64,000 nt of DNA from an uncultured bacterium (GCA_903906425.1 CAIVKH010000193.1:2903-66902), one strand, 5' to 3'. Shown: positions 1 through 64,000, counted from the first letter of the stretch. A program made the numbers and translations. Notes: generated by a model from the letters alone, not told the origin.

Positions 1-1088
1 TGCTCGATGCCGGGCGGCCCTCGCTGCACACAACCGACTTCAACCGGCCCTTCGTCATTCCGATTGATACGGTCAAGTACATCGACGACCTCGGCCTCGT
101 GCGCACGAAAACCTACCGGCCATCGCAGGTGACGCAGATCAAATGGCTCGCCGCGCACCTGCCCGATCACGAACGCGACCTCGCGCTGGCCTGTGCGCGC
201 GGACAGACGAACGCGGCCGACATCGCCGCGGCCATCACGAACCGCGAAGAAAAAATCCGCATGATGGATCTCGCGTCGGAATACACGCAGTTCCTCTACA
301 CCGACCGCAAACTTGCCGTGGAAGATTACCGCCCGCGATTCCTCAAGGTGCTCAAAATCCGCAGCGCGCTGGGGCAGGGCGATGATGTTGCCGCACTGTT
401 GCCCGCGCCCGATCATCCCGAGGACGGCCACGCGCCGGCGAAGCTCTCACTCGGCTCCGGCGTGCAGAACGGAGATTATTTTTCATCGCTTTATTTGCGC
501 CCCGCCTACCACGGCATCCTCGACAACGACGACGGCTTCACGCGCGGCGCGCAGATCGAATTTCTGAATCTCGAATTGCGGTACTATCCCAATCGCGGCC
601 GCGTCGAATTGCAGAACGTGGATATTGTCGAAGTCCTCTCGCTCGCCCCGCGCGACGCGTTGTTCGATCCGTCGTCGTGGAAAGTCAAAATGGGCCTCAC
701 GCAATCCGATCGCCACGACGACCAGGACCGGCTCATGGCGCATCTCAACACCGGTGCCGGCGAAACCTGGCGCACCGGCCGCGACGGAATTATTTGCGCA
801 ATGATCGAAGCCGAGCCGCAGCTTGGCCGCGACTTCAAGGCCGATTACGCGATCGGCGCGGGCCCGTCGCTCTGCCTCGTGCAGTCGGTCACCAGATCGT
901 GGAAGATCGTCGCGCAGGCCCGCGCGCTCTACATGGCCGTCGGCGACCAGCTCTGGGAACAGTGCTACAGCATTGACCAGGATTTCCGCCTCCGCCGCAA
1001 CCTCAGCGTCAGCCTCGGCCTGCTGCACGGGCGCATGGACACCACAAACACCGACGAAGCGCAGCTCCGGCTGAACATCTATTTCTGA
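1..1088 (+). CDS. DUF4105/Lnb-like outer-membrane protein, 5' truncated by window edge
   Basis: Frame open from position 3; IPxDTVK..YRPS and LRPAYHxxLDxxxGFxxGAQIEFL motifs; C-terminal aromatic residue (IYF) typical of beta-barrels. Confidence 0.75.
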   Translation, partial: LDAGRPSLHTTDFNRPFVIPIDTVKYIDDLGLVRTKTYRPSQVTQIKWLAAHLPDHERDLALACARGQTNAADIAAAITNREEKIRMMDLASEYTQFLYTDRKLAVEDYRPRFLKVLKIRSALGQGDDVAALLPAPDHPEDGHAPAKLSLGSGVQNGDYFSSLYLRPAYHGILDNDDGFTRGAQIEFLNLELRYYPNRGRVELQNVDIVEVLSLAPRDALFDPSSWKVKMGLTQSDRHDDQDRLMAHLNTGAGETWRTGRDGIICAMIEAEPQLGRDFKADYAIGAGPSLCLVQSVTRSWKIVAQARALYMAVGDQLWEQCYSIDQDFRLRRNLSVSLGLLHGRMDTTNTDEAQLRLNIYF

Positions 1089-1098
1089 TCTCCGCATT

Positions 1099-1146
1099 TT
1101 CCAATCATTGGAAGACTGCGTTCACGGTTTTCTCCAATGATTGGAA
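1099..1146. repeat. Palindrome doublet locus 1
   Basis: TTCCAATCATTGGAA (1099) + CTCCAATGATTGGAA (1132), period 33. Confidence 0.95.
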
Positions 1147-1299
1147 ACCACGAATGATCACCAAGGGACACGAATGGAGGATCGATGACGATGGCGAAAG
1201 GATTGGTTGCGCGCGGGTTGACGGGGGCGGGGGCTTTGTGGTTAATGGCGGGCCGTTTTTTGTGGCGATGTGTCGATCTGAATCCAGTCGAGGTGTGTG

Positions 1300-2358
1300 A
1301 TGAATTTTGAGCTGTTGAAAAAACTTAGCGAGGCGGCGGGCGTGCCCAGCCGCGAGGAATATTTGCGCGAGATCGTACGGGCGGAGCTGCAGGGGGTCGT
1401 AAAAACCATCGAGGTGGACACGATGGGCAATGTGATCTGTTTCAAGCCGGGCAGCGGGAAGTCGAAGGCGAAGAAGAAGGTGATGCTCGCGGCGCATATG
1501 GACGAGATCGGTTTTTTGGTGCGGTTCATTGATGACAAGGGTTTCCTGCGGCTGCAGCCGGTGGGCGGGTTCGATCCGCGGCAGTTGTTCGCTCAGCGGG
1601 TGCTGGTGCACGGCCGCGCGGGTGCGCCGCTGCGCGGGGTGCTGACGTATTCGACGAAGCCGACGCATATGCTCACGCCGGAGGAGCAGAAGGCGACGCC
1701 GGTGATCGAAAACTTCTTCGTGGACCTGGGCATGAAGGCCGATGACGTGAAGAAGGTCATCCGGCTGGGCGACATGGTGACGATGGACCGTACGTGCGAG
1801 CTTTGCGGCGGGAACATCGTGGGCAAGTGCATGGACAACCGCGTGGGCGTTTTCGTGATGATCGAGGCGATGAAGGCGGTGGGAAATCATCAGGCGGATA
1901 TTTTTGCGGTGGCGACGACGCAGGAGGAGGTCGGGCTGCGCGGGGCCTCGACGAGCGCCTACGCGATTCATCCGGACGTGGGCGTGGCGCTGGATACGAC
2001 GCTGGCGAATGATTTTCCCGGCATCAGCGACAGCGACCAGATCACGAAGCTCGGCGGGGGCGTGGGGATCAAGATCATGGATGCTTCGTTCATCTGCCAT
2101 CCGAAGCTGGTGGAGCATTTCCGCCAGATCGCCGAGACGGAGAAGATCGCGCACCAGATGGAAGTGCTGCCGCGCGGCGGCACGGACGGCGCGGCGATGC
2201 AGCGGGCGCGCGGCGGCGTGCCGAGTATCACGCTGAGCGTGCCGACCCGGTACATTCACACGGTGAACGAAATGGTGAACCAGGCGGATGTCGAGGCGGC
2301 GATCACGCTGCTGGCCCGCTTCCTCGAACAGGCGCACGACGGCAACTATGCGCTGTGA
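1300..2358 (+). CDS. M42 family metallo-aminopeptidase (TET/FrvX-like)
   Basis: AAHMDEIG, DNRxG, QEEVGLRGA, GGTD and RYIH metal-binding motifs. Confidence 0.92.
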   Translation: MNFELLKKLSEAAGVPSREEYLREIVRAELQGVVKTIEVDTMGNVICFKPGSGKSKAKKKVMLAAHMDEIGFLVRFIDDKGFLRLQPVGGFDPRQLFAQRVLVHGRAGAPLRGVLTYSTKPTHMLTPEEQKATPVIENFFVDLGMKADDVKKVIRLGDMVTMDRTCELCGGNIVGKCMDNRVGVFVMIEAMKAVGNHQADIFAVATTQEEVGLRGASTSAYAIHPDVGVALDTTLANDFPGISDSDQITKLGGGVGIKIMDASFICHPKLVEHFRQIAETEKIAHQMEVLPRGGTDGAAMQRARGGVPSITLSVPTRYIHTVNEMVNQADVEAAITLLARFLEQAHDGNYAL

Positions 2359-2492
2359 GACGATGCGCCGCAGCGCGGCGCGCGACGGCTCTTTTCTCTG
2401 GACGGCTGAAACGACGTGCCATAGAAACCATGCGCTGGCTGGCGGGTTCTTATGATCGAACGAGTCCATTTCATTTTGCGGCGGCTGGGCGT

Positions 2493-3179
2493 ATGAAGCT
2501 CAGCGTGTTGGTGCCCGTGTTCAACGAGCACGGAACGGTCGCGGAACTTTTGGAGCGCGTGGGCCGCGTGCCGCTCGAAAAGGAAATCGTGATCGTGGAC
2601 GACGCTTCGACGGACGGGACGCGCGAGATCCTGCGCGGCTTCGAGGCGCGCGCCGGCTTCAAGGTTCTCTATCACGAAAAAAACGGCGGCAAGGGCCGCG
2701 CCATCCGCACAGGGCTTGAGGTCGTCACCGGCGATGTGGTCGTCATCCAGGATGCGGACCTCGAATATGACCCGCACGATTTCATCGCGATGATGAAGCT
2801 TTTCACGGAGGGCGGCGCAAAGGCGGTGTTCGGATCGCGGCGGCTGCGCAAGGAGAACAAGCAGTACGCCGGGCCGATTTATTATGCCGGCGGCGTCTTC
2901 CTGTCGTGGGTCACGCGCCTGCTCTACGGCATCCAGATCACCGACGAGCCGACCTGCTACAAGATGGTGGACACGCACCTGCTGCGCTCGCTCGGCCTGA
3001 CGTCGGAGCATTTCGAATTCTGCCCGGAGGTGACGGCGAAGCTCGCGCGGCGCGGAGTCAAAATTTTTGAGGTGCCGATCAAGTACATGCCGCGGCACAA
3101 GAGCGAGGGCAAAAAGATCTGCTGGCGCGATGCGGTCGAGGCCGTCTGGGTGCTCTTGAAATTTCGTTTCGGGAATTGA
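2493..3179 (+). CDS. GT2 glycosyltransferase, polyprenol-phosphate glycosyltransferase-like
   Basis: LSVLVPVFNE, VDDASTDGT, NGGKG, QDADLEYDP; start set at MKLSV. Confidence 0.92.
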   Translation: MKLSVLVPVFNEHGTVAELLERVGRVPLEKEIVIVDDASTDGTREILRGFEARAGFKVLYHEKNGGKGRAIRTGLEVVTGDVVVIQDADLEYDPHDFIAMMKLFTEGGAKAVFGSRRLRKENKQYAGPIYYAGGVFLSWVTRLLYGIQITDEPTCYKMVDTHLLRSLGLTSEHFEFCPEVTAKLARRGVKIFEVPIKYMPRHKSEGKKICWRDAVEAVWVLLKFRFGN

Positions 3180-3182
3180 CCG

Positions 3183-5801
3183 ATGCGCCGCTGGGAAAAT
3201 TTTCTGCTGGTCGCGCTCCTCGTGCTCGCCGCGCTGCTGCGCTTCGGCGGGCTGTCGCACGATCTGCACGAGGGGCGGTTGTATCACCCGGACACGGCGA
3301 AGCAGGTCCGCGCGGTGGAATTGTATTATGGGGGGCATTACTTCTGGCACGTCGGCAACAAGGACTACGACGGCTATCCGCTTTTTCACGCACGCATCGC
3401 CGAATGCATTCTCAGGGTAATCGAGCCGGTCCGCAGCGGTGTGTGCGACCTGCTCGGCATTCCGACCCGCGCGGGCGCGCTGGTGACGGACTTCCCGGTG
3501 TACTGGCTCATGCTCACGATGAACGCCGCGCTCTCGACGCTCATCGTGCTCATCGTGTTTCGCGCGGGCCGCGAAAACTTCGGGCCGCTGGCCGGCTGGG
3601 TTGCCGCCGCGCTAATGGCCATCTCGCCGGCCGACATCACCTCGACGCACATGGCCGCCGGCGATGTGACGACCGGATTTTTCGCCGCGCTCTCGCTGTT
3701 CTGGACCTTCCGGGTTTTCCGTCTCGGCCGCTATCGCGATTACGCGCTGGCGGCGGTGTTCGCGACCTTCGCCTTCGCGGCCAAGTATTATGCGGCCACC
3801 GCCTTCTTCGCGCTGGCGCTCGCGTACATCACGCGCGCCGGCATCACGCGGCCCGCCGCATGGTTTTCGCCCGACGCGCTGCGGCGCATCGGCGTCGCCG
3901 CCATCGCGGCGATCATCGCGCTGCTCGTGGCCATTCCTGCGCTGCTCACGGACTTCAGGGCCGAACTGGCCGACGTCTGGGTCGCGCTGATTCACAGCAC
4001 GCAGCGTTATCCCGCGTCGCTGATCGGGGCGGGGCAGTGGAAGCGCTACTGTTTTTCCATGCGCGTGAACCTTCCCGATCTGATTCGCACGATCAGCCCG
4101 CTCACGCTTGCGGCCGTCGCACTCTCCTTCGCGGGCCGCCTCCGTCGCGACGCGCGATTCTGGATTCTGCTGATCGGCCCGGTCCTCTACGTTTTTCTCG
4201 CCGTCGGCAGCCGCGGCCTCGTGAATCCGATCTACCACATTGACATCACGCCGCCGCTTTTCCTGCCCGTCGCCTTCTTCGGCTCGTGGGTCTTCGAAAT
4301 CACCGGCCGCGTTCGCGCGCTGTCGCGCGTGCTTTACTGCGCGGCCACCGCCTCCGCGCTCGGGCTCTTTGCCGCCGACGCCGCCCGCGAAGTTTTCTTC
4401 GCCTGGCACATGGACACGCGGCGCGTGTGCGACACGTGGGTCAACGCGAACGTCCCTCACATCTTCCTCTCGCACACCGGGCGCTACACCCTGCGCTGGG
4501 ATGCCGAGGATCATCCCGATGTCAACGTGCGGGGCATGGTCTTCATAAGCTCGGCCCTCGATCCGGTGCGCGTGCCCGATTACGCGATTCCGCTCAAGCA
4601 ATTCGCGCTCGAAGAGACGCCGCTGACCCAGTTCAGAAACATCGCGGAAAAGGTTTCGGTCGTCTGCCCGGCGCTCCTGCGCGCGGGCTTCAGCCTGCCG
4701 GTCAGCCAGCGCTGGCCGTCGCAAGCGGAGAACGCCTTCATCATGGACAACGGCGCGGAATTCGTCCGCAGCGAAAAATGCTTCATCCTGAACCACGGTG
4801 AGGGGCTGGTGCGATGGATCGTGGAGAGCAAGCCGCTGGCCGAGGTCTGGATCGCGGTGAAAACTTCCGCGACCTCCTCGGCCGTCCGCATACAATTTGA
4901 AGGCCAGCACAAAAAGTTTCACTTCGACCAGGACACGGCGGCCGTGCTTCACATCGAAAAGCCGCGGCCGGAATTTCCGACGGGCGACGGCCGCTTCTTC
5001 TACCGCCTCGAAATTGACGCGCCCACGGCCCGGATGAAAATCATGCTGGCGACGGACCTGCTCGATGCCGGCCGCCTGTTTGCCCGCCTCGGCCGCGATG
5101 CCGATGCCGCGCCGCTGCTGGCGAAGGGCGCGACGGCCGCGAACGATCCCGCCGCCGCCGCGCAGGCGATCATCTCCGCGAGCCGCGCCGGCATCGCGCT
5201 TCCGCGCGACGACTCCGCGCGCCTCGAAAAACTTGCCGCGAAGGTTTTGACGGCAACCAACGCCTATGCAGTCTTCGCCGTCTTCGGCATCCATCCGGAC
5301 TATCTCGACGCGCTGCCGTTTCTCGGCGTCGGCACCGCGCAAATGGGTGCAAATGGATTCCGTTCGGCCCCGCTGCCGTTCGCGGACGAAACCGGGGAGT
5401 CGCGCGAACTGATTGTCACCACCAACGCCAGGGCTCGCCCGGACGGAAATTTCTACGGCGTGTGGACCGGCCTGCTGATGCTCGACCCGGGCCCGTACCA
5501 GGCGAAGCTGCTGGCGCGCGCGCCGTCGGGCGCGTCGCACGGTCAGACGCTGAAGCTCACCGTGCGCGACGAAAACGGAAAAGCCATCGCCGAACGCCCG
5601 CTCGAAATTCCGCCGCTCGACGCGCGCGCCTACACCGTAATTCCATTCGATCTCGAAGTGCCCGCCGGCGTCGCAGGCGTCATCATCACATTGCGCAGCG
5701 ACGAGGCGCCGGACCTCGCCGTCGGCGGCATCGAAATCCGGCCCGACGTTGTCGCCAACGTCATCGCCCTCGGCAAGGCCCTCGCCCCCGCGAAACCCTG
5801 A
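3183..5801 (+). CDS. GT-C fold (ArnT/PMT-like) membrane glycosyltransferase with large C-terminal soluble region
   Basis: ALLRF..L....YHPD after first TM, many TM helices, AKY motif; 3 nt downstream of the GT2 gene. Confidence 0.7.
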   Translation: MRRWENFLLVALLVLAALLRFGGLSHDLHEGRLYHPDTAKQVRAVELYYGGHYFWHVGNKDYDGYPLFHARIAECILRVIEPVRSGVCDLLGIPTRAGALVTDFPVYWLMLTMNAALSTLIVLIVFRAGRENFGPLAGWVAAALMAISPADITSTHMAAGDVTTGFFAALSLFWTFRVFRLGRYRDYALAAVFATFAFAAKYYAATAFFALALAYITRAGITRPAAWFSPDALRRIGVAAIAAIIALLVAIPALLTDFRAELADVWVALIHSTQRYPASLIGAGQWKRYCFSMRVNLPDLIRTISPLTLAAVALSFAGRLRRDARFWILLIGPVLYVFLAVGSRGLVNPIYHIDITPPLFLPVAFFGSWVFEITGRVRALSRVLYCAATASALGLFAADAAREVFFAWHMDTRRVCDTWVNANVPHIFLSHTGRYTLRWDAEDHPDVNVRGMVFISSALDPVRVPDYAIPLKQFALEETPLTQFRNIAEKVSVVCPALLRAGFSLPVSQRWPSQAENAFIMDNGAEFVRSEKCFILNHGEGLVRWIVESKPLAEVWIAVKTSATSSAVRIQFEGQHKKFHFDQDTAAVLHIEKPRPEFPTGDGRFFYRLEIDAPTARMKIMLATDLLDAGRLFARLGRDADAAPLLAKGATAANDPAAAAQAIISASRAGIALPRDDSARLEKLAAKVLTATNAYAVFAVFGIHPDYLDALPFLGVGTAQMGANGFRSAPLPFADETGESRELIVTTNARARPDGNFYGVWTGLLMLDPGPYQAKLLARAPSGASHGQTLKLTVRDENGKAIAERPLEIPPLDARAYTVIPFDLEVPAGVAGVIITLRSDEAPDLAVGGIEIRPDVVANVIALGKALAPAKP

Positions 5802-5816
5802 GCGCGCACCGTCCGT

Positions 5817-5863
5817 TTCCAATGATTGGAACTTCCGCCGGCACTTTTTTCCAATAATTGGAA
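5817..5863. repeat. Palindrome doublet locus 2
   Basis: TTCCAATGATTGGAA (5817) + TTCCAATAATTGGAA (5849), period 32. Confidence 0.95.
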
Positions 5864-5905
5864 GAAGAGGCTTGCCCAATAGAAATATCTTTTTATTTTC
5901 AGGGC

Positions 5906-6400
5906 ATGAAAAGGAACTTCATCATCACGATCGGTGCCGGAATCTTTCTGGCGTGTCTGCTGGCGGGCTGCGAAGGGAACTCAAATAGCAGCAAGGATTC
6001 CTCGTCTCTCCCCAACGACAAGGATGAGTTGAACATTTCGGCGGCCGTCATGCTCGGCCCGCACAAGGCGCAAGTCGCCCAGAACGCGACCATCACCCGC
6101 GAGATGAACTCGTCCGATGTCAACGGTTCAATGGTGAGCTACTCGTTTGAGCAACTGAACTGGCCCGTTTCGGAGGGATGCGATGGCGGCTGCTATGTGT
6201 TCTGGGAACTGAACGGCCAGGCCGTTGGCGGCTTGTTTGACGCTCACGGAGCCGGACAGACGGTCAAGTCTTTGGAAAATATCTATGGCGGCTATCTCGA
6301 TGGCAAGCGGCCGGCCAAAGGCCAGACGGTCTATTTCGCATTCGTCAATCTGGATGGCACCGAGCGGACGAACGTCAAGAAGAGCGTGAATCCCTGGTAG
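5906..6400 (+). CDS. Uncharacterised lipoprotein, paralogue of 58161..58748
   Basis: Signal peptide with lipobox LAGC, Ser-rich linker, shared HGxGQTxKxLENIYGGYL motif. Confidence 0.8.
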   Translation: MKRNFIITIGAGIFLACLLAGCEGNSNSSKDSSSLPNDKDELNISAAVMLGPHKAQVAQNATITREMNSSDVNGSMVSYSFEQLNWPVSEGCDGGCYVFWELNGQAVGGLFDAHGAGQTVKSLENIYGGYLDGKRPAKGQTVYFAFVNLDGTERTNVKKSVNPW

Positions 6401-6463
6401 CGATTCGCCCGCCTGAGTCACCGGCAAGACCCGGAGGCGGGGCGGCGACATCCACATGAATGA

Positions 6464-6497
6464 AGAAGCGCCCCAGCTTGCCCGGGGCGTTTCTTTT
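6464..6497 (+). terminator. Probable intrinsic terminator
   Basis: GAAGCGCCCC-9 nt loop-GGGGCGTTTC followed by TTTT, downstream of lipoprotein gene. Confidence 0.6.
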
Positions 6498-6575
6498 CGG
6501 CGTCGCCCTTCGCCCCGCGAAAATGCCGCTGTGGCCCGCCGTCCGCGCTGACAGAATTTCCACCGGCCGGAAAAC

Positions 6576-6623
6576 TTCCAATGATTGGAAATTTTCGGCC
6601 GCGGTCTTTTTCAATCATTGGAA
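6576..6623. repeat. Palindrome doublet locus 3
   Basis: TTCCAATGATTGGAA (6576) + TTTCAATCATTGGAA (6609), period 33. Confidence 0.95.
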
Positions 6624-6664
6624 CTTGCGACGACCTTTTTACGGCACTGCCGGAAGGATGAAGA

Positions 6665-7594
6665 ATGAAACGTTTTCTGAAACTGATCGCCGCGATTTCA
6701 TGCGGCGCCATCTTGATGCTTGCATCCGCCGCGCAGGCCGCACGCGACCTCACCTTCTTCCAGGTATCCGATACGCACTATGGAAAGAGCCCGGTGGGCG
6801 ACAAGACCGTGCCGATGCTGGTGGACAAGATGAACGCGCTGCCGGGCACGCCATATCCGGCGATCATCGGCGGCAAGGTCGGAGCGCCGCGCGGCGTAAT
6901 CCACACGGGCGACATCACCAACGACGGGAAGAAGGAACAGTGGCTGATGTTCGTGCGTGATTACGGGCTGACCGGCAAGGACGGGCGGCTGGCCTGGCCG
7001 GTGTATGAGACGATCGGCAACCACGACGGCAGCGCGGGGCTGCCGGTACGAAACGGAATCCGCGAACGCAACAAATCCCGCATCGGCCTCACGGCGGTTT
7101 CGGATAGCGGGCTCCTTTATTCGTGGGACTGGGACGGCATTCATTTCGTCAGTTGCGGAATCTCGGTTGGCACGACGGCGAGCAAGTACGATCCGGAGCA
7201 CAGCTTCGAGTTTCTCGAAAAGGATTTGAAGCAGAGCATCGGCACCAGCGGACGGCCGGTGATCGTTCTTCACCATTTTGGCTTCGACAAGCACGCCGAC
7301 GGCTGGTGGTCGGATGAGTGGCGAGCAAATTACTTCGCGCTGATCAAGGACATCAACGTCATCGGCATCCTCCACGGCCACTCGCACGACACCTCCATCT
7401 ACGAATGGAACCAGATTGACGTTTATCATCCGCCGCACTTCAAGCAGGACGGCCCGAAGGATACCGCACCGGTCACGCACGGCTTCTTCGTCTTTCACAT
7501 CACCGATGACGAACTCTCCGTGGCCGAGCGGAAGCTCGACGACACCTGGGGCATGACCGCGAAAAAGAAATTCAAGCCCGCACCCGCGAAATGA
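6665..7594 (+). CDS. Secreted calcineurin-like metallophosphoesterase
   Basis: Signal peptide; SDxH, GDxxxxG, GNHD, HH, GHSH motifs. Confidence 0.88.
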   Translation: MKRFLKLIAAISCGAILMLASAAQAARDLTFFQVSDTHYGKSPVGDKTVPMLVDKMNALPGTPYPAIIGGKVGAPRGVIHTGDITNDGKKEQWLMFVRDYGLTGKDGRLAWPVYETIGNHDGSAGLPVRNGIRERNKSRIGLTAVSDSGLLYSWDWDGIHFVSCGISVGTTASKYDPEHSFEFLEKDLKQSIGTSGRPVIVLHHFGFDKHADGWWSDEWRANYFALIKDINVIGILHGHSHDTSIYEWNQIDVYHPPHFKQDGPKDTAPVTHGFFVFHITDDELSVAERKLDDTWGMTAKKKFKPAPAK

Positions 7595-7630
7595 TGCGGC
7601 CGGTCCTTTTGAAAAAGAAAGGATGAGCAG

Positions 7631-8677
7631 ATGCGCAGACTGATCAGATTGATTGCCATCGGCGTGCTCGCATCGCTGCCGCTGCTGGCCGCGCCGCGCG
7701 ATGTCATTTTCATTTCGACGTCCGACTGCCACTACCGCGAACTGGATGATCCGCGCGGACATCACAATGACCTCAATCACGCCTCCATCGTCGAGATGAA
7801 CAGCATCACGGAACGCGAGTGGCCGGAAAAACTCGGCGGCGGAAAGATCGGCAGGCCGCGCGGCGTCGTCGTGCTCGGCGATGTGATTGACGACGGCGAC
7901 CGCGCGCAAACCGGGCGCAACATCAGCGAGGCTCAATACAAATGTTTTCTCGCCGACTTCGGCCTCGATGGCACCGACGCGACGCTAAAGCTGCCGGTAT
8001 TCGAAGGCTGGGGCAACCACGACGGCCCGCCAATCGGAAAAGAAAAATGCGGCTTCAGTTTTCAGGCGCAGCTCAAGAAACGCAACGAGGCCCGCACGGC
8101 GAAGGGACTGATTTCAAATGTCTCGCCGAACGGCCTGCACTATTCGTGGGACTGGGACGACGTCCACTTCGTGCAGCTCAACATTTATCCCGCCAACAAG
8201 CAGCACGACGGCCTCCACTATTCGCCCGTCTGGCACGACCCGCAAGGCTCGCTGGATTTTCTGAAAAGCGACCTCGCCGAAAAAGTCGGCACGAGCGGCC
8301 GGCCCGTCGTGCTGATGAGCCACTGCGGCTTCGACACCGACTGGTGGGTGAAGGACGACTGGAAGGCCGCCTACGACGCCGCGAAAAACTTCAACGTGGT
8401 TTTCTACCTCTACGGCCACAGCGGCACCGGCCTCCGCCCGTGGGCGCCGGAAGGCGAAACGAAAAAGTGGGATTGCATCAACGACGGCCAGACCGAAAAG
8501 GGATTCTTCCTGATCCAGATCACGACCAACCGCCTTCGCGCCGCGATGCGAGCGATGGCCGGACTGAAATCGACGAAGGCCCCCGACGGAAAGACGACGC
8601 ACGAATGGTCTGGCGAGTGGGAATGGAAATGGTTCCTCGACAAAAATATTTCCGCGCCGCCCAAGCCCGCCGGCTGA
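7631..8677 (+). CDS. Secreted calcineurin-like metallophosphoesterase (tandem paralogue)
   Basis: Signal peptide; SDCH, GDVIDDG, GNHD, GHS motifs; shares YSWDWD and GTSGRPV with the upstream gene. Confidence 0.88.
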   Translation: MRRLIRLIAIGVLASLPLLAAPRDVIFISTSDCHYRELDDPRGHHNDLNHASIVEMNSITEREWPEKLGGGKIGRPRGVVVLGDVIDDGDRAQTGRNISEAQYKCFLADFGLDGTDATLKLPVFEGWGNHDGPPIGKEKCGFSFQAQLKKRNEARTAKGLISNVSPNGLHYSWDWDDVHFVQLNIYPANKQHDGLHYSPVWHDPQGSLDFLKSDLAEKVGTSGRPVVLMSHCGFDTDWWVKDDWKAAYDAAKNFNVVFYLYGHSGTGLRPWAPEGETKKWDCINDGQTEKGFFLIQITTNRLRAAMRAMAGLKSTKAPDGKTTHEWSGEWEWKWFLDKNISAPPKPAG

Positions 8678-8691
8678 CCGACGGCGCAATC

Positions 8692-8738
8692 TTCCAATCA
8701 TTGGAAGTTTTCCTGCCCGGCATTTCCAATCATTGGAA
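8692..8738. repeat. Palindrome doublet locus 4
   Basis: TTCCAATCATTGGAA at 8692 and 8724, period 32; between convergent genes. Confidence 0.95.
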
Positions 8739-8756
8739 AATTCGACGGCCTTGCCG

Positions 8757-9533
8757 TCACGACGCGCGCGCGGCAGGCAGCGCGTAGGGCGAGCGCTGGC
8801 GGCGACCCAGTTTGCTGCGCAGCCCGCCAAACACCAGCGCCCAGCCAAACCAGAACAGCCCGCTGGTCGGCTCCGGCACCAACAGCAGATCATTCATGAT
8901 CCGAAAATTGTCGATGTAGTAGCTCTGCTCCCCCCGCCCGTTGCGCGTCACTTCCACACCGACGGTCGTCACATGGCTCAGCATGTTCGAGAACTGATTG
9001 GCCGTTCCCCCATACCAGTATTGATTGTACAGCCCCGGCGACAGCGGCACCGTCAGCGTGTACCATTGGTCCGGACTCTGTATCACCGAATTCTGCGGGT
9101 CCAGCACCATGTAAAAGTTGTTGGCCCCGTCGCTCATGTGGAACGTCAAGGATGACGGCAGCGTGCCGGCCGCATAGAAGTCAAACTGAAAGGCCACATA
9201 GGGGTTCGTGCTGGAATTATAATCACCACCGAACGGGGCGCCGCTCGTGTCGGCCAGGAATTCTCCCGTCTGCGGCTGCCCATAACGCCCTTGCGCTTGA
9301 AATGTGCCTTCCAGCGCCCCTGCCCCATAGTCCGGCGACTGAGAAACTGTCAGGCCATCGCCGCCCGCCGACCAGCCCTCGGTCGTGCCTGAGAACGTTT
9401 GCATATAGAACACCGCCGCACCCACCGGCATGGCCGGTGCCAGCAATAGCATTCCGGCAACTGCAAATGTCCGGATTTCATGCTTTATATGCCTCGAAAG
9501 ACACATGCTGAATGCTGAATCCAATGCGATCAC
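8757..9533 (-). CDS. PEP-CTERM sorting-domain protein (start uncertain)
   Basis: C-terminal VPEPTS + hydrophobic stretch + basic RSKLGRRQR tail; N-terminal signal-like LLLAPAMPVGA. Confidence 0.8.
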   Translation of the reverse strand: MIALDSAFSMCLSRHIKHEIRTFAVAGMLLLAPAMPVGAAVFYMQTFSGTTEGWSAGGDGLTVSQSPDYGAGALEGTFQAQGRYGQPQTGEFLADTSGAPFGGDYNSSTNPYVAFQFDFYAAGTLPSSLTFHMSDGANNFYMVLDPQNSVIQSPDQWYTLTVPLSPGLYNQYWYGGTANQFSNMLSHVTTVGVEVTRNGRGEQSYYIDNFRIMNDLLLVPEPTSGLFWFGWALVFGGLRSKLGRRQRSPYALPAARAS

Positions 9534-9593
9534 GTAGCGATCAATTGTACAGAAGCACCTAGGCTCAATACAAGTTCGCTCTTGGAAAAAATC

Positions 9594-11597
9594 TCATTTG
9601 ACCCGAATCAACACGACGCCGTGCCGTGCGACTTCGGCTGCATATCCGTCCGATGAATCGCCGATGTCACGCTGCCGCCACAAATCACGGACCGAGTGTT
9701 TGCCCGTCAGGCCCAACTCCGTCCATGAAACTTTGACCTCCGAAGCCTTTCGTCCCCGATTGAAAAGCCCCACGGCCTTGCTTCCGTCAGCCAAATCTCT
9801 GGCCCAGACTTCAACAGAACCGTTCTGACTGATGCGCCCCGCCGGTCTGCCGAGCGGGTCCTGATTCACGGCGATCACTTCATCGTTTTCCAAAAGGCCG
9901 AGCGTGAAATCGTCGAGTTGAGTCATGTCGCAACCGATCAGCAGCGCCGAACTCAGCAGGCACCACAAACTGATATGCGTGTACTGCTCGCTTGGCGTGA
10001 GCTTCGTCGGATGCAGATTCCCCCATCCGACTTTGCCGACGACGAGCATATCGGGGTCGTTCCAATGGCCGGGGCCGGCAAACTTTTCGTGGCCGTTCTG
10101 ACCGAAGCCGATTCCGGCCATGCTGCCCCACGTATCGGTGATGTCGCCTGTCGTGCGCCAGCAATTGCCGCCGGCTTCCTCGCCCCATTCCCACACGTTG
10201 CCCATGCCGTACTGGCAGAAACTAAAAAGAATGTCGCGGTTCTGATGGTTCAACGCGGAACGCATGACCACATAAGGTCTGATCTGATCAAGCAACCCCT
10301 TCGGCTTGCCAGCACTCTCAAATTTCTTCATCGGCGAAAAATCAACCGGACGGGTGCGCTTGGATTCGAGGCTGGGATTGTAGGAACACCAGTCGTATTT
10401 GAGGTAGTCGAAGCCCCATTCGGCGTATTGTGCCGCATCGAGTTCCTCGTGGTCAAAACTGGCCACGCAGCCGCCGCAGGTCCACGGGCCAGGCGACGAA
10501 TACAGGCCCGCTTTCAAGCCGAGGCCATGGATATAATCAACCAACCCCTTCATGTCTTTGAACCGTGGATTCGTCAGAATCTTCCCGTCGGCGTCGCGAT
10601 GAGGGCCCTGCAATGTCGGATCTTTCGAATCGCGATGGCATTCCCAGAAATCATCAATGTTGATGTACTGCCAGCCGTGATCAATCAGCCCGCTTTTCAC
10701 CATCGCATCGGCGGCGGATTTTACGCGGTCGGCTGTGACTGCCGCCGCAAAACAATTCCAACTATTCCAACCCATCGGCGGTGTCAGCGCGATCTTGTCG
10801 CCGACGACAATTTTCAATTCGCCGCGCGCCGTGCCGAGCGAATTTTTCGCACGAAGCGATGCGACATGTTCGCCGCGCGCACTGACAGTACCGGAAATAA
10901 TTCCGCTGTTTTCGTCAAGATGAAGACCATCCGGCAATCCGCTGGCCGCAAATTGAATTGGCTTCTCGCCACTCGCCGCAATTTTGAAAAGGAACGGATG
11001 GCCGGGCCGCACGCCCGTAATTTGCGCCCCGTTAATCCGCGGCTCGCGCGGCGTGGGCGGCGTGAGCCGGATATATTCTTCCTTCTGTACCGCGCCGGGT
11101 GTCGTGCTGGGCTTCTGGGCGTGGAATTCAATTTTCGCGTCGCACCAATCGGCGTGATCAAAGTCAATGCCGTCACCGGCATCAGTGACTTCCAGGTCGA
11201 GTTGCTTCACATCCTTCAGCGAAACATCAACGGCCTTCGCGGGCTGTTTGCCTTTCATCACACCGCTGCGCCACACTTCTTTTCCATCGGCAACCATAAT
11301 GAATTCGACCGAGCCGCGCTCATGAACTTCGCCATCCACGCCGACTTTTGCGGTGAACCGGTCTGCCGTTCCGTGAAGATCAATCTGCATCGAGCTTTCC
11401 GCGTGCGTACCCAGACCGTGTTCGAATTGCTCGCCGCCGACAGACAACTTCGCCTTGTCAACCGAATGGTCTCGCTGCGGCTGTCCATAGCCTTGCATCA
11501 TGTCGCCGAAGCCCAGTTCAGCGATTGAAATTGTTTCGGCGTTTGCGGCGAACGCACCGGCAGCGACCAGACAGAGAAAAGACAGATAACGATTCAT
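9594..11597 (-). CDS. GH27 alpha-galactosidase with N-terminal NPCBM and Ig-like domains
   Basis: TPPMGWNSWN, YINIDDxW, DYLKYDWC, WRTTGDI, WNDPDMLVVG; NPCBM GLGTHA..DHADW; signal peptide. Confidence 0.92.
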   Translation of the reverse strand: MNRYLSFLCLVAAGAFAANAETISIAELGFGDMMQGYGQPQRDHSVDKAKLSVGGEQFEHGLGTHAESSMQIDLHGTADRFTAKVGVDGEVHERGSVEFIMVADGKEVWRSGVMKGKQPAKAVDVSLKDVKQLDLEVTDAGDGIDFDHADWCDAKIEFHAQKPSTTPGAVQKEEYIRLTPPTPREPRINGAQITGVRPGHPFLFKIAASGEKPIQFAASGLPDGLHLDENSGIISGTVSARGEHVASLRAKNSLGTARGELKIVVGDKIALTPPMGWNSWNCFAAAVTADRVKSAADAMVKSGLIDHGWQYINIDDFWECHRDSKDPTLQGPHRDADGKILTNPRFKDMKGLVDYIHGLGLKAGLYSSPGPWTCGGCVASFDHEELDAAQYAEWGFDYLKYDWCSYNPSLESKRTRPVDFSPMKKFESAGKPKGLLDQIRPYVVMRSALNHQNRDILFSFCQYGMGNVWEWGEEAGGNCWRTTGDITDTWGSMAGIGFGQNGHEKFAGPGHWNDPDMLVVGKVGWGNLHPTKLTPSEQYTHISLWCLLSSALLIGCDMTQLDDFTLGLLENDEVIAVNQDPLGRPAGRISQNGSVEVWARDLADGSKAVGLFNRGRKASEVKVSWTELGLTGKHSVRDLWRQRDIGDSSDGYAAEVARHGVVLIRVK

Positions 11598-11648
11598 GTA
11601 CAGACTCCAGTTCAAAAGAATGACCAAGGACAAAAGACAACGGACACA

Positions 11649-12674
11649 TCACGCGAGCGCTGCACAGAGCTTCTGGCGCTCGTCAGGATTGGTCATGAAA
11701 ACAAGAACGTCGCCTGGCGCAAGCAAATAATCGGCTTTCGGCTTGAAAATCCACGCGTCGCCGCGCTTCGCTGCCAGCAAAACGGAATTTTCAAAACGCT
11801 CCAGTTGCAGCGAAGAAATTGTTTTGCCCGCGCCCGCCGCGCCGACCGGCGCGTCCTCGACCCGCAGATTCCGGTCCTTGTCGCGCAGCATCACATCGAG
11901 AAAAGTCACGACGCCGGGCCGCACCATTTCCGAGCTCATCCGCAGCGCGCCAATCGAAATCGGCGACACGACCGACGACGCGCCCGCCTTTTTCATCTTC
12001 GAAATATTCCTGGTATCGCGAGCGGTCGAAACAATTCTCGCGTTCGCGTTCAGACCGCGCACGGCCATGCAGATGACGATGTTCGTGTTGTCCTCATCGT
12101 CTGCCGCGAAAATTCCCGCCGCGCGTTCGATGCCGGCTTTGCGTAAAACATCGTCGTCGGTCGGATCGCCCTCGATCAAAAAATGCGGCGTGTCGTCGCC
12201 CATCTCCTCGTCAACCTTGTCGCGATGCAGCACGACCGCGACGAACGCGCGCTGCGTCTGGCGCAGCTCGCGCATGATCTGCGGCGCGAGCGCGCTCCAG
12301 CCGCACACCAGATAATGGCCGCTGACTTCCGAAATTTTCTGCTGCATTTTTCGTCTCCTCCATCGCCGTTGCAAATCGCCGTCCACCGCAATCTGCGTCA
12401 CCGTGCCCATCGTGTAGGTGATGATGCCGATGCCGAACAGTGCGATGAACATCGTGAAAATCCGGCCGCCGGGGCTGTGATCCATCGGAACAATTTCGCC
12501 GTAGCCGATCGTCGCGACCGTGATGACCACCATGTAAAGGCAGTCAACCCACGAAGAATTGCCGTGGCTCACGATGCGATAGCCGATGGTGCCGACGATC
12601 AGCACGCCGGCCACCAGCGCGATGATTCGCGTCGCGCGCTGCTTCAACTGGTCTATCGAATCCGAGGCGGACAT
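11649..12674 (-). CDS. Potassium channel with TrkA-N/RCK domains
   Basis: TVATIGYGE selectivity filter, two TM helices, EGDPTDDDVLRKAGIERA RCK motif. Confidence 0.9.
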   Translation of the reverse strand: MSASDSIDQLKQRATRIIALVAGVLIVGTIGYRIVSHGNSSWVDCLYMVVITVATIGYGEIVPMDHSPGGRIFTMFIALFGIGIITYTMGTVTQIAVDGDLQRRWRRRKMQQKISEVSGHYLVCGWSALAPQIMRELRQTQRAFVAVVLHRDKVDEEMGDDTPHFLIEGDPTDDDVLRKAGIERAAGIFAADDEDNTNIVICMAVRGLNANARIVSTARDTRNISKMKKAGASSVVSPISIGALRMSSEMVRPGVVTFLDVMLRDKDRNLRVEDAPVGAAGAGKTISSLQLERFENSVLLAAKRGDAWIFKPKADYLLAPGDVLVFMTNPDERQKLCAALA

Positions 12675-12784
12675 GGCGCGAGAAGATGCCGCCACCGCCG
12701 CATCGCCGTCAATTCACGTTTCGATGCGTTCGCAAACGAAGGCTCCACCGGAAGAAGGTCAGTCGTTCATTCTCCCGCCCTCTT

Positions 12785-15042
12785 TCAACTGAGAATGCCG
12801 CCCTGGCTGGCGTTGGTTACGAGCTTCTGATAGCGGGCGAGCCAGCCGGTGAGATCGCGTTTCACGGGCTGCCACGTCTTCTTGCGCTCCGCGAGTTCTG
12901 ATTCGGGAACGAGGATGTCCATGCGGCGGTTCGGAAAATCTATGCGGATGCGGTCACCGTTTTTCAGCAATCCAATCGGGCCGCCTTCCGCAGCTTCGGG
13001 GCTGACGTGGCCGATGCACGCGCCGGCTGTGCCACCGCTGAAACGGCCGTCGGTGATCAGCGCGCATTTGTCGCCGAGGTCGAGGCCGACGATGTAACTG
13101 GTGGGCGAAAGCATCTCCTGCATTCCCGGTCCGCCGCGCGGACCTTCGTTGCGGATGATGACGACATCGCCAGCCTTCACTTTGCCGCCGAGAATTCCTT
13201 CGCAGGCATCTTCCTGGCTTTCGAATATTACGCACGGCCCTTCGAACACAAAACCGGGACCGCAATTCTTCTTGAACGTGTCGCTGATGCCGGCGGTCTT
13301 CACGACGCTGCCATCGGGCGCGAGTTGGCCGTAAAGAATCGCAAGTCCGCCATCGGGTGTATAGGCGGTTTCCATTGTGCGGATGCAATCCGAGGCCTTG
13401 AACTTGAACACGGAGTCATAAGGCATGAGGCCGGCAGGCTGCGCGGCCTTGATCTGCGCTTCGCGGTATTCGTGATACGCCTTGCTGATCGTCCAGCCGC
13501 GTAGGCGTCCCATTCGCAACAGGCATGCGATTTTCTTTTCGCCGCCCTGATAATTCCAAATCACGAGCACGGGCGTTCCGTTGAGCGTGCCCAGCTCTGC
13601 GCGAACCATTCCTCTGTGCTCGGTGAACTTCGCCTTCAATCCCGCTTCGATTTCAGCGGGGCCTTTCCAAGTCGTCGTGTCGTTCACTTGCAACTCGCCA
13701 TCTTCCGTAAACAGCGCCGCGCACGCGGCCGCATCGCCGGCATTGAACGCCGCCGCGAACCTCCACAGCGTGATCGCTCGCAGATCGCCGGGGAAAAATA
13801 TCATCGGCTTCGGCGCGAGATTTCCGCCCGCCGTACGTCCGGCAGTTCCGAGCTTGTCATTCGGATCAACGACGATCGCCGACGCGCCCGATACGCGCGA
13901 GGCTTTCGCCCACGGCGTGCAGGTCTCGGAGCGAATATCCCATTCGTCAACATTCTCGCCGATGGTTTTTCCCGTCACGGTAATGCACGACAGATTCAGC
14001 GCGCCCATGCGCTTCAGCTCGCCGAGAATCGTATGAATCCCACCGGCCCGCTGCACGTCCTGAACGTGATAATCCGACGACGGCGAGACTTTGCAAATGC
14101 ACGGAATGCGCCGCGAAATCTCGTCAATGCGCTTGATGTCATAAGGAATGCCCGCTTCACGCGCTATCGCGAGCGTGTGCAAAACCGTATTCGTCGAGCC
14201 GCCCATCGCCACGTCGAGCATCAGCGCGTTATCGAACGCCTCCACCGTCGCGATGTCGCGCGGCTTGATGTCTTTTTCGATCAGCTTGATGATCGCGCGC
14301 GCCGCGCGTTCGTAAACCGCCTCGCGCTCTTTCGAAACCGCCAGCCCGTTCCGTTTCCGGGCAGCGCCATGCCGAGCGCCTCGCACAAACAGTTCATCGA
14401 GTTCGCCGTAAACATTCCCGAGCACGAGCCGCACGTCGGGCACGCCGACTGCTCCAGCTTCTTCAAATCCGCCTCGGTAATTTTCCCCGCCTGAAGCTGC
14501 GCCACGCCCTTGAAAACCGAAATGAGATCCGACTTCTGCGCCGCGCCGTGCAGATACGCCGGCAGTTCGCCTTCCGCCGCCAGATCGGAAATCCCCGCCG
14601 CCATCGGTCCGCCGCTGACGAACACCGTCGGGATGTTCACGCGCATCGCCGCCATCAGCATTCCCGGAACGATCTTGTCGCAATTCGGAATGCAGACCAT
14701 GCCGTCGAAGCGGTGCGCCTGCACCATCGTCTCGACGCAGTCCGCGATCAGCTCGCGCGACGGCAGCGAAAATTTCATTCCGCCGTGCCCCATCGCGATT
14801 CCGTCATCCACTCCGATCGTATTGAAAATAAACGGCACGCCGCCCGCCTCGCGCACCATACGCTTCACCAGCGCGCCGACTTCGTTCAGGTGGGCGTGGC
14901 CGGGAATGCAATCCGTGTACGAATTGCAAATCGCGACGAACGGCTTGTCCCAGTCCGCCTCCGATTCGATGGAGCCGGTGGCGCGCAGCAGCGAACGGTG
15001 CGGCGCGCGTTCAAAACCTTTTTTAATGATGTCAGAGCGCAT
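12785..15042 (-). pseudogene. ilvD: Dihydroxy-acid dehydratase, frameshifted near 14345 (real or sequencing error), with internal domain insertion
   Basis: N-part: [36 protein letters not shown]-part in another frame: MGGSTNTVLH, EGPRGGPGMQEM, LITDGRFSG, GHVSPEAA. Junction reads GGA ACG GG CTG GCG, one base short. Confidence 0.9.
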
Positions 15043-15305
15043 GATGTTTTCCCTTCGCCCGAAATAACGGACCATGCATGGCGTCTTGTCAAACTGGAAA
15101 ACACAGCCATTTCGGATCCGAATCGTCTCGATGAAAGGGCGGACGAGTGGCGCGGCGCAATCGTCGGGAAGTCGTCAGCCGAAAGACTCCGAAGAAGATT
15201 TCGCCGTGATTTATTCCGAAATCATGCCAGAATGTCGGCCGTGGGTCTCATGGCTGAAGTTCCGCGAAATTGGAACCGGAGAGCGCGACGAGGTTGTGAA
15301 CGAAT

Positions 15306-15353
15306 TTCCAATCATTGGAAAAATGCGCAGCCGGTGATTTCCAATGATTGGAA
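15306..15353. repeat. Palindrome doublet locus 5
   Basis: TTCCAATCATTGGAA (15306) + TTCCAATGATTGGAA (15339), period 33; between divergent genes. Confidence 0.95.
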
Positions 15354-15365
15354 GAGAGCGATGCG

Positions 15366-16769
15366 ATGAAACTAAATGTCGAAGATCGCGGATTGGAATA
15401 CACGGGCGCGGCGCGGATTGAGGGGCCGCTCGTCGTGATCGAACGCGTACGCGATGTTGGATTCGATGAAAAGGTGGAGATCGTGGATTCGTCGGGGCGC
15501 GCGCGGCTCGGGCGCGTGCTCGACATTTCGGAGTCGTGCGCGGTCGTCCAAGTTCTGGAGGGGACGACCGGCCTTTCCAATCAAACGCTGCGCGCGAGAT
15601 TTCTCGGCGAAAGTTTCCGGCTCCCCGTTTCGCGCGAAATGCTGGGGCGCGTTTTTGACGGGCTGGGCCGGCCCGCGGACGGCGGCCCGCCGGCACTCGC
15701 CGCGGATCGTCGCGATGTGAACGGAATGCCGATCAATCCGTTTGCGCGAAGGTATCCGCGCGAATTTATCCAGACGGGGCTTTCGGCAATTGACGGAATG
15801 AACGCGCTGGTGCGCGGACAGAAGCTGCCGATTTTTTCGGGAAACGGTTTGCCGCACGACCGCGTGTCGGCGCAGATCGTAAGGCAGGCGCGGCTGCTCG
15901 AAGAAAAAGTCGAGTTCTCGATCGTGTTCGCGGCGATGGGCGTGAAGCACGATGTCGCGGAATTTTTCATCCGCAATTTTCAGGAATCGGGCGCGCTTGC
16001 TCGCGCGGTCATGTTTTTTTCGCTGGCCGACGCGCCAAGCGTCGAACGTTTGCTGACGCCGCGCGTCGCGCTGACGCTGGCGGAACATCTCGCGTTCGAT
16101 TGCGGCCAGCACGTGCTCGTGCTGTTGACCGACATGACAAATTATTGCGAGAGCCTCCGCGAAGTCGGAACCGCGCGCGGAGAAATTCCGGGCCGCAAAG
16201 GCTATCCCGGATATTTGTATTCCGACCTCGCGAGCATTTACGAACGCGCGGGCCGCATTGACGGTTCGCCGGGTTCGATCACGCAAATTCCGATCTTGAC
16301 GATGCCGTCGGACGACATCAGCCATCCGGTGCCGGATCTCACCGGCTACATCACCGAAGGACAAATCGTACTCGACCGCGATCTTTTCCAACGCAGCGTT
16401 TATCCGCCAATCGCCGGGCTGCCGAGTTTGTCGCGGCTGATGAATGACGGCGTCGGCAAGGGCTACACGCGCGAAGACCATCCGGCGCTGGCGAGCCAGT
16501 TGTTCGCGGGCTACGCCTACGTGAAGCGCGTGCGCGGTCTCGCCGACGTGATCGGCGAAGAAGAATTGAGCGCACTCGATAAACTCTATTTGAAATTCGG
16601 CGAGGCGCTGGAGCACCGGTTTCTGTCGCAGGGCGAATATGAAAATCGCTCGATCGAGACGACGCTGGAACTCGGATGGGACGTTCTCTCGATGCTGCCA
16701 CGCGATGAACTGCATCGCGTGAGCGATACGTTGTTGCAGCAACATTATCGCGAAAAGAAGGAGTCGTGA
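15366..16769 (+). CDS. ntpB: V/A-type ATP synthase subunit B
   Basis: [52 protein letters not shown]. Confidence 0.95.
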
Positions 16770-17404
16770 TCGTGGCGATTCTGAACATCGCACCGACGAA
16801 ATCGAATCTGCTGACACTGTCGCGGCAGCTCGCGTTTGCGGAGGAAGGTTATGATTTGCTCGAACAGAAACGGCAGATTTTAATTTTCGAATTGATGAAC
16901 CGGCTGAAGCGCGCGCGCGAACTCGAACAGCGAATCGGCGCGGATTTTCAGCGCGCATTCGCGGCGCTGCGCGAGGCGACGCTCGATGCGGGATCATCTG
17001 CGTTGGATCGCGCGGCGCTTGCCGTGATGTTCGATCATCGGCTCGAAATTTCCGATCAGCATTTGATGGGGCTTCGGATTCCGCGCGTGACGGTTCACGC
17101 CGATTCGCCCGCCGCGCAGTTTGGTGTGAGCGGCACTTCGGCAAATGCGGATGTCGCGATGAAACGATTTGTCGAGGTGCTGCCGCTGCTCGCGGAAATG
17201 GCGGAGCTGGAAAATGCGATCATCCGGCTTTCGCGCGAGCTTCGAAAAACGCAGCGGCGTTGCAACGCGCTGCTGAAAATTTTCATCCCGGATTATCGCG
17301 AGACGATCATCTACATCCGCGGCACGCTGGAGGAGCGAGAGCGCGAATCGTTCGTGATTCTCAAGATGATTCGCAATCGTCTGGCGCAAAGTCCGGCGAA
17401 TTAG
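16766..17404 (+). CDS. ntpD: V/A-type ATP synthase subunit D
   Basis: [33 protein letters not shown]; overlaps subunit B stop. Confidence 0.93.
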
Positions 17405-17413
17405 GCGCGCGAT

Positions 17414-18109
17414 TCATTCGCTGAATTTGCGCATCCGCTGCTTGGCCATTTCGACGACGAGCTCGGCGATTTCGGGCGTGCTGAGCACGTCCATGTTGAG
17501 AACCGCGGTGTAGTTTGCGGGATCGTTTATATTTTTGTTGAAGAAATCCTTCACGAGGCGCGCGCGCGAAGTTTCAAGTTCGCGCACTTTCTTCAGAGCA
17601 GTGCCGTGATCGAGGCCCAGCAGCGCGGAAAGTTTTTCGACGCGTTTTGCCTCGCTGGCCACAAGCCGGATGTGGACGGCCAGCGGCATGTCCTTGCAAA
17701 CATACGCGCCGCCGCGGCCGATGATGATTGTTTTTCCGAGAACGCCGAGCGTGCGGACGACGCCAAAAACTTTTTTGTAGGTGCGGTACTGCCGCGATGT
17801 GCCGCGAATCATGTCGTAAATGATTTCCTCGATTTCGGAGTGATATTCCTCGGTGATCAAATCCTGCAATGAAGATTCGATCTTCGGATCGTCAACGATG
17901 AGCTGGCAGAGTTCCTGATCGAAAATTTCCCAGCTCTCCGCGAGTTCCGCGTCGAGTTTCCCGCCGATCTGCCGGACAATTTCCTCGGCGAGTTCCTTGC
18001 TGCCGGAGCCGGCCTGCCGCGAGATGGTGATGAATGGATAACAGCCGAGCGTATCTTCATTTTCGCGACGTTTTTTCAAATATTGTTTGATGAGCGTGGA
18101 CGTATTCAT
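17414..18109 (-). CDS. Cytidylate-kinase-like family protein
   Basis: ITISRQAGSG P-loop-like motif, IIGRGG, HIRLVAS..R. Confidence 0.8.
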   Translation of the reverse strand: MNTSTLIKQYLKKRRENEDTLGCYPFITISRQAGSGSKELAEEIVRQIGGKLDAELAESWEIFDQELCQLIVDDPKIESSLQDLITEEYHSEIEEIIYDMIRGTSRQYRTYKKVFGVVRTLGVLGKTIIIGRGGAYVCKDMPLAVHIRLVASEAKRVEKLSALLGLDHGTALKKVRELETSRARLVKDFFNKNINDPANYTAVLNMDVLSTPEIAELVVEMAKQRMRKFSE

Positions 18110-18300
18110 TTTGCCTTTCGCGCCGCCATCCGCACGACGGCGATCACTATTTTTCGATGCTACTGTATAGCCAGCCGACACGAAGCGACGCGACGAAATT
18201 TTTTGTGAAAAAAATATTTCGAGATTGTTGCATTCGCCACCGCGATGCGGTAGCAAGTCACCCAGCGTGGATCGGCGGTTTCACTCTTCGCTTTCGCCGG

Positions 18301-18347
18301 TTCCAATGATTGGAAAGTTGCCGCGCGGTGACTTCCAATGATTGGAA
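18301..18347. repeat. Palindrome doublet locus 6
   Basis: TTCCAATGATTGGAA at 18301 and 18333, period 32; between divergent genes. Confidence 0.95.
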
Positions 18348-18406
18348 AAAAGAGGCTCGAAACGGGCCTTTTCCGCCGCATCGCGCGAATAATGAGGTTT
18401 TGTGTC

Positions 18407-19354
18407 ATGGCTTTTTGGGGTTCGAGGCGCGATGATTTTGTGAACCGACGGCGGTCCCCGTCGCGCGACCAGTTGTTGTTGGTGACGGCACGCGTCAACG
18501 GCGCGCGCCAGGAAAAAATGCGGAAGGCCGGCGCGGTGACGGTGCTGGCCATCGGCCTGGGCGTCGGCTGCTGGGCGGCTGCAATGGGATCGTCGGCGCT
18601 GGCCGCGTGGCTCTTTGCGCAAAACGCGCGATTCACGCTTCGCCATCTCGATTTGCATTCCACGGGACGGCTGAGCTCCGCGCATTTGCAGCACTACGCA
18701 GGCCTGCACGAGGGGCAAAATCTTTTTGCCGTCAGCATGGCCGCGGTGCGGCTGAAACTCGAAACTGTGCCGCTCATCGCCCGCGCCGAAATTGAACGCA
18801 AACTTCCCGACACACTCATCGTAAATGTTCAGGAACGGATCGCCGTCGCGCGGATTTCGCAACCGGGACAGCCGGTGCTGCCGGTGGATCGCGACGGGCA
18901 TCTGATGAGTCCGCCCGCATCGCCGCACCTGCCGCTGATTCTCGGCATCGCGGAGCGCGGCCTCGCGCCGGGCGGTGTAATCCAGCAGACCACAGCGCGC
19001 GATGCGCTCGCGCTGCTCGACATTCACGAAAACGCGCACCTGGCCGCGCTCACGCCGATCGTTTCCGTGGACGTGAGCGATCCGGCGCAATTGCTGCTCA
19101 CGTTGCAAGACGAGGCAAAAATTCCGATGGCGCGCGATCATCTCGACCGGCGGCTGACCCGCCTTGCAAAGATGATCCAGACCGGTCGCGATGAAGGACG
19201 CGGTGATTTGCTCTGGGCCGATTTCACCGTGGACCGCAACGAGCCGGCAAAATTTTCCCTGGACCACGGCACGAATGATCCGGCGGCCACGCCCCATCTC
19301 GCACAGCCGCCGGCAGCGCACGCGAATCAACGGTTGAAGGTGCCACATGGATAA
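18407..19354 (+). CDS. ftsQ: Cell division protein FtsQ/DivIB
   Basis: Single TM then POTRA-type NLF..LE.VP.I..A.IERKLPDTL.V.V.ER; directly upstream of ftsA. Confidence 0.85.
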   Translation: MAFWGSRRDDFVNRRRSPSRDQLLLVTARVNGARQEKMRKAGAVTVLAIGLGVGCWAAAMGSSALAAWLFAQNARFTLRHLDLHSTGRLSSAHLQHYAGLHEGQNLFAVSMAAVRLKLETVPLIARAEIERKLPDTLIVNVQERIAVARISQPGQPVLPVDRDGHLMSPPASPHLPLILGIAERGLAPGGVIQQTTARDALALLDIHENAHLAALTPIVSVDVSDPAQLLLTLQDEAKIPMARDHLDRRLTRLAKMIQTGRDEGRGDLLWADFTVDRNEPAKFSLDHGTNDPAATPHLAQPPAAHANQRLKVPHG

Positions 19355-20540
19355 CACCCCGATTGTTGCCCTCGAAATCGGCACGACGAAAATCCGTGTG
19401 ATCGTCGCGGAACCGCGCGATGACGACAACCTCGCTGTGATCGGCATCGGCGAGTGCGCCTCCAGCGGCGTGCGCAAATCCGAAATTGTTCATCTCGACA
19501 ACGCGGTCACATGCGTCCGCTCCGCGATCAACAACGCCGAGGAAAGCAGCGGCGTGACGATCCGCTCCGCCTTTCTGCTGGTTTCCGGCGGCCACATTCA
19601 GAGCAAGATCAACCGCGGAAATATTCCGATGACCGACGGCGGAGAGATCACGCAAGAGGACATCGAGCACGTGACGGCCGCGGCCCGCGCCATCAGCCTG
19701 TCCAGCGAGCGTGAAATTCTTCACACGATCACGCAAAATTTTTACATCGACGACCAGCACGGCGTGATGAATCCGCTCGGCATGGAGGGCACGAAGCTCG
19801 CCGTGGACATGTTGATTCTGCACGGCGTGCGAAGCAGGCTGCGCAATGTCATCAAGGTGGCGCGCGACATTCCGCTGGATGTTCCTGACGTTGCGTTCGG
19901 CGGTCTGTGCGCCGGACTTGCCGTGCTATCGCCGGAGGAAAAACAGAACGGCGCGGTGGTGATTGATCTCGGCGGCGGATCGACAGATTATGTCGCCTAT
20001 GCCGATGGCGCGATTGCCGCGGCCGGATCGTTCGGCGTCGGCGGCGACCACCTCACCAACGACCTCGCGCGCGGCCTGCGGCTCACGCTTGCGCAAGCCG
20101 AGCAATTGAAGGAAGAACACGGCAGCGCCGTGATTGACCGCGGCGCACGCTCGCGGAAAATCAGTCTCGCGGCCGAGGCCGCCGGATCGGAAACGCGTCA
20201 CGTCCGACTCGGCGATGTCCATCTCGTAACAAGTGCGCGCATCGAGGAAATTTTTCAGCTTGCGCGCTCGGCACTCGACCAGCAGGACCTGCTGCATCAT
20301 CTCGGCGCGGGCGTGATCCTCACCGGTGGCGGATCGTATCTGCTCAACGGATGCGTGCTCGCATCGAGCGTTTTCGGCCTGCCCTGCGTGATCGGCCGCC
20401 CGCGCGATATCAGCGGCCTGGCTGCGGCGGGTCCGGAATTCGCAGGTCCGCTCGGACTTCTGCGCTATGTCCAGCGCACGGTGCGCCGCGAGCAAAACCA
20501 GAAATCGCGCTGGCCCTGGACGCGCCTGTTCGGGAGATGA
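19347..20540 (+). CDS. ftsA: Cell division protein FtsA
   Basis: ALEIGTTKI, IDLGGGST, GGDHLTNDL, AEQLK, ILTGGGS actin-fold motifs; amphipathic C-terminus. Confidence 0.93.
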   Translation: MDNTPIVALEIGTTKIRVIVAEPRDDDNLAVIGIGECASSGVRKSEIVHLDNAVTCVRSAINNAEESSGVTIRSAFLLVSGGHIQSKINRGNIPMTDGGEITQEDIEHVTAAARAISLSSEREILHTITQNFYIDDQHGVMNPLGMEGTKLAVDMLILHGVRSRLRNVIKVARDIPLDVPDVAFGGLCAGLAVLSPEEKQNGAVVIDLGGGSTDYVAYADGAIAAAGSFGVGGDHLTNDLARGLRLTLAQAEQLKEEHGSAVIDRGARSRKISLAAEAAGSETRHVRLGDVHLVTSARIEEIFQLARSALDQQDLLHHLGAGVILTGGGSYLLNGCVLASSVFGLPCVIGRPRDISGLAAAGPEFAGPLGLLRYVQRTVRREQNQKSRWPWTRLFGR

Positions 20541-21775
20541 CTTCGATGGCAACGAACGCAACCACGGATCATCTGCTCAGCGTTTCAAACGTCCGGGCGC
20601 CGTGCCGGATGCTGGTCGTCGGCGTCGGTGATGGCGGTGGCCATTGCGTCATCCGCATGTCCGAAACCTGGCGCAACGGGCCGGACATCGCCTTCATCAA
20701 CACGGACGTCAAGGCGCTCTCCGCGTGTCCCGTCGGCCGGTGCATTCCCATCGGCAAGACGACCGCGCACGGTCTCGGCACCGCCGGCGACGCGACGATG
20801 GGCCGGCTTGCCGCCGAGGAAAACATCGAGGAAATCCAAGAGCTTCTGAGCCAGTACGATTTCGTTTTCATGGTCGGCGGGCTGGGCGGCGGAACCGCCG
20901 GCGGCACGATGCCGCTCATCGCGCAGATTGCGGGCAAGGCCGGCATCATCACGCTTTGTTTCGTGACCATGCCGTTCAAATTCGAAGGCGACCGCAAACG
21001 GCTCAGCGCCGAGGAAGCCCTGCGCGTTTTGCGCCAGGCAGCCGACACGGTCGTATGCCTTCCGAACGACCGGCTCCAGGAACTGGCCGATCCAAACCTG
21101 CCGGTCGAATCCGCGTTTCGCATCACCGACGAAATCGTCGCCGCTGGCGTCCACGCGATGTGGCGGCTGCTGACGCAGGACGGCGTCATCAATTTGAATT
21201 TCGCCGACGTGCGCGAACTCTTCGAGCGCAGCGGCGGCACCTGCGGCTACGGCTACGCCGAAGGTCGCGGCCCGGCGCGCGCGACCGACGCGCTGCAGGC
21301 GCTGCTCGACAGCCCGCTGCTCGCGAAGGGGCGGCAGATTTCCGAGGCGCTCGGCGTGCTTGTCAGCATCACCGGCGGCCCCGATCTTACGCTCGCCGAA
21401 GTCCAGGGCATCATGGGCCAGATCCAGGCGATGACTCGCACGAACGCCAAATTCTTTTTCGGCGCGCTCGTTGACCCCGCGTGGCGCGACCGTATTTCCA
21501 TCACTGTGCTGGTCACCGAGCACTGGCTCGAAGACCGCGAAGGAAAAATTCCCGCGCGCGACACCGCGCACGATCTCATCACAAATGTTCGTCCCGACTC
21601 CGCCGAAGCCGCCGACACCGCGACCGGCAATACGGACATCGAGCAGACGGAAATTCCCTTCGAAGCGGCAGGCAAGGGCCGCTTCGAAAAAGTCGAACCG
21701 ACTTTTTATCGCGGCCAGGACCTCGACATCCCGACCTACATCCGCCGCGGCCTCAACCTCTCCTTCGAGCACTAA
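20537..21775 (+). CDS. ftsZ: Cell division protein FtsZ, divergent
   Basis: INTD, GGGTAGG, PFKFEG, NLNFADVR, C-terminal DLDIPTYIRR core peptide; ATGA overlap with ftsA. Confidence 0.9.
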   Translation: MTSMATNATTDHLLSVSNVRAPCRMLVVGVGDGGGHCVIRMSETWRNGPDIAFINTDVKALSACPVGRCIPIGKTTAHGLGTAGDATMGRLAAEENIEEIQELLSQYDFVFMVGGLGGGTAGGTMPLIAQIAGKAGIITLCFVTMPFKFEGDRKRLSAEEALRVLRQAADTVVCLPNDRLQELADPNLPVESAFRITDEIVAAGVHAMWRLLTQDGVINLNFADVRELFERSGGTCGYGYAEGRGPARATDALQALLDSPLLAKGRQISEALGVLVSITGGPDLTLAEVQGIMGQIQAMTRTNAKFFFGALVDPAWRDRISITVLVTEHWLEDREGKIPARDTAHDLITNVRPDSAEAADTATGNTDIEQTEIPFEAAGKGRFEKVEPTFYRGQDLDIPTYIRRGLNLSFEH

Positions 21776-21794
21776 AAATTCCGCCCACGCATTT

Positions 21795-21841
21795 TGCCAA
21801 TCATTGGAAATTTGCGCCTTCGCGACTTCCAATGATTGGCA
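21795..21841. repeat. Palindrome doublet locus 7
   Basis: TGCCAATCATTGGAA (21795) + TTCCAATGATTGGCA (21827), period 32. Confidence 0.95.
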
Positions 21842-21929
21842 ATTTTTGAGAACGATTTTCTTCACGCGACGTGCGGACCGGAAACAAAGCGCTGGTCTTC
21901 GCGGCGGGGCGCTGACATTTTCGCATGCG

Positions 21930-22913
21930 ATGAAACACGAACTCGCCGATTTTTCCGCGCTCACGCCGGACATGGTCCTGCAACTCATCGAGTCGGCGCT
22001 CGGCGTGCGCTGCTCGAACCTCTGCCGGACGCTGACCAGCTACATCAACCGCGTCTATGACGTGAAGCTCGACGACGAGTCGTGGGTCGTCGCGAAATTT
22101 TATCGGCCCGGCCGCTGGAATCGCGATGCGTTGCAGGACGAGCAGGATTTTCTGACCGAGCTTGCCGCCGCGGAACTGCCGGTCATCGCGCCGATCAGGA
22201 ATGCGAGTGGCGCGACGCTTCACGAACACGAAGGACTTTTCTTTGCGATCTTCCCGAAGAAGGGCGGACGCCCGGTCGATGAATTCAACGATGACAATTG
22301 GAAGGAATTTGGCCGGCTCATGGCGCGCGTCCACAACGTCGGCGCGCAACATGCGCCGCGCAACCGCATCGTCATCGATCCGCGAAAATCAACGCAGGAA
22401 CATCTCCAGGCGATCCTCGCGCTGGAATTTTCATCCGCAGGGCTGCGCCGCGAATTCGAGCAGACCGTCAACGAACTCGTGACGCAGATCGCGCCGATGT
22501 TCGACGATGCCGCGATGCTGCGCATCCACGGCGACAGCCACGCCGCGAACATTCTCCAGCGCCCCGGCGAATCCATGTTCCTGATAGATTTCGACGACAT
22601 GGCGCTCGGCCCGCCGGTGCAGGATTTATGGATGATGCTGCCCGGCCACCGGCGCGATTCGTCACGCGAGCTTGACCTGCTGCTCGACGGCTACGAAACC
22701 TTCCGCGAATTCGATTATCCAACGCTGCGCCTGATCGAACCGCTGCGCGCGATGCGGTTCATCCATTTCATGGCGTGGTGCGCGCGGCAGAAAGCCGACG
22801 GCGGTTTCGCGCGTCTCTCGCCCGACTGGGGCAGCGCCTCCTATTGGAAGCAGGAAATCCACGACCTGCGAAAACAGATGCAGGAGATCGCCGACCACGA
22901 GAGCGGGCATTGA
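21930..22913 (+). CDS. srkA: Stress response Ser/Thr kinase SrkA/RdoA (YihE family)
   Basis: SYINRVY, KFYRPGRW, RIHGDxHxxN, IDFDD, VQDLWM, IEPLRAMR. Confidence 0.9.
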   Translation: MKHELADFSALTPDMVLQLIESALGVRCSNLCRTLTSYINRVYDVKLDDESWVVAKFYRPGRWNRDALQDEQDFLTELAAAELPVIAPIRNASGATLHEHEGLFFAIFPKKGGRPVDEFNDDNWKEFGRLMARVHNVGAQHAPRNRIVIDPRKSTQEHLQAILALEFSSAGLRREFEQTVNELVTQIAPMFDDAAMLRIHGDSHAANILQRPGESMFLIDFDDMALGPPVQDLWMMLPGHRRDSSRELDLLLDGYETFREFDYPTLRLIEPLRAMRFIHFMAWCARQKADGGFARLSPDWGSASYWKQEIHDLRKQMQEIADHESGH

Positions 22914-22975
22914 GCCATCGCGGAGACGCAGACTCGACGCGCGGACGTCAGCCGCTATGATTCGCGCCAATTTCC

Positions 22976-23710
22976 ATGCATACGACTTTTCATGTTGGCA
23001 GCAGCGGCGGCTTCGGCGGCCTCCCGATTCTGATCTTCATCGTGGTCGCGGCGCTGATCGTCGTCGGCGCGATTTACAGTTGGATCAATGCGAAGAAGCG
23101 ACGCGAAGCGCTCGCGGCGTGGGCCGCGTCGAAGGGGTTGTCGTTTTCCGAAGGCCGCGACGGCGGCTATGAATATTCCTTCCCCGAATTCAAGGTGCTG
23201 AAAGCCGGCGAGAGCGACCGCTACGCCTACAACATCATCTCCGGCAGCTATCGCAACCGCGAACTGCGCGCCTTCGATTACCACTACATCACGACCAGCA
23301 CTGACGACAAAGGCAACCGAACGACGACTCACCACACGTTCTCCGCGGTCATCATTGCCAGCACAATTCCGCTGAAGCCGCTGCACATCCGTCCCGAAGG
23401 ATTCTTCGACAAGATTGGCGCGGTGTTCGGCTTCGAGGACATCAACTTCGAGTCGGCCGAATTCAGCCGCAAATACAAAGTCACCGCGCCCGACCGCAAA
23501 TGGGCCTACGACGTTTTGCACGCGCGCGCCATCGAATATCTCCTGAAGCTCCCGCCCTTCTCGATGCAGCTCGACAGCCGCAACGTCATTTTCTGGAACA
23601 ACAAAAACTGGGACGTTCCGCAATTCGAATCCGCGATGAACATCGTCAACGACCTGCTCGAAATGCTGCCCGAATATGTGAAGGAACAACAACTGGGAAC
23701 CACGCCATGA
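22976..23710 (+). CDS. Membrane-anchored hypothetical protein associated with lemA
   Basis: N-terminal TM; DINFESAEFSRKY; ATGA-coupled to lemA. Confidence 0.75.
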   Translation: MHTTFHVGSSGGFGGLPILIFIVVAALIVVGAIYSWINAKKRREALAAWAASKGLSFSEGRDGGYEYSFPEFKVLKAGESDRYAYNIISGSYRNRELRAFDYHYITTSTDDKGNRTTTHHTFSAVIIASTIPLKPLHIRPEGFFDKIGAVFGFEDINFESAEFSRKYKVTAPDRKWAYDVLHARAIEYLLKLPPFSMQLDSRNVIFWNNKNWDVPQFESAMNIVNDLLEMLPEYVKEQQLGTTP

Positions 23711-24285
23711 ACAACATGCCAGTGAACAATGTGCCGCTGATCATCATCGCGGTCGTATTCCTCTTCCTCATCATCTGGTTCTTCGGCACCTACAACGGCC
23801 TCGTCCGCCTCCGCAACTACGTCCGCGAATCCTGGGCCCAGATCGACACCGAGCTCAAGCGCCGCTACGACCTGATCCCCAACCTCGTCGAAACCGTCAA
23901 AGGCTACGCCACCCACGAACGCCAGGTCTTCGAAGCCGTCACCGAGGCCCGCAACCGCGCCGTCGCCTCCACCGGATCGCCCGCCTCGCAGGCCGCCGAC
24001 GAAAACACGCTCGTGCGTTCCATGCGCAGCCTCTTCGCCGTCGCCGAAAACTATCCCGACCTCAAAGCCAACAAAAATTTCCTCAAACTCCAGCAGGAAC
24101 TCATCAACACCGAAGATCGCATCCAGGCCGCGCGCCGCTTCTTCAACGCCAACGTCCGCGACTTCAACAACCGCACCGAAATGTTCCCCTCCAGCATCAT
24201 CGCCGGCATGTTCGGTTTCAAACGCGAGGAATTTTTCGAAGTCGAGGAAGTCGTCGTCCGCGCCGCCCCCGTCGTAAAAATCTGA
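23707..24285 (+). CDS. lemA: LemA family protein
   Basis: YNGLV.LRN, LKRRYDLIPNLVETVKGY, AENYPDLKA, ARRFFN. Confidence 0.95.
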   Translation: MNNMPVNNVPLIIIAVVFLFLIIWFFGTYNGLVRLRNYVRESWAQIDTELKRRYDLIPNLVETVKGYATHERQVFEAVTEARNRAVASTGSPASQAADENTLVRSMRSLFAVAENYPDLKANKNFLKLQQELINTEDRIQAARRFFNANVRDFNNRTEMFPSSIIAGMFGFKREEFFEVEEVVVRAAPVVKI

Positions 24286-24346
24286 CCACCCGCCCCACCC
24301 CGCCGCCCGGCGTGGAAACCTTCTGGATGCGCGGCCACGATGGAAT

Positions 24347-24425
24347 TTCCAATCATTGGAACTTTGCGTCGGGTATTTTTCCAATGATTGGAAAAGACGG
24401 CCGCGCCAACTTCCAATGATTGGAA
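24347..24425. repeat. Palindrome triplet locus 8
   Basis: Copies at 24347 (C), 24379 (G) and 24411 (G), periods 32 and 32. Confidence 0.95.
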
Positions 24426-24512
24426 ATTTTCGCGCGCGGCAGAACCGCGGCACGTGTTGAAATGTTGCGCGCCTCTGACGAGGCGCATATTCTGAACGAC
24501 AAGTTTTTCGTC

Positions 24513-26951
24513 ATGGAATTTCGATTTTCAACCGGTTCGAGTTTTGCGGGCTACACGCTCGACGCGCCGCTGGGCGCGGGCTGCGCGGGCGAAACGTATC
24601 GCGCGCGCCGGGCCGGGGCGCACGTCAACGTCGCGCTGAAAATCGCGTGGCCCCATCTGGCGGCCGGGCCCGGCTTCGCGTTCGCGATGCAACGGCAAAT
24701 CCGCATTCTTCAAAAAATCCGGGGCGCCCGCCTCGCGATCATCATGGACACCGGCATCAGCAAGGGCCTGCCGTTCATCGCGTCGGAATTCATCACCGGG
24801 CCGGGTGGAATCCCGCTGTCGCTGCGCGATGTCCAGGCTGAAGTTCTCGGCAAGGACCGGCAGCTTGACGAAGACATCGTCTTCAAAATCGGGAAGAGCC
24901 TCGCCGACAAACTGGGCGCGATTCACGCGTTTCGCGACGCGAAGGAATGCCCGGATGGAATCGCGCTCGGCGATCTTCGACCCACGAACGTTCTCTTCGA
25001 TGCGGACAAACGAATTCACCTGTGCGATGCGGGATTCGGCGTGCTCGCGCTCGGCGTCGCGCGAGCCGCGGATTGCGCCGCGCCCGCCGTCGAAACGTGC
25101 GGCATCAGCCCGGAGGTACTCGCCGGCGGAAAGCCGACGGTCCGGTCCGATGTCTATTCGTTCGGCGCGCTGCTTTACGAATTGCTCACGGGGCAGAAAT
25201 ATTCGGCCGATGCCAAGCCCTGCGCCGAAATCCGTAAAAGCATCCGCCCGGGCTGGGCTGCCGTGCTCAGCCGCTGCCTCGCGAAAAATCCGGACGAGCG
25301 GTTTGCCGACACGGCGTCGCTGAAAACTTTCATCGAGAATGTCGAACAAACGCCGCGACCCACCATCGCCATTTCCGAAGATCGCGTTGTCCCGGCCGTC
25401 GCGGCCACGCAAGAAAAGCAGGCGGTTCCGGCGCCGGTCGCGACGCCAGTGATTCCGCAGTCGCTCACCGCCGATTTGCCGAAGACAACTTCCGTACCGA
25501 AAGAATCGGCCGTGGCTTGGAAATCTCCACCTGCGGTGAGGTCGGCGAAACTCAAGACGGGTGGGCCGAAACTGCCGCCGCCAAAATCTCCGCCGCCGAA
25601 GATTGCCCCGGTGAAAACAGATCTGAAGCCGCCCGTCGCGAAGGCGGCAGAGACCGGCATCGTTGCGGCTCCAGTGACGGCAACCCCTGCAGGGCCGCCG
25701 GTGGCTGCAAAACGGAAATATATTCTGCCGATGATCACGTCCGGCATTCTGATTGTCGCGATCATCGTGCTTCTGGTCATCGCACATTTCTCGAGAAAAG
25801 ATAAAGGCCGGACAGCCGCGCAATTTCCCGCGCCCACAGCTGCTGCCGCTCCAGCGCAACGCGTGGCACCGGTGCAAACCATCACGCCGCAGGCGCAGCC
25901 ACAAGGATTATCGCCGGTTGCCGATGCCGACTCGGCGGCGCAATCCGCCGCAGCCGCAGCTGCGAAACCCACCCCACCTGAATCGCAAACCGCGCCGCAG
26001 CCCGTCGCGCCACAGGCAGCGGCGAAATCCACTGTCGCAGCTGCGGCTCCAGCGGAAGAAAAACCGTGGAAGGTCGCCGACCTTGGCATCACGATGAAGT
26101 GGATTCCGCCAGGCAAGGCGCTTGTCGGCAGCGAAGCCGAAGAGCGGACCGCCGCAGGAAAATTCATGCCGACAAAAGAGGAGCACGTTCTGACCTATGA
26201 AGACGTGAAGGAGGAAAACATCGCGGCAGGTTTCTGGCTTGGCGAAACCGAGGTGACCATCGGCCAGTGGAAACAATTCATCGCCGCGAACAAGGGCTAT
26301 AAGACAGCGGTCGAGAAAAAAGGCGGCGCGCTTTCGATCAAGGCCGACGGCTCGCTCGCTGTGACGCCCGGAACGAACTGGCGTTTGCCGATCCCCGGCG
26401 AAAGTCCCGCCGACGATCATCCTGTCACCTGCGTCTCGCCTGCCGACGCCGAGGCGTTCTGCGCGTGGCTCACAAAACGCGAACGCGAGGCCGGCCTGTT
26501 GTCCGAGGTTTTTGCTTTCCGGCTGCCCACCGAACTCGAATGGGACTACGCCTGCCGCGGCGGCGCAACCTCGCGCACCGCGTTCTGGTGGGGCGCCGAT
26601 CCCGCGGGCGGCGAGGGCCGGCTCAACGCGGCCGGCAGCGAGTTCGCGGAGAAATTCTCCGCGACAAAACCGTATTCATTTGCGTGGAACGATTCCTTCG
26701 TCCATGCCTCGCCTGTTGGTTCCTTCGGCGAAAAGGGCCGGAACGGATTCGGCCTTTCCGACATGCTCGGCAACGTCTGGGAATGCGTCACCAAACCGTT
26801 CGTTTCGAAATACACCTATGCCTGGCGCGGCGGCTCCTTCGCCGACGGCCCCGGCATTGTCCGTTGCGCCAGCGCGCGCCACCGCTACACCGAGAGTCCC
26901 TCCTGCACCGCCGGCTTCCGCCTCTGCTTCGCGCGCACCAACGCACAGTGA
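24513..26951 (+). CDS. Atypical Ser/Thr kinase - Pro/Ala linker - TM - FGE/SUMF1-like domain protein
   Basis: GxGxxG..VALK, DLRPTN, SDVYSFG kinase motifs; TM ILIVAIIVLLV; ETEVT, RLPTELEW, GLSDMLGNVWE, RGGSF, GFR FGE motifs. Confidence 0.85.
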   Translation: MEFRFSTGSSFAGYTLDAPLGAGCAGETYRARRAGAHVNVALKIAWPHLAAGPGFAFAMQRQIRILQKIRGARLAIIMDTGISKGLPFIASEFITGPGGIPLSLRDVQAEVLGKDRQLDEDIVFKIGKSLADKLGAIHAFRDAKECPDGIALGDLRPTNVLFDADKRIHLCDAGFGVLALGVARAADCAAPAVETCGISPEVLAGGKPTVRSDVYSFGALLYELLTGQKYSADAKPCAEIRKSIRPGWAAVLSRCLAKNPDERFADTASLKTFIENVEQTPRPTIAISEDRVVPAVAATQEKQAVPAPVATPVIPQSLTADLPKTTSVPKESAVAWKSPPAVRSAKLKTGGPKLPPPKSPPPKIAPVKTDLKPPVAKAAETGIVAAPVTATPAGPPVAAKRKYILPMITSGILIVAIIVLLVIAHFSRKDKGRTAAQFPAPTAAAAPAQRVAPVQTITPQAQPQGLSPVADADSAAQSAAAAAAKPTPPESQTAPQPVAPQAAAKSTVAAAAPAEEKPWKVADLGITMKWIPPGKALVGSEAEERTAAGKFMPTKEEHVLTYEDVKEENIAAGFWLGETEVTIGQWKQFIAANKGYKTAVEKKGGALSIKADGSLAVTPGTNWRLPIPGESPADDHPVTCVSPADAEAFCAWLTKREREAGLLSEVFAFRLPTELEWDYACRGGATSRTAFWWGADPAGGEGRLNAAGSEFAEKFSATKPYSFAWNDSFVHASPVGSFGEKGRNGFGLSDMLGNVWECVTKPFVSKYTYAWRGGSFADGPGIVRCASARHRYTESPSCTAGFRLCFARTNAQ

Positions 26952-26997
26952 TTTCAGATCGGCCGCCGCCCGCTGAATCGCCGGGCGAATCGGGAAC

Positions 26998-29454
26998 TCA
27001 CGGTTTCTTTTTGTAGGTGATGATCACCGCGGCCGGATGCGACGGGATCGCGAGGACGAGGCCGCCGTCCATGAGTTCACGGCCGGATTTCTCGGTCGTG
27101 GCGGCGATGTCGGGATTCGTGAGCGCGTAGGTCGTGTCCGGTTCGAGGCCGCGCAAGCGGAGGCGCGCAGATTCGTAGAGGCTGTGTTCGCGGCGGAAGA
27201 TCTGGATCATGCCGTCGCCGGTTTCTGGACGATCAAATTGCCACGCGATCCAAGCGTCGTCCGCGATGCTGTAGCTCATCAGCGGATAATAATCGCCGAG
27301 CATGAACGGAATGATTTTGCGCGCCTCGTCGTAGCAGCGTTTCGTCGCGGCGTCGTGGCCGGCGAATCCGGTGCACGGCATCAGATAGCTGCGCTCGCTG
27401 TACGCATCGGAAAATGTGCAGCCCGAACCGTAGTACGGAATCCACGACGAAATTCCGTACGTGTGTCCCTGGTTCGGCATTGTCGCACCGTGGCCGAATT
27501 GAAAATCGCTCCGCAGCAGCGGCACCGCCCGACGCAGCGTTTCGAGATCGTTGCGGCGTCCGCCGGAAGAACACGAGTCAATCCGCAGTTTCGGATTCCG
27601 TTTCAGCAGCTCGTCCCAGAAGGCGAGATAGCCGGAGACGTGTTTGTTTTCGGTGATGCCGCGACGGTCGGGCGCGTCGTTGCCGCGCCAGTTGCCGAGC
27701 GGGTCCATGTTGAAATCCTGCCGATACCAGTCGAGGCCCTCGCGCTTGATGAACGCGTCAATGTGATCGGTCAGCCATTTCCGCGCGTCGTCGTTTCCGA
27801 GGTTCAGCAAGTTGCCGCCGATGATCCAGTCAGGGTGATTCTTCGCGAGCCAGCTGTTCCCATCGCCAACGCGCTCCGGCTCGAACCACACGATGAACTT
27901 CTTGTCCTGTTTGTGGACGAAGTCGGCGAACGGACCAAATCCATTCGGATAGCGGTTCGTGTCAATTTCCCACGTGCCGGTTTGCGGCCACTGCGTGCAT
28001 GCGTACCAGCCGGCATCGCGCCAGCAGAGATCCCACGGAATTTTCGCGTCGAGAAATTCCTGCACCGTGTCGAACATGTCCTTTTCGCCGCCATGCTCGA
28101 AGGTGCGATAGCATTGCATTTGCAGCATCGGCTTCGGAAGTTCGCCGCCCACGCGCGGCACGTTGTGCGCGATCATCCAGCGACGCCACAAATTTTGCGA
28201 GCGCGCCACATCCGCGCCCTGCCAGAAAAAAAGTGCGATCAACGGCGTACGGATTTCTTCGCCGGGCTTCAGATAAAAATGTGTCTGCTCCTGCCCCGCG
28301 CGAATCCGCAACGCATTCTTGTCATCGCGCTCGAACGACGCGGCCCACTGGCCGGGCCAGCCGACGGCGAGAATCAAACCGCCGTCCGGCGTCTTCAAAT
28401 TGAAATACGGCCAGCCGCGCTCGCCGTTCGTCGGGCGTCCGCCCACCGGCGAAAATCGTTGGCTCGTGCGCGGGCGAAGATCGAACTGCACCGGCTCGTA
28501 ACTTTCCGGCGCGCACCAGTCGCCCTTGTTGCCGCGCAAAAGAAATTCGCCGGCATCGTCTCGCGTAAGCTGCGTGTCAAGCGCCTCGATGTTTTCCACG
28601 ATCGGCGAATTCGTCGCGCCGGTGTTCTTGAAATACAGAGTCCATTCGACCACCGGAAAATCGCGATACTCGACGCCGACGCAGTGGATCGCCAGTCCGC
28701 TTTTCGGATCAGAATACGTCAGCGTCCGCTCGACGCGCTGCGAATCAAGTTCGCGCGATTCGCGTTTCAGCTTCCACGAGCCGAGAAAATCCGACGATGG
28801 TTTGCCGTCATAATTGAATGAGAAGAACGGCTCCGGTCCGATCGGTTTCTTCTGCGCGGTCACAATCGGCATGTCGCCAAGCCAGAGAATATTCCCGCCG
28901 GCCAATTCGACTTTCGCGTCGGCCCAATCGGATTGATCCCATCCGATCCCATCGCCCGCGTCGCCAATTTCCAGCGTGAATTCCGTCGCACCGCCGAGAT
29001 CAACCGGCACCGGTACGGCCGGCGAATCCACGCGCTGCACGCCGGACTTGAAAAGCTCCTTGCCGCCAGCAGTCACCGAAAAAACGACACTTCCTTTTCC
29101 GCGCCGCGTGTCGTCGTTGCTGTCGAGGCCGGCAATTGCGGAGAAAGTTTTCCCCGGAGCGGGCAGCCGCACGATGATTCTGCTGACGGCGTGGCAATAC
29201 AGACCGCGCGTGAATTCTCGGCCCGCGACATTCAGCGGCGAGCCGCCGCGCGTATTCAGCGTGACCGGATCGTGGTTCGCCAGCACATGCAAACCGCTCT
29301 GCGCGTCATTCGTTTTTTCCGCGCCGTCGAATTTTGCCGCCGCCCATCGCCGCGCCTCCGCGAGTTCGCCCGACGTCGGCACAACGGCCATCGCGAATTG
29401 AATCGCCGAAGCTGACATCACCGCCGCCACGCCGAACCGGAATCGACTTCTCAC
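26998..29454 (-). CDS. GH36-like alpha-galactosidase with NPCBM domain
   Basis: DAGWY, WFEPERV, RQDFN, IDSCSSGGRRNDLE; GGAGG 8 nt before a GTG start giving a signal-like N-terminus. Confidence 0.85.
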   Translation of the reverse strand: MRSRFRFGVAAVMSASAIQFAMAVVPTSGELAEARRWAAAKFDGAEKTNDAQSGLHVLANHDPVTLNTRGGSPLNVAGREFTRGLYCHAVSRIIVRLPAPGKTFSAIAGLDSNDDTRRGKGSVVFSVTAGGKELFKSGVQRVDSPAVPVPVDLGGATEFTLEIGDAGDGIGWDQSDWADAKVELAGGNILWLGDMPIVTAQKKPIGPEPFFSFNYDGKPSSDFLGSWKLKRESRELDSQRVERTLTYSDPKSGLAIHCVGVEYRDFPVVEWTLYFKNTGATNSPIVENIEALDTQLTRDDAGEFLLRGNKGDWCAPESYEPVQFDLRPRTSQRFSPVGGRPTNGERGWPYFNLKTPDGGLILAVGWPGQWAASFERDDKNALRIRAGQEQTHFYLKPGEEIRTPLIALFFWQGADVARSQNLWRRWMIAHNVPRVGGELPKPMLQMQCYRTFEHGGEKDMFDTVQEFLDAKIPWDLCWRDAGWYACTQWPQTGTWEIDTNRYPNGFGPFADFVHKQDKKFIVWFEPERVGDGNSWLAKNHPDWIIGGNLLNLGNDDARKWLTDHIDAFIKREGLDWYRQDFNMDPLGNWRGNDAPDRRGITENKHVSGYLAFWDELLKRNPKLRIDSCSSGGRRNDLETLRRAVPLLRSDFQFGHGATMPNQGHTYGISSWIPYYGSGCTFSDAYSERSYLMPCTGFAGHDAATKRCYDEARKIIPFMLGDYYPLMSYSIADDAWIAWQFDRPETGDGMIQIFRREHSLYESARLRLRGLEPDTTYALTNPDIAATTEKSGRELMDGGLVLAIPSHPAAVIITYKKKP

Positions 29455-29488
29455 GCACGCATCCTCCCGTTTGTTCGCAAAGCATGTT

Positions 29489-29535
29489 TTCCAATCATTG
29501 GAAGTTATCGCGGCGCAAATTTCCAATCATTGGAG
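29489..29535. repeat. Palindrome doublet locus 9
   Basis: TTCCAATCATTGGAA (29489) + TTCCAATCATTGGAG (29521), period 32. Confidence 0.95.
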
Positions 29536-29536
29536 G

Positions 29537-32500
29537 TTACAATGACAGCAGGCTGCGGACGTCTTCCCACGTCAGATGCTCGACGGCCATTTCTTCGCGG
29601 GCGAGTGCGGCGTCAATCACGGCGCGCTTGCGCTGCTGGAGTTCGAGGACTTTTTCCTCGACGGTTTCGCGGGTGATGAGCTTGATGGCATAGACGGTTT
29701 TTTCCTGGCCGATGCGGTGCGCGCGGTCGGTGGCCTGATCCTCGACTGCCGGATTCCACCACGGGTCGAAGTGAATCACCATGTCCGCGCCGGTCAGGTT
29801 CAGTCCTGTGCCGCCGGCTTTCAGGCTGATCAGGAAGGCCGGGTACGTTGAGTCGCGATTGAACTTCGTGACCTCGCCAATGCGGTCCTTGGTGCTGCCG
29901 TCGAGATAGCAGTACGGGATCTTTTCCTGGTCGAGTTCGGTCCGCAGGATGGTGAGCATCGAGACGAACTGGCTGAAAACCAGCACGCGGTGGCCGCCGT
30001 CCATCGCCTCTTCGAGCAGCTCGTGAAACAGGTCGAGCTTCGCCGACGGCTCGCTGGATTTGAAATCTTTCATCCGCAGCAGGTCGAGATGGCAGCAGAC
30101 CTGGCGCAGCTTGGTCAGCGTCTTGAGCACGGCGAACCGCGAGCGCGCGAAACCGTCCTTGCCCACGATGCTGGTAACTTCCTGCTGGGCCTGTTCGAGG
30201 AGCTTCGCATAGACGTTACGCTGGTCGCGCGTCATCGTGCAGTAAGCGATGCGCTCGAGCCGCGGCGGCAGTTCGGTCGCGACTTCGCGTTTGAGGCGGC
30301 GCATCAGGAACGGATGGATTTTTTTCCGCAGCCGCGATTGCGCCGCCGAGCCTTCGCGGCCCGCGTTCGAAATCGGAACTTCGTACGACGTGCGGAAGCG
30401 CTCGTAACCGCCGAGATAACCGGGCATCAGAAAGTCCATGATCGACCACAAATCCGCGACGCCGTTTTCAATCGGCGTGCCGGTCAGCACGAGCCGGTGA
30501 TGCGCATCAATCATCTTTGCCGCCTTCGCATTTTGCGTGGAGCGGTTCTTGATGTGCTGCGCCTCGTCGAGCACCGCGACGGCAAAATCGTATTGCCGGT
30601 ATTGTTCGATGTCGCGGCGCAAAAGCGCGTACGAGGTGATGACCAGATCGGCCTTCGGAACGCCGTCCCAAACCTTGTGCCGCTCCGCGCCGGAAACCAC
30701 GAGAACCTTCAGCCCCGGCGTGAACCGCGAAGATTCCATCGCCCAGTTTTCGATGAGGCTGGTCGGACAAACCACCAGCGAGGGCAGATTCGCGCTGCCT
30801 TTTTTCAGCCGCGCGAGCTGGATCCACGCGAGCGCCTGGATCGTTTTGCCGAGGCCCATGTCGTCGGCCAGAATTCCGCTGAAGCCACCGCCCTCGAGGA
30901 ATCGCAGCCAGCGAACGCCGTCCTTCTGATAACCGCGCATAATCCGTTCAAGGTCATCCGGGAATTGCACCGGCATGAACTCCACCGCGCGGTTCTGCCG
31001 CTGCGCGATGGCCTCGACGGTTTCGTCAGCCTCGACGTGAACTCCATGGAGCGATCGCAGCAGCGCCATCAAATAGCCCGCATTCTCCTCGCCGATCTTC
31101 CACGTCTTTTCCGTCTCGTCCTCGCTCTCCGAGATCAGGTCGGTCACTGCCGTCATCGTCTCGCGATCCAGCAGCAGCGTCTTTCCGTTGCGTTCGAGGT
31201 GCGACGAACCCGCACGCAGCGCCGCGTCAATTTCCTCCAGCGAAACGGATCCGCCCTCGCCATCCGCGCAGTTGAATGAAATCTCGAACCATCCCGCGCC
31301 TGCCGACGTGACCTTCACCTCGGGCTCCAGCCATCGCGCACCCTTGCTGACCGCCTCCAGCTCGCCGGCGAACTCAACATCAATGCCGTCGGCCTTGATC
31401 GCCGGGACGATTCGCCCCAGGAAATCCATCACGTCGCGGGCCCCATCAATCGTGTTGAGCCGGTCGCCGGTCTCGCCGGTCAGCCCGTGTTTTGCGAGAT
31501 GCGCGAGTCCAAACTGCTCGGCCTTTTCGTTGCGCGTGAGATAGCGCCGCGGCGAGGTCGGATCGGGTGCCGTGAAATTTTCATCCGGCAGGCCGCGACC
31601 TGCGGCGGCAAGGTCCGCACCATAGACCGCGTACAACGTTGAGACGAGCTGATCGGGCGAACCGCGCAGAACGAGCTTGAAGGAAGGCTCGCCCGGCGTG
31701 AACTCGAGATCGCCAATACCAGCCTTCGATTCGATGAGCATCGTCTGTTCGAGCACCGGAAGATCGCGGCGCAGAAACGCGGGAACGGAGGTGCGCGGAA
31801 TCCTCATCTGCCCGCGATACGCATCCTGAAACGCGGGCGGCAGGACCTGTTCGAGTTGCGAAAATGTGTCGTCCGCAAATATCCACGCGATCCGCCGCGT
31901 CGCGATCATCAGCGGATTTCGGACGCCTTCGATTTCATGCTCGATGACGATTTCGCCGGAGTCTGAGAGCGAGACGCGGATCAGCGGCATGGTTTTCTTG
32001 TCGCTGACGCGGACCTTTTCCCTACCTTCGCCGACAAATATTTCGCCGGGAGCGAGCGTCGTCAGCAAATGCAAAAAGCCCTCCAGCGGCATCGTCATCC
32101 GCCCGGGCAGCGGGCCGCGCATGATGTCTTCCATGAGATAGAGCAGCATTTCATCGCGCGGCGACCACGCGAACCACGGATGCGTGCCGATACGGTCAAT
32201 GCGATCGCGGCCGCGCGGCGCGATGACGTGGGCGGAGAGCGTCACGTTCCCCTGCCCCACCGTCTCACGCCAGTCCTGCGAAATCCAAAGCTGCAACTGC
32301 GCAGGAATCGCCATCGCGTGCTTCTGCGGAATGCGGCGAACATAACCCGCCGCCGGTCCGGTCATCTTTTCGCGCTCGCGCCGTTTCGCGATGCGCTGTT
32401 CGCGGTCGTGCTGCGGATCGGAAATCTCATCGGCATACGCGAGGCCGGCGGCGACGACGTGCGCGCAAATCAGCCCGCGGTCGCGGGCGTCGCGGCACGG

Positions 32501-32701
32501 GCAGGCGGTGTCAACGGTTCCATCCCGCAGCGGGCGGAACCGTGTCTCGATGGTCCGCTCGCCGTACGCAATTTCGGCGGTGATCCAGTCGCCGTCGGCC
32601 GCGATCTTTTTCGCCGCGTTCTGCTCGAAGAGGCGCAGGCCGTCGCGAAACTGCATTGGGCCGGCCCATCGCTGGACCTGATCACGTGTGAAATAAAGCA
32701 T
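29537..32701 (-). CDS. SWIM zinc-finger SNF2-family helicase
   Basis: CPC...CAH SWIM; LADDMGLGKT, DEAQHIKN, LTGTPIEN, SLKAGGTGLNL, QATDRAHRIGQ. Confidence 0.93.
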   Translation of the reverse strand: MLYFTRDQVQRWAGPMQFRDGLRLFEQNAAKKIAADGDWITAEIAYGERTIETRFRPLRDGTVDTACPCRDARDRGLICAHVVAAGLAYADEISDPQHDREQRIAKRREREKMTGPAAGYVRRIPQKHAMAIPAQLQLWISQDWRETVGQGNVTLSAHVIAPRGRDRIDRIGTHPWFAWSPRDEMLLYLMEDIMRGPLPGRMTMPLEGFLHLLTTLAPGEIFVGEGREKVRVSDKKTMPLIRVSLSDSGEIVIEHEIEGVRNPLMIATRRIAWIFADDTFSQLEQVLPPAFQDAYRGQMRIPRTSVPAFLRRDLPVLEQTMLIESKAGIGDLEFTPGEPSFKLVLRGSPDQLVSTLYAVYGADLAAAGRGLPDENFTAPDPTSPRRYLTRNEKAEQFGLAHLAKHGLTGETGDRLNTIDGARDVMDFLGRIVPAIKADGIDVEFAGELEAVSKGARWLEPEVKVTSAGAGWFEISFNCADGEGGSVSLEEIDAALRAGSSHLERNGKTLLLDRETMTAVTDLISESEDETEKTWKIGEENAGYLMALLRSLHGVHVEADETVEAIAQRQNRAVEFMPVQFPDDLERIMRGYQKDGVRWLRFLEGGGFSGILADDMGLGKTIQALAWIQLARLKKGSANLPSLVVCPTSLIENWAMESSRFTPGLKVLVVSGAERHKVWDGVPKADLVITSYALLRRDIEQYRQYDFAVAVLDEAQHIKNRSTQNAKAAKMIDAHHRLVLTGTPIENGVADLWSIMDFLMPGYLGGYERFRTSYEVPISNAGREGSAAQSRLRKKIHPFLMRRLKREVATELPPRLERIAYCTMTRDQRNVYAKLLEQAQQEVTSIVGKDGFARSRFAVLKTLTKLRQVCCHLDLLRMKDFKSSEPSAKLDLFHELLEEAMDGGHRVLVFSQFVSMLTILRTELDQEKIPYCYLDGSTKDRIGEVTKFNRDSTYPAFLISLKAGGTGLNLTGADMVIHFDPWWNPAVEDQATDRAHRIGQEKTVYAIKLITRETVEEKVLELQQRKRAVIDAALAREEMAVEHLTWEDVRSLLSL

Positions 32702-32735
32702 GGCAGAAAACTGGGGAGAAATGCCCGGACTCAAA

Positions 32736-33176
32736 TCAAGAGATTAGCTCGATTGCATTTTGATTTTTGTCGTTCGTCGGAAGAAGTGATGTGATGCCTT
32801 TGTCCATTGTCGCAAGCCGTCCCCCTGATTGAATAGCCAGCGACAGAAGATACGCGTCATTGACTTGGTTATGGCCGCCCAGCATGTGCGTCGGCACGTG
32901 TTGCAACGCGGCAAGGGGAAAATGGTCCGGCCAGAAAACGTGGCGCGGAAGGCCTGTCAACCGCTTGAGAAGCTCCACCGCTTCGTGTGGCGTCACGGCA
33001 TCAGCTATGATCTTTGGATTCGAGGAAAATCTGACAAAGGCACATTCGGTCAGCGGACATGTCGCCCACCCGTTGCGGCTCTTAATGGCAAACCATTCAT
33101 GAATTTTCGCATGATGAATATGATTGGGCCATGCGAGCGCAATGAGCACGTTTGCATCCAGTAGATATGGTTTCAC
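32736..33176 (-). CDS. vapC: VapC-family PIN-domain toxin
   Basis: LLDANVLIAL, TE..FVR, QVNDAYL, LATMD. Confidence 0.9.
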   Translation of the reverse strand: MKPYLLDANVLIALAWPNHIHHAKIHEWFAIKSRNGWATCPLTECAFVRFSSNPKIIADAVTPHEAVELLKRLTGLPRHVFWPDHFPLAALQHVPTHMLGGHNQVNDAYLLSLAIQSGGRLATMDKGITSLLPTNDKNQNAIELIS

Positions 33177-33400
33177 GTCTCATCCTCGCTTCGCCGAACA
33201 TCGTCAGGAGTGATGGGCTTTGCGTTGGGCGAGACGCGAAATACGGGAAAACCCCTTGGCGTCCGTGCAACGCGCCGTTCCGACGCCAGCCCCCGCCTTG
33301 CCAGCTCGGAGATCATTTCGCCAACAGATACATCGCGGTTTTCCGCCATGGATCTGGCAACCCGCAGAATCTCGTCATCGAGTGTCAATGTCGTTCTCAT
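33173..33400 (-). CDS. vapB: VapB-family ribbon-helix-helix antitoxin
   Basis: MRTTLTLDDE..SVGEMISELARRGL; overlaps vapC start. Confidence 0.88.
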   Translation of the reverse strand: MRTTLTLDDEILRVARSMAENRDVSVGEMISELARRGLASERRVARTPRGFPVFRVSPNAKPITPDDVRRSEDET

Positions 33401-33410
33401 GCAGTTACCG

Positions 33411-33435
33411 TGACATCACATCATCACGATGTCAA
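33411..33435 (-). promoter_or_regulatory. Putative vapBC operator overlapping a -35 box
   Basis: Inverted repeat TGACATC-N10-GATGTCA (33411-33434) overlapping TTGACA on the minus strand just upstream of vapB. Confidence 0.6.
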
Positions 33436-34397
33436 GATGCTGAGGCTGTAACAACGTTTTGCGGTTTGCCGGCGATGAATGCCGCCAGGTTTTCAGCGGC
33501 GGTCTTCATGCAGCGCTGTCGCGCGGCTTTTGCAGCCCAGGCGTGATGCGGCGTGATGATGCAATTGTTGAATCGGAAAAGTGGGTGATTTAATTCGGGC
33601 GGTTCTTCTTTCATGACATCGAGCGCTGCGCCGGTGATCTTCCGCTCTTTCAAGACGGCGACGAGCGCTTCCTCATCGAGCACTCCGCCGCGGCTTGTGT
33701 TGATGAGATAGGCCGTCGGTTTCATCATCCGCAGCCGTTCGGCGCTGACTAGATTTTCGGTGAGCGGCGTAAGCGGGATGTGGACGGAGACGATGTCGCT
33801 TTCGCGAAAGACGGTTTCGAGATCGGTGAAGCGAATTCCCGCGACAGGTTCCGCCGGCGGCGTGCGCGTGTTGACGATGACTTTCATGTCGAAGGCCACG
33901 GCGCGGCGGGCGACGGCCTTTCCGGTTTCGCCGTAGCCGATGATGCCCATCGTGAGGCCGGCGAGTTCGAGGATCGGAAAATTCCAGTAGCAGAAATCGG
34001 ACTCGCGGCTCCAGCGGCCCTTTTTCACGGTGCTTATGTGGTGATCCACCTGCCGCGCGAAATGAAGCAGCAGCGCGAAGACGTGCTCGGCGACGGAGGC
34101 GGTGCTGTAGCCGGGGACGTTCGTGACGACGACGTTTCGCTTCAGGGCGGCCTCGACGTTGACGACGTTGTAGCCGGTGGCCAGCACGCCGATGTAGCGG
34201 GTTTCGGTCAGCTTGCGGATGATCTCGCGGTTCAGCTGCGTCTTGTTGGTGAGGATCGCGTTCGCATGTTCCGCGCGCTTCAAAACCGTCTCCGGCGGGC
34301 TGCGGTCATAGACCGTCAGATCGCCAAGCGCTTTGAAGGCGGCCCACGAGAGGTCGCCGGGGTTCAATGTGTAGCCATCGAGAACAACAATTTTCAT
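33432..34397 (-). CDS. D-2-hydroxyacid dehydrogenase (glycerate dehydrogenase-like)
   Basis: MKIVVLDGYTLNPGDL, GIIGYG, INTSRG, ALDV..EP, ITPH. Confidence 0.92.
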   Translation of the reverse strand: MKIVVLDGYTLNPGDLSWAAFKALGDLTVYDRSPPETVLKRAEHANAILTNKTQLNREIIRKLTETRYIGVLATGYNVVNVEAALKRNVVVTNVPGYSTASVAEHVFALLLHFARQVDHHISTVKKGRWSRESDFCYWNFPILELAGLTMGIIGYGETGKAVARRAVAFDMKVIVNTRTPPAEPVAGIRFTDLETVFRESDIVSVHIPLTPLTENLVSAERLRMMKPTAYLINTSRGGVLDEEALVAVLKERKITGAALDVMKEEPPELNHPLFRFNNCIITPHHAWAAKAARQRCMKTAAENLAAFIAGKPQNVVTASAS

Positions 34398-34478
34398 ACG
34401 GGAAATCCGGTCGTCTTTGTCCGCCTCTCGTAAACCATTTTCAAGGGCGGCTGCAAGTTCCGCGTTCACTTCGTGCGA

Positions 34479-35648
34479 TCAGAGTTTCTTGTCCATTTCG
34501 AAATGCGGAAGCGAAACCTCGGTGAATTCCGGGCCGCAAATCTTGTAGCCGAGCTTTTCGTAGAAGCCGGCGGCGGATTTTCGCGCGTGCATAAACATCC
34601 GTTTTGCCCCGCGGGCGCGGGCGACCGCCTCGGCAAATTCGATCAGCACTCGGCCGACGCCTTTCTTCTGGCAGTCCGCCGCGACCGCCATCTGACGCAG
34701 TTGCGGTTCGTGCGGAGCCGTCGCGGTGAGAATACAGCAGCCGACGATCCGCTCGCCCGCATAACATCCGAGCAGCGTGTCCTGCTTCTCGCGCTCCAGA
34801 AAATCCGGCGCGAATACCAGGCCGAGCGGCTTGCGCAGGACCTCATCGCGCAGTTTCACCATTTCGTCGTACGCCGCGCTTCCGTGCCCGATCAGCCTGC
34901 ATTTCAATTCCACGGGCATCGCGACCGCCGCGCCGGTGACCCCGGAGCCGAGTTCCTCGAAAACTTTTTTCATCAGCGGCATCAGGTTTTTGATGTCCTC
35001 GCGATTGTATGCCAGCAGCACTTCCAGCGACTCCTCGCTGCCGTGTTCGAATTCGCGCCACAGCCGCACCGCGTCCCAGCCGTCCAGACCGCGCGCCTCC
35101 GGGCAGCGCTCGATGCCGACCTGCTGCTCGATGGATTTCAGCCCGCCGCTGAATCCGATTCGGCGCAGCGCGAAGCGCAGGTCCACGTGAACGTGGTTGA
35201 AAAGATTGTACATGAACCGCCGCCGGATCATCGGCATGTCGAACAGCGCGCCGTTGAATGTGACGATGAGCGGATGCTCCTCGATGAGTTCCTTCGCCTT
35301 TTCCAGATCGCGCCCGCGGACGAACGTGCGCGCCTCACGGCCGTCGAAGCAGCCGATGACGGTGATCGAATCCTCCTCGGTGCCGCCGTCGGTTTCGATG
35401 TCCACATAGAGCGCGCGATGTCCGAGATCGGCGAACGCCCGCCATCGCTCGCTGGCGGGAATCGCGCGGTCGAAAAAATTCCAGTCGCGGGCATCGAAGC
35501 GGCGCTGCGACTCGGCCACATCGCCATGCCACCGCGCGAAGTCCTCGCGCTCCAGCGCGGCGGCCCAATCGCGCACGCCCTTCTTCCAAATCTTGCGCTC
35601 GGTGGCCGGGCCGATGCCCTGAATGTGGCAAAACGTCTGACGAATCAT
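34479..35648 (-). CDS. RNase H-like (YprB-type) exonuclease fused to C-terminal GNAT acetyltransferase
   Basis: GIG HhH, YVDIET, TFNG..FD, HVDL, GLKSIE, YNREDI; then LRQMAV...QKKGVG, HAR..A.GFYEKLGY. Confidence 0.82.
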   Translation of the reverse strand: MIRQTFCHIQGIGPATERKIWKKGVRDWAAALEREDFARWHGDVAESQRRFDARDWNFFDRAIPASERWRAFADLGHRALYVDIETDGGTEEDSITVIGCFDGREARTFVRGRDLEKAKELIEEHPLIVTFNGALFDMPMIRRRFMYNLFNHVHVDLRFALRRIGFSGGLKSIEQQVGIERCPEARGLDGWDAVRLWREFEHGSEESLEVLLAYNREDIKNLMPLMKKVFEELGSGVTGAAVAMPVELKCRLIGHGSAAYDEMVKLRDEVLRKPLGLVFAPDFLEREKQDTLLGCYAGERIVGCCILTATAPHEPQLRQMAVAADCQKKGVGRVLIEFAEAVARARGAKRMFMHARKSAAGFYEKLGYKICGPEFTEVSLPHFEMDKKL

Positions 35649-35711
35649 GCGCCGATCCTACCCCACGCGCCGCCCGCGTCGCAACCGCCCGCGAAAATCT
35701 TGCACCGCCAC

Positions 35712-35759
35712 TTCCGATGATTGGAAAAGACCGGCCGCGAAAACTTCCAACCATTGGAA
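35712..35759. repeat. Palindrome doublet locus 10
   Basis: TTCCGATGATTGGAA (35712) + TTCCAACCATTGGAA (35745), period 33. Confidence 0.9.
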
Positions 35760-35783
35760 CTCATGGAGCGGCTCCGTAGCGCC

Positions 35784-36071
35784 GCCGGCACGGCCTGATC
35801 TGATGCCGGCAAGCCCTTGCCCGCAGCTGGCAAGACCTTGCTGGAAGCAATCAAGCCATTGCTGGCAACCGGCAAGACATTCAACAAATCTGGCAAGACC
35901 TTGCTGGAAGATGGTATGACCATACACGAAACTGGAAAGACCTTGCTGTAAGCTGGCATTACATTCCAAGAAGCTGGAAAGACATTGCCGTAGGCCGGCA
36001 AGACATTCCCTTAAGCCGGAAAGACATTTCTGGAGGCTGGAAAGGCCTTTCTAGGAGCTAGACAAGCCTGA
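35784..36071. repeat. Degenerate 21-bp tandem repeat, about 13 units
   Basis: Consensus GCTGGCAAGACMTTGCTGGAA in exact 21-bp phase from 35805 to 36056, with degenerate edge units. Confidence 0.9.
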
Positions 36072-36218
36072 TTTGCGGCCGCTTTTGCCTTGTTTGCCGC
36101 TGGTAAACAGCAACTTGCGCATAAAACGCCCCAAACCGTCAAAAACAGGGCAAATCCACCGGTGCCGGCTGGAGGGGCGCCGTCCCGCCCCCTTTGGAGA
36201 GACGGTTTCCAGCCGCCG

Positions 36219-36524
36219 CAGCGGAGGATCTGCGCGCTGGAATTCGTCGCGCCGGAGGCCGGGGATTACAAGCTGGCCGGCACCGCGTACGCGCGAATCT
36301 GGGAAGGCAAAAACAAAATGTCGCTGCGCCTGTTGCGCATGAACAATTCGGACGCGCAGGAAATCGGCAGCATCGCCATCGAACAAAAAGCCACCGTGTC
36401 GCTCGACACGCTGTCGGCACATCTCAACGCCGGCGACGAACTCGTGTTGCTGCCGGAGATTGACGGCATGTTTAACGGAGGCGAAATCACGTTGCGCGAT
36501 TTCACGATCACGATGGCACGATGA
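36219..36524 (+). pseudogene. Probable orphan 3' fragment of a beta-sandwich protein gene (left boundary approximate)
   Basis: Protein-like LEFVAPEAGDYKLAG...LNAGDELVLLP with genome-like codon usage, but no credible start. Confidence 0.45.
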
Positions 36525-36525
36525 G

Positions 36526-36572
36526 TTCCAATGATTGGAAATGACCGCGCCGCTGACTTCCAATCATTGGAA
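36526..36572. repeat. Palindrome doublet locus 11
   Basis: TTCCAATGATTGGAA (36526) + TTCCAATCATTGGAA (36558), period 32. Confidence 0.95.
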
Positions 36573-36723
36573 ATTTGCGGCTGGCGGCCATCGGGCGCGC
36601 CAGAAAAAGGCGTAGGCGGCGCGGGTGTTGGCGGGTAAGGTGTGAAGCGGTCGGAACCGGCGCGGTTCCGAGTGTGCACGCGCGAAATGGCGCTGGTGAG
36701 TGTTCAAAAATATTGTGCGAGTT

Positions 36724-39651
36724 ATGACGATGAAGATTTGTCGTTTGAAGAAATTGGCATGGCTGCTGGGGCTGGTTCCATTTGTCTGCGGCGGCGAACC
36801 GCTGGTCGGCAATACGTTTCACACGGATGGGCGCGACACGCCTGCGTTTTATGTTCCGCCTCAGGCCGGCGCTTCCGGGGCCATGGACCAGCTGACGGCG
36901 GAGAACTATCTGCGGGATCAGCACGACCTGTTCAAGCTGCCCGCCGATCTTTCGAATCTGCGGCTCATTTCCGCCCAGCGCAGCCTGCTTGGAATGCACT
37001 ACCGCTATCAGCAAGTGCTCAACGGCCTGAAGGTGGACGGCGGCGAGATCGTCGTGTCGCTGCGCGAGGACGGCAGTGTTTTCCAAGTCTTCAACTCCAC
37101 ATATCCGGTGGCCGCCATACCGGCGATGCCGGGAAATCTCCTGTCACGCGACAATGTGCTGGATATCGCATGGAACCATCTTCGCGTTCACGGAAGACTG
37201 ATCATGCTTCCCAGCGTCGAGCTCATCTATGTGCCGCAGAAAACTGATTTCCGCCTCGTGTACCGGACGCTCATTTCCACGGAGGCTCCTTTCGGTCACT
37301 GGGAACACAGAATCGATGCAGTTTCAGGTGAGATCATCTCCGTGCGCAGCGCGGCGATTTCGAGGAAGCCCGTTTTGATTCCCGATTTCTCGGCCTACAA
37401 GGGGGCTGTCTGGTCTCGCGCGAATACGACCGCGGCATGGACGGCGGCGGCGCTGGCGAAAGCCGCCCAACCGGCATTGCTGGGCACGACGGTCAACGGC
37501 ACGGGCCGCGTTTTCGATCCGGATCCGCGCTCTGTTCTGATGAACGATGCGCTGCTGGACTCCAGCCCGTCGTCATCCTTCACGACGGCCTATTTCACGC
37601 GGACGCTGCCGGGCATCACGTCGAACGCCGGCTTCTATTCACTCACAGGCCCCTGGGTGACCATCGCGGAGATTGAATCTCCCACCAGCGCGCCAAGCAC
37701 GACGGTCAGCGGCAACTGGACCGCGACGCGCGGCACCAACGCCTTTGATGACGCCATGTGCTATTTCCACATTGACCAGAGCCAGCGCTATCTCCAGTCC
37801 CTCGGCTTCACCAACGTCCAGCACGGCTCGATCAATGTGGATTCCGATGGCGTGGCCGGCGACGACAACTCCCACTTCATGTCATCTGGCAACTATCTCG
37901 CCTTTGGACATGGCGGCGTGGATGACGATGAGGACGCGGATGTCATTCTCCACGAATACGGCCATGCCATCACGTTCAGCATCGTGCCGACATGGGGATC
38001 AGGCGGCGACACCGGCGCCATCGGCGAAGGCTTCGGCGACTACTGGGGCGGGTCCTACAGCTACGTTTCGCCCAACGGTTCGACCTATCATCCGGAATGG
38101 GCTTTCACCTGGGACGGTCACAGCGCCGACACGTGGTCTGGCCGGTTCATGAACCTGACGAATCTCACCTACGACTCCTCGCACACCTACGCTGCCCACG
38201 AAACGATCAGCAGCATCGCCAACTACTCCGACCAGCTCTGGAGCGCGCCCATCTTCCAGGCATTCGTCACCCTCATGCAGATGGGCTATGCGCGCACCAA
38301 CATGGACCGGATCATGATCCAGTCCTTTTATGGTATCGGCGGAAGCCCGAAGATGCGTGACCTGGCCTATGCCATCGTCAACACCGCATCCAACCTCTAT
38401 CCATCGGGGCAGTATGCCTCTGTCTTCTACCAGAAGTTCGTCAACCAATCCATCATACCGCTGCCCACCATGCAGGCGCCGCTTTCGCTGTATCCCGGCG
38501 GTGGAGAAATTTTCCTGACCGGCGACACCGTGCGCGTGATCTGGAACCGCAACAGCGCGCCCTCGCTGGCCGCGGAACGATTGACGTTCGCACCCAGCAC
38601 AAATGTCACTTCCATCTTTCAGGATTCGGTCGAGAGCGGCACCAACGGCTGGACCCGCTCGCACTACGGCCTCGTTTCAGACTGGAACCAGGTGGGCAGC
38701 GCGTATAGGAGCGCAACCCACAGTTGGTATGCCGCCGACGACACCTTCACAAACGATCAATTCCTCGTCAGCCCTCAGATCGCCGTTGTCGCCGGCAGCA
38801 GCCTTTCTTTCTGGCACAGTTATAACCTCGAAAGCGGCTTCGACGGCGGCGTCGTGGAAATCAGCACCAATGCCTCCACCTGGACCGATCTCGGCTCCAA
38901 CGCCACGCAAAACGGATATTCCATGACCATCAGTTCGAGCTATCAGAGTCCCCTCAGCGGACGCCACGCCTTTTCCGGCAGCAGCAGCGGCTTCATTCAG
39001 ACGATCATTCCGCTGACTAATTTCGCTGGCAGATCCATCTATCTCCGTTTCCGCGAAGCCGACGACAACAGCACCTCCGTCTCAGGCTGGTGGGTGGACG
39101 ACATCACCGTCAGCACGGACGTCGCCTGGAGCAACGTCACGACGACCGCCACTAACGTCACAAGTTATCTTTGGAAACTCCCGGGCTCGCCGACCACCAC
39201 CGCCGTCATCAGGATCCAGCAGTTCGGCACGGGCTATCAAGACTCGTCCTGGCTGCAAAGCAAACCCTTCACCATCTCCGCCGACACCGATGGCGACGGC
39301 ATTCCCGACGCCTGGGAAATCAAATACTTCTCCTCGCTCACCAACGCCAACGCCACCACCGACAGCGACCGCGACGGCTTCAGCGACCTCAGCGAATACC
39401 GCGCCGGCACCTTGCCCAACAACTCCACGTCCGTCTTCCAGACCGTCACCGCCTCCAACAGAACCGACGGCGGCTTCTCCATCCAGTGGCTCAGCATTTC
39501 CAATCGCGACTACAGCGTCGCGCGCGGCACCAATCTCATCGACTTCACCGTCATCGCCACTAATCTTCCGGCCACCCCGCCAGTGAACACCTACATTGAC
39601 ACCAACGCCTTCACCGGCAGCCTGCGCTTTTACCAGATCCGCGCCCCATAG
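36724..39651 (+). CDS. Secreted M36/M4-like zinc metallopeptidase with propeptide and C-terminal accessory domains
   Basis: HYRYQQ..NGL.V FTP-type propeptide, IDAVSG PepSY, HEYGH zinc motif, GEGFGD; FDGGVVEIST..GWWVDDI domain; DTDGDGIPDAWE tail. Confidence 0.85.
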   Translation: MTMKICRLKKLAWLLGLVPFVCGGEPLVGNTFHTDGRDTPAFYVPPQAGASGAMDQLTAENYLRDQHDLFKLPADLSNLRLISAQRSLLGMHYRYQQVLNGLKVDGGEIVVSLREDGSVFQVFNSTYPVAAIPAMPGNLLSRDNVLDIAWNHLRVHGRLIMLPSVELIYVPQKTDFRLVYRTLISTEAPFGHWEHRIDAVSGEIISVRSAAISRKPVLIPDFSAYKGAVWSRANTTAAWTAAALAKAAQPALLGTTVNGTGRVFDPDPRSVLMNDALLDSSPSSSFTTAYFTRTLPGITSNAGFYSLTGPWVTIAEIESPTSAPSTTVSGNWTATRGTNAFDDAMCYFHIDQSQRYLQSLGFTNVQHGSINVDSDGVAGDDNSHFMSSGNYLAFGHGGVDDDEDADVILHEYGHAITFSIVPTWGSGGDTGAIGEGFGDYWGGSYSYVSPNGSTYHPEWAFTWDGHSADTWSGRFMNLTNLTYDSSHTYAAHETISSIANYSDQLWSAPIFQAFVTLMQMGYARTNMDRIMIQSFYGIGGSPKMRDLAYAIVNTASNLYPSGQYASVFYQKFVNQSIIPLPTMQAPLSLYPGGGEIFLTGDTVRVIWNRNSAPSLAAERLTFAPSTNVTSIFQDSVESGTNGWTRSHYGLVSDWNQVGSAYRSATHSWYAADDTFTNDQFLVSPQIAVVAGSSLSFWHSYNLESGFDGGVVEISTNASTWTDLGSNATQNGYSMTISSSYQSPLSGRHAFSGSSSGFIQTIIPLTNFAGRSIYLRFREADDNSTSVSGWWVDDITVSTDVAWSNVTTTATNVTSYLWKLPGSPTTTAVIRIQQFGTGYQDSSWLQSKPFTISADTDGDGIPDAWEIKYFSSLTNANATTDSDRDGFSDLSEYRAGTLPNNSTSVFQTVTASNRTDGGFSIQWLSISNRDYSVARGTNLIDFTVIATNLPATPPVNTYIDTNAFTGSLRFYQIRAP

Positions 39652-39671
39652 CCGCCGCGCCCTTGCCCAAG

Positions 39672-39718
39672 TTCCAATGATTGGAAACCACCGGCCCGCA
39701 AGTTTCCAATCATTGGAA
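39672..39718. repeat. Palindrome doublet locus 12
   Basis: TTCCAATGATTGGAA (39672) + TTCCAATCATTGGAA (39704), period 32. Confidence 0.95.
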
Positions 39719-39841
39719 ATTTTCCCGCCGGCGCCATCGCGATGGGAAGGGCCGGTCAATATTTGCCATGCGGCGGTCAAGATCGGTCATTGCAGGCGCG
39801 GAGGCCACAGCGGCAGGATGCGCGAAGTCAGGAGATCAGCC

Positions 39842-41215
39842 ATGTTCAGAATCTTGGTCGCTTCGTTGCTCGTTGTTCCATGCGTTGCGGGCGTCACGCG
39901 CGCGGTGGATGCGCCGGTTGAGGCGGCCGGTGCTTTCAAGCCGGACTGGAATTCTCTGGCGCAGTACAAGTGTCCCGATTGGTTTCGCGACGGGAAGTTC
40001 GGAATCTTCGTTCACTGGGGACCGCAGACGATCGCGGGCGAGTCCGGTTCTGCGGACGGGAGCAAGTCGCCGTGGAAGGAACTCGCAGAAAAATTCAGCG
40101 GCGAAAAGTTCGACGCAAAACATCTCGCCGAAATGTTTCGCAAGTCGGGCGCGAAATATGTCGTGCAGGTCGCGGAACATCACGATGCGTATGCGCTGTA
40201 TGATTCGAGCCTGACACCGTGGTCGTCGGTCAAGATGAAGCCGAAGCGCGATTTCGTCGCGGAGCTTTCCGCGGAGGTTCGCAAGCAGGGTTTGATCTGG
40301 GGCGCATCATCGCACACGGAGGAGAACTGGTGGTTCTATTCCGATCCGCCGAGGCGAGCGCCGCCCGCGCCGCTGCCGGGCCGGCCCGCTCCACCGCAGC
40401 CGGACAAAGAATTCCTCGACTGGTGGTACGCGCGACTTGTCGAGATCGTGGACAAATATCATCCGCAGATTTTCTGGTTCGACTGGTGCATCGAGCAGCC
40501 GGCCTACGAGCCGTATCTGCAAAAATTCGCAGCACACTTTTACAATCGCGCCGCAGAATGGAAAAAGGACGTGGTGCTCAATTACAAATACTATGCCTTC
40601 CCGACGAATACCGCAGTGCTGGACATTTCGTGGAACACCGGCCGCATTTCGTGGCAGCCCGAACGAATCAATCCGGAGCCGTGGCAGTTCGACACGATGT
40701 CGAACCGGAAATATTGGTTCTGGCGCGCCGACATGGAAATGCGGCCCACCGCAGAAATCTTGTGCGAGATGGCCGATGTCGTCAGCAAAAACGGAAATTA
40801 TTTGCTCAACATTCCACCCGCGCCCGATGGCACGCTGACGGAGGGACAGGAAAAAATCCTCACGGAGATCGGTCAGTGGCTTGCGATCAACGGCGAGGCA
40901 ATCTACGGAACGCGCCCGTGGAAAAATTTTGGCGAAGGCCCGACCGAGGGACTTGGCCCGAAGTTCCAAGGCAATCCGCCGAAGGCGCCGTGGACAGCGC
41001 AGGATATTCGCTTCACCACGAAGGGCGACACGATCTACGCCATTGTTTTGGCGTGGCCGGAAAATGGAAAGTTGACCATCAAGTCGCTCGCCGGGACCAA
41101 ATTCAGAAGCGTCAGTCTTCTCGGCGCGAACAATCTGGTGAAAATCGCAGACGCGTCGTTTGAACTTCCCGCGCCAGCACGACGCGACGGGCCGTTTGTT
41201 TTGAAACTCCGATGA
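39842..41215 (+). CDS. GH29 alpha-L-fucosidase
   Basis: PDWFRDGKFGIFVHWG, AEHHD, WFDW, VSKNGNYLLN, NGEAIYGTRPW. Confidence 0.92.
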   Translation: MFRILVASLLVVPCVAGVTRAVDAPVEAAGAFKPDWNSLAQYKCPDWFRDGKFGIFVHWGPQTIAGESGSADGSKSPWKELAEKFSGEKFDAKHLAEMFRKSGAKYVVQVAEHHDAYALYDSSLTPWSSVKMKPKRDFVAELSAEVRKQGLIWGASSHTEENWWFYSDPPRRAPPAPLPGRPAPPQPDKEFLDWWYARLVEIVDKYHPQIFWFDWCIEQPAYEPYLQKFAAHFYNRAAEWKKDVVLNYKYYAFPTNTAVLDISWNTGRISWQPERINPEPWQFDTMSNRKYWFWRADMEMRPTAEILCEMADVVSKNGNYLLNIPPAPDGTLTEGQEKILTEIGQWLAINGEAIYGTRPWKNFGEGPTEGLGPKFQGNPPKAPWTAQDIRFTTKGDTIYAIVLAWPENGKLTIKSLAGTKFRSVSLLGANNLVKIADASFELPAPARRDGPFVLKLR

Positions 41216-43488
41216 AACCGATCACGGCTATTCTGATCGTTGGGATCATGTCATCCGGCGCGATGACTTCGCATGGCGCGGACTTTCCAGATGGCTTCAC
41301 CGCGGTCGGTGAATGGGGCGCGGGGATTCCGGGTGCTGATCCAGAGGTGCCGACGCGGCTCAACAGCAAGGACGGTTCATTCTGCATCTACAAACCTGCA
41401 ATCGAAAAGCCCGCGCCTGTGACGATCAGTATTTTTCGTGTGAGCGAGGCAGGATCGTCCGGCAGGCAGCACTATGAAGTTCATCACAGTGGCAAGGTGG
41501 ATGCAGTCGACGTGGAATTTGCCGGCTCGTCCGACTGGGTTTCGCTCGGCACTTTTCCGTTTGATGGTAGTGGTCGCGAATATGTGAGGCTCGATAAAGG
41601 GCGGACCGCGGAAGTGAAGTTCACGATTCTTTCCGCAGACGGAAAAAAGCCGGTGCGATCCATTGTGATCCCAGCTGGTCAGGTAACACGTCCGCCCCCG
41701 CCGCCGGCGAATGGCGTGGCGCGCGCAAATCAGACTGTTCTGCAAATTCCGAAACCGGTTTCGCGGCCGCTCGCCCCGGTCACCAGCCTGCAACTTCCGT
41801 CGCACATCTCCGATGGCATGGTCATCCAGCGCGGGAAGAAGATCGTGATCACCGGAAGTGCGCCGGACAAGGCCACCGTCACGGTTACGATGAACGGACA
41901 AACGGCATCGGCGAAGGCGGAAGGCGGGACGTTCCGCGTCGAACTGCCGGAGATGAAGGAGGGCGGGCCATACGAGATGACGATTCGCTGCGGCAGCGAT
42001 GAGAAGATCATCAAGAATGTCATGCTCGGTGACGTGTGGATTTGCGCCGGACAGTCGAACATGGCGTTTGCCGGCAGCGGCCTCAACGATGCCGCGAAGG
42101 TTTTGGCGGACGCCGATTATCCAAACATCCGCTACTACAAACAGGACGGCGGAGCCGAGCCCACGCCCGGTTCGCCCGCACGCTGGATGGCCTGTACGCC
42201 CAGGCTGGCTGGCAGTTTCACTGCGATCGGTTTTCTTTTTGCGCGCGAGATTCACAAGGAACTCAAGGTGCCGATCGGACTGGTGTATGCATGGCGCAAT
42301 GGCGGCGACATCCGCCTTTTCATGCGCGACGAAACGCTCGCCGCGCTGACGCCGAAAATTCCTTTCACGCCGGGAACCAAACCGCGCAGCACCTTGTTCT
42401 CGAATTTCCTCGCGCCGCTCGTCGGCTATCCGGTGTCGGGCCTGCTTTACTATCAGGGCGAAGGCAACCAGAAGGATCCGCTATTCTATCGCGATCTTCT
42501 TCCGGCGATGGTCAAAGACGTCCGCGAGTTGTGGGGTAAGGGCGACTTCCCGTTCATCTACGTTCAGCTCCCGCGCTACAAGGATTGCTTCGTCGGAACT
42601 CGCGAGGCGCAGTTCCTCGCGCAGCAACGCATCACCAATTCCGCCATGGTTGTCAGCATTGATACCGGCAATCCGAACTTGCTTCATCCCGGCGACAAAC
42701 TTCTGATCGGTGAACGCGCCGCGAAAGCAGCCCTCGGCCTCGTTTACAAGAAGCCCGGCGAATACACGGGGCCGATGTTTGCCGAAGCCGCCACCCGCGA
42801 CAACAGCATCATCGCCCGCTTCACGCACGCCGGCAGTGGCCTCGAAGCGCGCGGCGATCTCGACGGGTTCATCCTCTGCGGTGAATCCGGCGAATTCGCT
42901 CCGGCCAAGGCCGAGATCGCCGGCCCCGACTCGGTTCGGATTTGGCGTGATGACGTCGCGCGTCCGGTCGCGGTCCGTTTCCTCTGGAGCGGAGCGCCTC
43001 GCGCCTGCCTTTACAATCGCGAAGGATTTCCGGCGAGCCCCTTCCAGACCGATACCACAAACGTCAACCGAATCTTCGACAACCGCGATCCGAATTTTAC
43101 GACGCGCGGCGATTGGAAAGCCGAAACACGCAAGGGAAACTTCGCGACCGATTGTCTCGTAGCCGCCGACACGCGCGATACCGACGGCGAATGCGACTGG
43201 CATCCGTGGGCCAAGTGGACCTTCGAAGTCCATCGTGCCGGCCGCTACGGAATCTATCTCCGCTGGCCCGCCGGCCTCGCTTCAACCGCGGCCATCAGTG
43301 TCGAATCGAACTGCGGCGGCTACGGTTATCCGCCTGTTGCGATTTCTCAGGCCGACGGCGGCGGCGACTGGCACAAAATCGGCAGCTATCGCATGAACTA
43401 CGGCAACACCGACAACATCAAGCTTGTCGCCACCGGCATCGGCGCCTCCGCGGACGCCGTCAAAATTGAATTTGAAATGGAGGACTGA
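41212..43488 (+). CDS. Sialate O-acetylesterase-like (SASA) protein flanked by CBM-like domains
   Basis: GDVWICAGQSNM, YQGEGN, LHPGDK, LYNREGFPASPF; CBM-like WVSLGTF and WHKIG..ADAVK ends. Confidence 0.85.
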   Translation: MKPITAILIVGIMSSGAMTSHGADFPDGFTAVGEWGAGIPGADPEVPTRLNSKDGSFCIYKPAIEKPAPVTISIFRVSEAGSSGRQHYEVHHSGKVDAVDVEFAGSSDWVSLGTFPFDGSGREYVRLDKGRTAEVKFTILSADGKKPVRSIVIPAGQVTRPPPPPANGVARANQTVLQIPKPVSRPLAPVTSLQLPSHISDGMVIQRGKKIVITGSAPDKATVTVTMNGQTASAKAEGGTFRVELPEMKEGGPYEMTIRCGSDEKIIKNVMLGDVWICAGQSNMAFAGSGLNDAAKVLADADYPNIRYYKQDGGAEPTPGSPARWMACTPRLAGSFTAIGFLFAREIHKELKVPIGLVYAWRNGGDIRLFMRDETLAALTPKIPFTPGTKPRSTLFSNFLAPLVGYPVSGLLYYQGEGNQKDPLFYRDLLPAMVKDVRELWGKGDFPFIYVQLPRYKDCFVGTREAQFLAQQRITNSAMVVSIDTGNPNLLHPGDKLLIGERAAKAALGLVYKKPGEYTGPMFAEAATRDNSIIARFTHAGSGLEARGDLDGFILCGESGEFAPAKAEIAGPDSVRIWRDDVARPVAVRFLWSGAPRACLYNREGFPASPFQTDTTNVNRIFDNRDPNFTTRGDWKAETRKGNFATDCLVAADTRDTDGECDWHPWAKWTFEVHRAGRYGIYLRWPAGLASTAAISVESNCGGYGYPPVAISQADGGGDWHKIGSYRMNYGNTDNIKLVATGIGASADAVKIEFEMED

Positions 43489-43526
43489 CCGCATCGCACG
43501 CCGCATAAATTTGGGCACACAAAAAT

Positions 43527-43573
43527 TTCCAATGATTGGAAGTTTGCGGGTCGGAAGTTTCCAATGATTGGAA
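43527..43573. repeat. Palindrome doublet locus 13
   Basis: TTCCAATGATTGGAA at 43527 and 43559, period 32. Confidence 0.95.
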
Positions 43574-43660
43574 GATGCGATTCGAGGCGGCATCGGCGCG
43601 CCATCCACCTCGCATGAGGGCGGCTGAGGGGGCGGCGGGCAACGGGGAGAGGAATACGGC

Positions 43661-43689
43661 TTGACCGGATTTTTTGCGGCCCCTACTTT
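43661..43689 (+). promoter_or_regulatory. Putative sigma70 promoter of bamD-lptE
   Basis: TTGACC-N17-TACTTT ending 6 nt before the ATG at 43696. Confidence 0.55.
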
Positions 43690-43695
43690 GCGCGG

Positions 43696-44769
43696 ATGTT
43701 CTTCATGAAGCATAGAATGGTTTTGGCCTTGATTGGCGCGGGTTTTCTCGCGCTGGCCGGCGTGGCGCAGGGGCAGATGTATCCGTCGGCGCCGGGGCGC
43801 GACGTGGATTCTTTTTCGCCGTCGAAGAAGACCAGGCCGTCGGAAGCGACGGGCGTGGAGAAAAACGGGGTCTATGATGAGACGGAGGTGAAGCATTCGT
43901 GGTTCAGCTTCACGAAGCCGTCGGAGAAGACGCCGGAGGCGCAGTTCGAGCGGGCGGAAAAATTGCGGCAGGCCGGTTTGTTCAAGTCGGCGGGGAAGGC
44001 ATATTTTGCGCTGGTGATCACGTGGCCGCGCTCGGCGCAGGCGGCGATCTCGCAGCAGCGGTATGCGGAGATGCTGGCGGTGCGCGGGCTGAATGAGGAT
44101 GCGTTCGACGAGTACGACAAGCTGATTGACAAATATGTGGGCAGCTTCGACTACACATCCATCATCGAAGAGCAGTTCAAGCTGGCGCAAAAGGTGATGA
44201 ACAGGCGGAAGGGAAAGTTCCTGCTCTTCGGCGGCTGGAAGGCGCCGGAGCGCGCGATCCCGATGTTCGAGTCGATCCTGAAGCACGCGCCGCGGTGGGA
44301 CGGCGCGGCGGAGGCGCAGTACATGATCGGCGTGGCCAACGAGATGATTGATGAGATGGATCTGGCGATTGTCGCGTACATGAACACGCAGCACCGCTAT
44401 CCGGAAAGTCCGTTCGCGGAGAAGTCAGGTTTCGGAAGGGCGCATTGTCTGTATGTGATGAGCGAGGAAAGCCCGAACGATGAGGAGACGATGGAGCAGG
44501 CCTACGCCGCGGTCGTCGCGTTCCTCAACACATATCCGAAGTCGGACCACGTGGAGGTGGCGACGGCCTATCGCGACACGCTGCTGCGCAAGCGCGCGGA
44601 AATCGCGTACAACCGGGCGGTATTTTACGACAAGGTTGCCAAGCAGCCGAAAGCGGCGTTGATGACCTACGAAAATTTTGTGAGGATGTTCCCGAATTCC
44701 GAATGGACAGAGACCGCCAGGGGACGGATCGAACAACTGCGTCCGCTGGCCGAGAAAGCGAAGAAATGA
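43696..44769 (+). CDS. bamD: BamD/YfiO-like TPR outer-membrane assembly protein
   Basis: Signal peptide, TPR repeats, YPESPFA, FLNTYPKS, A.FY..KAA..Y..V..FPNS. Confidence 0.75.
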   Translation: MFFMKHRMVLALIGAGFLALAGVAQGQMYPSAPGRDVDSFSPSKKTRPSEATGVEKNGVYDETEVKHSWFSFTKPSEKTPEAQFERAEKLRQAGLFKSAGKAYFALVITWPRSAQAAISQQRYAEMLAVRGLNEDAFDEYDKLIDKYVGSFDYTSIIEEQFKLAQKVMNRRKGKFLLFGGWKAPERAIPMFESILKHAPRWDGAAEAQYMIGVANEMIDEMDLAIVAYMNTQHRYPESPFAEKSGFGRAHCLYVMSEESPNDEETMEQAYAAVVAFLNTYPKSDHVEVATAYRDTLLRKRAEIAYNRAVFYDKVAKQPKAALMTYENFVRMFPNSEWTETARGRIEQLRPLAEKAKK

Positions 44770-45362
44770 TGAAGACCAAAATTCTTGGACTCGCCGCCGC
44801 CCTCGCCGCGCTGCTGCTCAACAGCTGCGCCGGCTACAAGCTCGGTTCGATGCTGCCCCCGGACATCCAGACGGTGTACGTGCCGACCTTCATCAACAAA
44901 ACCAAGGAACCGCTGATCGAAATTGACACGACGCAAAAGGCCATCCAGGAAATCCAGCGCGACGGTTCGCTCAAGGTCGCCTCCAAGGAATCCGCCGACG
45001 CGATTCTCCAGGTCACGCTCACCGACTACTCGCTCACGCCCGTGCGCTACGACACGCAGCACACCACGCAGACCAAGGAATACCGCCTCTGGCTCACCGC
45101 CAACCTCGTGCTCAAGCGCGCCAAAGACGACAAGGTCATCGTGGACCGCCCGATGGTCCGCGGCCAGGCCGTGTTCGAAGTCCTCGGCGATCTCACCTCG
45201 TCGAAACTCATCGCGCTGCCACTCGCCGCGCAGGACCTCGCCCGCAACGTCATCGCCACCTGCGTCGAGGAATGGCCGTCCAAGGAACCCGCGCCGGCGA
45301 CGCCCGCATCGCCCGTAACGCCAGGCCACGTTTCACCCGCGCCGGTGCGGACCAGTCCGTAA
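44766..45362 (+). CDS. lptE: LPS assembly lipoprotein LptE family
   Basis: Lipobox LNSC followed by GYKLG, IQTVYVPTFINKT.EP, ADAIL. Confidence 0.8.
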   Translation: MMKTKILGLAAALAALLLNSCAGYKLGSMLPPDIQTVYVPTFINKTKEPLIEIDTTQKAIQEIQRDGSLKVASKESADAILQVTLTDYSLTPVRYDTQHTTQTKEYRLWLTANLVLKRAKDDKVIVDRPMVRGQAVFEVLGDLTSSKLIALPLAAQDLARNVIATCVEEWPSKEPAPATPASPVTPGHVSPAPVRTSP

Positions 45363-45363
45363 T

Positions 45364-45410
45364 TTCCAATCATTGGAAACCAGCGCGCCGCAGACTTCCA
45401 ATGATTGGAA
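45364..45410. repeat. Palindrome doublet locus 14
   Basis: TTCCAATCATTGGAA (45364) + TTCCAATGATTGGAA (45396), period 32. Confidence 0.95.
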
Positions 45411-45476
45411 AAAAGCGGCGCGCGGTCGAAAACCGGCCCGGCGTCGCGTAGGTTTGCGAGCGTGATGCCGATTGAA

Positions 45477-46466
45477 ATGAAGAAAAAAAACAAAAACGAA
45501 TTTGCCGCGCGGTTCGACGAAGCGATCGCCGAACTTTCCGCGCTTTATGTCGAAGACACAGACGACCGGCCCGACGGAATTCTCGGCGGCTATCCGCGGC
45601 CCGCGCGGGTCATTCGTGCGCTGCAAATTTTTCTCGACGTCCTCTTCCCCGGAAAATTTTCCGATGCGCAGGTCACCCGCCAGAATCTGCCGGCCTTCCT
45701 GCGCCGACGCATCGCCGAAGGATCAGAAATTTTGCAGCCGGAAATTGAGCGAGCGCTGCCGCTGCGCTGGCACGGCCAGGCCGCGCGCACCGAGGGCGCC
45801 CGCGAGGAAACCGATATCGGCGCGGAGGCCCGCCGCGTCATGCAGGAATTCATCGCGGCGCTGCCGAAAGTCCGCTGGTTGCTTGTCGAAGATATTCGCG
45901 CCGCCTACGCCGGCGATCCCGCCGCGTTGACCTACGCGGAAGTGCAACTCGCCTATCCCGGCCTGCTGGCCATCGCCTCGCACCGGCTCGCGCATGAGCT
46001 CTACAAACTCAGCGTGCCGCTCGTGCCGCGCGTCATGAGCGAGTGGACGCATGCGCAAACCGGCGCCGACATTCACCCCGGCGCGCAGATCGGTCATGGA
46101 TTTTTTATTGATCACGCCACCGGCGCGGTCATCGGCGAGACGACGATCATCGGCAACAACGTCAAACTTTATCAGGGCGTCACGCTGGGCGCGCGCAGTT
46201 TCCCGCTCGATGCGCAGGGCAATCCGATCAAGCACATCAAGCGCCACCCGACCGTCGAGGACAACGTCGTCATTTACGCCAACGCCACGATCCTCGGCGG
46301 CGACACCGTCATCGGCCGTGGCTCGACCGTCGGCGGCAACGTCTTCATCATGGAAAGCGTCCCCGCGGACAGCGTCGTGACGATGATCCACCCCGAGCAC
46401 CACATCAAGAATCCGAAAGCCAGGGGCGGGAAGCACGGCTATCACAGCGACGGCGAAGGCATCTGA
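45477..46466 (+). CDS. cysE: Serine O-acetyltransferase
   Basis: GDPAA, YPG, HRLAHELY, DIHPGAQIG, FFIDH.TG, YQGVTLG, KRHPT. Confidence 0.92.
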   Translation: MKKKNKNEFAARFDEAIAELSALYVEDTDDRPDGILGGYPRPARVIRALQIFLDVLFPGKFSDAQVTRQNLPAFLRRRIAEGSEILQPEIERALPLRWHGQAARTEGAREETDIGAEARRVMQEFIAALPKVRWLLVEDIRAAYAGDPAALTYAEVQLAYPGLLAIASHRLAHELYKLSVPLVPRVMSEWTHAQTGADIHPGAQIGHGFFIDHATGAVIGETTIIGNNVKLYQGVTLGARSFPLDAQGNPIKHIKRHPTVEDNVVIYANATILGGDTVIGRGSTVGGNVFIMESVPADSVVTMIHPEHHIKNPKARGGKHGYHSDGEGI

Positions 46467-46487
46467 CACCGCGCCGGGCGCGACAAA

Positions 46488-47444
46488 TCAAATCCACTTC
46501 TTGCGCTTCATCATCGTCAGCAGGGCAGCCACGATGACAACGACGACCAGCCAGAAGGCCCCGTAGCTGTATGGCCATTCTGCTTCCGGGATCTTCAGGT
46601 TCATGCCGTAAACTCCGCACAGAAACGTCAACGGCAGGAAGATGATGCTGATCACCGTCAGCCGGCTCATCACGCGGCTCGTGCGATGGCTCACCATGCC
46701 CATGTACAAATTCAGCGACTCCGTCAGCGTGTCGCGCTCGGTCAGCAAGTCATCGCTCAGGCGGTCAAGCGTCCCAGCCATCGTCGCCAGAAACGGCTGC
46801 GTCGTCTCGGAAACGAACGGCGACTTCCGCGTCGCGAGCTGATGCAGAAGTTCGCGCGCCGACCGGACGACGCCGCGAAATGCCAGCAGGTCGGTCGTCA
46901 GCGCGGAGACGCTGCGGAATATCGCGTCGTCCACCGTTCCGAAGAGATTCGTCTGCACCTGCTCCACCGCCGCCGAAAATTCGCGGAGCGAACGGCGGTA
47001 AGCGTCAACCAGGTGATCGCCGATTTCATACAGCAGGAAGCCCGGCGACTTCGCGAATCGCCGGAAATCCTCGCGATAGGTCCCGCGGAGGTGATCGAGA
47101 AATCCGACCGGTTGGCGATGCACCGTCACGAGAAACTTCGCACCGATCACGACATCGGCCAGCGCGGTCACGAGCCGTCCGTTGCGCAGATTTGTTTCGG
47201 TGATCGAAAAATAGAGGCAGTCCTCGAAGACCTCGTAGCGCCCGTCGACGTCCGGCCCGATCACGCCCTCGATGACCGGCTCATTCACGCCGAGGCGTCG
47301 CAGCAGATTTTGCGCTTCCTCCGGATTCTCCGGCACGACATCAACCCACCAATACAGCGGTTTTTCGCGCCAGTCATCGAGCGCCGCCGCGTCCGCGATC
47401 CGGTCCGACTTCGATTCAAAATCGAATTCTACGACGTTGATCAT
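46488..47444 (-). CDS. corA: CorA-family Mg2+/Co2+ transporter
   Basis: LTVISIIFLPLTFLCGVYGMN signature and two C-terminal TMs. Confidence 0.9.
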   Translation of the reverse strand: MINVVEFDFESKSDRIADAAALDDWREKPLYWWVDVVPENPEEAQNLLRRLGVNEPVIEGVIGPDVDGRYEVFEDCLYFSITETNLRNGRLVTALADVVIGAKFLVTVHRQPVGFLDHLRGTYREDFRRFAKSPGFLLYEIGDHLVDAYRRSLREFSAAVEQVQTNLFGTVDDAIFRSVSALTTDLLAFRGVVRSARELLHQLATRKSPFVSETTQPFLATMAGTLDRLSDDLLTERDTLTESLNLYMGMVSHRTSRVMSRLTVISIIFLPLTFLCGVYGMNLKIPEAEWPYSYGAFWLVVVVIVAALLTMMKRKKWI

Positions 47445-48295
47445 GACTCGCCCACTTTGATTTCCATGCCTTCGCGCACAAGCGCGGCCCACGGCCACGC
47501 CCTGTGGACTTCCACATCGAGCGCCACAAGCGATTCATCGCTTCGCGACGGAGCATGATGCGTGACGAGCAATTTCTTCGCGCAGGATTCCTGCGCGACG
47601 CGAATGCAATCCTGCCAAGTGCTGTGGCCCCAGCCCTTGAATTCCGCATATTCGTTGTCGCAATAATGTCCGTCCATCAGCAGCAGCGACACCGGCGACG
47701 GCTCGCGGCACAGCCGCAAAAAATGCGCGCGCTCCTCTTCGTTGGATTCGCCCCACTCCATGTCCGTCGCGATCACACAGGATGCGCCGGATGCCGGCTC
47801 ATCAATTCGATATGCGGTCGAGCCGTCGGGATGATGCAACCCGCACCACCGGATTTGCAGCCCGCCAAAATTTCTTGGCGCGACGGAATTGGAACCGCGC
47901 AGCGTTGTGAACTGGATCCGCGATTTCAGATCTTCGACCTGGAGCGGCCAGAACGGCCGGTGCATCAGGCGCGGAATCACATCGCCCACCAGATGTCCGC
48001 CGCGCTTCGGCGATGCCATTTCGATGTTCCATCGCGGGCTGTAAATCAGCCCCAGCGACGGCAGCCCCGAGACATGATCGAGGTGATAATGTGTGAACAG
48101 CATCAGCAGCGAAGAAATTTCGCGCTCGCCATCGAGGCGAAGGCCGAGCGGCCGCGCGCCGGTGCCCGCGTCCACCAGTACGCGCTCGCCGCGCGCACCC
48201 TCGATCAGAAACGCCGTCGTCTCCCCGCCATATTTCATGAACTCCGGCTGCGCGACCGGCGACGTCCCGCGGCAACCGCCCACAATCAGTTTCAT
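47441..48295 (-). CDS. Metallo-beta-lactamase-fold hydrolase (cyclic-nucleotide phosphodiesterase-like)
   Basis: GCRGT.P, YGGET, DAGTG, THYHLDH, HP, GWGHS, HHAP. Confidence 0.85.
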   Translation of the reverse strand: MKLIVGGCRGTSPVAQPEFMKYGGETTAFLIEGARGERVLVDAGTGARPLGLRLDGEREISSLLMLFTHYHLDHVSGLPSLGLIYSPRWNIEMASPKRGGHLVGDVIPRLMHRPFWPLQVEDLKSRIQFTTLRGSNSVAPRNFGGLQIRWCGLHHPDGSTAYRIDEPASGASCVIATDMEWGESNEEERAHFLRLCREPSPVSLLLMDGHYCDNEYAEFKGWGHSTWQDCIRVAQESCAKKLLVTHHAPSRSDESLVALDVEVHRAWPWAALVREGMEIKVGES

Positions 48296-48340
48296 AACCG
48301 CCTCAAAATTTGATTCCATCCTCGCGGAGAAGAAAGCTTT

Positions 48341-48387
48341 TTCCAATCATTGGAAACCACCGCCCGGCAAATTTCCAATCATTGGAA
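48341..48387. repeat. Palindrome doublet locus 15
   Basis: TTCCAATCATTGGAA at 48341 and 48373, period 32. Confidence 0.95.
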
Positions 48388-48444
48388 AAGACCGCCGGCG
48401 AATCCGCGCCGAGCCACGGCAGCGCAGTCCGCGAAAATTCGCGG

Positions 48445-50556
48445 CTAGCCCTTCTCGGTCAGATTCCAGATTCCGTCCCAGTCCGCGAGCCTGCCGTCGC
48501 GAAGCTCGGCGCAGCGCGCGGCATATTTCTCGGACAGTTGATCGTCCTGGATGGCCGCAAACAGGTCGTGCGCCCCGGCCCACTTCTTCTCGCGGATCAG
48601 CTGCATGGCCCTCGAATGGGTTTCAAATCGCGGTGGTATCGGCTCGCCGGACAGGCCGAGCGGCTGGAAGACGCGCACCGGCGTCGCGCGGCCGACCACG
48701 CGGATCAGCCCGATTTCACGGCCCGGAACCGAACCGTTCAATTGCTGCCACGTGGACTCTGCAACCATGATGTACGTGCCAAACGCCTTGTTCGCGCCTT
48801 CCAGCCGCGATGCCAGATTCGCCGCGTCGCCGAGCATCGTGTAGTTGAAACGCTGCCGCGATCCCATGTTGCCGACGATGACTTCGCCGCTGTTCAGCCC
48901 GATGCGCATGCGCATCGGAAGGCCGGCGGCGCGCCCCTCAAATTCCGCGCGGCGCTCGTCGAGTTTTCGCTGGCAGCGGATCGTCGCGCGCACCGCCCGC
49001 AGCGCATGATCCGCCTGCGACATCGGCGCGTTCCAAAATGCGACGATCGCATCGCCGATGAATTTGTCCACCGTGCCGCCTTCCTCGAAAATTATATCGC
49101 ACGCATCGGAGAGCACGTCGTTCATCAGCGCGGTCAAAACCGGCGGCTCGAGTTTTTCGGAGAAAGTCGAGAATCCCTTGAGATCGGAAAAGAACATCGT
49201 GAGTTCGCGCTTTTCGCCGCCGAGTTGAAGTCTGTCAGGATTGGCGAGCATTTGTTCGATCACGTCGCCGCTGAGGTACTGGCGAAACGCTGATTTGATG
49301 AAGCGCTTTTGTTTGCCTTCGGTCGCGTAGCTCAGAATCACCGCGCCGAGCATCGAGAATCCGCCAGACATCCACGTGAAAACCATCGGCCACCAAAGCC
49401 CGCCGGAATACGCGCCGAAACCGATCGCAAGCGGAACGAGCATGAAACCGGAAAATACGCCGGCGACTTGCGGACCGTTCCGGCAAAAAAGAATCGCAAG
49501 CGCGCCGGAAATAGCGAGCAAGAGGGCCACCGCCGCGACGAGCGGACGCGGCGCATCGCGAAGAAAATCGCCTTCGAGCAAATTGTCCAGAAATGTCGCG
49601 TGAACTTCGACGCCAGGATAATCGCCGCCCGCCGGTGTCGTCTTGAGATCCTTGAGGCCGGGCGCGCTGACGCCAAAGAAGACATAGCAGTCTTTCAGCT
49701 CGGCCGGATCAACAACCGGTTTCTTTCCATCCACGATTCGCAATTCGGACTGGATGATCGCGGCGGCCGGATATTTGTGATGCGTTCCGGTCGGACCGCG
49801 GAAGCGGAGCAACGCTCGTCCCTGACTGTCGAGCGCGATGCGCGTTCCGCCAACCTGCATCACGCCGTTTTCAATTTTGATTTCGCGGTCTTTCGGATCG
49901 CGCGCGGCGAGCCACGAGGCCAGCCCGAGGGATGGCACCGTCTGGCCATCGAAAATTCGGAACGGCGTTGCGCGGCGATAAACTCCGTCATCATCCGGTT
50001 CATCTTTCACACTCGCCAGCATCGCCGCATTCGTTGCGACGGACGGAACAGGAAATGTCGCACCGGGTTCATTGGCTGGAAAAGTCTCCGCTCCCGAAAT
50101 CTTCCAGACCGGCCTGGGAATATTCGCGGTCCAGTTCGTCGTCTGCTTCGCCTGTTTCCCCATGAAGAACACGGCGACAAAATCCTTCTTCTCGCCAATC
50201 TTTGCGCCGAAAGTTTGATCGTCTTCCACGCCTGTCAGCGACGGTTCGGAATAAAGCATGTCGAACGCGATGACCTTCGCGCCGGCGCGCCGGCAAAAAT
50301 CCAACACCGGATTGTAGGCCTGCCGCATCCACGGCCAGGGAAGCGAATTTTCTCTTGCAGCCCAGTCGAGGCTCTCCTGATCAACAACGATGACTTTGAT
50401 CTTTTCCGTGGCAGGCGACGGTTTCCACATTGCGTGAACCCGCCACATCCACGGCGTGGATTCAAAACGGTCAAGCAAACCCGACAGCCAGAGCGCCGCA
50501 ACGAGGAGCGTGGCGGCGAATCCGAGAATCAGTGATTGTGAAATCTTTTTTCGCAT
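48445..50556 (-). CDS. CHASE2-domain class III adenylate cyclase
   Basis: LPWPW.R, DxDGVYR, PGVEVHA CHASE2; 3 TMs; FSDLKGFS, DKFIGDA, YTMLGDAANLASRLEG. Confidence 0.93.
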   Translation of the reverse strand: MRKKISQSLILGFAATLLVAALWLSGLLDRFESTPWMWRVHAMWKPSPATEKIKVIVVDQESLDWAARENSLPWPWMRQAYNPVLDFCRRAGAKVIAFDMLYSEPSLTGVEDDQTFGAKIGEKKDFVAVFFMGKQAKQTTNWTANIPRPVWKISGAETFPANEPGATFPVPSVATNAAMLASVKDEPDDDGVYRRATPFRIFDGQTVPSLGLASWLAARDPKDREIKIENGVMQVGGTRIALDSQGRALLRFRGPTGTHHKYPAAAIIQSELRIVDGKKPVVDPAELKDCYVFFGVSAPGLKDLKTTPAGGDYPGVEVHATFLDNLLEGDFLRDAPRPLVAAVALLLAISGALAILFCRNGPQVAGVFSGFMLVPLAIGFGAYSGGLWWPMVFTWMSGGFSMLGAVILSYATEGKQKRFIKSAFRQYLSGDVIEQMLANPDRLQLGGEKRELTMFFSDLKGFSTFSEKLEPPVLTALMNDVLSDACDIIFEEGGTVDKFIGDAIVAFWNAPMSQADHALRAVRATIRCQRKLDERRAEFEGRAAGLPMRMRIGLNSGEVIVGNMGSRQRFNYTMLGDAANLASRLEGANKAFGTYIMVAESTWQQLNGSVPGREIGLIRVVGRATPVRVFQPLGLSGEPIPPRFETHSRAMQLIREKKWAGAHDLFAAIQDDQLSEKYAARCAELRDGRLADWDGIWNLTEKG

Positions 50557-50624
50557 CGCGCTTTCGTTGTAGCGCCGCCGTGAGGCGGTTCGGGGCCGAC
50601 GCCATCACGGGCGCGCTACGCAGA

Positions 50625-51554
50625 TCAGACGCCCGCCATCGCCGCGGCGAAACGCTGTTGGCGCGCGGCAGGCGCGGGCGCGGCGGCTGCGTTGCCGATG
50701 ATCGAACGCAAATCCTTGATGCGATCACCAGGCGGCGGATGTGTCTTGCCGAATCCGGCTTCGGGTTTGATCTTCGTGCTCATGTTCTGCAACACGGAAA
50801 CCAACGCGTTCGGATCGTAGCCAAGCCGCGACATGATTTTGACGGCGACTTTGTCCGCATCGCGCTCCTGACCGCGCGCGTAGCCGGAGGTGATGAGCTT
50901 CTTCGAAATGTCGCTGATGCTGCCTTCAAACGCAGTCGTCAAATCTTTCAGTTGTTCTCCACCTAGACTCTTTCCAGCCTCGGCGGTGAGGATCGTGAAT
51001 GCGGATGTCCACCGGCTGTTACTGATCGCATTGATGGCATCTTTGTCCTGCACATGACCGACTTCATGTGCGAGCACGGCGGCAAGTTCATCCTCGCTGC
51101 GGCACAGTTTCAGCATTCCGCGCGAGACGAAAATAAAACCGGCGGGCGCGGCAAAGGCGTTGATTTCATCCGTATCCATGATGAGGAAATGATAGCCCTT
51201 GAACGTTTCGGGCCGGTCCGATGCGGCGGCGATGGTCTGGCCGACTTCGTTCAGATACATCGTCGCGGCTTCATTGTTGTAGGGCTTGTATTGTTGCAGG
51301 ATCGTCGCGCCGACCGCGCGGCCCACGTAATATTCCTGCTCCGGCGTGATCTGTTCCATCGCCTTGCCAAACGCTTCGCCGGTTTTGACGATGGATTTCG
51401 CCTGGTCTTGATTGATTGTACCAGTGGCCACGCCGACCGCCGCGACGCCTTGGGAAATTTGCGCACAGCCGCTGATCAAAATTCCGATGGATGCGGCGAG
51501 CGTCGCGATGATCACGAAGCAAACGAGATTTTGATTCGAAGGAAGCTTATTCAT
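50625..51554 (-). CDS. M48 family metallopeptidase lipoprotein
   Basis: Lipobox ISGC; INAFAAP, ELAAVLAHEVGH, E..AD, THP. Confidence 0.88.
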   Translation of the reverse strand: MNKLPSNQNLVCFVIIATLAASIGILISGCAQISQGVAAVGVATGTINQDQAKSIVKTGEAFGKAMEQITPEQEYYVGRAVGATILQQYKPYNNEAATMYLNEVGQTIAAASDRPETFKGYHFLIMDTDEINAFAAPAGFIFVSRGMLKLCRSEDELAAVLAHEVGHVQDKDAINAISNSRWTSAFTILTAEAGKSLGGEQLKDLTTAFEGSISDISKKLITSGYARGQERDADKVAVKIMSRLGYDPNALVSVLQNMSTKIKPEAGFGKTHPPPGDRIKDLRSIIGNAAAAPAPAARQQRFAAAMAGV

Positions 51555-52030
51555 CAGTTGCCTCCCTTCAAACCGCCGGCGCGGAGGAACTGCACCATCT
51601 GCGATTCGCTGACTTTGATTTTTTCCATGTAGTCAATCCACTTGAAGTCGATGTTCGGATTGTTCGCTTTGAACTGGCCCTCGACCTGAGAATTGAATCC
51701 CTTGCCGGCGAGCGCGAGTTCTTCGCCGGACGCGGTCTTGCTGACATCGGTTGATCCGGCTTGCAGCACAATCTTCTTCGTCGAAAGCGATGCCGTCTGC
51801 GTCCAGCCCGTCGCGCCGCTTGCGGTGCGGACCTGCGTCCAAGCGCCCTGCTCGCCGACGACGGTAACTTGATCGCCATACGTCAATGTCGCGAGGGTCT
51901 GCGCGAACGGTCCGGGACTCGCGCGAATGACCGCTTTTTCGCTCTGCACGCTCATCGTGCCGGCCATCGCCGCGCCGGCCCAACTCGTGAGCAAAAGCGC
52001 GAACAGAATTATTTTTATGTTTCGATTCAT
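51554..52030 (-). CDS. Secreted bacterial SH3-domain protein
   Basis: Signal peptide; IRASP..L.YG..V.V...GAW.QV....TGW; ALAGKGF. Confidence 0.82.
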   Translation of the reverse strand: MNRNIKIILFALLLTSWAGAAMAGTMSVQSEKAVIRASPGPFAQTLATLTYGDQVTVVGEQGAWTQVRTASGATGWTQTASLSTKKIVLQAGSTDVSKTASGEELALAGKGFNSQVEGQFKANNPNIDFKWIDYMEKIKVSESQMVQFLRAGGLKGGN

Positions 52031-52075
52031 TTTCCACCTTTTGAAGATCGTCATTTGGACGCCGCAAAATATCGG

Positions 52076-53047
52076 TTATTCAGTCACCGGTTCAACAGAC
52101 TTCTTGATTTGCTCGAACAGCGCGGCGATCTGGCCGCGAAGCTCCGCGGACTTCGCTTCATCCGCAGCCTTGAACGCTTCATCAATGCAGGCGAGCGCGG
52201 CGACGCGGTCGTTCTGCCCGAAATAACTTCGCGCTGCGCGATAAAACCGGTCGGCGGCATCGGCGGATTTTTTCGCGGCCTGCCAGGCCGCGCCGGCGGC
52301 GCGGAGGTTGTCGGCCATTTCGCGAATATTGCCGGCAGTGCGCCAGCCGTCCGCGGCCTGATCAAATTTTCCGGCAGCTTTTCCCGCGTCGGATTTCTGC
52401 AACAGCTTTCCTTCGGCGGCAGCGACGCGGGCGTTCATCGTGGCGCTGTGACTTTTTTCGGCGCGCCGCTGCGCCATTTTCAGCAACCGCTGAGCTTCGT
52501 CCAAATCGCCGTGCTGAACCGCGAGATCAAGCTGGACGAGGAGCACGTCGAGTTGCGCGACATCGGATTTTGCGGCGGCGAAAGCGTTCGATGCGAGCGC
52601 CGTTGCCTCCGCGGCCTGGCCGAGCGCAGACGCGGTCATCGCCTGCAAAACGAGAACCGGCTCGCGGTCCATTCCGGCGCGTTCGAATTCGCGTCCGGCT
52701 TCGACGAGCAGCGGCGACGCGGACGAGGGATGGCCGGAGCGCAGGTGACACGCGGCGGCGTTGTAGGCATTGCGCGCGATTTCCGCGCTGTCGTCGAGCG
52801 CACGGGCGCGGGCCAGCGCAAGTTCGTAACATTTCGCCGCGCGCAAAAAGTTTCCGCTCTGGTAAGCGGCCTGCGCCGATTTCACGCTCTGCGCAATCTG
52901 CGCGTCGGTGACGGGGCCGGTCGCCTCGAATTTCTTTACGGTTCCGCAGGCGGCGATCAGAAAAATGGCTGCGAGAGTTCCAATGATTGGAAATGTCCGC
53001 GACGCAAATTTCCAATGATTGGAAAATTCTTTCGCGGCGCGGTTCAT
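52076..53047 (-). CDS. TPR-like helical lipoprotein whose signal peptide contains a palindrome doublet
   Basis: GGAGG RBS, ATGA overlap with mlaD stop, lipobox IAAC, Ala-rich helical repeats. Confidence 0.78.
   Translation of the reverse strand: MNRAAKEFSNHWKFASRTFPIIGTLAAIFLIAACGTVKKFEATGPVTDAQIAQSVKSAQAAYQSGNFLRAAKCYELALARARALDDSAEIARNAYNAAACHLRSGHPSSASPLLVEAGREFERAGMDREPVLVLQAMTASALGQAAEATALASNAFAAAKSDVAQLDVLLVQLDLAVQHGDLDEAQRLLKMAQRRAEKSHSATMNARVAAAEGKLLQKSDAGKAAGKFDQAADGWRTAGNIREMADNLRAAGAAWQAAKKSADAADRFYRAARSYFGQNDRVAALACIDEAFKAADEAKSAELRGQIAALFEQIKKSVEPVTE
52978..53024. repeat. Palindrome doublet locus 16 (intragenic)
   Basis: TTCCAATGATTGGAA at 52978 and 53010, period 32; inside a CDS. 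Confidence 0.95.
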
Positions 53048-54078
53048 GGCGATTTTCCTCCGGTCGCGGGCGAGCCGACATCGGACGGGGGAATTAATTC
53101 GGTGGGCTTGGGCTGCGGGATGTAGTCGCGGATGAGCCAGTGTTTCTGGATGCCTTCGATCAGCCGCTCGGCTTCGCGCAGAGTTTCCTGCGTTTGCAAA
53201 ACGAGGCCGGGCAGGTCGTCGGCTTCGTGGCCGACTTTCGCGGTCATCGGCGGAAGTTGTGCGGTTGTCTTTTTCACGTCATCGAGAATTTTCTGCACCT
53301 GACCGATTGACTGCTGCGTCTGCGCGATGGTGTCCTGAACTTGTTTGAGAATCGCGTTGATCTGCTCGGCGGTTGCGGGATCACGCAGGAGTTTGCCTAC
53401 GGTGCCTTCGCCGTTGTTGATGCCGGCGGCCATTTGGTGCAGGTCAGCGAGAATCTTCATCAGCGGGCCGTCGTCGCTCTTCATTCGTGCAGTGAGCTGC
53501 TCGACATTGCCGGCAACTTTCATGATCGGGCCGTTGGTATCGCGCAGGTCGGCGGCGAGTCCGCCATATTCCTCGGCGGTGGTGCGAATCTGGCCGAGCA
53601 GCGGGATCGTCGCCTCGCGGACCTGGTTGAGCAGATCTTGTGCGAGTTGCAAAATTTCCGTGTCTTTCTCCGCCACGAGCGTGCCACCGTCCTTGAGCCG
53701 TTCGCCCGTGCCTTTCGTGATGGTGATGAACGCGTCGCCGGCGAGGGCGTAGCGCTTGGCGACTTTTGCTTTCGAGTCGGCGCGGATGAAGCGGAACCAG
53801 TTGCCGGTGATTTTGATTTCGCCGATCATTTTTTCGTTTTCGTCGATGTCGATTTTGTCAACGGTGCCGACGACGGTGTTGAGGATTTCGACCTCGGAAC
53901 CCTTCTTGAGGCCGAGCGAGCCTTCCTCGGGGAACGTCAGCTTGATGGTGTGGACGGGCCTGAACCAGCCCTGATAATGGCCGGCAAAAATTACGCCGGC
54001 AATGAGCAGCAAAATCACGAGCAAAACGAAAGCACCGACGATTTCGTTGACGTATCTAAATTTGAATGGCTTTGCCAT
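53044..54078 (-). CDS. mlaD: MlaD/MCE-domain protein with long helical tail
   Basis: VGAFVL TM, GLKKGSEV.I...VG.V MCE motif, GEGTVGKLL. Confidence 0.85.
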   Translation of the reverse strand: MAKPFKFRYVNEIVGAFVLLVILLLIAGVIFAGHYQGWFRPVHTIKLTFPEEGSLGLKKGSEVEILNTVVGTVDKIDIDENEKMIGEIKITGNWFRFIRADSKAKVAKRYALAGDAFITITKGTGERLKDGGTLVAEKDTEILQLAQDLLNQVREATIPLLGQIRTTAEEYGGLAADLRDTNGPIMKVAGNVEQLTARMKSDDGPLMKILADLHQMAAGINNGEGTVGKLLRDPATAEQINAILKQVQDTIAQTQQSIGQVQKILDDVKKTTAQLPPMTAKVGHEADDLPGLVLQTQETLREAERLIEGIQKHWLIRDYIPQPKPTELIPPSDVGSPATGGKSP

Positions 54079-54079
54079 C

Positions 54080-54793
54080 TCAGTTCTTCTCCATCTCAAC
54101 CAGCCGGCCATCGCTCAGCCGCCAGCGCGACGACGGGTTCGGCGCGGTAATTTGCCACGACTCGCCTTCGCTGACCATCAGCAAGATGGCGGCGCCGTGT
54201 TCACGCGCCCGCGTCACCAACTGTCCGAGCGGCCCCTCCGCATCGCCAGTGATGTCGCGCATGGGGCGACCGAGAATCACCAGCGAAGGTTCGCCGAGAA
54301 ACGCGCGGACCCATTCGAGGCGGCGCAAAATATTCTTCGACACCGACGCCGGACGTCCTTCTGGAATTGGCCAGCAACCGGCGATTGTCGCAAGTTCTTC
54401 GATTTGCTTGCGCGTCTCGGCGTTCAATTCGCCTTGATGATACCGGAAAGAGAGCGTGAGGTTTTCGTCATTGTCGAGATTGCTGACCCAGTTTGAGGCG
54501 ATGCCGTCAAAAACACGCCCAATGCCGCCACGTGCGTGCGCGGCGGCATCGGGCGTCATCACACGCCAATCGACGCCTTGAAAAAATACCGTACCGTTTT
54601 CAATTTCCAGCAAACCGCTGACGACATCGGCGAGTGGAGCGCGGCGAATTTCGTTCGAAAGCTCGACTACGGCCAGTTCACCGGCTTTCAACACGAATTC
54701 ATCCACGGACAGTGCCGAGTCGTATGGAAATTCCGCGGTCACGCGGACGGTGCGCATTTCGACAATCGCTTTTCCGGCGGATGCGTCACGCAT
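54080..54793 (-). CDS. Degenerate ABC ATPase-like protein (MlaF position)
   Basis: ABC scaffold (GL...GTV.F.G, R..IG.VF, ENL.L, P..VS, RA....P) but Walker A/B and signature motifs missing. Confidence 0.7.
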   Translation of the reverse strand: MRDASAGKAIVEMRTVRVTAEFPYDSALSVDEFVLKAGELAVVELSNEIRRAPLADVVSGLLEIENGTVFFQGVDWRVMTPDAAAHARGGIGRVFDGIASNWVSNLDNDENLTLSFRYHQGELNAETRKQIEELATIAGCWPIPEGRPASVSKNILRRLEWVRAFLGEPSLVILGRPMRDITGDAEGPLGQLVTRAREHGAAILLMVSEGESWQITAPNPSSRWRLSDGRLVEMEKN

Positions 54794-55574
54794 AGGTCAT
54801 CACCGAAACAAGGGCGGAGGTTATAAAAAGCGCCGCGGTGGATCTGGCGACGGCGCGCGTGGTCGCCTGCGGAACCTCCGTGATCGAGTTGCGCACGCTC
54901 AAACCCTCGATGCAACAGATGCAGCCCATGAGCAGGCCGGGTATGAAAGATTTGATCACAAGATTCACGATGTCAGCCGGTGCGATGGCGGCGAAGACGC
55001 TTTTCAAAAACAGATCGGGTCCACCGGAGTTTGCGCCAAGAAGCGAACCGCAGAAGTAGCCGCTGAGAAACGACATCACGACGAAAACTACGCTCAGGCA
55101 GAAAGTCGAAATCGCCGCGCCGATGACGCGCGGCAGGACGAGATAAACGAACGGATCGAGTCCCATCGCGTCGAGCAGATGAACCTCCCCGTTGATTTTC
55201 ATGTTGGCCAACTCCGTCGCCATCGCGTTTCCGCTGCGGCCGATGATGACGAAGTTCGTCAGCAGCGGCCCGACTTCTCGAATGATCACGGTGACGAGTA
55301 TCGGCCCCAGCAGTGTTGATTGTCCAAATTTCTGAAGCCACACCTGTGATTCGACGACGACTGCAACGCCGACGAGCAGCGCGATGAGCGACATGAACCG
55401 CCACGCGTCCACGCCGGTGAAAAGAATCTGGCGCGCCAGAACATCACGCGTCGGCTGCCGCCAGTTTTTCGGCCGCAGCGCCATCCAGAACGCAGTCCAT
55501 GCCACGGCCAGCAAATGAAGATTCGATCCCCACTTGTCGCGCGTCTTCGCACCGATGGATGCCAGCATGCTCAT
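54786..55574 (-). CDS. mlaE: MlaE-family ABC permease
   Basis: IREVGPLL, GRSGNAMATEL..M...E...L.AMGLDP..YLVLPR, VPQATT.AV. Confidence 0.92.
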   Translation of the reverse strand: MSMLASIGAKTRDKWGSNLHLLAVAWTAFWMALRPKNWRQPTRDVLARQILFTGVDAWRFMSLIALLVGVAVVVESQVWLQKFGQSTLLGPILVTVIIREVGPLLTNFVIIGRSGNAMATELANMKINGEVHLLDAMGLDPFVYLVLPRVIGAAISTFCLSVVFVVMSFLSGYFCGSLLGANSGGPDLFLKSVFAAIAPADIVNLVIKSFIPGLLMGCICCIEGLSVRNSITEVPQATTRAVARSTAALFITSALVSVMTYA

Positions 55575-55708
55575 GGCGCGCAAAGATGGCGCACTCTCCA
55601 GCAAGGTTCAACTGTGGACTGTCCATTGGAAAATTTTGGAAGGGAGATCACGGTGCGTCTATCACGCCGCGGCGCAGCCGCACAGGCCGGTTCGCGGGCC
55701 GGACGGTT

Positions 55709-57937
55709 CTATTGGATGCGGCGGAGCGTCACAGTTTTGATTTCGAGGGGGGCGGTGGCGTTGTAGAGGAAGACGAGCCGGAAGTCGGCGGTGCCGGAGA
55801 GGGTGACGAGGTGGCGGAACGGCGGCGTGCCATCCATTTCGACGTAGCCGATGCAGTTGTTGTCGGGGTTCTCAATGGTCCAGGAGCCGGTTTGCGCGCT
55901 GGCGTCGGGCGTGGCGTAGTCAATGGTGATGGCGTAGCGGCCGGTGGGGAAGATGAGGCGCGGGCCGTAGAGGACGACGCGGACGGCTTCGCGGGCGGGG
56001 TCGAGTTCGACAGAGTCGTGTTCGAGGTTGATGGTGCCGGCGTGGAAGAATTCGGCGGCGGGCAGGGTGAGGCTTGCGCCGACGGGGATGTCATAGGGCT
56101 GCGGGGGATGCCGGGTCAGTTCCTGCTGCGTCGGGAAGCGGAGGGTCCAGTTGGTTCCGCGCGGCGTGACGGGGTGGGCTTCGCGGTCCAAACGAAACGA
56201 CCAGACGGTGCCATCGTGGGCCAGCAGCGTGAGGCGCGGGTGGTTGAGCAGGGCCTTGAGCGTCCAGGTGACCGGCCGGGGGCTGACTTTTTCGGGGAAC
56301 AAATCTTCGTGCAGAATGATGGCGTTGACGCCGCGCTTCTGGAGGTCGTCGAGTTGCGCGTCGGCGATTTCGCCGCGGTTGACGCTCTCGATGGCGTGGA
56401 AAAAGTCGCTGCGGTAGGAGAGCGGGACGAAGGGGCGGTAGCCGTTGACCATGCGGATGCGGTAGAGCGAGGCGTCGAATTCGTACACGGAGGCGAAGTG
56501 CGAGTCCCCGGGCCAGAAGGGAATGACCAGCGCGTGGGGGTTTTCGCCGTGCTCGCGGGCGTTGCGGGCGACGGCGGCATAGGCGTCCTGCTTCGTGGCC
56601 AGCGAGGTGAGCACCACGACGTTGAAGGATTCGAATTCGACAAAGGCGACGGCGACTAGGGCGGCGCAAAGAACGGTCGCAAGGGCGCGGCGGCTGAATA
56701 CGGCGGCGATGTGGCGGATGGCCAGCGCGGCGGCGATGGCGAACAGCGGCGGCGCGATGGTCAGGATTTTTGCGGGCTGGCGGATCATGCCGAAGTGCGG
56801 GATGAAGTCGCGGGCCTTGCGGAAAAATACGCCGCCGTGAATTCCATGCGGGCCCAGCGCCATCGCGGCCATGACCAGCAGGCCGGCGACCAGCGCGATG
56901 AGGCCGGCGGCGGCGAGGCGCCGGCGGCGGTCGCGCAGCGCGATGATCGCGGCGGCGATGAGGCCGGCGGCGAGAAGGGCGACGAGGCCGCAGCCGATAT
57001 AAATGTGATTGGTGACGCCGGCATCGTAGCGCGCGAAAAATCCGGCGGCCTTCGGCGAGGTCAACGCCACTTCGGACAGCGGGCGCGATCCGCGGCCGGA
57101 CTCGCTGACGGTGCCGGTCATGCTTTTCGCGGTCAGCAACGCGAGGGCGAGGGCGGCAAGAACGGGCGTCAAACGCAGCGCGATTCTGATCCAGCCGCGC
57201 GGGAAGGCGGGCAGCTTTCCGGCCTGCGAGAGCGAGACGAGGCAGAAGAGCGGGGAGAAAAGCAGACTGAAGAAAAATACGTGCGTGTCGTTCCACGCGG
57301 AGAACAGCAGGGCGATTGCGGCGAGAAATCCGCCGGTCCATCTTTCGTCGCGCAGGGCGATGTCGAGGCCGAGGAAGAAAAGCGGCGGAAGGCACATGGC
57401 AAAACCGGCGGGGCTTCCGCCGGCGAGGTTGATCCAGCGAAAGGGATAGGCGACGGTCAACGCCGCCAGCGCCCATGCCCACGCGGACGACACGCCATAG
57501 CGGCGCACGAGGTGGAAGGTGATGAGCATCGTGAGCCAGAGCGAGATGAAGCCCGAGAAATTCCAGCCGAACGCGCGGCCGGCGATGGCGTCGCCGAGGG
57601 CGAAGAAAAGGGAGAACGGAAAATAATACGCGCCGATTTCGCGGCGCGCGGCGTCGTTGCCGAGGTTGAATTCGTAGATGTTCGAGAACAGCGGCGTGCG
57701 GCCGCGGGCCATGTCCTCGAAGAGCCAGAAGTGGTAGAGCAGTTGCAGTTGGTCGCCCGGTTCCATGAAGCGCGGCGCCGAGTGTTCGCAGGATTTCACC
57801 GCGCCATATGGGATGGCCGAGGCGAGGTGGCGCGGCAGCGGCCACGACAATTCCGCCCACACCGCCGCGGTCAGCAGCAGCGCGACGAGGCAGGTGCGCC
57901 CGAAGACCGGCCGGCCCGTTGAAATTTCCCGATCCAT
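55709..57937 (-). CDS. Polytopic membrane protein, probable GT-C-type glycosyltransferase
   Basis: SWPL..GD after first TM, many TMs, IR.P.K and MVNGY motifs; C-terminal soluble domain. Confidence 0.6.
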   Translation of the reverse strand: MDREISTGRPVFGRTCLVALLLTAAVWAELSWPLPRHLASAIPYGAVKSCEHSAPRFMEPGDQLQLLYHFWLFEDMARGRTPLFSNIYEFNLGNDAARREIGAYYFPFSLFFALGDAIAGRAFGWNFSGFISLWLTMLITFHLVRRYGVSSAWAWALAALTVAYPFRWINLAGGSPAGFAMCLPPLFFLGLDIALRDERWTGGFLAAIALLFSAWNDTHVFFFSLLFSPLFCLVSLSQAGKLPAFPRGWIRIALRLTPVLAALALALLTAKSMTGTVSESGRGSRPLSEVALTSPKAAGFFARYDAGVTNHIYIGCGLVALLAAGLIAAAIIALRDRRRRLAAAGLIALVAGLLVMAAMALGPHGIHGGVFFRKARDFIPHFGMIRQPAKILTIAPPLFAIAAALAIRHIAAVFSRRALATVLCAALVAVAFVEFESFNVVVLTSLATKQDAYAAVARNAREHGENPHALVIPFWPGDSHFASVYEFDASLYRIRMVNGYRPFVPLSYRSDFFHAIESVNRGEIADAQLDDLQKRGVNAIILHEDLFPEKVSPRPVTWTLKALLNHPRLTLLAHDGTVWSFRLDREAHPVTPRGTNWTLRFPTQQELTRHPPQPYDIPVGASLTLPAAEFFHAGTINLEHDSVELDPAREAVRVVLYGPRLIFPTGRYAITIDYATPDASAQTGSWTIENPDNNCIGYVEMDGTPPFRHLVTLSGTADFRLVFLYNATAPLEIKTVTLRRIQ

Positions 57938-58160
57938 GCTTCTCGTTTATTCGTTCCGCCGCCGGTTCGGCAAGCACCGATGGATTTTCTTTGGCGCGCC
58001 GGCCGCAGGGGCGGGCTGCCGGTGCGGCGTGACTTCATTCTGGCGGCGACCGGGCGCGGCTGAAGGAAAATATTTCATTCTTGTTCACTTCCGCTTGACC
58101 TTTTTTTTTGATCGCGGCAAGGTGCAAACATCAGGCTAAAGAAAAAAAACAGGGGACGAT

Positions 58161-58748
58161 ATGATGTACTTTAGAATTCTTGCGGCGCTGTCACTGGTCG
58201 CGGTGCTCGGCTTTTTCGGAACCGGGTGCGAGGTCAACGTCGGAGCCAAACAGACGGATACAAATGGTGTGCCCACGACGACGACGAATCCGACTTCAAC
58301 GACGCAAACAAATCCGCTCACACAGACCACGACACCGGCTTCGACGAATCAACCGGTTTTTGCCGATGAACTCGATGTTTCGGGCGCGATCACCTACGGA
58401 ACGCACGCCGACTTCAAGCCGCAGAATGCGCAACCCACGCAGATTCTCTACAAGTCCGACATTAGCGGCGGAAAGGTCTATCTGGATTTCCAGCCGCTGA
58501 CCGGCTGGCCGCTTGACAACGGCACGGATGGAGGCGTCTGCATCTTCTGGCACGAAGGCGGCAATGTCGTGGGCGGAATGTTCGACTGGCACGGCGTGGG
58601 CCAGACGATCAAGCTGCTCGAAAACATCTATGGCGGTTACCTGGCCGGACATGTGCCGAAACACGGTGACTCGGTCTGGTTCTGCATCATCGGCAACGGC
58701 GACAAAGTGCGCACGACGGTGACGAAGAGTTCCGCGACGTGGGATTGA
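58161..58748 (+). CDS. Uncharacterised lipoprotein, paralogue of 5906..6400
   Basis: Lipobox GTGC, Thr-rich linker, HGVGQTIKLLENIYGGYL. Confidence 0.8.
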   Translation: MMYFRILAALSLVAVLGFFGTGCEVNVGAKQTDTNGVPTTTTNPTSTTQTNPLTQTTTPASTNQPVFADELDVSGAITYGTHADFKPQNAQPTQILYKSDISGGKVYLDFQPLTGWPLDNGTDGGVCIFWHEGGNVVGGMFDWHGVGQTIKLLENIYGGYLAGHVPKHGDSVWFCIIGNGDKVRTTVTKSSATWD

Positions 58749-58781
58749 TCAGCGCTTCTGCCCGATGACGGATTCGCCGCG

Positions 58782-59699
58782 TCACGGCAGCGGCGAACCG
58801 TTGGCAATCGGACGCGGCCAGCCTTCCCATTTGCGATGCGGTTTCTTCTCGTAGGCCGGCCCGCTTTCGCTGAAGCGGATGAACCGGTACGTGCAATCGC
58901 TGTCCAGCGAGAGCTGCCGGTCCGGAACCAGTTCAATTTCGTCGCCGAATTTCCCGTGATTGATTTCGTGGACAAGCTTTGCCTCGCCGGTAAAACGGCT
59001 GCCAAAATTGAATTCGAAATCGTCGAAATAAAAAACGCAGCCGGACGGCAGGACCGGCAGCAGCCGCTCGAACACCGTCTTGGATGATGAATAGTAGTCG
59101 CAGTCCACCCACACGAGAATTGGTTTTTGTTGCGCAATCTCGGCGATGACATCCGGCGTCAGAGAGTCCTCAAAATACCCCTTGTGGATTTTGTAATTCG
59201 CGTAGCACTTCTTCTCGCAGTAATCGTGCAAGATTTCGTAGTTGCCCTTGAACTGCCCTTGTGCCCACTCGAAACCGCCGAGGCTGATTTCAGCCTTGCC
59301 GTCTGGCGCCCGCAATCCCTCGAACGAGTCGAACGCATGGACCGTCACTTCGTTTTCCAATCCGAGATAGCGCGTCGCATAGAGCATCTTTGCGAAGGAA
59401 TAGCCATTGGCCGTGCCAAATTCCAAGATCGAGAATGGCCCCTTGTATTTTGCGTTGAAGTCGCGGAGCACGTCGTAGAGCTGCTCCATCCTGTAGAAGC
59501 TGCCCGCAAATTTCCTCAGTAGTTTCCGCGGGGCCGAAATGCAGTTCAAAAAGAAGAACGTCTTCAGCCAGTCTCCCGGCAGCAAATACGAAGAGAGCCT
59601 CATCCCCTTTGTCAATGTCGACCGGTCGGCGAGCGCTTTCTTCGCACTCACCAAAGGCTGACTTTCCAAGTTTATTCGCTTGGCAACACTCTCATGCAT
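58782..59699 (-). CDS. TylF/MycF-family O-methyltransferase
   Basis: LEFG..NG.S, FDSFEGL, KGYFEDSL, VDCDYYSS, FDDF. Confidence 0.85.
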   Translation of the reverse strand: MHESVAKRINLESQPLVSAKKALADRSTLTKGMRLSSYLLPGDWLKTFFFLNCISAPRKLLRKFAGSFYRMEQLYDVLRDFNAKYKGPFSILEFGTANGYSFAKMLYATRYLGLENEVTVHAFDSFEGLRAPDGKAEISLGGFEWAQGQFKGNYEILHDYCEKKCYANYKIHKGYFEDSLTPDVIAEIAQQKPILVWVDCDYYSSSKTVFERLLPVLPSGCVFYFDDFEFNFGSRFTGEAKLVHEINHGKFGDEIELVPDRQLSLDSDCTYRFIRFSESGPAYEKKPHRKWEGWPRPIANGSPLP

Positions 59700-59903
59700 A
59701 CCCCATTCCTCCCGCAAAGCATTCCAATTGCACCAGCTGATTTTTTCTGGAAGCTACATCCAAACTTTGAACAATCAAATTTTCCACGTATGAATTCTGG
59801 CTCGACAAGCCTTTCACCGTAGAAACGATCACCCTTGGCGATGCACCCGCGAAGAACGCAAACGAAAAGGCATGTGTTCGAATCCAGAACCAAACGATCA
59901 TAC

Positions 59904-59948
59904 AAGAAAACACGACCTCACGATGCCGAAGGCGCATCGTGGAGGTTG
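59904..59948 (-). terminator. Probable intrinsic terminator
   Basis: ACCTC-ACGATGC stem-loop followed by GTTTTCTT on the minus strand, just after the lipoprotein stop at 59966. Confidence 0.55.
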
Positions 59949-59965
59949 GATCAACCGCACGCAAA

Positions 59966-60385
59966 TTACAGTTTTGTGCCGTTGATTGGATTGTGCTTGG
60001 GCGGGTCATGCCAGAACTCTACGAAATCCATCTGCATCGTTTTGCCATCTGAGCTCAGCGTGCAATCAATCTCACCCGTGCCGACGCCGGGGTTCGTGAA
60101 CGGTCCGGTGACCGTGGTGCCGTCCTGGGTGAACGTTCCAGCCAAATGCTGGGATGAGAACCCGGCATCGTTATACTGGACGAAAGTTCCATCGGCATTA
60201 AACTTCCACCACGTCTGGCCGCCATCTGTTTGATTCACCATCGCCCACTCGCCCACGACGCTGCCAGCACTACTGCCGCCTTTGTCGCTGCTGCCGCCGC
60301 CGTTGTCGCATCCCGACACTAACGCCATTGCGGCCATGGTCATGACGATCACGCCCACCATTTTCATGAATCCACGCACTGTCAT
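59966..60385 (-). CDS. Small lipoprotein, lipocalin-like
   Basis: Lipobox VSGC, Gly/Ser linker, VVGEW..FNADGTF motif; GGAG upstream. Confidence 0.75.
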   Translation of the reverse strand: MTVRGFMKMVGVIVMTMAAMALVSGCDNGGGSSDKGGSSAGSVVGEWAMVNQTDGGQTWWKFNADGTFVQYNDAGFSSQHLAGTFTQDGTTVTGPFTNPGVGTGEIDCTLSSDGKTMQMDFVEFWHDPPKHNPINGTKL

Positions 60386-60539
60386 TTCACTATCTCCTGT
60401 TATATTTATTCAACGTACAAACTGATCAAGCGCGCGAATTCCTACGCAACAATGCAGTGACTTCGCAACTTAATTTTGATTATTTTTGAGCCTCGCCAAT
60501 CGCGACAATCATGGAATCCCGTCCGCATTTTCGGCCCGC

Positions 60540-61052
60540 TCAGCGGCGTTTTTTGTCGATGGGCTTGACGAAGAGAATTTCTGCCATGCTCACACGGTCG
60601 CTCTTCCGCAGTCCGCGGATTTGTTCGAGCAACCGTGCAATGAGGTCGCGTTCGCGTTGGTCTTCCTCCGGCACATCATCCAACACATCGCGGATCGCAA
60701 TTTCGAGCGTCTTGAAATCGTTGCCTGGATTTAGGGCCAGCAGATAGCGGGCAGGCGCGACTTCGACCAGATGAAGAAAGGGAATGCGCCGAAGTGCGTC
60801 ACTGGGACCGATGACGATCAGTCCCGTGTGCGCCGCCATATCCACGACTTCCACCGCCGGTCGTGCCGATCCGTCGGTGCGCATGGCGCTTTTCGCAAGT
60901 TTCACAATGGCGCGTCCGCGGTCCGGATCGATGTATCGCAATTCCCTCAGGGTGCTTTCCGGAAGCGTCACCGTGATGGGGCGGCTCGGCCCGGCATATT
61001 TGGGCGGACGTCCACCGGCGCCTTTTCTGCCAGTATGTCGATTAGTTTTCAC
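60540..61052 (-). CDS. Hypothetical protein with N-terminal AT-hook/RHH-like DNA-binding region
   Basis: GGRPPK followed by ITVTLPE..L..L; GTG start; coherent 170-aa ORF. Confidence 0.65.
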   Translation of the reverse strand: MKTNRHTGRKGAGGRPPKYAGPSRPITVTLPESTLRELRYIDPDRGRAIVKLAKSAMRTDGSARPAVEVVDMAAHTGLIVIGPSDALRRIPFLHLVEVAPARYLLALNPGNDFKTLEIAIRDVLDDVPEEDQRERDLIARLLEQIRGLRKSDRVSMAEILFVKPIDKKRR

Positions 61053-61130
61053 TTTGGAAATGGAACTACGTGATACTTCTTAAGGTGAAACATATTCTTG
61101 TCAATTGCCAAATCATGCCCAAACGTATTT

Positions 61131-61177
61131 TTCCAATGATTGGAAAATCCGGCCGCGCAAACTTCCAATCATTGGAA
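61131..61177. repeat. Palindrome doublet locus 17
   Basis: TTCCAATGATTGGAA (61131) + TTCCAATCATTGGAA (61163), period 32. Confidence 0.95.
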
Positions 61178-61178
61178 A

Positions 61179-62225
61179 TCAGGCGAGCGCCGGCAGGGTG
61201 ATGCGGAAGGCGGCACCGGGCACGTCGAGCAGTTCGATGCGGCCCCGGTGGAGATTTACGATGTCGGCGACGATGGCCAGGCCGAGGCCGCTTCCGGACA
61301 AATCGCTACCGGGGCCGCGCGCGAACCGCTGGAAAAGCTGGCTGCGCAGCTCCGGGGCGACGCCGGGGCCGCTGTCGCAGATGTCGAGCCGGTAGTGACC
61401 GTCCGGGCCGGGTGCCAGATCAATCTGGATGGTGCCGCCCTCCGGCGTGTGGCGCATGGCGTTGTCGAGGAGGTTGGCGGTCATCTGCTGCAACAGCGCG
61501 CCGTCGCCGAGCACGCGACAGCCCATCGGCAGGTGCACCTTGACTTCGAGGTTTTTGCTCAGCGCGAGCGATTCGTATTGCCCGACAACCTCGCGCACCT
61601 GCCCGCCAAGATCCATCGGCGTGAATTGCGCGCGCACTTTGTCAGCGCCCAGGCGCGCGAGCATGAGGAGTTTTTCGATGAAGTCGGAAAGGCGCTGCAC
61701 ATCTTCGAGCATACTGCCGACGGTCTCGCGATAATCGGCGGGCGTTCGTTCTTTTTGCAGGCAGACCTCGCCGGTGGTGCGGATGGAGGTCAGCGGAGTT
61801 CGCAGTTGGTGGGAGGCGTCGCTGGCGAAACGCTGCTGGCGGTCCACGGCATCGCGGTAGCGGTCGAATGCCTTGTTAAGCGCGCCGGCGAGGCGGCCGA
61901 GCTCGTCATCGGGATTTTCTGCATTGATGCGCTCGTGGAGGCTGCCGGAGATGATGCGCTCCGCGGTTTCGCGTATGCGCTCCAGCGGGCGCATCATGCG
62001 GCGGCAGATTCTGCGCGTCACGATGATGGCCACGGGCAGGGCCAGCAGCCCGGCGATGATGACGACCGCCACTTCGCCGGACTCCTCCACGATCGAGTGC
62101 GACTCGCCCTGCATCCACTCCCAGACTTGATACAGCGCGTCCGCGACCGCGATGAAGGCCAGATAGGTCAGCAGCAGGCCGATCATCCAGCGGAAATAGC
62201 GGGCCTTGAGTGGGGCGGGGTTCAC
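61179..62225 (-). CDS. Sensor histidine kinase (2 TM, HAMP)
   Basis: DELGRLA HAMP, ASHQLRTPL H-box, NLLDNA, DSGPG, GSGLGL. Confidence 0.92.
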   Translation of the reverse strand: MNPAPLKARYFRWMIGLLLTYLAFIAVADALYQVWEWMQGESHSIVEESGEVAVVIIAGLLALPVAIIVTRRICRRMMRPLERIRETAERIISGSLHERINAENPDDELGRLAGALNKAFDRYRDAVDRQQRFASDASHQLRTPLTSIRTTGEVCLQKERTPADYRETVGSMLEDVQRLSDFIEKLLMLARLGADKVRAQFTPMDLGGQVREVVGQYESLALSKNLEVKVHLPMGCRVLGDGALLQQMTANLLDNAMRHTPEGGTIQIDLAPGPDGHYRLDICDSGPGVAPELRSQLFQRFARGPGSDLSGSGLGLAIVADIVNLHRGRIELLDVPGAAFRITLPALA

Positions 62226-62896
62226 GGCACCTTGAGAACGAAGCCGACGCCGCGGACGGTGTGCAGAAGTTGCAGGTCGAAATCGCGGTCAATCTTGTCG
62301 CGCAGATGCGAGACGTGAACATCAATGACGTTGTCCAGCGGCGTCGCGCGCGAGTTGATCTTCCACACGTCGCGCGCCAGCATTTCGCGCGAAACGATCT
62401 GGCCGCCCGCGCGCAGGAGATAGACGAGCATGTCGAATTCCTTTGGCGTCAGATCGATCGCCTTGCCCGCGCGTTCGACGGAGCGGCCGACGAGATTGAT
62501 TTTCAGGTCCGCGAGTGTGAGCACCGGCCCTTCGCTTCGGCTGCGGCGTAACGATGCCTTGATCCGGGCGAGCAGTTCGGGAAACGCGAAAGGCTTCACC
62601 AGATAATCGTCGGCGCCTTCGTCCAGTCCTTTGACACGGTCATCAACGCTGTCGCGCGCGGTCAGGATGATCACGGGCACCGAATTGTGCTTGGCCCGCA
62701 GATGTCGCAAAACCTCGATGCCGTCCAATCCCGGCAGGCCGAGATCCAGCAGCACGAGATCGAAGGCGTTTTGATCCAGCAACTCCATGGCTTGCTGCGC
62801 CGCGCGGGCGTGCGTCGTCGTATAGCCGGACTCTTGCAAGCCCTGCTTCAGCATGTTCGCCACTTTGGCATCATCCTCAACAATGAGCAGATTCAT
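62222..62896 (-). CDS. OmpR-family response regulator (CusR/CopR-like)
   Basis: LIVEDD, LDLGLP, GADDYLVKPF, LTPKEF, NVIDVHV..LR.KID, TVRGVG. Confidence 0.93.
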   Translation of the reverse strand: MNLLIVEDDAKVANMLKQGLQESGYTTTHARAAQQAMELLDQNAFDLVLLDLGLPGLDGIEVLRHLRAKHNSVPVIILTARDSVDDRVKGLDEGADDYLVKPFAFPELLARIKASLRRSRSEGPVLTLADLKINLVGRSVERAGKAIDLTPKEFDMLVYLLRAGGQIVSREMLARDVWKINSRATPLDNVIDVHVSHLRDKIDRDFDLQLLHTVRGVGFVLKVP

Positions 62897-62976
62897 GTTC
62901 TTAATCTCCAGGCTGCACGATGACATCTAGTCAGACTCGTGCCACGTTCCAATGCTTAAAGATGCTTAACCGCTGG

Positions 62977-63906
62977 TCATCGGTTCTCCTGCCCTGAACT
63001 TTGGACTTTGGAGTTGTGACCGCGCAAAATCGCCCACACGAAGAAAACCGCCACAATCACGATGGCCAGCGCGCCCTGCGAAACATAATCGCCCGGCCCG
63101 AGCAGCCCGCGCATGATTGCCCAATTGTGGTTGAAAACGAACGCGCTGAGCTGCATTGCCCAGACCCAGCCGCCGTGCAGGCCGATCGCGCGCCACAGAT
63201 GGCCGTCGGTTTCGTACAGCCGGCACAGCGTCAGCCCCATCAGAAAAAGTGTGATGGCAAACGCGCCGTCACGCGCGGGGTCGAAACCCTGAATCATCAG
63301 CGGCATCACTGCAAAACCCGAACTCCATCGCGAGGCATCGAAATTCGCGGGCAGATTCGGGTGCAAAAAATGTACCGACGCAAAGAACAGACTCGCGATG
63401 ATCGCGGCAAGCCAGAAATTCAAACGCGGGCGCAGCGCGCCAAAAAAAAAGCCGCGGAAAAAAGTCTCCTCGAAAAGGCCGATAAAAATCGAACCGGCCA
63501 GAAACATGGCCGCCCGCCCCAAAATTTGCGCCGCCGAAATTCCGGAATTCAGGCGGTAGCCGCCCATCAGCCAGCCGAGCAAATAGCCGCAGCTCATGGA
63601 CAGAAGACCGACCATTGCGGCGACCGCCAAAACCCGGACGCGGTCGCCGGAAATCTTCAGCGCCCCGCGGATTCGCGGCAAAAGCCCGCTGAGCCTCAAC
63701 GCGGGAAAAAGCAGCACGAATGAAACCGCCAGAACGCACCGGTCCATCACGCGCCGGAATTCGGGCGCGTTGAACGGCTCGAAGCCCGGCCACATCCGGT
63801 GAAGCGCCGTGATCAGATGCGCGTTGACCATCGGTGCGATCAGCGCGCCGACGAGTGGCGGGACAACAATCAGCAGAAGTATCGCGAGGATTGGCCGCGG
63901 CTTCAT
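62977..63906 (-). CDS. CPBP (CAAX protease/Abi) family intramembrane protein
   Basis: EETFFRG, FASVH, IGLH motifs; multiple TMs. Confidence 0.88.
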   Translation of the reverse strand: MKPRPILAILLLIVVPPLVGALIAPMVNAHLITALHRMWPGFEPFNAPEFRRVMDRCVLAVSFVLLFPALRLSGLLPRIRGALKISGDRVRVLAVAAMVGLLSMSCGYLLGWLMGGYRLNSGISAAQILGRAAMFLAGSIFIGLFEETFFRGFFFGALRPRLNFWLAAIIASLFFASVHFLHPNLPANFDASRWSSGFAVMPLMIQGFDPARDGAFAITLFLMGLTLCRLYETDGHLWRAIGLHGGWVWAMQLSAFVFNHNWAIMRGLLGPGDYVSQGALAIVIVAVFFVWAILRGHNSKVQSSGQENR

Positions 63907-64000
63907 TGCGCCGCCTTTTTCATCGCGCGCAGCCGCCGCAAGACTTCGCGCACGCCACAGCGTTTTCCCGCGCGGTGGAAATTTCCCGATCGCAGCGCGG
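63903..64000 (-). CDS. 3' end of a gene truncated by the window edge
   Basis: Open frame ending ...VLRRLRAMKKAAQ* with ATGA overlap onto the next start. Confidence 0.4.
   Translation of the reverse strand, partial: ALRSGNFHRAGKRCGVREVLRRLRAMKKAAQ

Follow-up and report, generated by a model that had tools for sequence, protein, structure and literature searches.

A dispersed family of helically phased palindrome doublets in intergenic DNA of an uncultured lake bacterium, a candidate REP/BIME-like repeat

A short palindrome recurs in closely spaced pairs between the genes of a 64,000-nt stretch of DNA from an uncultured bacterium (the window, analysed at its full length), which raises the question of whether such pairs are paired binding sites of a chromosome-organising or recombination protein or a non-autonomous mobile unit. 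Thirty-five matches to TTCCAATSATTGGAA with at most one mismatch were found in the window, at starts identical to those listed in the preliminary description, and its counts of 17 loci, 27 perfect copies and eight copies with one mismatch were reproduced exactly. The chance expectation from 100 dinucleotide-preserving shuffles was a mean of 0.01 and a maximum of 1. The loci comprised 16 doublets and one triplet (Table 1). Intervals recomputed from the coordinates were 32 bp in 14 of 18 cases and 33 bp in four, the same as reported before. Singletons were absent from the window, since a search loosened to three mismatches yielded no additional copy. An Rfam search of the window gave no match at gathering thresholds. 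With E values up to 5, two weak chance matches appeared, a 163-nt miRNA-precursor model across doublet 45364 (E 0.58, far under gathering) and one at 5667-5777, outside the elements.

Table 1. Loci of the element in the window and their neighbouring genes (+ and -, gene strand; gene positions from a rough in-house ORF caller)
Element	Position	Strand	Neighbourhood
Doublet, step 33	1099..1146	.	11 nt past + gene stop (1088); upstream of + gene at 1297
Doublet, step 32, second copy centre A	5817..5863	.	16 nt past PMT_2-like + gene stop (5801)
Doublet, step 33	6576..6623	.	Flanked by + genes 5858-6400 and 6665-7594 (Metallophos)
Doublet, step 32, convergent gap	8692..8738	.	15 nt past + stop 8677; 19 nt before stop end of - gene 8757-9533
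Doublet, step 33, divergent gap	15306..15353	.	Between - gene ending 15075 and + ATPase-like gene
Doublet, step 32, divergent gap	18301..18347	.	Between - gene 17414-18256 and + gene 18338-19354, upstream of ftsA/ftsZ
Doublet, step 32	21795..21841	.	20 nt past ftsZ stop (21775)
Triplet, steps 32 + 32	24347..24425	.	62 nt past stop 24285; upstream of kinase/FGE-sulfatase gene
Doublet, step 32	29489..29535	.	2 nt downstream of - gene stop (29537); upstream of - GH gene 26998-29526
Doublet, step 33, one mismatch in each copy	35712..35759	.	Divergent gap, - gene 34479-35648 / + gene 36090-36524
Doublet, step 32	36526..36572	.	2 nt past + stop 36524
Doublet, step 32	39672..39718	.	21 nt past + stop 39651
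Doublet, step 32	43527..43573	.	39 nt past + stop 43488
Doublet, step 32	45364..45410	.	2 nt past + stop 45362
Doublet, step 32	48341..48387	.	58 nt downstream of stop (48445) of - gene 48445-50556
Doublet, step 32, between two - genes	52978..53024	.	20 nt downstream of stop (53044) of 53044-54111
Doublet, step 32	61131..61177	.	2 nt downstream of stop (61179) of - gene 61179-62225; upstream of - gene 60540-61052

The ORF caller does not place gene starts reliably, since ATG occurs within the motif. The longest ORF of the ATPase-like gene near 15306 begins within the motif, so that its start is uncertain, and the longest ORF 52076-53047 has a doubtful 5' extension that contains doublet 52978. 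The other neighbour of doublet 48341 is ambiguous, either the - gene 47441-48346 or the + gene 47504-48313. The outer mismatches of doublet 21795 are mirror-symmetric (TGCC...GGCA).

The source genome (G000; 6.66 Mb in 383 contigs, 59% GC, 93% complete with 5.4% contamination) held 3,686 copies at up to one mismatch, 2,777 of them perfect, at approximately 1,850 loci; 161 loci were at contig edges. The genome-wide count and distance histogram suggested earlier showed a 32-33 bp peak and a prevalence of doublets. Neighbour distances of 32 bp occurred 1,533 times, 33 bp 234 times and 31 bp 23 times. Below 60 bp, these 1,790 steps were accompanied by 15 of 20-22 bp and by seven in all of 17, 30, 43 or 54 bp, and distances of 23-29 or 34-42 bp between copies were not found in this genome. 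At up to one mismatch, 290 loci had one copy, 1,402 two, 137 three, 44 four and one five (1,874 loci in total); doublets with a 32-33 bp step made up 76%. The earlier statement that full-length singletons are lacking was thus correct for the window but not for the genome, where 267 singleton loci were present at up to two mismatches, only about 28 of which had a decayed partner 31-33 bp to either side. In every lineage sampled, steps were about 21-22 or 31-33 bp, a pattern that held in ten genomes of at least six families, which reinforces the argument that paired sites face the same side of the DNA. In samples of nine other genomes, all 70 steps up to 130 bp measured 22, 31, 32 or 62 bp, and 67 of them 31-32 bp. 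Steps of 22, 30 and 31 bp were found again in G126, G111 and the TTCCAC dialect of G051, and the spacers in these genomes were unrelated.

The 15-mer described at the outset was valid in this genome, where the core was a 7-1-7 palindrome, TTCCAAT-S-ATTGGAA, but it was genome-specific: the unit conserved across genomes was TTCCAA-N3-TTGGAA, with a central triplet varying by genome. Among 1,531 doublets of the source genome, the consensus share was 95-100% at core positions and 37-87% at spacer positions. The spacers were 17 nt long with a common consensus, and 1,479 of 1,529 were distinct. Their nearest-neighbour distance was 0-1 in 315 cases, compared to approximately 36 in column-shuffled controls; being closer to each other than these controls, the spacers are diverged copies. 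The two centre bases of a doublet, nearly always G or C, varied almost independently (GC 473, GG 395, CC 338 and CG 312 pairs), with A or T in just 13 of 1,531 pairs. A position-frequency table of the 1,531 doublets with 25-nt flanks contained no conserved GTAG, CGTC or any other tetranucleotide outside the palindrome. No k-mer of 2-8 nt was shared by both flanks above noise at offsets of 0-15, and a MITE with target duplication was rejected on this basis. Paired mutations of both copies were enriched in direct register (54 versus 29.0 +/- 4.9 expected) and less strongly in mirror register (40 versus 28.5 +/- 4.8), a pattern that favours duplication of units and is neutral between hairpin and dimer models. 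As each unit is itself a palindrome, direct and inverted doublet arrangements are indistinguishable.

The family was not private to this chromosome but class-wide. Of 201 genomes sampled from its class, 115 contained TTCCAA-N3-TTGGAA, at copy numbers below that of the source genome, and phased doublets occurred in one of 201 genomes from the other classes of the phylum. Nor was the doublet a universal unit, as G099 and G120 had mostly singletons: a sample of G099 comprised 14 singletons versus eight doublets, and the 334 copies of G120 included merely three doublets. Since singletons prevail in several genomes, pairing is not essential. The central triplet and the flank type differed genome by genome. 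One family used a dialect with both arms changed, TTCCAC-N3-GTGGAA, with 12-178 copies in nine genomes of genera g38 and g70 and at most three elsewhere; the sister genus g82 had none, yet 435-462 TTCCAA copies. Arrays occupied orthologous sites in G030, G099 and G153; those of G153 were decayed, and one array differed by a 32-nt unit indel. The elements multiplied from master copies, as indicated by the genome-specific triplets and flanks, the two-arm dialect and array differences of whole 32-nt units. Once placed, they survive speciation, and the palindromic core and the inter-core distance are retained while the spacer drifts. Copy number was patchy within genera, with about 190 or just 2-7 copies in congeneric species. 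The congener G011 had two copies across 240 kb, with no other palindrome found in their place; judged from this near-absence, the element is dispensable.

In the source genome, with genes called by the same rough ORF caller, 114 of 1,837 loci were within gene cores. Elements occupied 291 of 597 divergent intergenic regions (49%, the highest class), 256 of 584 convergent regions (44%) and, in two sets of tandem regions, 499 of 1,516 and 484 of 1,589, so that a position between tandem, convergent and divergent genes, first noted in the window, is true genome-wide. Convergent gaps of 60-200 bp held an element in 69-81% of cases. A gap almost always contained one locus at most: gaps with at least two numbered 7, 7, 7 and 10, where a Poisson model predicts 44, 68, 62 and 55.

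No trans-acting gene was evident in the window, in agreement with the preliminary description, and the candidates searched elsewhere were also not co-distributed with the motif. Of the gene types proposed earlier, RAYT/Y1 transposases and DNA-binding proteins (AsnC/Lrp and the histone fold) did not track it; among the genomes compared, this applied to Y1, AsnC/Lrp, histone-fold and TnpB genes. No AsnC/Lrp gene (PF01037) was found in G025 or G047, which are rich in the motif; nine of nine genomes in f30 and 16 of 17 in f23, two families free of the motif, had one. The histone fold was found in none of 61 genomes. All-against-all BLAST of 4,862 ORFs recovered multi-copy families, among them prophage genes, none of which was evidently a transposase family, in a draft assembly that collapses IS copies.

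It is unlikely that the doublet is a REPIN-like single-stranded DNA hairpin moved in trans by an HUH enzyme (Y1, RAYT-type) or another single-strand transposase, in which case core conservation would reflect replication of a master sequence and no duplex binding. The prevalence of fixed-distance doublets (1,402 versus 290 singletons), an argument also used for REPINs, is consistent with this, as are the absence of target-site duplication expected of HUH enzymes, the conserved arms and variable spacer resembling stem and loop, the compensatory two-arm dialect and the patchy abundance within genera. Single strands of 370 of 400 doublets were predicted to fold into one long hairpin between copy 1 and copy 2 with RNA parameters, and 331 of 400 with DNA parameters. 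Y1/RAYT-like genes were present in G000 and in five of five high-copy genomes tested, and the best RAYT-like match of the motif-poor G011, G003 and G036 had an in-frame stop. The REPIN/RAYT analogy drawn initially nevertheless failed. None of the four Y1 loci of G000 was flanked by copies (one doublet lay 1.1 kb from one of them), none of ten fetched from five other genomes had copies on both sides, and the RAYT of G000 (L001) was flanked by a separate GTAG-type REP with 29 copies; a RAYT-flanked REP was rejected for these reasons. The element also lacks a GTAG or CGTC tag. The distribution of two Y1 subfamilies did not follow that of the motif. The Y1+HTH protein was absent from G030, G040, G010, G012, G014, G047, G058 and G066, and the 165-aa type was weak or absent in G000, G001, G040, G025, G026, G111 and G173. 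The centre bases of copy 1 and copy 2 were complementary in only 51% of doublets, and a hairpin leaves steps one helical turn apart unexplained. A function in RNA appears quite improbable. Palindromes transcribed in 3' or 5' untranslated regions could, in either orientation, form hairpins that shield the ends of mRNAs or mark where RNases process them, functions that have been described for the REP of E. coli. The median distance of 33 nt to a stop codon, the position nearer the upstream stop in 73-80% of tandem gaps of 120-300 bp (n = 188 and 93), stable predicted RNA hairpins (mean -25 kcal/mol) and the independence of element polarity from transcription direction (p = 0.31) fit this explanation. 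It is opposed by the high occupancy of divergent gaps, regions devoid of 3' ends, by steps tied to the DNA helical repeat, which are meaningless in RNA, by the lack of any matching Rfam family and by flanks without the co-variation expected of a hairpin extension, unit-internal pairs being at or below expectation.

Phased palindromic operators are known for NrdR and NtrC. Since the palindrome in phased pairs has the design of many operators, such as the Lrp-type case in the available text of PMC10201364, the elements might be operators of one global transcription factor with a very large regulon. This is very unlikely, as placement, gene functions and copy number oppose it: occupied convergent gaps are promoter-free, elements are closer to stops than to starts, the genes adjoining the window loci have unrelated functions, and 3,686 near-identical 15-mers could not arise site by site. 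In addition, no copy was found in the ftsZ neighbourhood (approximately 1.5 kb) of 19 family relatives. The earlier argument against a single regulon was upheld, with approximately 1,850 loci across all gene orientations forming no small regulon. DNA uptake sequences of Neisseria are often arranged as inverted pairs, and the high copy number, higher-taxon conservation and lineage dialects of the element are shared with such sequences. An uptake function is nonetheless extremely improbable and was rejected. Solitary half-sites outside elements were not enriched, with observed/expected ratios of 0.86-1.17 (TTGGAA, 2,721 versus 2,329 expected, 1.17; TTGGAAA, 1.02), copies were nearly confined to intergenic DNA, and congeners differed between about 190 and 2-7 copies. 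Intrinsic, possibly bidirectional, transcription terminators were hardly credible and likewise rejected, although many copies were at most 40 nt from a stop codon. The AT-rich stem is followed by A rather than U, with the T run on the upstream side, and divergent gaps are the most occupied class. Canonical terminators with a GC-rich hairpin and T run were equally frequent with the element (166 of 865, 19.2%) and without it (264 of 1,133, 23.3%), which confirmed the initial doubt about a terminator role.

The reading preferred here, tentatively and at somewhat less than an even chance, is an apparently new family of REP/BIME-like repeats, with cores that act as same-face sites for a putative dimeric protein. 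Neither literature searches nor Rfam contained a matching description, and the undescribed cis-element system proposed at first proved to be a real family. In this reading it is the functional counterpart of REP/BIME outside the RAYT-linked REP families. The organising site and the mobile unit, initially posed as alternatives, are not mutually exclusive: copying from masters and long-term upkeep of core and spacing both stood, and the exclusive choice did not. In the dimer model, the core would be bound by a homodimeric protein that recognises its sequence. Adjacent cores would have to lie on the same helix face, two or three turns apart, to let bound dimers touch; a doublet would then carry a tetramer and an array a larger assembly, as for Lrp/AsnC- or NrdR-type proteins on phased 15-16-bp palindromes. 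The binding protein or a partner activity may copy or homogenise the core. The bound complexes might organise the nucleoid or its topology at the borders of transcription units, or might have no host function whatever. Several observations can be viewed differently. The palindrome is compatible with a hairpin no less than with a dimer. The two step sizes may go back to two inherited types of unit rather than to a physical constraint, and high core identity could reflect ongoing master-copy replication instead of per-site selection; population dynamics of the REPIN type have reportedly been described by Bertels and Rainey. A distinctly unlikely extension is a class-wide co-evolving protein-DNA system, in which an abundant dimeric protein marks nearly every sizeable transcription-unit gap by a phased palindrome pair as a boundary or chromosome-organising code, or in which the elements are genome-wide sites of a novel enzyme of site-specific recombination or copying. 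If true, specificity was switched at least once, from TTCCAA to TTCCAC, and whole species lost the system.

The likeness to REP, BIME and REPIN elements consists of short (approximately 20-35 bp) extragenic palindromic units numbering hundreds to thousands, an often paired or clustered arrangement with fixed spacing and typically one cluster per gap, units more conserved than linkers, no target duplication and abundance varying between related species. According to the accessible part of PMC3733652, GTAG and CGTC tags define two REP super-families, and the element carries neither. Unlike REP, it also has no RAYT flanked by its copies, an AT-rich stem in a 59% GC genome, a perfectly palindromic unit without orienting bulge, arms identical in many families of a class rather than species-specific, array steps that follow the helical repeat (22 and 31-32 bp) and a presence in divergent promoter regions as frequent as in 3' regions. 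With MITE, Correia, ERIC and BOX elements it shares a non-coding, non-autonomous, dispersed nature and lineage-specific expansion, but its units are far shorter (approximately 20-32 bp) and lack target-site duplication; no parent IS was among the multi-copy genes, a weak test in a draft assembly. HIP1, DUS and USS are single short words abundant inside genes. The element resembles them as an over-represented short sequence common to a higher taxon, with dialects, and differs as a full palindrome that avoids genes and whose half-sites are not enriched. CRISPR arrays are long, with identical repeats and unique spacers of at least 26 nt; such an array was rejected in view of 1-5 units per locus, 17-nt spacers with a consensus and dispersed loci. 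Tandem NrdR boxes reportedly have a similar phased arrangement (Rodionov and Gelfand). The Lrp-type BarR, in the text available from PMC10201364, binds 15-bp semipalindromic sites with 15-17-bp spacers and DNA wrapped on an octamer. This 6-3-6 semipalindrome, read by the dimers of an oligomer at about 31-32 bp centre to centre, is matched by the 31-33 bp steps of the source genome. AsnC family genes were not co-distributed with the element, and unlike Lrp/AsnC and NrdR arrays, which are confined to one promoter or a few in a genome, the element extends to promoter-free gaps.

The 35 copies of TTCCAATSATTGGAA listed for the window in the preliminary description were all recovered with at most one mismatch, 27 of them perfect and eight with one mismatch, against 0.01 in shuffled sequence. 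They formed 16 doublets and one triplet, with 14 intervals of 32 bp and four of 33 bp. AT-rich palindromes of this kind are conspicuous because the G+C content of the window is 60.3%. The assembly of the source genome, G000 (6.66 Mb, 383 contigs, 93% complete, 5.4% contamination), in which the window lies at C193:2903-66902, held 3,686 copies when one mismatch was allowed, of which 2,777 were perfect. Neighbour distances below 200 bp were dominated by 32 bp (1,533), 33 bp (234) and 31 bp (23), confirming the proposed peak. Minor classes lay at 20-22 bp (15) and 63-66 bp (37), and the ranges 23-29 and 34-42 bp were empty. Clustering yielded 1,874 loci, comprising 290 singletons, 1,402 doublets, 137 triplets, 44 quadruplets and one quintuplet. 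The claim that full-length singletons are absent held in the window, where allowing up to three mismatches added nothing, but failed genome-wide. With a looser 6-3-6 pattern, only about 28 of 267 singleton loci had a decayed partner recognisable 31-33 bp to one side or the other, and true singletons therefore exist. The doublet family was thereby confirmed and extended.

In a frequency table of 1,531 G000 doublets, core positions showed 95-100% consensus. The centre base was G or C (57/43 and 46/53 in the two copies) and almost never A or T. Centre pairs across the doublet were nearly independent (GC 473, GG 395, CC 338, CG 312). A weaker AAAT/ATTT shoulder and a C-S-G shoulder adjoined each core, so that the unit extends over about 29 bp of the 32-bp period. 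Spacer positions that a hairpin would bring together were complementary below expectation, for example 334 against 529 expected at one position pair; the spacer is therefore asymmetric and present in both orientations. After orientation by expectation-maximisation it read A-a-n-n-c-S-g-n-n-g-C-G-c-A-A-A-n. This polarity, which may be partly over-fitted, was not associated with the direction of the neighbouring gene (p = 0.31). A CRISPR array was rejected, since 1,479 of 1,529 spacers were distinct but resemble copies that have diverged from each other. Nearest-neighbour distances of 0 and 1 occurred 85 and 230 times, against 1.6 and 35 in column-shuffled controls. Core and spacing were thus kept while the spacer drifted.

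Among 41 relatives, the exact 15-mer was present in 20, with at most 90 copies each, and a one-mismatch search showed that the central triplet differs between genomes. The general core TTCCAA-N3-TTGGAA was detected in 115 of 201 sampled genomes of the class, with 0-2 matches for the reversed control pattern. Every 6-3-6 variant includes the PflMI site CCAN5TGG, noted for most copies in the preliminary description. Counts in individual genomes included 1,345 (G030), 856 (G099), 746 (G181), 597 (G111) and 462 (G126). Phased doublets were found in 32 of 100 sampled class members and in one of 201 genomes from other classes of the phylum. The family is one of class-specific dispersed palindromes. 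Its distribution was patchy within genus g10, where three species held 170-193 copies and four held 2-7. Low counts of 1-7 in apparently negative genomes are partly coincidental because coding sequence mimics the doublet (F-Q-x-L-E and F-P-x-I-G-N); intergenic doublets were also found in such genomes. Replacement by another dialect in motif-poor genomes was rejected for G011 (240 kb) and for five motif-free families (samples of 30-80 kb), in which no substitute high-copy palindrome was found. A different, GC-rich palindrome was present in G128 of family f13.

Dialect replacement did hold for family f29. Its genus g82 carried 435-462 TTCCAA copies and no TTCCAC-N3-GTGGAA, whereas nine genomes of genera g38 and g70 carried 12-178 TTCCAC-N3-GTGGAA and 0-2 TTCCAA; every other genome had at most three TTCCAC copies. 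Both arms were altered and complementarity was retained. The only possible source of such a lineage-wide replacement is amplification of a mutated master copy, and the family has therefore multiplied from master copies. In g82, whole units including the spacer were repeated on many contigs, which suggests a recent expansion, unlike the diverged spacers of G000.

Placement relative to genes was assessed with a simple codon-usage ORF caller; its stops are reliable but its starts are not, in part owing to the ATG within the motif. With this limit, 114 of 1,837 G000 loci lay inside a called gene (in its 3' 70%), and the remainder were intergenic, apart from 161 at contig edges, where the element disrupts short-read assembly. 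Occupied regions were divergent (291/597), convergent (256/584) and tandem (499/1,516 and 484/1,589), in agreement with the earlier argument against a single regulon. Convergent gaps, whose limits are exact, were never occupied below 30 bp (0/165). Occupancy reached 46/67 at 60-90 bp, 49/63 at 90-120 bp, 47/58 at 120-160 bp and 25/33 at 160-200 bp. Very few regions contained more than one separate locus (7, 7, 7 and 10, against Poisson expectations of 44, 68, 62 and 55 that are themselves conservative). The family is confined to intergenic DNA, with at most one locus per gap apart from very rare exceptions. Within 120-300-bp tandem gaps, the element was closer to the upstream stop in 73-80%. 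Longest-ORF callers begin genes inside the element because of its ATG; centre-G copies read ttccaATGattgg. The histogram of distances to ORF starts accordingly peaked sharply at -10 and -40 nt; window ORFs 18338, 15348 and 24420 are examples. False N-terminal extensions, among them FQSLE, SNDWK and PMIGN, are probably numerous in automatic annotations of these genomes.

Several known element types were excluded. Canonical GC-rich hairpins followed by a T-run were about equally common with the element (166/865) and without it (264/1,133), so the element neither replaces nor marks intrinsic terminators, as had been argued from the window. Solitary half-sites were not enriched in G000, contrary to a DNA uptake sequence, and no target-site duplication surrounded the copies, contrary to a MITE. 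A literature search, supplementary tables aside, found no paper with the motif. The only work found on REP-type repeats in Verrucomicrobia describes, in its accessible part, GTAG- and CGTC-tagged REPs (PMC3733652).

Spacing between cores followed a common rule. Samples of nine further genomes contained 70 steps of at most 130 bp, every one of them 22, 31, 32 or 62 bp. The genomes G126, G111 and G051 (TTCCAC arrays) had steps of 22 and 30-31 bp, with isolated steps of 42 and 63 bp, and G000 also contained arrays with 20-22-bp steps. The spacers of these lineages were unrelated in sequence. In two dialects and six or more families, the permitted steps were the same two, one helix turn apart; the simplest explanation is that neighbouring cores must lie on one face of the DNA duplex. 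Both core and helical phase are constrained. According to one report, Lrp-type regulators bind 15-bp semipalindromes with 15-17-bp spacers and wrap DNA on an octamer (PMC10201364), the same array architecture as that of the TTCCAA arrays. We tentatively read the core as a putative duplex binding site of a dimeric protein, with bound dimers that would interact across two or three helix turns, and put the chance of this reading at a little under even.

A REPIN-like mechanism, in which the doublet would act as a single strand, appears unlikely. Single-strand folding joined the two copies in one long hairpin for 331 of 400 doublets with DNA parameters. Where both copies carried mismatches (246 doublets), the mirror-image change occurred 40 times (28.5 +/- 4.8 expected) and the same change in direct register 54 times (29.0 +/- 4.9 expected). 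The preliminary description had likened the doublets to REPIN elements maintained by RAYT transposases. This analogy was not borne out, as TTCCAA elements flanked neither any of the four Y1 loci of G000 nor any of the ten Y1 (PF01797) loci from five further high-copy genomes, and the RAYT of G000 carries its own GTAG-tagged REP. The element is a new REP/BIME-type repeat outside the RAYT-linked REP families. A role of the elements as RNA is still less probable; the hairpin formed in 370 of 400 doublets with RNA parameters, and an Rfam search gave no family match.

A trans-acting gene distributed like the motif was sought, as had been proposed, and none emerged among two Y1 subfamilies, AsnC/Lrp, histone-fold and TnpB proteins. 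The Y1+HTH protein of locus L002 and AsnC/Lrp (PF01037) were not co-distributed across 201 genomes. In a 61-genome panel, the 165-aa RAYT-like protein of G030 was not co-distributed, the histone fold (PF00808) was absent and TnpB (PF07282) occurred in two genomes. The 165-aa protein was intact in some motif-poor genomes, and G000 held only a weak match. The GTAG-tagged REP type at locus L001, CCATAGTAGCCG..GGGC..CGCCC.CGG, had about 29 copies in G000, and a second, much smaller repeat family thus coexists with the TTCCAA family.

Coordinates of individual features in G000 and related genomes
Feature	Locus or contig	Position	Strand	Observation
Tandem array	G000:C137	5599-5942		Nine 41-bp units, each with GTTTCCACGTTACCAG and an imperfect palindrome resembling TTCCAAATTCTGGAA; upstream of RND efflux operon, ending beside a normal single core
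Classical RAYT-type Y1 gene	L001 (G000:C7:31721-35062)	1405-2133	-	Flanked by GTAG-tagged GC-rich palindromes
Y1 (HUH) ORF	L002 (G000:C2:74700-78026)	847-1863	-	338 aa, C-terminal extension; common across the class, at most 10 matches per genome; motif-like singlet (one base missing) directly upstream of start codon
Best 165-aa RAYT-like match	G011:C21	43867-44331		In-frame TGA; motif-poor genome
Best 165-aa RAYT-like match	G003:C30	23345-23845		In-frame TGA; motif-poor genome
Best 165-aa RAYT-like match	G036:C2	198602-199063		In-frame TGA; motif-poor genome
Class-III aminotransferase-like ORF	L108 (G019:C63), L112 (G013:C32)	420-1751		F-Q-R-L-E ... F-P-R-I-G-N mimics doublet, 31-bp step
Repeated unit, genus g82	L148	10713-10816		AAAATTTTCGGCATTTT-type spacer; compared with G144, 88-91% identity
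Arrays at synteny breaks	L090 (G030:C1:20001-40000)			4/4 arrays in 20 kb, versus G153
Decayed unit	L121 (G153:C117)	about 1500-1560		GC-rich hairpin CCCGCCCAGGCGGG inserted at palindrome centre

Persistence was followed in genus g20, whose genes are 74-89% identical in DNA. Arrays occupied orthologous places in G030, G099 and G153 and were visibly decayed in G153; in one array the difference was precisely a single 32-nt unit. It follows that vertical inheritance of the elements lasts for long periods, that elements are gained and lost, and that they decay in some lineages. Compared with G030, one G099 singleton resembled an insertion of roughly 19-21 bp, in a non-coding alignment (about 80% identity) that is not safe. 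The window doublet downstream of ftsZ had no counterpart in 19 family relatives (FtsZ 44-56% identical). Four lake or freshwater DNA runs were compared with window positions 29001-49000, and none of the joints listed skipped a doublet; their contigs were pieces identical to the window together with cross-mapping of other copies, and the runs containing the window represented the same strain; no RNA run was listed among them. The motif was present in none of 36 metagenome loci related to the window, the best of which matched at 58% protein identity. The search for related loci gave only distant relatives overall; among genome contigs it returned two unrelated candidate-phylum records. Gene order between species at 75-89% DNA identity was broken into 1-4-kb blocks (G030 against G153 and G099, and further comparisons). 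We make no claim that the elements cause rearrangements, since genus g38, without the TTCCAA form and with TTCCAC at 15-103 copies in the genomes compared, was equally fragmented at similar identity, and synteny in g10 was well kept whether the motif was present or not.

If the proposed reading of the family holds, a previously undescribed repeat system extends across a whole class of a PVC-group phylum and fills, in some species, most usable intergenic gaps once each. Verrucomicrobiota or Kiritimatiellota was indicated as the phylum by a similarity search with FtsZ. It would offer a strictly conserved 6+6 recognition core, a helical-phase rule and a natural specificity switch for questions about REP-like DNA: whether it is a parasite or a host tool, which factor recognises it, and how it is copied without a flanking transposase. 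Congeners with about 190 and about two copies, the dialects of sister genera and one species with decaying arrays are natural contrasts well suited to identifying the trans-acting gene. In G000, no transposase family was conspicuous among genes with several copies. A Y-family polymerase-like gene was present there in six copies, and a phage-like gene set with portal, capsid and tail-like proteins in four to six related copies (contigs C4, C56, C272, C273 and C371).
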